This document shows positions 1-25,200 of a DNA stretch of 25,200 nt, piece by piece. Numbering within the stretch: position 1 is the first letter of the stretch; every line of letters starts with the position of its first letter. The notes under the pieces were generated by a model. The model ran no database searches, was not told the origin of the DNA, and was given only the letters and a program-made list of their open reading frames with translations. A program made the translations under genes and the position numbers. This DNA is from a virus (lineage: Duplodnaviria; Caudoviricetes). The stretch lies in the IMG/VR virus record IMGVR_UViG_3300037801_000077, positions 1 to 25,200 of that record; one strand, given 5' to 3'.

Positions 1-2
1 AT

Positions 3-428
3 ATGGCTCGTAAAACTAACCCATTCGGCAAAAGCCGAAAAGTCGATAACCCATACGCCACCTATAGAAACAGCGAAGGCTGGGAGTGGCGAGTGCTAAA
101 AGCTTACAACCACCCTGACAATGTCAATCGCAATCACTTAGCCCGTTGGTTTTGTGCCGTGAAGTCACCCATGACGCATGGGACATGGGACATGGGCGAT
201 GTGTATATCAAGGACGTACTAGGCGAAAAGCCTTTTGAAAGACGCAAAAGCGCGTGTGGCAGGCTCAGTGGGTTCACCCCAGAGTGGCAAGCCCACCATA
301 GCCATCACCCGATTGATACAGACTTTACGGTTGATGTAAGTGAGGTCAGCAAGGATGAGGCTGAGGATGTCTCAAGGCTACTCGAAGTCCTGTTTGCCGA
401 ACCAATCTTTGACCAAAAAGCGCACTAA
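3..428 (+). CDS. Hypothetical early phage protein (141 aa)
   Basis: Clean ORF on the coding strand, Trp/aromatic-rich N-terminal domain and acidic tail, followed by a terminator. Upstream context lies outside the window. Confidence 0.75.
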   Translation: MARKTNPFGKSRKVDNPYATYRNSEGWEWRVLKAYNHPDNVNRNHLARWFCAVKSPMTHGTWDMGDVYIKDVLGEKPFERRKSACGRLSGFTPEWQAHHSHHPIDTDFTVDVSEVSKDEAEDVSRLLEVLFAEPIFDQKAH

Positions 429-493
429 TCCCTCCCAAGAAGTGCGTAGCCCCACAGTGGTTTCCCTCCTATCCCACTGTGGGGCATTTTTTT
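421..493 (+). ncRNA. Candidate two-hairpin small RNA with anti-SD (CCUCC) loops
   Basis: Stem CGCACT(421-426)/AGTGCG(441-446) with loop AATCCCTCCCAAGA; stem GCCCCACAGTGG(449-460)/CCACTGTGGGGC(474-485) with loop TTTCCCTCCTATC; then a T run. Confidence 0.45.
449..493 (+). terminator. Rho-independent terminator
   Basis: Perfect 12-bp GC-rich stem (449-460/474-485) followed by A and seven T (487-493). Confidence 0.85.
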
Positions 494-508
494 CGTTACA
501 TTGTAACG
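494..508. promoter_or_regulatory. Palindromic operator-like site 1, CGTTACATTGTAACG
   Basis: Perfect 7-1-7 inverted repeat, intergenic, repeated elsewhere in the window. Confidence 0.8.
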
Positions 509-528
509 ATTATGTAGGACTTACAAAC

Positions 529-1110
529 ATGAATATATTCTATCTTGACAAAACCTCAGAGAAAGCCGCTCTGTATCATTGCGACAAACATGTTCCCAAG
601 ATGATTTTGGAGACAGCCCAGATGCTGTCCACCGCCAAGCGACTGCTATGTCCCTCGCGGGACTATCATGCGTCTCTGGGTTCAGACATTTATCAGGCGG
701 CATATCCTAACCATCCATCGACTAGGTGGGTGCGTGAGTCTATTCACAACTACACATGGGCGTACTGCCTGTACCTTGACCTGTGTACGCAGTATCGCAA
801 CCGTTTCGACAAAATCCATTCAGCAGAGAAGCTACGACCAGAGCTTGGTAAGCTTCCCGACCCCCCTAGTGACCACCCGTTCTACTCGAATCCGTGGTCT
901 GAGCCGCCCTTATGTATGCCTGACCAATACAAGGATGCACCCTCTTGTGTTGAGGCATACCGCGCCTACTACTTCTTCGAGAAGCAATCGTTTGCCTCTT
1001 GGGAACGGTGCGCCAAGGGTATGCCTGCTTGGTTCAAGAGCAGGCTTGAATTGCAACGAGAGGTGCAGAAAGGAGTATTTTCAGGTGAGCAACGTACACA
1101 TACCCTTTAA
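529..1110 (+). CDS. Pyrimidine-dimer DNA glycosylase-like protein (DenV/endonuclease V-related)
   Basis: Start moved to ATG 529 (MNIFYLD; AGGA upstream). Motifs HCDKHVPKMILETAQMLST, NHPSTRW and VEAYRAYY are typical of this phage family. Confidence 0.7.
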   Translation: MNIFYLDKTSEKAALYHCDKHVPKMILETAQMLSTAKRLLCPSRDYHASLGSDIYQAAYPNHPSTRWVRESIHNYTWAYCLYLDLCTQYRNRFDKIHSAEKLRPELGKLPDPPSDHPFYSNPWSEPPLCMPDQYKDAPSCVEAYRAYYFFEKQSFASWERCAKGMPAWFKSRLELQREVQKGVFSGEQRTHTL

Positions 1111-1348
1111 GCCCGAAAAAAATGATGACGGGCGAAACCATGTTCTTAGTCTTTTTGAAGACGAAGAAACTGGGTGTCTCGAAGTGGCGCATATCGTGGA
1201 CGGGAAGATAGAAGGTGAACCATTTGCGTTCACTGGTATCACCACCCTTTTAGAGATAATGCTTGATGCAATGGTCTGCAACTTTGACAGTTTCAGACGA
1301 TTTGAAGTCAAGCTAGAACTTGTAAGCAGTAATGACAATAAGGACTAA
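1085..1348 (+). CDS. Hypothetical acidic protein (87 aa)
   Basis: GTG start at 1085 preceded by AAGGAG. It is the 3' part of track ORF 668..1348 and fills the gap after the previous gene. Confidence 0.65.
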   Translation: MSNVHIPFKPEKNDDGRNHVLSLFEDEETGCLEVAHIVDGKIEGEPFAFTGITTLLEIMLDAMVCNFDSFRRFEVKLELVSSNDNKD

Positions 1349-1356
1349 CAGACACG

Positions 1357-1548
1357 ATGAGTTTATATGTAAAACTACCTTTCTCCCGCGAACTCTTCGT
1401 GGAGAGAACCACAAAGTGCTTTTTTAGCTTAGAGACAACTCAAACAATGTTATATAGAGATATTCAAGCCTGTTTATTCGGGCTACGGATTATCTGGAGC
1501 AAACCAAATGTCGAAAAACGCAGACAGCGAAACCGACTTAGACATTAA
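1357..1548 (+). CDS. Hypothetical protein (63 aa)
   Basis: Fills the gap between neighbours, AGGA upstream, overlaps the next gene by 41 nt. Confidence 0.5.
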   Translation: MSLYVKLPFSRELFVERTTKCFFSLETTQTMLYRDIQACLFGLRIIWSKPNVEKRRQRNRLRH

Positions 1549-1873
1549 ATGTCTACATAAGATTAGTAGTTTACTGAACGAGTTTCGCAAATTAGACAAC
1601 GAAATGCCCATTCAGCAGGTACTAACCTTTCTTTGGGTGGCTTTGAAAGAGGCCGATGGGGTTAACATCAAGGACGTAGCGGATAACCTTGGCATCAGCC
1701 AAGCATCTGCCAGCCGCAATGTTAATGCCTTTATGAAGATAAATCGCTATAGGCGCACGGGTCATGACTTGATTGAAACGCATGAAGACCCAATGCACCG
1801 AAGCCGAAAGCTTTGTAACCTCACCCACAAAGGCACATTGGTAAAGAAAACATTATTGGAGATAATGCAATAA
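1508..1873 (+). CDS. MarR-like winged-helix transcriptional regulator (candidate repressor)
   Basis: HTH NIKDVADNLGISQASASRNV, wing EDPMHRSRKLCNLTHKG, GGAG RBS, directly upstream of the integrase. Confidence 0.85.
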   Translation: MSKNADSETDLDIKCLHKISSLLNEFRKLDNEMPIQQVLTFLWVALKEADGVNIKDVADNLGISQASASRNVNAFMKINRYRRTGHDLIETHEDPMHRSRKLCNLTHKGTLVKKTLLEIMQ

Positions 1874-1874
1874 A

Positions 1875-2852
1875 ATGACAATCGTACAGCGTGGTAATTC
1901 CTACCAAGCTTACGTTGCTCATGCATCCCAGAGACTACGGCGTAGTTTTAGAAGTAAAGCTGAAGCCGTAGCGTGGGAAGCATTGGCACGAGAAGCACTT
2001 GAAAACGATAAGCCCGTACCAAACCCGCCTAAAAACGGTGTTGGAAACGGGTGGACACTTAGAGAAGCATTCAATCGAACCTTCGCCCTTCATTGGGAGG
2101 GTGGTAGGTCTGAGCGAATAATGCTCATCAACATGACCAAGGCGATGGATTTTTTCGGTCGCCAGAAGTTAATCACTGATGTAACCACATCAGATGTGGA
2201 CGATTATATTCTCCACATGAAAGAAGCTGGGCTGTCGGGGGCGACCATCAATCGCCGCTTGGCAGTGCTTAGTAAAACCTTCAGGGTTGCACGAGAGTAC
2301 GATAAATACTCTGGTAACATAGTGTTCCGCCGACAACGTGAGGGTGAACACCGCCTGCGTTGGCTGGATGACGATGAAATCAGTCGTGTTGTAAGCACTG
2401 CTGGCAACCTTGGCTATGCGAACCTACAAGATGCCATCGTTGTGTCACTGGACACTGGGGTGCGTCAGGGTGAGCTAGGGCGTATCAAAGCCCATGACCT
2501 CATATCCGAAGGGCTTATGGTATGGGAAAGCAAGAATGATGTAGCCCGAACAATCCCTCTGACCTCACGTTCCAGAAAAATCATGGAGCGTAGGAAAGAC
2601 CGTGGAAACAATCTGCTGTTCAAAGAGGGATACTCACGCTCTGCGTGGGACAGAACCCGCACCAAGGCAGACCTTGGCGAGGACGTAGTGTGGCACACCC
2701 TGCGCCATACCTTCGCCAGTCGGTTGGTACAAAGAGGGGTGGCTCTTCAGGTCGTTAAGGAACTGATGGGACACAAAACTATGGCTGTGACCATGCGCTA
2801 TGCCAAGCTTGCGCCTCGCAATCTGGCAGACGCAATCTCCATGCTTGAATAA
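1875..2852 (+). CDS. int: Tyrosine recombinase (phage integrase)
   Basis: Catalytic residues in order: R (DTGVRQGE), K (ESKN), H-x-x-R (HTLRHT), H (LMGHK), Y (TMRY). N-terminal arm-binding-like region. Confidence 0.95.
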   Translation: MTIVQRGNSYQAYVAHASQRLRRSFRSKAEAVAWEALAREALENDKPVPNPPKNGVGNGWTLREAFNRTFALHWEGGRSERIMLINMTKAMDFFGRQKLITDVTTSDVDDYILHMKEAGLSGATINRRLAVLSKTFRVAREYDKYSGNIVFRRQREGEHRLRWLDDDEISRVVSTAGNLGYANLQDAIVVSLDTGVRQGELGRIKAHDLISEGLMVWESKNDVARTIPLTSRSRKIMERRKDRGNNLLFKEGYSRSAWDRTRTKADLGEDVVWHTLRHTFASRLVQRGVALQVVKELMGHKTMAVTMRYAKLAPRNLADAISMLE

Positions 2853-2862
2853 TAGCATGATT

Positions 2863-2890
2863 GTGGCGTATATCGTGGCATAGGTGTGGC
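2863..2890 (+). repeat. Three GTGGC direct repeats, putative integrase arm-type sites
   Basis: GTGGC at 2863, 2875 and 2886 (spacing 12 and 11) between the int stop and the tRNA. An inverted copy GCCAC lies at 3108-3112. Confidence 0.5.
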
Positions 2891-2977
2891 GAGCGTGGTG
2901 GAACTGGTAGACACAAGGGACTTAAAATCCCTCGCTATTTCAATGGCTTGCGGGTTCGACTCCCGCCGCTCGCACCA
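2889..2977 (+). tRNA. tRNA-Leu (anticodon UAA), probable attP core region
   Basis: Acceptor stem GCGAGCG/CGCTCGC plus ACCA, D loop GGAACTGGTAGAC, anticodon arm AGGGA-CTTAAAA-TCCCT, long variable arm, T arm GCGGG-TTCGACT-CCCGC. Confidence 0.95.
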
Positions 2978-3042
2978 CCCTTAAAAACTAAAGTCCAACC
3001 AATACCAGACTGCATATTCCCGAAACACTAGACAAATCAAAC

Positions 3043-3057
3043 CGTTACATTGTAACG
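3043..3057. promoter_or_regulatory. Palindromic operator-like site 2, CGTTACATTGTAACG
   Basis: Exact copy, located between the tRNA and the RNA polymerase unit. Confidence 0.8.
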
Positions 3058-3076
3058 CTTTTTAACGACAACACAT

Positions 3077-3105
3077 ATGCCGAAGCGTAAGACTTACACT
3101 ATGAT
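3077..3105 (+). promoter_or_regulatory. Possible host sigma70-type promoter
   Basis: ATGCCG-17 nt-TATGAT. The -10 matches 5/6 and the -35 is weak. Confidence 0.25.
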
Positions 3106-3116
3106 GTGCCACATAA

Positions 3117-3132
3117 TGGACACTATAGATGT
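3117..3132 (+). promoter_or_regulatory. Putative phage RNA polymerase promoter TGGACACTATAGATGT
   Basis: Contains GACACTATAGA, as in the SP6 promoter core; 15/16 identical to 5797-5812. Confidence 0.65.
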
Positions 3133-3176
3133 ATTAGGAAACGTAGGTAGTAGTACCCTAAAGGAAACCTATAGAG

Positions 3177-3350
3177 ATGGCTGTTAAGTACATCCTGATT
3201 GTATTCCTAGAAATGCAGAACGGCCTTCACCCTGTTGAAGCACAACTGGACATGTCTGCATATGAATGCATGAGAACTGCTCTCAAGATAAACACTGAAA
3301 GCACAACTGGCAGAATGGCGGTGTGTATGCCGCTTGCCAAAGGAGACTAG
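3177..3350 (+). CDS. Small hypothetical protein (57 aa), not in the ORF track
   Basis: MAVKYILIVFLEMQNGLHPVEAQLDMSAYECMRTALKINTESTTGRMAVCMPLAKGD; AAGGA upstream; the TAG abuts the RNAP ATG. Confidence 0.65.
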   Translation: MAVKYILIVFLEMQNGLHPVEAQLDMSAYECMRTALKINTESTTGRMAVCMPLAKGD

Positions 3351-5768
3351 ATGAAACTCATTGAACAACAATTCGAGTTAGAAAGTGAGATGCGCTCTAC
3401 AGGCGTAGAATACTATAAATCTCAAGTAGCCAAAGCTGTCGCCAGCGGAGGCGAAAGCAACACGCTGTATGGCATTCTTGCCATGAAACAAAGCGTAGAT
3501 GCCGTTACAGAAGCCATCAGGGTGTTCCTCGATGACAGCTTCAACGGAAAACCAAGTCGTGGAGCGTCTTCGGCATATTTGCTCAAGATGCTAGACGAAG
3601 AGGTAGCCGCTTATCTTGGCCTCAAGTTTGTGATGGATGGTATTAGCCACCAGCACTCTCTGACCAAAGTCGCAATGAAGATTGCTGGAGCTTTAGAAGA
3701 CGAGTTTAAGTTTGGCTGTTTCAAGGAACAAGAACCGAAGTGGTTCAACAAGATTGCTCGTGATGTAAACAAGCGAACATCTAATCGCTTGTACCGCCGC
3801 TATGCCATCATCCATACGATGAACAAGAAAGCTCTTATCGAATACGAGCCGTGGACAAAGCAGGAGAAGATGCACTTGGGTTGCAAGGTAATCGACCTGA
3901 TTATCCAATCTACTGGCATCTGTAAGCTCGTCACGCACACTTACGGGCGTAACCGTAGAATGCTCCATGTCACAGCTACCGATGAAACGATGGACTGGGT
4001 GAGCCGTGTGAACAAGCGCAGTGAGGCTTTGTCGCCTCGCTTCATGCCTTGTGTCATCCAACCGCGTCCGTGGTCATCCCCATTCTCTGGTGGATACCAC
4101 AGCAATCACATCCACCCGCTTCCGCTGGTCAAGACGACCAACAAGCGTTATTTCGATGAGCTTGAGTTCCATGAGATGCCAGAGGAATATGATGCTACCA
4201 ACGCATTGCAGAACACGGGCTGGCGGGTGAACCAGTGGGTGCTGGATGTTATGCAACAGTGCTGGGAGTCTGGTGAGGACTGGGGCGGTCTACCAGCCCG
4301 TAATCCGTTCCCGTTACCACCGTCACCCTTTCCCAACGTCAAGAAGTCGGATATGGACGAAGCCCAGCTTGGTCGTTTCGTTCAATGGAAACATGCGGCC
4401 TCTCGTGTCCATCAGGCAAATGCGCGTATGACCAGCAAGCGGATGCAACTGGTGCGGACGATGAACATGGCTGAAAAGTTCAGTGAGTTTGAGAAGTTCT
4501 TCTTTGTGTACCAAATGGATTTCCGTGGTCGTAAGTATGTGACCAGCAGTTTCCTATCGCCCCAAGGCCCAGACTATGCTCGTGCGTTATTGGAGTTTGG
4601 TGAGGGGAAACCGTTGGGCGACAGAGGCCGCTACTGGCTGGCTGTCCACGGGGCAAATGTGTTTGGCTATGACAAAGTCTCATTCGATGACCGCGTGGCG
4701 TGGGTCGAAGAGAACGAAGAAAACATATTGGCCTACGCCCGTGACCCATTTGAGGCGCGGGAGTGGACTAACGCTGACAAGCCTTGGTGCTTCCTAGCGT
4801 TCTGTCACGAATGGAAGCGGTGTGTGGTCGATGGTGGGGTCAGCTACCTGCCTGTGTCCCTTGATGGCTCTAATAACGGTCTACAGCATCTCTCAGCCAT
4901 GCTTCGGGATACCCGTGGTGCGCTTGCAACGAACCTGCGAAACTCAGATGTGCCGCAGGACATCTACCAAGACGTAGCTGATGCTGTGATTGACATGCTG
5001 AAGCGTGAGGATGACCCGATGGCTCGTCAGTGGTTGGACTTTGGTGTCAACCGCAAGACAACCAAGCGGCCTGTGATGGTCGTACCATACGGGGGACAGT
5101 TGTACTCGACCCGCCAGTATATTGAGGATTACATTCAAGAGCGTATTGAACTGGGTCATACCAACCCGTGGGGTGATGACCTGTTCGAGCCTAGCCGATA
5201 CCTGTCGGAGTTCGTTTGGCAAGCCATTGGCGGTGTCATTCAGTCGGCGCGTCAAGTGATGGACTGGCTACAGGAAGTAAGCTATCTTGTGTCCAGTGAG
5301 AATATCCCGCTGATTTGGGAAACCCCGACTGGGTTTCTGGTACACCAGATGTATCCAGAGATGCGCTCTCGCCGTATCACAACCACAATCGACAACACGC
5401 TCATCAAGCCTAGCTTGCGTGAGCCAAACCACCAGAAGACTGACCGAAGACGGGCAGTTAATGGAAGCAGTCCAAACTTCGTGCATTCGATGGATTCGTC
5501 AGCAATGACGAAAACAATCAATCGGTGCGTGAAGCTGGGCATCAAAGACTTTGCGATGATTCACGACAGCTACGGCACTCACGCTTGTGATACCGATGCG
5601 CTGTTCGCGGCGACTCGCGAAGCCTTTGTGGAGTTGTATCGTGACAACGATGTTTTAGAACAATTCCAAAAAGCGGCGGGAGAGGTGCTTGAAGAAGTAC
5701 CCACACCACCGCAGAGGGGCGACTTCAGTATTGAAGAAGTCCTAATGAGCGATTACTTTTTCGCTTAG
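3351..5768 (+). CDS. T7-like single-subunit DNA-directed RNA polymerase (gp1)
   Basis: Motifs DFRGRKY, LDGSNNGLQH (A), RKTTKRPVMVVPYG (B), PNFVHSMD, IHDS (C); AAGGAG RBS. Confidence 0.97.
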   Translation: MKLIEQQFELESEMRSTGVEYYKSQVAKAVASGGESNTLYGILAMKQSVDAVTEAIRVFLDDSFNGKPSRGASSAYLLKMLDEEVAAYLGLKFVMDGISHQHSLTKVAMKIAGALEDEFKFGCFKEQEPKWFNKIARDVNKRTSNRLYRRYAIIHTMNKKALIEYEPWTKQEKMHLGCKVIDLIIQSTGICKLVTHTYGRNRRMLHVTATDETMDWVSRVNKRSEALSPRFMPCVIQPRPWSSPFSGGYHSNHIHPLPLVKTTNKRYFDELEFHEMPEEYDATNALQNTGWRVNQWVLDVMQQCWESGEDWGGLPARNPFPLPPSPFPNVKKSDMDEAQLGRFVQWKHAASRVHQANARMTSKRMQLVRTMNMAEKFSEFEKFFFVYQMDFRGRKYVTSSFLSPQGPDYARALLEFGEGKPLGDRGRYWLAVHGANVFGYDKVSFDDRVAWVEENEENILAYARDPFEAREWTNADKPWCFLAFCHEWKRCVVDGGVSYLPVSLDGSNNGLQHLSAMLRDTRGALATNLRNSDVPQDIYQDVADAVIDMLKREDDPMARQWLDFGVNRKTTKRPVMVVPYGGQLYSTRQYIEDYIQERIELGHTNPWGDDLFEPSRYLSEFVWQAIGGVIQSARQVMDWLQEVSYLVSSENIPLIWETPTGFLVHQMYPEMRSRRITTTIDNTLIKPSLREPNHQKTDRRRAVNGSSPNFVHSMDSSAMTKTINRCVKLGIKDFAMIHDSYGTHACDTDALFAATREAFVELYRDNDVLEQFQKAAGEVLEEVPTPPQRGDFSIEEVLMSDYFFA

Positions 5769-5796
5769 TTATCCACTTTGGTAATATTCACCTTTG

Positions 5797-5812
5797 TGGA
5801 CATTATAGATGT
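5797..5812 (+). promoter_or_regulatory. Putative phage RNA polymerase promoter TGGACATTATAGATGT
   Basis: Near-identical to 3117-3132 and just downstream of gene 1, where T7-like phages have their first phage promoters. Confidence 0.65.
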
Positions 5813-5819
5813 CATGAAC

Positions 5820-5834
5820 CGTTACATTGTAACG
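5820..5834. promoter_or_regulatory. Palindromic operator-like site 3, CGTTACATTGTAACG
   Basis: Exact copy, 7 bp downstream of the promoter motif and ahead of the SSB gene. Confidence 0.8.
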
Positions 5835-5861
5835 ATTGTCGAGATGGAGAAAAAAAGACAA

Positions 5862-6488
5862 ATGGCTAACACAGTAACTACGCCTCTAGGCACGGCTTAT
5901 TATGCCTACATCTTCACACCTGATACGAAATTTGACGAGAACGGTGTGTACCAAGTGAACCTTCGTATGTCGAAGTCAGATGCCAAACCCTTGGTCAAGG
6001 TCATCGACAACACCATCGAAGAAACGATGGAGTCCTCTACATCCAAGAAGAAAAAGCTTGCACCCAAGCCTTACTTCAAAGCCACGGATGCGGAAGGCAA
6101 TGAGACTGGCGAGATTGAGTTCAAGTTCAAGCAGAAGGCAGTCATAAAAACCAAGAAGGGTGACATGAAAATGCAACCCAAGGTTTTCGATAGCAAAGGC
6201 AAGCCGCTTGTCGAGCAGATGCTCGTAGGCAATGGCTCACGCATCAAGATTGCATTCGAGCCTTATGGTTACGATGTCCCCAGCATTGGTGTTGGAGCAT
6301 CTCTACGCCTGAAGGCTGTCCAGATTGTTGACCTTGTAAACGCAGAAGTCGGTGGATTCGGCTTCGGTGAAGAGGACGGCAACTTCGTTGTTGAAGCAAA
6401 CAATAATAATGACAACACGGATGAGAGCGATGACGAAGAAGAAGACATCTTCGCCGAAGAAAACGAAGAATCAGACGGCGACTATTAA
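5862..6488 (+). CDS. Single-stranded DNA-binding protein (gp2.5-like)
   Basis: Start at ATG 5862 (GGAG upstream). Motifs TTPLGTAYYAY..PDTKF, GNGSRIK, GASLRLKAVQI; acidic tail ending in an aromatic residue. Confidence 0.92.
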   Translation: MANTVTTPLGTAYYAYIFTPDTKFDENGVYQVNLRMSKSDAKPLVKVIDNTIEETMESSTSKKKKLAPKPYFKATDAEGNETGEIEFKFKQKAVIKTKKGDMKMQPKVFDSKGKPLVEQMLVGNGSRIKIAFEPYGYDVPSIGVGASLRLKAVQIVDLVNAEVGGFGFGEEDGNFVVEANNNNDNTDESDDEEEDIFAEENEESDGDY

Positions 6489-6849
6489 GTTCCGTTCTAA
6501 ATTTGAGGAAACGGTAGCAGAAGCTCTGGGTGAATGTTGTCCCGACTACGAGTACGAAACATTGCGTATCCCGTATGTCGTGGAGCGAAACTACAACCCA
6601 GACTTCATACTTCCCAGCGGTATCATCATTGAAGCTAAAGGTTATTTCAAATCTGCTGACCAACGGAAACACAAGCTCATCAAAAAACAGCATCCCGACA
6701 AAGACATTCGGTTCGTGTTTCAGAAAGCTAGTGTCCGTGTTCAAGGAAGCAAACTCACTTGCGCCGAATGGTGTGAGCGATACGGCTTCCTGTATGCAGA
6801 AGGAAAAGTCCCCGAAGAATGGGCTAAGGAGAAAAACCAAAATGGCTAA
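6430..6849 (+). CDS. Endonuclease I / Holliday junction resolvase (gp3-like)
   Basis: FRSKFE, YNPDFILP, IIEAKG, DIRFVF, WCERYGF. Start uncertain (6421 or 6430). Confidence 0.92.
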   Translation: MTKKKTSSPKKTKNQTATIKFRSKFEETVAEALGECCPDYEYETLRIPYVVERNYNPDFILPSGIIIEAKGYFKSADQRKHKLIKKQHPDKDIRFVFQKASVRVQGSKLTCAEWCERYGFLYAEGKVPEEWAKEKNQNG

Positions 6850-7279
6850 AAGAAAAGATACTGATTACATCATCATTCACTGCTCTGCCACACCCCCGTC
6901 TATGGATGTGGGTGCGAAGGAGATTGATAAATGGCATCGCCAGCGTGGCTGGAGAAAAATCGGATACCACTTTGTCATCACCCGCGATGGAGACATTCAG
7001 CAGGGCAGAGAGCTAGACGAGATTGGCGCACATTGTCGTGGACTCAACTCCACGAGCGTGGGTGTCTGTCTCGTTGGTGGTGTTAATGCGGAAGGCGAAC
7101 CCGAAAGTAATTTTACCGATAAACAGTGGGCAAGCCTCGAAGAGTGCATCAAAGACTTACTACTCCCGTACTCCCATGCGGAAGTCACAGGTCACAACAA
7201 ACACTCGTCAAAAGCTTGTCCCTCATTTGATGTGGAAGAATGGTGGAAAGAAACGATAGCGAGTTCGTTCAGCATGTAG
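6842..7279 (+). CDS. N-acetylmuramoyl-L-alanine amidase (T7 lysozyme, gp3.5-like)
   Basis: Start at ATG 6842 with AAGGAG. Motifs IIHCSAT, IGYHFVI, GAHC, GH..KACPSF (zinc ligands). Confidence 0.93.
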   Translation: MAKRKDTDYIIIHCSATPPSMDVGAKEIDKWHRQRGWRKIGYHFVITRDGDIQQGRELDEIGAHCRGLNSTSVGVCLVGGVNAEGEPESNFTDKQWASLEECIKDLLLPYSHAEVTGHNKHSSKACPSFDVEEWWKETIASSFSM

Positions 7280-8865
7280 CTTGCCCAAGTTGCCCTTCGT
7301 CAGACGGCTTTGCGCTGTATGATGACGGTCACGGTTATTGCTTTGTGTGCGGCTACCACGCGAACAGCGGCTTCACGCCTAGCAAACCGAAAGAAACGAA
7401 ATTGACAAACCTAATTGAAGCGGGTGAACCCCGCGCACTTAAAAAGCGACAGTTGTCGCTGGAAACCTGTAAGAAATGGAACTACGCAGTTTCAACTTAC
7501 AATAATCAGACCGTTCAGGTAGCGAACTACACGGACGCTTCTGGGAGCATTGTCGCTCAGAAACTACGCTTTCCCAACAAGGACTTTTTGTTCCTTGGAG
7601 ACAGCAAGCAGGCTGGCCTGTACGGGCAGAGCCTGTGGCGGGACGGTGGCAAAATGGTCACCATTACCGAAGGCGAACTTGATGCCTTGAGCCTTTCGCA
7701 GGCTATGGGCAACAAGTGGCCTTGTGTAAGCATCAAGCGTGGCGCGGCAGGCGCGAAAAGAGACATTCAAGAATCTCTGGAGTGGCTCAACAAGTTTGAG
7801 ACTGTCGTTTTTATGTTTGACAATGATGACGCTGGTCGCAAAGCGGCGAAAGAATGCGCGGCACTGCTCCCACCAAACAAAGCCAAGATTGCCCAGTTGC
7901 CCCTGAAGGATGCCAGCGAGATGCTGGTAGCAGGCAAGGTGGACGAGCTTATCAACTGCATGTGGGGCGCAAAAGAGTTCCGACCAGACGGCATCCTCAA
8001 TGGTGCTGACCTCTGGGACGTAGTAACACGCGAAGACAATACCAAGTCGTTTCCATACCCATATGACGGACTGAACCAGAAGACCCTTGGGCTACGGCGT
8101 GGAGAGATTGTCACGGTGACTGCTGGGTCTGGCATAGGCAAGTCACAGTTATGTCGTGAGTTCGCTCACTACCTTCTGACCCAAGGCGAGACTATTGGCT
8201 ATATCGCTCTCGAAGAGAGTGTCCGCCGTACTGCTCTTGGCCTGATGTCGATTGCAGTCAACCTGCCCCTGCACTTGGGCAGTAAGGATGTGGACGAGAA
8301 GGACATGAAAGAAGCCTTCGACAGCACCTTGGGTACTGGGCGTGTCTACCTGTATGACCACTGGGGTTCGACTGAAAGCGAGAACCTCATCAGCAAAATC
8401 CGCTATCTGGCGAATGGGTGCGAATGCAGTTTCATCGTCCTTGACCACATTTCGATTGTCGTGAGTGGCCTAGAGGGTGGCGATGAACGCCGAATGATTG
8501 ACAACACCATGACCAAGCTTCGTGCGCTGGTCGAGGAGTTAGATATCGGCCTCATATTGGTCAGTCACCTCAAACGACCTGATGGCAAAGGCCATGAGGA
8601 AGGCGCACAGACATCTCTCTCACAGCTTCGCGGCTCTGCTTCGCTTGGGCAACTAAGTGACATCGTAATCGGCTGTGAGCGCAACCAACAGGATAACACT
8701 CATGCAAACATTACCACACTGCGTGTTCTCAAGAACCGCTGGACGGGTGAGACAGGCGAGTGTTGTTCATTGGCTTGGGACAGAGACACTGGTCGCATGG
8801 TCGAAGTAGACCTAGCGGAATTACAAACCGACTTTGAAACGCTGGATAACACAGAGGGGTACTAG
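7240..8865 (+). CDS. DNA primase-helicase (gp4-like)
   Basis: Zinc finger CPSC..CFVC, TOPRIM EGELDA and FDNDDAG, Walker A AGSGIGKS, LDHISI, LRGS, KNRWTG. Confidence 0.96.
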   Translation: MVERNDSEFVQHVACPSCPSSDGFALYDDGHGYCFVCGYHANSGFTPSKPKETKLTNLIEAGEPRALKKRQLSLETCKKWNYAVSTYNNQTVQVANYTDASGSIVAQKLRFPNKDFLFLGDSKQAGLYGQSLWRDGGKMVTITEGELDALSLSQAMGNKWPCVSIKRGAAGAKRDIQESLEWLNKFETVVFMFDNDDAGRKAAKECAALLPPNKAKIAQLPLKDASEMLVAGKVDELINCMWGAKEFRPDGILNGADLWDVVTREDNTKSFPYPYDGLNQKTLGLRRGEIVTVTAGSGIGKSQLCREFAHYLLTQGETIGYIALEESVRRTALGLMSIAVNLPLHLGSKDVDEKDMKEAFDSTLGTGRVYLYDHWGSTESENLISKIRYLANGCECSFIVLDHISIVVSGLEGGDERRMIDNTMTKLRALVEELDIGLILVSHLKRPDGKGHEEGAQTSLSQLRGSASLGQLSDIVIGCERNQQDNTHANITTLRVLKNRWTGETGECCSLAWDRDTGRMVEVDLAELQTDFETLDNTEGY

Positions 8866-8867
8866 CA

Positions 8868-9140
8868 ATGGCAAAAATAAAGAGCGAAGTAGAAATCACA
8901 GTTGATGTGACTCTGGAGAAAGATGGGCTGGGTGTACTTGCGTTTTCCGACCCTGAAACACCGCCTCAACTTTTTTCAATCACCTATGACGCTCTTTTCG
9001 ATGAAACTGATGAGCTATATGGCAATGGGCGTGGGGGTCTGATTAGTGACCCTGAAGACAAAGAAACCGTCCTAGCCATTGCACATCAGCTTCGTGACCT
9101 TGCCGATGACCTCGCCAACCTGTGCGGACAGACACTGTAA
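8868..9140 (+). CDS. Hypothetical acidic protein (90 aa)
   Basis: GAGGGG RBS; tightly packed between the helicase and polymerase genes. Confidence 0.75.
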   Translation: MAKIKSEVEITVDVTLEKDGLGVLAFSDPETPPQLFSITYDALFDETDELYGNGRGGLISDPEDKETVLAIAHQLRDLADDLANLCGQTL

Positions 9141-9147
9141 CTAAAAA

Positions 9148-9162
9148 CGTAACAATGTAACG
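9148..9162. promoter_or_regulatory. Palindromic operator-like site 4, CGTAACAATGTAACG (one mismatch)
   Basis: Occupies most of the 25-nt gap before the DNA polymerase ATG. Confidence 0.7.
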
Positions 9163-9165
9163 ATT

Positions 9166-10932
9166 ATGAGACTGATATTTGATATTGAGGCCAATAGCCT
9201 CGCACCTGACATTGTACACTGCATTGTCGCACGGGATGCGGACACAGACGAAGAGTATGTGTTCCGTCCTGACCAGCTTGAGGCAGGGCTTGAACTCCTT
9301 GCACAGGCTGACTGCCTGATTGGGCATAACATAATGGGCTACGATTTACCTGCCCTCAAAAACATCTTTGACTTCGACTATGAAGGCGAGGTGCGTGACA
9401 CGTTAGTGATGTGCCGCCTTATCTGGTCTGACGTTAAGAACAAGGACTTCACGCTCTATCATGCAGGCAAACTGCCACCGAAGATGATTGGCTCACATAG
9501 CCTCAAGGCATGGGGTTACCGCCTTGGAGAACTGAAGGGCGACTTTGGTGAGCAAGAAGACTTTGATGTTTTCACTGAGCAGATGCTTGAGTACTGCCGC
9601 CAAGATGTGAAGGTGAATAAACGCCTGTTCTCAAAGATTGAGGGCAAGAACTACAGCGAAGAGGCCATCAAGTTGGAGCATGAGGTACACCACCATTTAT
9701 TGGTGCAGGAGTACCTTGGGTTTCCCTTTGATGAGCAGGCTGGCTGGAAGCTGTATGGCGAGTTGTCTAACCGCCGCACAGAGATTGAGGCTGAACTTCA
9801 AGAGGTCTTTCTGCCGTGGCGTGAAGAGACAGAGTTCATACCCAAGGTCAACAATAAGAAACTTGGTTATGTGAAGGGTGAGCCTTTCATCAAAGTCAAA
9901 GAAACTGTTTTCAATCCCTGTTCCCGTGAACACATAGCCCGTGCGCTTCGAGAGCGATACGACTGGAAACCTGATGAGTTCACTGAGACAGGGCTTGCAA
10001 AGGTGGACGAGACTGTTCTCTCTGCCTTGAATTACCCAGAGGCAAAACTTCTATCTGAATACCTGATGCTCCAGAAACGACTGGGACAGCTTGGGGAAGG
10101 TAAGCAAGCTTGGCTCAAGCTCGTTAAGAAAGGACGAATACATGGACGGGTCAATCATATGGGAACGCATACGTCACGTTGTACGCATTCAAATCCCAAC
10201 ACTGGTCAAATACCTTCTACAGGGGCTACTTACGGTAGTGCTTGTCGGAGTCTTTTTATCGCTCCTGATGGCTATCGTATTGTCGGCTGTGATGTTAGCG
10301 GTCTGGAGCTACGCGCTCTGGCTCATTATATGGCTCTATACGATGGGGGAGCGTATGCCGATGAGATACTTACGGGAGACATACATACAACCAACATGGA
10401 AGCCGCTGGCTTACCTTCACGAGCGACTGCAAAGACTTTCATCTACGGGTTTCTCTACGGTGGAGGTGATGAAAAAATCGGTAGCATCGTTGGTAAAAAT
10501 GCTCAAGCGGGACGAAGGCTCAAAGCCCAGTTCCTAAAAAAGACCCCTGCGCTTGCCAAGCTTCGTGACAACGTGAGCAAGGCGGCAGAAAACAGGGGCT
10601 ACCTAAAAGTGTTGGATGGGCGAAAAGTGCCTGTCCGACATAAACACGCAAGCTTGAATACGCTTCTTCAAAGCACGGGTGCAATCATCTGCAAGCGGTG
10701 GCTCGTTGAGTTCCATCGCAAGATGCAGGCTGAAGGCTTTGTGCTTGGAGAGGACTATTACCAAGCGGCATTTGTTCATGATGAGCTTCAGATTATAGCC
10801 AAAAAGAGCATCACAGAGCGCGTAGGAGCTTTGTGTGTGGAAGCCATCGCGGACGCGGGAGAAGCCTACAACTTCCGACTACGACTTGATGGAGAGTATA
10901 ATGTCGGAAAAAACTGGGCTGAAACCCACTAA
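9166..10932 (+). CDS. Family A DNA polymerase (gp5-like)
   Basis: Exonuclease motifs FDIE, GHNIMGYD, YCRQD; polymerase motifs DVSGLELR (A), RATAKTFIYGFLYG (B), VHDE (C). Confidence 0.96.
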   Translation: MRLIFDIEANSLAPDIVHCIVARDADTDEEYVFRPDQLEAGLELLAQADCLIGHNIMGYDLPALKNIFDFDYEGEVRDTLVMCRLIWSDVKNKDFTLYHAGKLPPKMIGSHSLKAWGYRLGELKGDFGEQEDFDVFTEQMLEYCRQDVKVNKRLFSKIEGKNYSEEAIKLEHEVHHHLLVQEYLGFPFDEQAGWKLYGELSNRRTEIEAELQEVFLPWREETEFIPKVNNKKLGYVKGEPFIKVKETVFNPCSREHIARALRERYDWKPDEFTETGLAKVDETVLSALNYPEAKLLSEYLMLQKRLGQLGEGKQAWLKLVKKGRIHGRVNHMGTHTSRCTHSNPNTGQIPSTGATYGSACRSLFIAPDGYRIVGCDVSGLELRALAHYMALYDGGAYADEILTGDIHTTNMEAAGLPSRATAKTFIYGFLYGGGDEKIGSIVGKNAQAGRRLKAQFLKKTPALAKLRDNVSKAAENRGYLKVLDGRKVPVRHKHASLNTLLQSTGAIICKRWLVEFHRKMQAEGFVLGEDYYQAAFVHDELQIIAKKSITERVGALCVEAIADAGEAYNFRLRLDGEYNVGKNWAETH

Positions 10933-11344
10933 GAAAGACCGAAAGAAATTTGATTTAGACCTTGCTTACGGACAGCTTCATGAAGACCGCATTGCGGACA
11001 TGCTTCAGAACAAAAAAATCGAGGTCAAAACAGAGCGTGACCAGTGGTCAAAAACTGGGAACATCTGCATCGAGTTTCAAAGCTGGGGAAAGCCCAGCGG
11101 TATAAAAGCAACCGAAGCCGATTTCTGGTTTCATAATCTTGCTTTGGGTGATGACGTTTTTTGCACCTTGGTGTTTAGCGTTGATAACCTGAAGAAAATC
11201 GTTGAACGCCTCGACCACCATCGCGTTGTAAACGGCGGTGACCATAATGCGTCCCGCATGTTTCTTGTGAACCTGTCGAAGCTGTTCAGTACGGATACGG
11301 TCAAACTGTACGCTGACCTATCCACTGAGGAAACTGACACATGA
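10901..11344 (+). CDS. Hypothetical protein, possible PD-(D/E)xK nuclease-like fold
   Basis: Start at ATG 10901 after GGAG; IEVKTERD and GNICIE..GKPSGI motifs. The fold assignment is inference. Confidence 0.7.
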   Translation: MSEKTGLKPTKKDRKKFDLDLAYGQLHEDRIADMLQNKKIEVKTERDQWSKTGNICIEFQSWGKPSGIKATEADFWFHNLALGDDVFCTLVFSVDNLKKIVERLDHHRVVNGGDHNASRMFLVNLSKLFSTDTVKLYADLSTEETDT

Positions 11345-12123
11345 ATGTACGACTACTTGTTGATGGAGACATCATCGCATACCGCACAGCGGCGGCTTGC
11401 GAACACCCAATAAAATGGGATGAAGACCTATGGACTTTGCACACCAGCGAAGCAGAGGTCATGGCTGAACTGACGAAGAGCATTGAGGCTTTGAAAGATA
11501 AGTTCAAAACGGAAGAGGTAATCATCGCCTTGTCTGACCGTAAGAACTTCAGAAAGGAACTGAATCCTGAGTACAAAGCCAATCGTGCCAACACCCGAAA
11601 GCCTATGGGCTTGGGAGTTGCACAGGACTTCTTCAAAACCAAATACCTAGCAGTCATATGGCCTACGCTTGAGGCGGATGACGTTCTTGGAATCATGGCT
11701 ACACAAAGCTTTGATGAAGATACAATCATCGTTTCGGACGATAAAGACCTGCAAACGATTGCTGGCTACCACTACAACAAAGGTGAGGTTATTGAGGTAT
11801 CAGAACAACAAGCCCTCAAAAACTTCTACACCCAAGTACTGACGGGCGATACGGCTGACAACTACAAAGGTTGTCGTGGCGTTGGGCCAGTCAAAGCAGA
11901 GCGCATCCTTGCTGGATGCAGAACATCACTTGATATGTGGCAGGCCGTTCTTGGTGCTTATGCCAAAGCTGAACAGCCCAGTGAAGACGCACTGATGAAT
12001 GCTCGTATGGCTTACCTGCTTCGTGCTGGTGATGTGAATGTCTCCTTCGGCAACGTCAAGCTATGGGAGCCGCCTTTGACCGCAGACGAAGGTTACACGA
12101 AGGAGATGGCACATGGCTCGTGA
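11341..12123 (+). CDS. 5'-3' exonuclease (gp6-like)
   Basis: LVDGDIIAY, YKANR, LEADD, DKDL, GDTADNYKG..GVGP. Confidence 0.93.
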   Translation: MNVRLLVDGDIIAYRTAAACEHPIKWDEDLWTLHTSEAEVMAELTKSIEALKDKFKTEEVIIALSDRKNFRKELNPEYKANRANTRKPMGLGVAQDFFKTKYLAVIWPTLEADDVLGIMATQSFDEDTIIVSDDKDLQTIAGYHYNKGEVIEVSEQQALKNFYTQVLTGDTADNYKGCRGVGPVKAERILAGCRTSLDMWQAVLGAYAKAEQPSEDALMNARMAYLLRAGDVNVSFGNVKLWEPPLTADEGYTKEMAHGS

Positions 12124-12502
12124 AAGTTACCACGACTACATGGGTCGCTCCATGAAAGAGATGCGGGAAAGCACTAATAGCAAACGCCAAAACCTTCTGG
12201 TTGCACATGAAGCCATGTGTGCCAAGGCGCGAGTTCTTATGGACAAGAAAAACCAAGATTACGCAGGTGACGAAGACATCTTTGCCAACTTTCGGCGGAC
12301 TGAAGATATGGGTATCACCTCTACAGAAAAGGGCTTTCTGGTTCGTATGACCGACAAGTTTAGTCGGTTGGCTTCGTTCACCGAAAACAATGAGTTGGCG
12401 GTGAAGGATGAGTCAGTCGAGGACACTTTGATTGACATCATCAACTACGCCGTCCTGTTCCACCAATATATAAAGACGAAAAAAGACGAAAATGAAAAGT
12501 AA
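12113..12502 (+). CDS. DUF1599-like (nucleotide-modification-associated) helical protein
   Basis: KKNQDYAG..FANF, RMTDKFSRL, DTLIDIINYA pattern; AAGGAG RBS. Confidence 0.6.
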   Translation: MARESYHDYMGRSMKEMRESTNSKRQNLLVAHEAMCAKARVLMDKKNQDYAGDEDIFANFRRTEDMGITSTEKGFLVRMTDKFSRLASFTENNELAVKDESVEDTLIDIINYAVLFHQYIKTKKDENEK

Positions 12503-14396
12503 TTATCTCCCCACAGACTACCAAACATTCATCGCCACTTCCCGATATGCTCGTTGGCTTCCTGAAGAGGAACGCCGCGAGTCATGGGGTGAAACTGTAG
12601 ACCGTTTCATGGCAAACATTATTGAAAGACACATAACCGATAAGAAGACTGTCAAACAGGTTCGTGAGGCTATCCTTAATTTGGATGTAATGCCTTCCAT
12701 GAGAGCCTTAATGACAGCAGGCGAGGCCGCAGACCGTGACAACACTTGTATATATAATTGTTCCTATCTCCCTGTTAATCATCCACGCGCATTTGATGAA
12801 GCAATGTTCATTTTGCTTTGCGGGACTGGGGTAGGCTTCAGTGTGGAGCGTCAGTACATAGATGCTCTGCCAACAATCCCTGCCGACCTTGCGCCGTCCG
12901 ATGACACGATTGTTGTCCAAGACAGTAAAGAGGGTTGGTCTAAAGCATACCGCAAGCTCATCTCATTCCTGTACAGCGGCGACATTCCGCAGTGGAACTT
13001 GGACAAGATACGCCCAGCGGGTGCGCGACTGAAGACCTTCGGAGGCCGCGCCAGTGGCCCAGAGCCGCTTGACCAGTTGTTCCGCTACACAGTGGACAAG
13101 TTCAAAGAGGCCGCTGGTCGCCGTCTGGACAGCTTCGAGTGTCACAGCATCATGTGCAAGATTGGTGAGATTGTTGTCGTAGGCGGTGTGCGCCGCAGTG
13201 CAATGATTAGTCTCAGCAATTTGCAGGATGACAAGATGCGTACCGCCAAATCAGGCAACTGGTGGGAACACCGACCTGAGATGGCCTTGGCAAACAACTC
13301 AGTTGTCTACACCAAGACCCCCGACATGGAAGCATTCATGCGTGAATGGGTTGCCTTGGTAGAAAGCAAGTCAGGTGAGCGGGGCATCTTCAGCCGCGTA
13401 GCCGCACAAGCACATGTAGAAAACAACGGACGGCGAGAACACGACCACGAGTTTGGGTGCAACCCATGCTCTGAAATCCTGTTGCGTCCTTATCAGTTCT
13501 GCAACCTGTCTGAGGTAGTCGTAAGAGCTACAGACACACCGCAGACCCTCAAGAAAAAGGTCAAGATTGCAACAATCATTGGGACGGTGCAGTCGATGTT
13601 TACCTACATGCCTTATCTACGTCCCGTTTGGAACAAAAATACCGATGAAGAAAGGCTGTTGGGTGTAAGCCTGACAGGTATTATGGACAATGAATACACG
13701 AAAAATCCTGAACCATCCCTTCTGGAGAGCCTTCGTAGCGTGGCAGTACAAACAAACAGGGATTATGCAGAGCTACTTGCAATCCCTCAGAGTACGGCTA
13801 TCACCTGTGTCAAGCCTAGTGGTACTGTCTCACAGCTTGTTGATTCCGCCAGCGGCATTCATGCTCGTCATTCTGACTACTATATTCGCAATGTGCGAGG
13901 CGATAACAAAGACCCGCTAACACAGTTTATGATTGAGCAGGGGATACCTTCAGAACCTGAGTATCTCAAGCCAGACAACACCACAGTGTTTAGCTTTCCT
14001 ATGCGTTCACCTCACGGTGCGATAACTCGTACCGAAATGAGTGCCATCGAACAGCTAGAGATTTGGAAGCTGTATGCTATCCACTTCTGTGAGCATAAGC
14101 CGTCTGTAACTATTTCAGTTAAGGATGAAGAGTGGATGCATGTCGGTGCATGGGTTTACGACAACTTCAGCATCCTATCGGGCATCTCATTCTTGCCCTA
14201 TAGCGACCATGTATATCGCCAAGCTCCTTACCAAGATATTGATGAGGAAACCTACAAAGAACTAATGGCAAAAATGCCTGCCAGCGTTGATTGGTCACGC
14301 CTTCGTGAATACGAGAAGGAAGACAACACAATGGGTAGTCAGACTTTGGCTTGTTCAGGCGATAGCTGTGAGGTTGTCGATATCGTTACAGTGTAA
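12492..14396 (+). CDS. nrdJ: Class II (adenosylcobalamin-dependent) ribonucleotide reductase
   Basis: YNCSY, GGVRRSA, NPCSE, TCVKPSGT, C-terminal CSGDSC; no beta-subunit gene nearby. Confidence 0.9.
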   Translation: MKSNYLPTDYQTFIATSRYARWLPEEERRESWGETVDRFMANIIERHITDKKTVKQVREAILNLDVMPSMRALMTAGEAADRDNTCIYNCSYLPVNHPRAFDEAMFILLCGTGVGFSVERQYIDALPTIPADLAPSDDTIVVQDSKEGWSKAYRKLISFLYSGDIPQWNLDKIRPAGARLKTFGGRASGPEPLDQLFRYTVDKFKEAAGRRLDSFECHSIMCKIGEIVVVGGVRRSAMISLSNLQDDKMRTAKSGNWWEHRPEMALANNSVVYTKTPDMEAFMREWVALVESKSGERGIFSRVAAQAHVENNGRREHDHEFGCNPCSEILLRPYQFCNLSEVVVRATDTPQTLKKKVKIATIIGTVQSMFTYMPYLRPVWNKNTDEERLLGVSLTGIMDNEYTKNPEPSLLESLRSVAVQTNRDYAELLAIPQSTAITCVKPSGTVSQLVDSASGIHARHSDYYIRNVRGDNKDPLTQFMIEQGIPSEPEYLKPDNTTVFSFPMRSPHGAITRTEMSAIEQLEIWKLYAIHFCEHKPSVTISVKDEEWMHVGAWVYDNFSILSGISFLPYSDHVYRQAPYQDIDEETYKELMAKMPASVDWSRLREYEKEDNTMGSQTLACSGDSCEVVDIVTV

Positions 14397-14398
14397 CG
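14384..14398. promoter_or_regulatory. Palindromic operator-like site 5, CGTTACAGTGTAACG
   Basis: Perfect 7-1-7 palindrome overlapping the last codons and stop of nrdJ, at the replication/structural boundary. Confidence 0.8.
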
Positions 14399-14403
14399 GT
14401 TTT

Positions 14404-14419
14404 TGGACATTATCGGAAA
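14404..14419 (+). promoter_or_regulatory. Putative late phage promoter TGGACATTATCGGAAA
   Basis: Shares TGGACATTAT with 5797; intergenic at the head of the structural module, 5 bp from operator 5. Confidence 0.5.
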
Positions 14420-14425
14420 AACATC

Positions 14426-14626
14426 ATGAAAGTGTTTTCTAGTACTCCGTTTGTCTCTGTGGAACTGCTTACCTACATGGAAGAGCAGTTCCCTGACAAA
14501 CTTCCAAAGGATTCCCAGATACCTATAGATGCCTTGCGTATTCTACAAGGGCAACAAATGGTTATCGAAAAACTTAGACAACTCCACAATAACGAGGACG
14601 AAGAAGAAAATGTGCAGTCGCCCTAA
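14426..14626 (+). CDS. Small hypothetical protein (position of T7 gp6.5)
   Basis: 66 aa with LLTYMEEQFPDKLP..GQQMVIEKL; first gene of the structural block. Confidence 0.75.
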   Translation: MKVFSSTPFVSVELLTYMEEQFPDKLPKDSQIPIDALRILQGQQMVIEKLRQLHNNEDEEENVQSP

Positions 14627-14867
14627 AGCTCCCAAGCCACCACCGCCCCCTCCCGCTCCACCGAAAGCGGCGGCGGCAGGCCCAGAAGACATACAAACCT
14701 TCGAGTTTGAAACCAACCTAGCTACACAGAACAAAAAGAAGCGCGGCAAGAAACGATTCCGTATCAAACCAGAGGAAAGCGTCAACATGGCGGGTAGCGC
14801 AAATTTCGGCGGCACTGGCTCTTCCACCAATACTGGTGGCCTCTCCATCCCAAAAAAGGCGGCATAA
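14610..14867 (+). CDS. Small Pro-rich virion protein (gp6.7/7.3-like)
   Basis: Start at ATG 14610 (MCSRPKAPKPPPP), KRGKKRFRI, C-terminal GLSIP; upstream of the portal gene. Confidence 0.7.
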   Translation: MCSRPKAPKPPPPPPAPPKAAAAGPEDIQTFEFETNLATQNKKKRGKKRFRIKPEESVNMAGSANFGGTGSSTNTGGLSIPKKAA

Positions 14868-14870
14868 GTT

Positions 14871-15200
14871 ATGTGTGACGGCGGCGGAGGCGGCGGCGGA
14901 GGCGGAAGCTTCGGCGGCGGCGGTGGCGGCGGAGGTGGCTTCGGCGGCATGGGCGGCGGCATTGGCGGCTTCGGCGGTGGCGGCGGAGACATAGGTTATG
15001 GTGGCGGCTCTGGTGGCTCTGCTATGTACAAAGGCCGTATTACTGACCAAAAAGAAGCAGAGGCCATTGCAGATAGCTTAAATGCCCTTGCAAGGCGTAA
15101 ACGCAGAGGCAAACGCAGATTTAGAAGTCAGATTGTCCAAGGCGAAAACATAGGACTAAATATCCCAGCGCAAGGCGCGTCAGTAAACGTACCAAGTTAA
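14871..15200 (+). CDS. Small Gly-rich virion protein, paralog-like to the upstream gene
   Basis: MCD plus poly-Gly, RRGKRRFRS, GLNIP; stop abuts the portal start. Confidence 0.7.
   Translation: MCDGGGGGGGGGSFGGGGGGGGGFGGMGGGIGGFGGGGGDIGYGGGSGGSAMYKGRITDQKEAEAIADSLNALARRKRRGKRRFRSQIVQGENIGLNIPAQGASVNVPS
14880..14987 (+). repeat. GGC-rich coding microsatellite with 30-nt period
   Basis: (GGC)n runs; GCTTCGGCGG at 14908, 14938 and 14968. Confidence 0.85.
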
Positions 15201-15201
15201 A

Positions 15202-16794
15202 ATGGATAATAAAAAGAAAACTGTAGCGCATCGCTACGCTCAACTAGAGTCAGAGCGGCACACGTTCCTTGAGAGGGGGCGAGATGCTTCGGAGCTAACA
15301 CTCCCAACGCTTCTGCCACCGCAAGGGCATTCTAGTGCTACCGTTTACAAAACACCCTACCAATCCGTAGGGGCGCGTGGGGTCAACAACCTAGCTTCCA
15401 AGCTACTTATGACCCTTCTACCACCTAACTCACCTTTCTTTCGCCTGACGATTGATGACTTCGACATTGAAGAGTTAGCGGGACGTAAAGACGCTCGTGG
15501 TGCTGTCGAAGAGGCATTGGCACGGCTTGAGCGCACGGCACAGCAAGACATTGAAGCCTTGGCTGTTCGTGTCCCCATTCATGAAGCACTGAAACAACTA
15601 ATCGTTACTGGTAACGCCCTAGTCTATATGCCACAGGAAGGCGGCATGAAGGTGTATCGCCTTGACCGCTATGTTGTTAAGCGTGACACAATGGGTAACG
15701 TGATGGAAATCATCACTAAAGAAAGTGTGTCTCCACAAGTTCTGCCCAAGGCCGCACAGGATATAATCTACGGTGAGGGCAACAACTACAATAAGGAAGA
15801 CATAACCAACGCAAAAGACTGCGACCTCTACACACATGTCTGTCGCCGTGGTGACAAGTTTGACATACATCAAGAGGTAAAAGGTGTTGAGATACCTAAG
15901 ACCCGTGGCTCATACCCAGCAGAACGCCTACCATTTATACCACTACGGTTTACCCGCATTGACGGTGAAGACTATGGTCGTGGTTATGTAGAAGAATACA
16001 TTGGTGACCTCAGAAGCCTAGAGGCTCTGACCCGTGCAATCGTTGAGGGCGCGGCGGCATCAGCCAAGGTATTGTTCCTCGTGCGTCCTAACGGGACTAC
16101 GAAACAGCGTGTCCTGTCGCAAGCACCAAATGGTGGCATTGTGTCAGGTGACAGCAATGATGTTAGCACTTTACAGGTGCAGAAGCAGGGCGACTTCAGG
16201 GTAGCCCAAGAAACATCGTTGGAAATAGGTAAGCGACTTAGCTTTGCTTTCCTGCTTAACAACTCAGTACAACGTAAGGCAGAGCGTGTAACCGCTGAAG
16301 AAGTGCGTTTCATGGCGCAGGAGCTAGAGACTGCTCTTGGTGGTGTGTACAGCATTCTTTCTATGGAGTTCCAACGCCCCTTCGTAAACCTACTGCTGGC
16401 TCGTCTGGAGCAACAAGGCAAGATGCCTAAGATGCCAAAGGACACAGTCAAACCACAAATCGTAACAGGACTAGAGGCTCTTGGGCGCGGACAGGACTTG
16501 AGCAAGTTGGCTCAACTTCTGCAATATCTGCAACCTCTAGGACAAGATGTCATTTCTCAAGAACTAAACGTAGCCGATTACATAGACAGATTAGCGGCTT
16601 CCTTGGGAATTGATACTGGTGGACTAATCAAGTCCCCAGAACAACGGCAAGCTGAACAACAAGCCTCACAACAGGCCAATCAGCAAGCCATGATGCAAGA
16701 GGCCATGAAGAACATGGCTGAACGTGCCGCCCCTAATCTCGCTGAGAGAGGCATGGATTATTTAGAGGGGCAACAGCAAGAAATGGAAAACTAA
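15202..16794 (+). CDS. Head-tail connector (portal, gp8-like)
   Basis: PYQSVGARGVNNLASKL, GEDYGRGYVEEY, ERVTAEEVR, LGGVYS. Confidence 0.96.
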   Translation: MDNKKKTVAHRYAQLESERHTFLERGRDASELTLPTLLPPQGHSSATVYKTPYQSVGARGVNNLASKLLMTLLPPNSPFFRLTIDDFDIEELAGRKDARGAVEEALARLERTAQQDIEALAVRVPIHEALKQLIVTGNALVYMPQEGGMKVYRLDRYVVKRDTMGNVMEIITKESVSPQVLPKAAQDIIYGEGNNYNKEDITNAKDCDLYTHVCRRGDKFDIHQEVKGVEIPKTRGSYPAERLPFIPLRFTRIDGEDYGRGYVEEYIGDLRSLEALTRAIVEGAAASAKVLFLVRPNGTTKQRVLSQAPNGGIVSGDSNDVSTLQVQKQGDFRVAQETSLEIGKRLSFAFLLNNSVQRKAERVTAEEVRFMAQELETALGGVYSILSMEFQRPFVNLLLARLEQQGKMPKMPKDTVKPQIVTGLEALGRGQDLSKLAQLLQYLQPLGQDVISQELNVADYIDRLAASLGIDTGGLIKSPEQRQAEQQASQQANQQAMMQEAMKNMAERAAPNLAERGMDYLEGQQQEMEN

Positions 16795-16798
16795 TAAG

Positions 16799-17596
16799 AT
16801 GGCTGAGACAGAAACACTAAATACACATCAAGAACCCGCCCCTGAAACGCAAGAGTATGTCGATAGCATGGTTGCGAAAGGCGAGGCGGCACTTAATGCT
16901 GGTCAGGACGAACAACAAGAACAACGTCCCGACTGGCTTCCTGAGAAGTTCCAAGACCCTGCACAACTAGCACAAGCATATGCAGAGCTAGAAAAGCAGT
17001 TCAGTTCTCGTGATTCTCAGGAAGAACAAGAATACGAATTTGAAGAGGGTGATGACGAAGACTTTGAAAATGTAGAAGCCGCAGATGAATATCTGAAACA
17101 AAACGGCGTTGATTTTCAAGAACTGTCTGAAGCCTTCTGGGAAAACAACGGATTATCTGAAGAGCAGTATGACTTGCTGGAAGCAGTAGGTATTCCTTCA
17201 GATATCGTAGACCAATATATTGACGGTCAAATGGCTGTCGTTAACCAAACACAGGCGGCTGTCTTTGATGCCGCAGGTGGCGAGGAAAGCTATGCCCAAA
17301 TGATGAACTGGGCAAGTAATACGCTTTCTGAGCGCGAACAGGACGCTTATAACGCGGCAGTAAATAGCGGAGATACAGAATCCGTTCTGCTCGCGGTGCA
17401 AGGTCTTAATGCTCGTTTCCGTAGTGAATATGGCGATAACCCGACCCTCGTACAAGGTCAGGCCGCTGATGTCACGGCGGGTGCTTTTCAGTCGGTTGCA
17501 GAGATTACTGCGGCGATGTCAGACCCAAGGTACGAGAAAGACCCCGCTTATCGGGGTGCTGTTGAAGCCAAGCTTCAGCGGTCTTCGGTAATTTAA
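16799..17596 (+). CDS. Capsid scaffolding protein (gp9-like)
   Basis: Acidic; RPDWLPEKF, LAQAYAELEK, GGEESY..WA, AMSDPRYEKDPAYR. Confidence 0.92.
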   Translation: MAETETLNTHQEPAPETQEYVDSMVAKGEAALNAGQDEQQEQRPDWLPEKFQDPAQLAQAYAELEKQFSSRDSQEEQEYEFEEGDDEDFENVEAADEYLKQNGVDFQELSEAFWENNGLSEEQYDLLEAVGIPSDIVDQYIDGQMAVVNQTQAAVFDAAGGEESYAQMMNWASNTLSEREQDAYNAAVNSGDTESVLLAVQGLNARFRSEYGDNPTLVQGQAADVTAGAFQSVAEITAAMSDPRYEKDPAYRGAVEAKLQRSSVI

Positions 17597-17620
17597 GCTG
17601 TCTCCATTTCAAGTGTCAGT

Positions 17621-17647
17621 CGGTGGGGGGCTTCTTGCCCCCTGCCG
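17621..17647 (+). other. GC-rich stem-loop between scaffold and capsid genes
   Basis: CGGTGGGGGGC-TTCTT-GCCCCCTGCCG, 11 bp including two G-U pairs; no U tract. Confidence 0.6.
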
Positions 17648-17735
17648 CAACTTGTCTGAAGCCAAAGCAGAACCTTTGACCCCGTGCGCGGGACAATCCT
17701 TGGTGAAGTGAGTAGTGAATGCAGGAACACTTAAT

Positions 17736-17750
17736 CGTTACAATGTAACG
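17736..17750. promoter_or_regulatory. Palindromic operator-like site 6, CGTTACAATGTAACG
   Basis: 17732-17753 is the exact 22-bp reverse complement of 491-512. Confidence 0.8.
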
Positions 17751-17791
17751 AAACCTACATCAACACTAGAATATCATATGAGGTGATAAAA

Positions 17792-18901
17792 ATGGCAATG
17801 CAAGGTGCATCCAATCCAGCCTATGACGTATCCCGTCTAGGTCAAACAAACCTCTCAGGTGATGTCCGTTCTCTCTTCCTGAAATTATATGCAGGTGAGG
17901 TTCTGACTTCCTTTGAGGCCAAAAACATCATGATGCCTCTGATGCGTACTCGTACCATCAGCAAAGGCAAATCAGCTTCGTTCCCAATGTTGGGCCGTAC
18001 AACTGCTGAGTACCACACCCCTGGAAATGAAATCACGGGCGGTCAGGTACGCGCTTCTGAGCGTATCGTCACGATTGACGATTTGCTGATTAGCTCTCAG
18101 TTTATTGCCAGCATTGATGAAGCCATCAACCACTACGATGTACGTTCAACGTACTCGAAAGAAGCAGGTATCGCGTTGGCTACTGAGGCCGACAAGAACA
18201 TCCTGCGCCAAGCTCTGAAAGCTTCGCTGGCTACTAATGCCACTCGTGCGGCGGCTCTCGTTCAGGACTACACAGCGTTCTCCGAAGAAGACTTTACTGA
18301 TAACATTACTATCGGTGCGGCTTCTGGTGATGTGACTGACCCAGCTAAATTGGCTAAGTCAATCTTTGACGCTCGTAAAGAAATGGACAAGAAAAACGTA
18401 CCGCAAGAAGGTGCTTTCGTTGTCCTTGGCCCAGACCAGTACTACGCTCTGTTAGACGTAACTGATGGTAACAAGCTCGTATACATGAACCGCGACTTCG
18501 GTGGCACAGGCTCTGTAGCCTCTGCTGTTGTACCGCAAATCGCTGGTATGCCTGTATACATGAGCAACAATCTTGTTGTGTCTGACCTTGTCGAAACCTC
18601 TGGTGGTTCTAAAGGTCAATCTAAAGGTAATCGTCCGCTTGCCAACACTGCTGGTTCAGGCCGCACGACTGCTTACGACATCACCAACACTACGACTGAC
18701 GGTGTCAACCTCGTTGACATTGCCGCTAAAGTCAAAGGTCTGGTAATGACTAAAGATGCCGTAGCAACCGTGAAGCTTCTCGACCTTGGTGTTGAAAGCG
18801 AATACCAAATCAATCGTCAGGGAACTCTGATGGTTGCTAAGTATGCAATGGGACATAATATCCTACGTCCTGCTTGCTCTATTGCACTCCTGAGTGTATA
18901 A
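17792..18901 (+). CDS. Major capsid protein (gp10-like)
   Basis: ATG 17792 after GAGGTG; LFLKLYAGEV, GKSASFP..GR, ITIDDLL-like VTIDDLL, YAMGHNILRP. Confidence 0.96.
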   Translation: MAMQGASNPAYDVSRLGQTNLSGDVRSLFLKLYAGEVLTSFEAKNIMMPLMRTRTISKGKSASFPMLGRTTAEYHTPGNEITGGQVRASERIVTIDDLLISSQFIASIDEAINHYDVRSTYSKEAGIALATEADKNILRQALKASLATNATRAAALVQDYTAFSEEDFTDNITIGAASGDVTDPAKLAKSIFDARKEMDKKNVPQEGAFVVLGPDQYYALLDVTDGNKLVYMNRDFGGTGSVASAVVPQIAGMPVYMSNNLVVSDLVETSGGSKGQSKGNRPLANTAGSGRTTAYDITNTTTDGVNLVDIAAKVKGLVMTKDAVATVKLLDLGVESEYQINRQGTLMVAKYAMGHNILRPACSIALLSV

Positions 18902-18925
18902 TTAGGATGAATGGTTAACTCCGTT

Positions 18926-18940
18926 CGTTACAGTGTCGGG
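18926..18940. promoter_or_regulatory. Degenerate operator-like site CGTTACAGTGTCGGG
   Basis: First 11 nt match site 5; the right half is replaced by the terminator stem. Confidence 0.4.
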
Positions 18941-18973
18941 GGATGCTCTCTTTGAGGGTGTCCCCCTTTTTTT
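18938..18973 (+). terminator. Terminator after the major capsid gene (T-phi position)
   Basis: GGGGGATGCTCTC-TTT-GAGGGTGTCCCCC followed by seven T. Confidence 0.9.
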
Positions 18974-18987
18974 CATTTGAGAATCTA

Positions 18988-19359
18988 ATGTCTACAGCCA
19001 CGAAGCGCGACCCTGAAAAATGGGCGAGGGCAAAGGCTCGTGCAAGGGCAAGAATGGGTGGAAAGCACTCTGCCCGTGCGATGCAACTTGCCGTGAAATA
19101 CTACAAGGATGCAGGGGGGACTTACTCTGGCCCGAAGAAATCCACTAACAAATTACGGCGATGGTCGAAACAAGGGTGGACGTATGCAGGAAAGCGCGGT
19201 GCGTCCCGCTACTTACCAAAGAAAGCGATTGCAAGTCTTTCACCATCCGAAAGGGCGGCAACGAATAGAAAGAAGCGAGAAGACACTGCCGCTGGAAAAC
19301 AATACTCAAGTCAACCCAGAGCTATTGCTCAAAAAACAAGAAGATATAGGACAGCGTGA
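18988..19359 (+). CDS. Highly basic hypothetical protein (123 aa)
   Basis: ATG 18988 (MSTATKRDPEKW); Lys/Arg-rich; SARAMQLAVKYYKDAGGTY and RYLPKKA motifs. Confidence 0.8.
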   Translation: MSTATKRDPEKWARAKARARARMGGKHSARAMQLAVKYYKDAGGTYSGPKKSTNKLRRWSKQGWTYAGKRGASRYLPKKAIASLSPSERAATNRKKREDTAAGKQYSSQPRAIAQKTRRYRTA

Positions 19360-19484
19360 TGCCAGACCTAGACGGAAAAACATACGCATACAACAAAGAA
19401 GGTATGCGGAAATACAAGCAAGACAAAAAGAAGAAAATGGCTAGTAATCGCCGCTATCTAAAAAGGAATAATAACTATGCATGA
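19359..19484 (+). CDS. Small basic protein (41 aa), not in the ORF track
   Basis: MPDLDGKTYAYNKEGMRKYKQDKKKKMASNRRYLKRNNNYA; TGATG coupling, AGGA RBS, overlaps the next start. Confidence 0.7.
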   Translation: MPDLDGKTYAYNKEGMRKYKQDKKKKMASNRRYLKRNNNYA

Positions 19485-20124
19485 GAAAGGCCACAAAGGC
19501 CCGTTTAGCAAGGTGGGTAGTAGTCAACGACTGCGAAACCAAGCCACCCGCGCACGAGGCAACCAGATTGGTAAAACGCTGAAGCGGAATGACCAGTTCA
19601 AACAATACTACGGACGCGACCCCAAGTCAGGGGCGGTGTTTCTGATTTCACATAGGAAGGGGCAACCCGCGAGATACAAGCGTGTAAACATGCGGAAACA
19701 AGGGCCATCTATAAACCCACAGAAAGGGCAACGAACAGGCCGTGACTTTACCATCGCAAAAAGAGGTAGTCCTACTGATGAACGCCGTGGACGAGTAGTC
19801 CTCGCAGGGCCAAAGGTAAACCCAAACAGAAAGCCAGAGAAAAAGGCAGAAGCACCAAAGGCAGACACACCAAGGCCCAAGGCTCGTCCAGCCACTTCTC
19901 CCAACGCATCTGGTAAATCAGGTCGCTCCTCTTTCCAAAAAGCTTATGCAAAAGCACGGGCGGCTTACAAAAAAGGTGGCGCGGCAACTTTCAAGTTCAA
20001 TGGCAAACCCTACACCGTTGCTACAAAAGAAGAGCTTAAAAAGGCTGGTGGCAAGTACGGCAAGAAACTTCAGGCTATGCTCAAGAAGAACCAGAAGAAA
20101 AAGCCTGAGTCGGTTGCTACATGA
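19477..20124 (+). CDS. Highly basic hypothetical protein (215 aa)
   Basis: AAGGA RBS; Lys/Arg-rich; SFQKAYAKARA..TFKFNGKPYT module; ATGA coupling to the next gene. Confidence 0.8.
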   Translation: MHEKGHKGPFSKVGSSQRLRNQATRARGNQIGKTLKRNDQFKQYYGRDPKSGAVFLISHRKGQPARYKRVNMRKQGPSINPQKGQRTGRDFTIAKRGSPTDERRGRVVLAGPKVNPNRKPEKKAEAPKADTPRPKARPATSPNASGKSGRSSFQKAYAKARAAYKKGGAATFKFNGKPYTVATKEELKKAGGKYGKKLQAMLKKNQKKKPESVAT

Positions 20125-20450
20125 GTACACCTGCATGGCAACGCAAAGCAGGGAAGAACCCAAAGGGCGGTCTGAACGCCAAGGGCAGAGCATCATACAA
20201 AGCTCAAACAGGCGGGACACTGAAAGCTCCCGTAAAAGGCGCACCGAAAACTCCAGAACAAATAAAGCGGAAGGGAAGCTTCCTAGTAAGGATGGGGAGC
20301 GCAAAAGGGCCACTGATGAAGAACGGGAAGAAGACCCGTTTGAAGCTCAGTTTAGAGGCATGGGGTCACTTTGGTGACAAAGCCTCTGCTGTAGCAAAAG
20401 GCCGTAGGCTTCTCGCCCGTTACCAAAACCTAAAAAAGAAAAAGGCTTAG
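20121..20450 (+). CDS. Highly basic hypothetical protein (109 aa)
   Basis: PAWQRKAGKNPKGGLNAKGRASY..RKGSFLVRM; ends 3 nt before the tail tube A gene. Confidence 0.8.
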   Translation: MSTPAWQRKAGKNPKGGLNAKGRASYKAQTGGTLKAPVKGAPKTPEQIKRKGSFLVRMGSAKGPLMKNGKKTRLKLSLEAWGHFGDKASAVAKGRRLLARYQNLKKKKA

Positions 20451-20453
20451 ACA

Positions 20454-21050
20454 ATGGCTAACGCAACAACCACGGAGCTAGAAGCTGTAAACATCATGCT
20501 CTCGTCTATTGGCGAAGCACCTGTGAACTCTTTGAGTTCTGGGTTGGTGGATGCAGAGCTTGCTCAAACTACGCTTCATAATGTGAGCCGCGAGGTACAG
20601 GCGGCAGGATGGAGTTTCAACACAGAATACAACAGGTCATATGCTTTAGATGGCGCAGGAGAGTTGTTGCTTGGTAATGATGTACTGAAGGCTGACATGT
20701 GTGCAACACGCACAGAGAGCTTTGACTTGGTTCAGCGTGGCACAAAGATGTACAACAGAGCCGAAGGTACATACGTTCTTACAGACGGCCCAATCAAACT
20801 AGATATCGTTGTCTTTCTGGATTACACGCTTCTTCCTGAAGCCGCCCGTAGGTACATCACCATCCGCGCCGCCCGTATATTCCAAGACAGAACTATTGGC
20901 TCACAAGAGCTTCATGGTTACCAACTCAGAGATGAGCAAATGGCTTTGACTGAGTTGCGAGACTCCGATGCTGAAAATGCTGACCACTCAATCTTTGACA
21001 ACTACAGTGTCGGCTCAGTCATAGATAGGCTGGGCGGAAAGGTTATCTAA
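20454..21050 (+). CDS. Tail tubular protein A (gp11-like)
   Basis: TELEAVNIMLSSIGEAPV, GWSFNTE, LPEAARRYITIRAARIF. Confidence 0.94.
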   Translation: MANATTTELEAVNIMLSSIGEAPVNSLSSGLVDAELAQTTLHNVSREVQAAGWSFNTEYNRSYALDGAGELLLGNDVLKADMCATRTESFDLVQRGTKMYNRAEGTYVLTDGPIKLDIVVFLDYTLLPEAARRYITIRAARIFQDRTIGSQELHGYQLRDEQMALTELRDSDAENADHSIFDNYSVGSVIDRLGGKVI

Positions 21051-23627
21051 ATGCCGCTCATATCTTCGGCTCTGCCAAACCTCATCAATGGGGTTTCGCA
21101 ACAGCCGCCTGCTCTGCGCTTACCATCTCAAGGTGAGGTTCAAGAAAACGGATTATCAAGTGTCGTTGACGGCCTCACCAAAAGGCCAGCGACCCGACAC
21201 ATCGCTACTCTCCCTAATATACCCGCGTCTATCTCTTCAGCTTTTCTGCACACGATTAGGCGTGGAGATAACTTAGAGTTCTACAGCTTGGTCATAACGA
21301 GTGGTGCTATCTTCGTTTATGACGAGGTAGGCGTACAACAAACTGTTAACCCAACAACGGGCGCACTGAACTACTTGTCGGGGCTTTCAGACCCAGCCAG
21401 CCAAGTAACAGCAACAACGATTGCTGACTTCACCTTCATCGTTAATAAAAACAAGACTGTTGCTAAAAGCACCACTACCTACCCAGCACGTAATCCTGAA
21501 GCTTTGGTGTATATCAAACAAGCCGATTACAGTTCAGAGTACGAGCTTTCGATAACTAAGGGTGGTGTCAAAAGAACTCAAAAGCTGACTACAAAATCAA
21601 GTTCACAGGCTGATACAGCCGCCACTCAAACGGCGGAACAGAGCATTCAGACTGACCGTATCGCAAACAGCCTTCGGCACAACGCTACGCCCTCTACAGG
21701 CTTTTTTGATAATATACAAAATGCAGTGGCATTTAGCGGATTGACCTTTAGTGTTTTTGGCAACGTCATATATATCCAAGGCAACTCAGCCTCAGATGAC
21801 TTTGAGGTTTCAGTTAAGGACTCCAACGGTAACCAAGACATCTTTGCTTACAAAGGTCAGACAGGCGATTTTAAGAAACTGCCGCCTGATGGCCCAACAG
21901 GTTTTGTCATACAGGTGATTGGCGACAACGCGAAAAACCAAGACGATTACTACGTCCAACTTTCTGAAGGAACAAACGGCACAAAGTTCTACAAAGAGTG
22001 TGCCAAGCCAGACTCAGAAAAAGACTTTGATAATACGACCATGCCCCATGTGCTTATACGGGAGGCTAACGGAACATTTACCTTTAAGCCAAACACATGG
22101 GATGAGCGCAAGGTAGGGGATGAAGATACAAACCCCTTCCCAAGTTTCATTGGTTACAAAATCAATGACATCTTCTTTCACCGCAACAGGCTGGGCTTTT
22201 TGTCAGATGAGAATGTCATCTTCAGCCAGTCGGCGGAGTACTACAACTTCTTCAATACAACCACACTCACCTTTGTGGAGAGTAACCCGATTGATGTTGC
22301 GGTATCAAACAACCAGATATCAATACTGAAGCAGGCAGTACCATTCTCAGAATCCCTTCTGCTGTTTTCTGACCTCAACCAGTTCCGTTTGTCGGCTGGC
22401 GAAATACTTGCGGCAGATACTGTGGCGGTGGATGTGACCACGCAGTTTGAGGCAGACCTTTTGTCTAAGCCTGTAGGGGCTGGCAAATACGTTTACTTTG
22501 CTACCAAACGGGGTGACTTCGCAGGAGTGCGCGAGTATTACGTTGAGACAGATACAGAAACTAATGATGCCGCAGATGTCTCAGCACACGTTCCAACTTA
22601 TATCCAAGGCCAGATTAGAAAGCTTGCCGCTTCATCAAACGAAGACTTGCTTCTCATGCTGACGGATGGCGAGAAGGATGTTGTGTATGTGTACAAGTGG
22701 TACTTCAACAAAAATGAAAAGCTCCAGTCATCTTGGTCAAAGTTCAAGATAGGTGAAGTGTTCAAAGCAAAAGAGCCTAGTGCAACCGTGGAAATTCTAC
22801 AGGCAGAGTTTGACGGGTCAGAGATTGTGCTACTTGTGAAATACACATATCCTGAAGGAACATTTGCCAGCGGAGGCGGTGGAGTATTCCAAACCACAAA
22901 AACAGAAGTAACCCTTGAGCGTCTACAGCTTTCTCGTGATGTTACCGAAGACCAAACTGATGACAAAATACCCGTGTTACTCGACAGACGTTTCGAGGTC
23001 GGGTCTGGTGGTTCTTACACATCAGGACACAATGTGCCTTACTATTACTTAGATGATGCAGGGTCACGACAAAGTTTCAACGTGGCCTACGATGGCGTAG
23101 CCCCAAGATTTCCTCAAGTACACCAATATAGTAATGCGGTTATACCCACAGGTGTTGATGCTCACATAGATGACTTCCTGACCTTTGTGTCACAGGATGG
23201 CTCAGAGATACCCGCAAAGAATGTCCCGCAGGCAATTACAGATGGTAAGAGAGTTTGGGGTGGACTGAAGTACACCTTCAAGTACCAGTTCTCAGAGCAG
23301 GTCATAAAGAACAACAACGTGGCTATAACCACAGGACGAATGCAGATACGCAACTTCCACATCGTTTTCTCTGACACTTCGTTCTTCAAGGTCAAGATTA
23401 GACCTGATAACCGCAACGAAACCATCAAGACATTTACTGGTCGCATATTGGGGTCTGAGCAAAACAAGCTGGGTGTTACACCTATCGCCACAGGCTCTTT
23501 CAAAGTTCCTGTGCTGGCTGAGTCCTCAAAGGTAACAATCACCATTGAGTCTGACAGTCACCTACCATGTGCGTTCCAGTCGGCAGAATACGAAGCTATG
23601 TACAAGGACAGAACCCGTAGGCTTTGA
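21051..23627 (+). CDS. Tail tubular protein B (gp12-like)
   Basis: NLINGVSQQP, GLTKRP, TMPHVL, NPFPSF, FFHRNRLGFLS, QSSWSKF. Confidence 0.94.
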   Translation: MPLISSALPNLINGVSQQPPALRLPSQGEVQENGLSSVVDGLTKRPATRHIATLPNIPASISSAFLHTIRRGDNLEFYSLVITSGAIFVYDEVGVQQTVNPTTGALNYLSGLSDPASQVTATTIADFTFIVNKNKTVAKSTTTYPARNPEALVYIKQADYSSEYELSITKGGVKRTQKLTTKSSSQADTAATQTAEQSIQTDRIANSLRHNATPSTGFFDNIQNAVAFSGLTFSVFGNVIYIQGNSASDDFEVSVKDSNGNQDIFAYKGQTGDFKKLPPDGPTGFVIQVIGDNAKNQDDYYVQLSEGTNGTKFYKECAKPDSEKDFDNTTMPHVLIREANGTFTFKPNTWDERKVGDEDTNPFPSFIGYKINDIFFHRNRLGFLSDENVIFSQSAEYYNFFNTTTLTFVESNPIDVAVSNNQISILKQAVPFSESLLLFSDLNQFRLSAGEILAADTVAVDVTTQFEADLLSKPVGAGKYVYFATKRGDFAGVREYYVETDTETNDAADVSAHVPTYIQGQIRKLAASSNEDLLLMLTDGEKDVVYVYKWYFNKNEKLQSSWSKFKIGEVFKAKEPSATVEILQAEFDGSEIVLLVKYTYPEGTFASGGGGVFQTTKTEVTLERLQLSRDVTEDQTDDKIPVLLDRRFEVGSGGSYTSGHNVPYYYLDDAGSRQSFNVAYDGVAPRFPQVHQYSNAVIPTGVDAHIDDFLTFVSQDGSEIPAKNVPQAITDGKRVWGGLKYTFKYQFSEQVIKNNNVAITTGRMQIRNFHIVFSDTSFFKVKIRPDNRNETIKTFTGRILGSEQNKLGVTPIATGSFKVPVLAESSKVTITIESDSHLPCAFQSAEYEAMYKDRTRRL

Positions 23628-24097
23628 TGGCATACTATAGACCTTCAGTTTACGAGGATTGCAAAGTCCTTGCCCCACGACTACGCGATGTTGACTTGAG
23701 AGAAGTTCAAGCGTCCAGCGGCTCTAATGGTTTCCAATCATTAGCGTATTCGTATTGGGCTTCTTACGAGTGCAACACTATTATCAGCGACAAAGAGGAC
23801 ATTATCGGTATGTTTGGTGTCGCAAAGGCTACAGATACCAATGGTTTCCCTTGGCTTCTGATGTCCGATGGTATTTACGAAAAAGGTTTTGCACGGCAGT
23901 TCATCCCGCAAGCGCAAGAATGGGTTGACCGTATGCAAGAAGAAACACCCATTCTAAACAACTGGGTGTCAGAAGATAATCGCGTAGCAATACGCTGGCT
24001 CAAGTCTTTGGGCTTTATGTTCATTAACAAGATTGAGGAATTTGGTGTCGGTAAAAAACCGTTCTACGAATTTGTAAGGATTAATAATAATGTGTGA
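23624..24097 (+). CDS. Internal virion protein A / GNAT-like protein (gp13 position)
   Basis: LRDVDLREV, GMFGV, PWLL, LNNWVSEDNRVAIRWLKSLGF (GNAT-like C-terminal motif). Start may be 23627. Confidence 0.75.
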   Translation: MMAYYRPSVYEDCKVLAPRLRDVDLREVQASSGSNGFQSLAYSYWASYECNTIISDKEDIIGMFGVAKATDTNGFPWLLMSDGIYEKGFARQFIPQAQEWVDRMQEETPILNNWVSEDNRVAIRWLKSLGFMFINKIEEFGVGKKPFYEFVRINNNV

Positions 24098-24656
24098 CCC
24101 AGTAACTGGCATGTATATTATAGGTGGCCTCCAAGCGGCCTCTGGTTATGCCGCTTATCAAGAAGGCAAGTTCAATGCTGAACAGCAGGAAGCGGCATTC
24201 AAGAGAAACCGTGAGGAAGCTATTTCATCAACTATGCGGGAAGCTCGCGCACTTGCGATGCAAAGAGAGCAAGTTCGGGGTCAGTCATTTGATAAGAAGA
24301 GAGAGGCTAGACTAGAAACCCTTCGAGCAAAAGGACGGGCGCAGGCTAGTGAAAGTGGCGTAGTTCAAAACGCCAACGTGCTTGACCGTGAGATTACGCG
24401 CCAAGGTCTGAGGAATGCAGACTCAATAGCAAGAAACCTAGAGGCTAGAGAAGCCCAGCTTGACCTTGAACGCGCTGGACTAACGTCCCGAATGAACACC
24501 CGTATTAACTCAGTAGCCCGTGGTGTCAAACCAAGCGCAACGGCGGCTCTCATTTCAACAGGAGCGCAGGTTGCAGGAACAGCCGCAAACTTCGGTGCTT
24601 TTGATGCTGATGGGCCTTTCAGTAAACCGAAGACAACAAAAACAAACAAAGATTAA
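24090..24656 (+). CDS. Internal virion (ejection) protein B (gp14-like)
   Basis: MCDP start, hydrophobic N-terminus, helical Ala/Gln/Arg body, ASESGV motif, synteny. Confidence 0.75.
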   Translation: MCDPVTGMYIIGGLQAASGYAAYQEGKFNAEQQEAAFKRNREEAISSTMREARALAMQREQVRGQSFDKKREARLETLRAKGRAQASESGVVQNANVLDREITRQGLRNADSIARNLEAREAQLDLERAGLTSRMNTRINSVARGVKPSATAALISTGAQVAGTAANFGAFDADGPFSKPKTTKTNKD

Positions 24657-24657
24657 C

Positions 24658-24672
24658 CGTTACATTGTAACG
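24658..24672. promoter_or_regulatory. Palindromic operator-like site 7, CGTTACATTGTAACG
   Basis: Exact copy in the 32-nt gap between the gp14-like and gp15-like genes. Confidence 0.8.
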
Positions 24673-24688
24673 ATTTAGGATAATAAGA

Positions 24689-25200
24689 ATGGCTAAAAAA
24701 CCTCAGAGGCTCTCTCAGAGCCTTGGACGCTTGCGAGCGTTAGAACAGGATACGGCTGTTGTTGCTAGTCCAGTAGATACCTTTACGAGACAAGCGGCAG
24801 TAACAGAAAGCACCCGTGCGCGGGAAATAGAGAGAGGACTTTCTCAGCTTTCGCCAGTTATTGCTGGGTATTTTAAGGCAAAAGGCGAACAACAGCGTGA
24901 AGAGGGACTCAAAGAGGGCATTACCCGCTACAGGAATGCCACACCAGAAGAGCGCGAAGCTGACATAAAACTAATAGAAAGCGGTGACCCGCGACAATCT
25001 GAGTTCTGGATGGAAGGTTATGCTCGTTCCTATCTTGAGGACAAAGCTGACGATATGGCAACTAACTTTGGTATTGCCTTTGCAGAACAAAGTGAAAATC
25101 CCAATTTTGACTACGACCAGTTTGCCGATGAATACGTTAGAAACTACACGCTACAAAACGGTCTTGATGCGTTTGATGATGACCTTCTTATAGATAATTA
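24689..25200 (+). CDS. Internal virion protein C (gp15-like), truncated by the window end
   Basis: ATG 24689 after AGGA; MAKKPQRLSQSLGRLRALEQDTAVVASPVDTF..., open to the end of the window; absent from the track because it has no stop. Confidence 0.75.
   Translation, partial: MAKKPQRLSQSLGRLRALEQDTAVVASPVDTFTRQAAVTESTRAREIERGLSQLSPVIAGYFKAKGEQQREEGLKEGITRYRNATPEEREADIKLIESGDPRQSEFWMEGYARSYLEDKADDMATNFGIAFAEQSENPNFDYDQFADEYVRNYTLQNGLDAFDDDLLIDN

Follow-up and report, generated by a model that had tools for sequence, protein, structure and literature searches.

A genome-wide network of palindromic sites in uncultured T7-like phages, probably not read by the neighbouring MarR-like protein

From our analysis of the window (the whole 25,200-nt stretch, two-thirds of the genome of an uncultured T7-like phage, counted from its left end), the palindrome CGTTACA-N-TGTAACG was found to belong to a site network that is real, under selection and wider than the earlier note saw. 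Six exact copies and one copy with a single mismatch lie in the window, and networks of this kind were found in four lineages (A-D) with seven motif versions. The MarR-like protein encoded in the window is probably not the reader of the palindrome; judged from sequence, the best candidate would be the product of the first early gene just left of the window. For control through a polymerase and its promoters, T7-like phages are the standard textbook example. In this uncultured group there is a further layer of sites spread over the genome, which is kept without the lysogeny module and is rewritten jointly even within essential genes.

The window is ordered as a glycosylase-like gene, a MarR-like gene, a tyrosine integrase, tRNA-Leu, an RNA polymerase (RNAP), a replication block and a structural block. 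The MarR-like winged-helix regulator (1508..1873, plus strand; phrog_9665 at E 2e-28, Pfam MarR_2 at E 0.0012, below the cut-off) has 37-46% identity to the MarRs of LUZ100 and pelagiphages. It is followed, all on the plus strand, by the integrase (1875..2852; PF00589 at E 1.8e-20), tRNA-Leu(TAA) (2889..2977), which is likely the attP region, and the T7-type RNAP (3351..5768; PF00940 at E 1e-104), which is less than 40% identical to its best cultured or GenBank phage matches. A promoter-like motif, TGGACA(C/T)TAT, putatively used by the phage RNAP, occurs in non-coding DNA on the plus strand at 3117..3129 ahead of the RNAP gene (kept in lineages A and B), at 5797..5809 ahead of SSB and, in a weaker form, at 14404..14416 at the start of the structural block. 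An intrinsic terminator-like hairpin (18938..18976, plus strand) lies 3' of the capsid gene, and a sigma-70 scan of positions 1-20000 stayed at chance level (16 found vs 17.5 expected).

All eight coordinates given in the earlier note were reproduced. The exact copies lie at 494..508 (a terminator-like hairpin before it and the glycosylase-like gene 20 bp after it), 3043..3057 (downstream of tRNA-Leu, its centre at -78 of the RNAP-gene promoter), 5820..5834 (centre at +19 of the phage promoter preceding SSB), 14384..14398 (across the RNR stop, overlapping the RNR gene by its final 13 bases, centre at -24 of the promoter-like site), 17736..17750 (ahead of the major capsid gene) and 24658..24672 (in the gap between the gp14-like and gp15-like genes). 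The copy with one mismatch is at 9148..9162, with the DNA polymerase start 3 bp further. Apart from the three sites centred at -78, +19 and -24, the remaining four good sites have no promoter motif within 50 bp. The element at 18926..18940 is where it had been placed, and yet it does not stand as an eighth operator: it is a degenerate half-site with three mismatches which runs into the stem (18938-18966) of the capsid terminator. Taken alone it is within chance, and another lone half-site lies inside the RNAP gene at 3503; its left part is conserved in six of the seven lineage-A sequences examined, with two mismatches in three of these. In shuffled sequence, the mean number of matches at up to three mismatches was 0.82, and none of 100 shuffles gave eight. 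By the gene list compiled in this analysis, coding sequence makes up 96.75% of the window, and 4.1% of its 15-mers touch non-coding DNA; all seven copies with at most one mismatch do so (P ~2e-10), which bears out the intergenic or gene-end placement seen before.

The symmetry of the flanks described earlier is likewise exact, 491-512 being the reverse complement of 17732-17753, and 14382-14400 the inverse of the form at 5818 and 24656 apart from the central base. From 39 copies in six lineage-A sequences, we obtained the extended consensus AA(C/T)CGTTACA-N-TGTAACG(A/G)TT, in which all four central bases occur. Among the flank pairs, the unpairable C.A on the mRNA strand is the commonest (19/39) and its reverse is found in 8/39, orthologous copies not being independent; these flanks support the earlier reading of a double-stranded DNA site at module boundaries.

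We performed a de novo palindrome scan of the window and 102 RNAP-bearing loci, which revealed palindrome families that were strong in the window's lineage and L263 and smaller in L264, L320, L321 and L330; the lineages were defined with further scans and 31 more contigs, one of them covered to 20 kb. The motif of lineage A is CGTTACA-N-TGTAACG, which in L124 and L425 takes a form with a 2-bp spacer. Lineage B has GTTAACT-N-AGTTAAC (up to 13 copies) or TTAACC-NN-GGTTAA (9-12 copies), lineage C has TGTCTCA-N-TGAGACA (16 copies) or TGTCGCA-N1/N2-TGCGACA (12 copies, with two spacer lengths within the single contig G007), and lineage D has GTTTACA-N-TGTAAAC (13 copies). The de novo scan ranked a coding repeat above the network in G010 and G012, and the sites of these two were counted by pattern instead. 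A DNA polymerase tree of 31 rows groups lineages A, B and C in a single clade (95/94) and places D separately, at an unresolved fork. No palindrome family was found at P <0.02 with 6-7-bp arms in G013-G018, G024-G026, G028, LUZ100, HTVC200P or Pasto. Arms of 5 bp gave false families in LUZ100 and HTVC200P, and the 5-bp-arm repeat of Pasto was rejected as a network, as it resembles Pasto's own promoter. Small families of 3-4 sites were found in G035 and G036. A scan of viral contigs with the 2-bp-spacer motif (34 of 64 parts) gave no locus with at least two matches to window proteins, and no RNAP, MarR, capsid or portal match among its loci; a metagenome scan by the RNAP N-terminus returned the G001 contig only.

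The sites are distributed unevenly along the genomes. In T7-like phages the left end enters the cell first. L001, which reaches further left than the window, carries four extra early-region sites, and in all seven contigs tested the early region has 0.83-1.58 sites/kb vs 0.08-0.26 elsewhere, a four- to elevenfold density; two or three sites precede the first gene. A phage promoter motif lies within 50 bp of the palindrome at 6 of 29 lineage-A sites and none of 48 lineage-B sites, and near none of the 62 sites of C and D, where the pattern used may not apply. In lineages B-D, some sites are in frame within int, pol, primase, exonuclease or RNR genes.

The sites are under selection, because the window and the MarR-less G001 differ at 2 of 84 site bases and at 47 of 330 flank columns. 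Individual positions can be followed among relatives: the 494 site is conserved in L001, L003 and G001; the 3043 site takes the 2-bp-spacer form in L124 and is missing from G001, where its segment is replaced; the 17736 place also has the 2-bp-spacer form in L425. At the position of the 5820 site, L124, L263 and L264 each carry their own lineage motif, and the 9148 site has a single mismatch in relatives too, albeit a different one. Close relatives may also differ in the motif as a whole. Between G005 and G007, which are 94.7% identical over 8.4 kb, TGTCTCA/TGAGACA becomes TGTCGCA/TGCGACA, both arms jointly, at the three alignable sites (of 16 G005 sites tried by a flank rule, 12 did not align and one was spurious); within the DNA polymerase this turns CLIETD into CRIATD, with two residues changed. 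L124 is 92.5% identical to the window and has the 2-bp spacer at both of its two sites. Such concerted switches are most simply explained by a sequence-specific partner that would differ between close phages.

MarR-type proteins are dimers that bind palindromes, and the earlier note took the product of 1508-1873 as the most straightforward reader. However, the networks persist without MarR and the recognition helices do not follow the motif. The motif is kept in relatives lacking the regulator, namely G001 and lineage C, an observation which the earlier note had itself named as one that would refute its reading. G001 (= L125), which is 91% identical to the window over the 12 kb core, is devoid of the 1508-1873 gene, its upstream gene being joined straight to int, and has eight sites, lacking only that of the replaced tRNA segment; tblastn, phmmer and profile searches found no MarR in it. 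Lineage C, a sister lineage with the densest network (16 sites), gave neither a MarR nor an int match in contigs G005-G007, in which the early region is covered and up to 16 sites occur. These MarR-less contigs (G001, G005-G007) are 63-75% complete, with the syntenic MarR place covered and a displaced gene possible. No network was found in 15 of the 16 MarR-bearing T7-like loci outside lineage A (some of them near-duplicates or fragments) or in the two loci returned by a MarR scan of bacterial genomes, and at up to two mismatches the window motif has no match in LUZ100 or HTVC200P. The co-variation of motif and recognition helix, which the earlier note proposed to check, is not seen, as the window and G002 share the helix SQASASRN with different motifs; L263 and G002 have the same motif with different helices. 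The palindrome nearest to the RNAP-gene promoter is at -78 in the window and more than 1 kb off in G001, G003, G004, G011 and L263.

It is therefore doubtful in a high degree that the MarR-like protein binds the palindromes as a lysogeny repressor and that the MarR-less relatives are recent losses, given the G001 junction, lineage C switching its motif without a MarR or int match, the helices and the MarR-bearing loci without a network. What speaks for this reading is the palindrome-binding, dimeric nature of such proteins, the MarR genes of most members of lineages A, B and D, a His at the variable MarR helix position in both 4-bp-spacer genomes, the incompleteness of the MarR-less contigs, and a proposal of repression through sites either side of the RNAP promoter (PMC10134795, available part, citing Boeckman 2022). 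A second motif, M2 (TTACCAAAGTG.. type; 5770..5785, minus strand, at -30 of the promoter), suits MarR better: unlike the palindrome, it does lie at the RNAP promoter. M2 is looser than the palindrome; ten contigs of lineages A and B carry it at -30/-32 of the promoter that follows the RNAP gene, with a copy downstream of the tRNA as well; a matrix trained on four lineage-B contigs detects it in lineage A, including the window copy. It is degraded in the MarR-less G001 and also altered in L124 and L126, and in lineage C the matrix gave no promoter-linked match. M2 appears to be a better MarR-operator candidate than the palindrome, and it agrees with the proposed placing of MarR sites at the RNAP promoter.

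The first early gene (L001:99-899 type) is not part of the window: in L001 it is found about 3 kb further left, and it is known solely from relatives; it encodes 180-300 aa with a helical core and a Lys/Ala-rich tail. By blastp, no family was common to all four lineages and absent from network-free phages, and the gene was chosen by position, being present in all eight network contigs first found with a left end and in G020. A profile built from eight proteins picked in this way matched 19 database proteins, and a common pattern is visible when 21 sequences are aligned; the profile gave no match under E 0.05 in network-free contigs, and inspection by eye of six visible network-free left ends revealed no such first gene. 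A scan by the first gene returned ten loci (two of them previously known contigs), all ten with palindromes just upstream, and a site lies within 300 bp of 10 of 12 first genes and at -31 to -42 of 8 of 12. Across the G005/G007 switch it is the most diverged shared gene (29% identity vs 95-98% for core genes), and one predicted helix segment of the protein differs by half-site type. The gene also diverges without a change of motif, between G020 and L001 (43% identical, same motif) and between G008 and G012 (29% identical), and two subtypes that are 31% identical both occur with the lineage-B 3-bp-spacer motif; the conservation of the helix in lineage B was built into the search pattern. The co-occurrence of gene and motif is weak evidence because of shared ancestry, A, B and C being one clade.

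Searches for the nature of the first-gene protein gave no informative Pfam match and weak Atlas leads only (DUF3102 at 0.85), and two queries against 50,697 GenBank phages gave no match. The G004 protein model (pLDDT 78.6) is helical, with no viral fold match at E <=0.001 and, by the fold searches made, no recognised DNA-binding fold; across the PDB the best Z was 5.7, to generic helices, and no solved structure matched under E 0.08. G035 and G036, with their small families, have no match to the first gene. Other genes were considered as a common reader and rejected. The early gene L001:2673-3143 (a weak DUF7303 lead) has matches confined to lineage A, and an HTH gene occurring in lineages B and C retains 87% identity between G005 and G007, on either side of the motif switch, and gave no match in A, D or G002. 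A scan of 117 non-core proteins (45-330 aa) revealed no ParB or MatP family.

Building on the observed sites, their placement, the lineage switches, the independence from MarR and integrase and the position of the first gene behind two or three sites, we tentatively favour a reading in which the palindromes would dock a dimeric, fast-evolving phage protein other than MarR, likely the product of the first gene, which would damp the transcription of the incoming genome block by block and independently of integration. The first gene would be made at once from a host-type promoter, and its protein would dimerise and bind the palindromes. Binding just 5' of its own start would limit its synthesis, and binding between early genes and at module boundaries would form a roadblock that times the change from early to late expression. 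Rather less probable is the further proposal that the first gene represents a new DNA-binding family reading a genome-wide private code, in which protein and sites would change jointly between near-identical phages and give every lineage its own means of self-recognition and exclusion, without dependence on lysogeny.

A phage-made binder, be it the first gene or another small protein, could also serve a structural purpose, for instance to coat, loop or protect the DNA as it enters, with no repression involved, which we consider unlikely. The rarity of phage promoter motifs next to lineage-A and lineage-B sites, the in-frame sites within int, pol, primase and RNR genes and the density at the end that enters first would all fit such a role, and the Cluster O authors infer likewise for their repeat (PMC4351075, available part). 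Most sites, however, follow a stop codon and precede the ribosome-binding site that comes next, several are 28-45 bp 3' of host-type promoters, and the scanned non-core proteins gave no ParB or MatP family. A host protein might instead read the sites, with the lineage differences reflecting different hosts. The earlier note had held that retention of the motif without MarR would point this way; it does not simply follow, as near-identical phages switch the motif jointly, between genomes 92-95% identical, and G007 mixes two spacer lengths. The persistence without MarR, the failure of blastp to find a family common to the four lineages yet missing from network-free phages, and the window's 13-bp core, two positions from E. 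coli matS (PMC3116907, available part), lend a host factor some weight, while the motifs of the other lineages are unlike matS; on balance we find it improbable. A host search by tRNA gave 3 of 401 genomes at E <=1e-22 (best 91%), and no host was assigned. Very improbable is a role of the elements as small RNA hairpins in processing, pausing or translational control: in every version a 6-bp stem closed by a loop of 3-4 nt can form, and many elements adjoin ribosome-binding sites, but the hairpins have little stability (-4 to -6.5 kcal/mol, and -0.6 for 9148) and often fold better on the antisense strand, the flanks come in either orientation, and the bases of the supposed loop remain complementary.

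The reader is directly testable with natural pairs, G005/G007, which differ by one base per arm, and the window and L124, which differ in the spacer. Such switch pairs could reveal the role of dispersed dyad repeats, including those of Cluster O mycobacteriophages. Our analysis also emphasizes the caution that a neighbouring MarR should not be taken as the default reader of such networks, M2 being a separate candidate for the MarR operator.

Stoperators are read by an immunity repressor, and phiC31 carries conserved inverted repeats. The stoperator analogy of the earlier note holds for the distribution, with many dispersed sites in short intergenic gaps and a plausible roadblock role as in Cluster A mycobacteriophages, and fails on symmetry and the link to lysogeny. 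By the available part of PMC4351075, Cluster A stoperators are asymmetric and oriented with transcription, whereas the sites described here are dyads in either orientation and are kept in phages without integrase. RK2 KorB exerts long-range effects through palindromic OB sites (PMC11790492, available part). KorB/OB and phiC31 resemble the present case in that a single protein, encoded by the element, reads palindromes with a central base throughout that element and can work at a distance from promoters. The element types are different, however, and no KorB/ParB family was found among the 117 proteins. MatP/matS is similar in having a scattered 13-bp palindrome, yet matS is a chromosomal site of a host protein, and none of the five versions of the motif in lineages B-D matches it; no site sequence is printed in the available part of a Vibrio MatP paper (PMC11564523).

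Closer in gene content is the MarR and integrase module of the LUZ100 type, as the window has the MarR-like gene directly 5' of the integrase and ahead of the RNAP, in a MarR-int-tRNA-RNAP layout with a phage promoter ahead of the RNAP. In the LUZ100 model, by the available part of PMC10134795 (citing Boeckman 2022), MarR sites are placed around the RNAP promoter; the network, in contrast, is genome-wide, independent of MarR and not detected in LUZ100 or HTVC200P, and M2 fits that model better. The available part of a pelagiphage preprint (10.1101/410191) has MarR in one legend only. In the openly available literature we found no account of such networks in T7-like phages, and Boeckman 2022 may describe more sites than the LUZ100 paper gives. 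Among described cases, the 17-bp dyad repeat of Cluster O mycobacteriophages comes closest; by the available part of PMC4351075, it is of unexplained function, biased to one end and partly intragenic, in phages without integrase. Both are short perfect dyads with a free centre, spread over the genome and denser at one end, with some copies intragenic and most off promoters, and both occur without an integrase. The sequence of the network nevertheless differs from the Cluster O repeat as printed there, and in contrast to the more than 30 copies of that repeat, the contigs described here carry 7-16 copies each. They also belong to T7-like phages with their own RNA polymerase, in which seven versions switch jointly between close relatives and accompany a candidate reader gene.

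A second motif, M2, which is pseudo-palindromic and separate from the main palindrome network, was found in the window at 5770-5785, at -30 of the phage RNA polymerase promoter-like motif that precedes the SSB gene, and a weaker copy lies directly 3' of the tRNA-Leu gene (about 3000-3015). Among related T7-like phages, M2 was detected in L001 (9006) and L003 (4206 and 6975), and also in contigs G002-G004, G011, G022 and L263. Its position is constant: 10 contigs carry it at -30/-32 of the promoter that follows the RNAP gene, and the second place is just past the tRNA. As the M2 matrix still yields 0-2 hits on the shuffled window, the significance of the motif lies in this fixed position only. 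In G001, a close relative of the window without MarR, M2 is degraded; it is changed in L124 and L126 too, which count neither as MarR-positive nor as MarR-negative, and the matrix scan gave no promoter-linked match in lineage C of the network. We consider M2 a candidate operator of MarR.

The segment 2628-3771 of the close relative G001/L125 retains the integrase (90%) and has a new 61-aa ORF downstream of it, whereas MarR, the 63-aa ORF and tRNA-Leu of the window are absent. The portal gene of the window carries a perfect palindrome with a 2-bp spacer (15598-15618), the form used by L124 and L425, with one change in G001; this copy may have arisen by chance within coding sequence. Immediately upstream of this gene is a Gly-rich ORF made of 9-15-base repeats (14871-15200). 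The ribonucleotide reductase (12492-14396) has domain matches of the B12-dependent type (class II), and the capsid-to-tail interval holds a block of small, very basic hypothetical genes (18988-20450), including DUF6321.

The RNA polymerase apparently occupies two ORFs in a group of contigs (G024-G026, G028, G035 and G036), for example 12012-12809 and 12806-14455 in G036; in G024 and G028, this arrangement is suggested by tblastn matches, all of them partial.

Other T7-like phages carry smaller palindrome families (TCTCACT-N-AGTGAGA, TGTCAAA-NN-TTTGACA and TTAACA-N-TGTTAA), located in G035 (102-1306), G036 (5003-11284), L010 (3489-14334) and L139 (386, 587 and 6699). Six short CTATAG-type repeats are clustered in L493 (4074-4190), in the interval that separates the terminase gene from the left-end sites. 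The network-free phage LUZ100 has the dyad GCGCAT-AAG-ATGCGC inside its host promoters P1 and P2.
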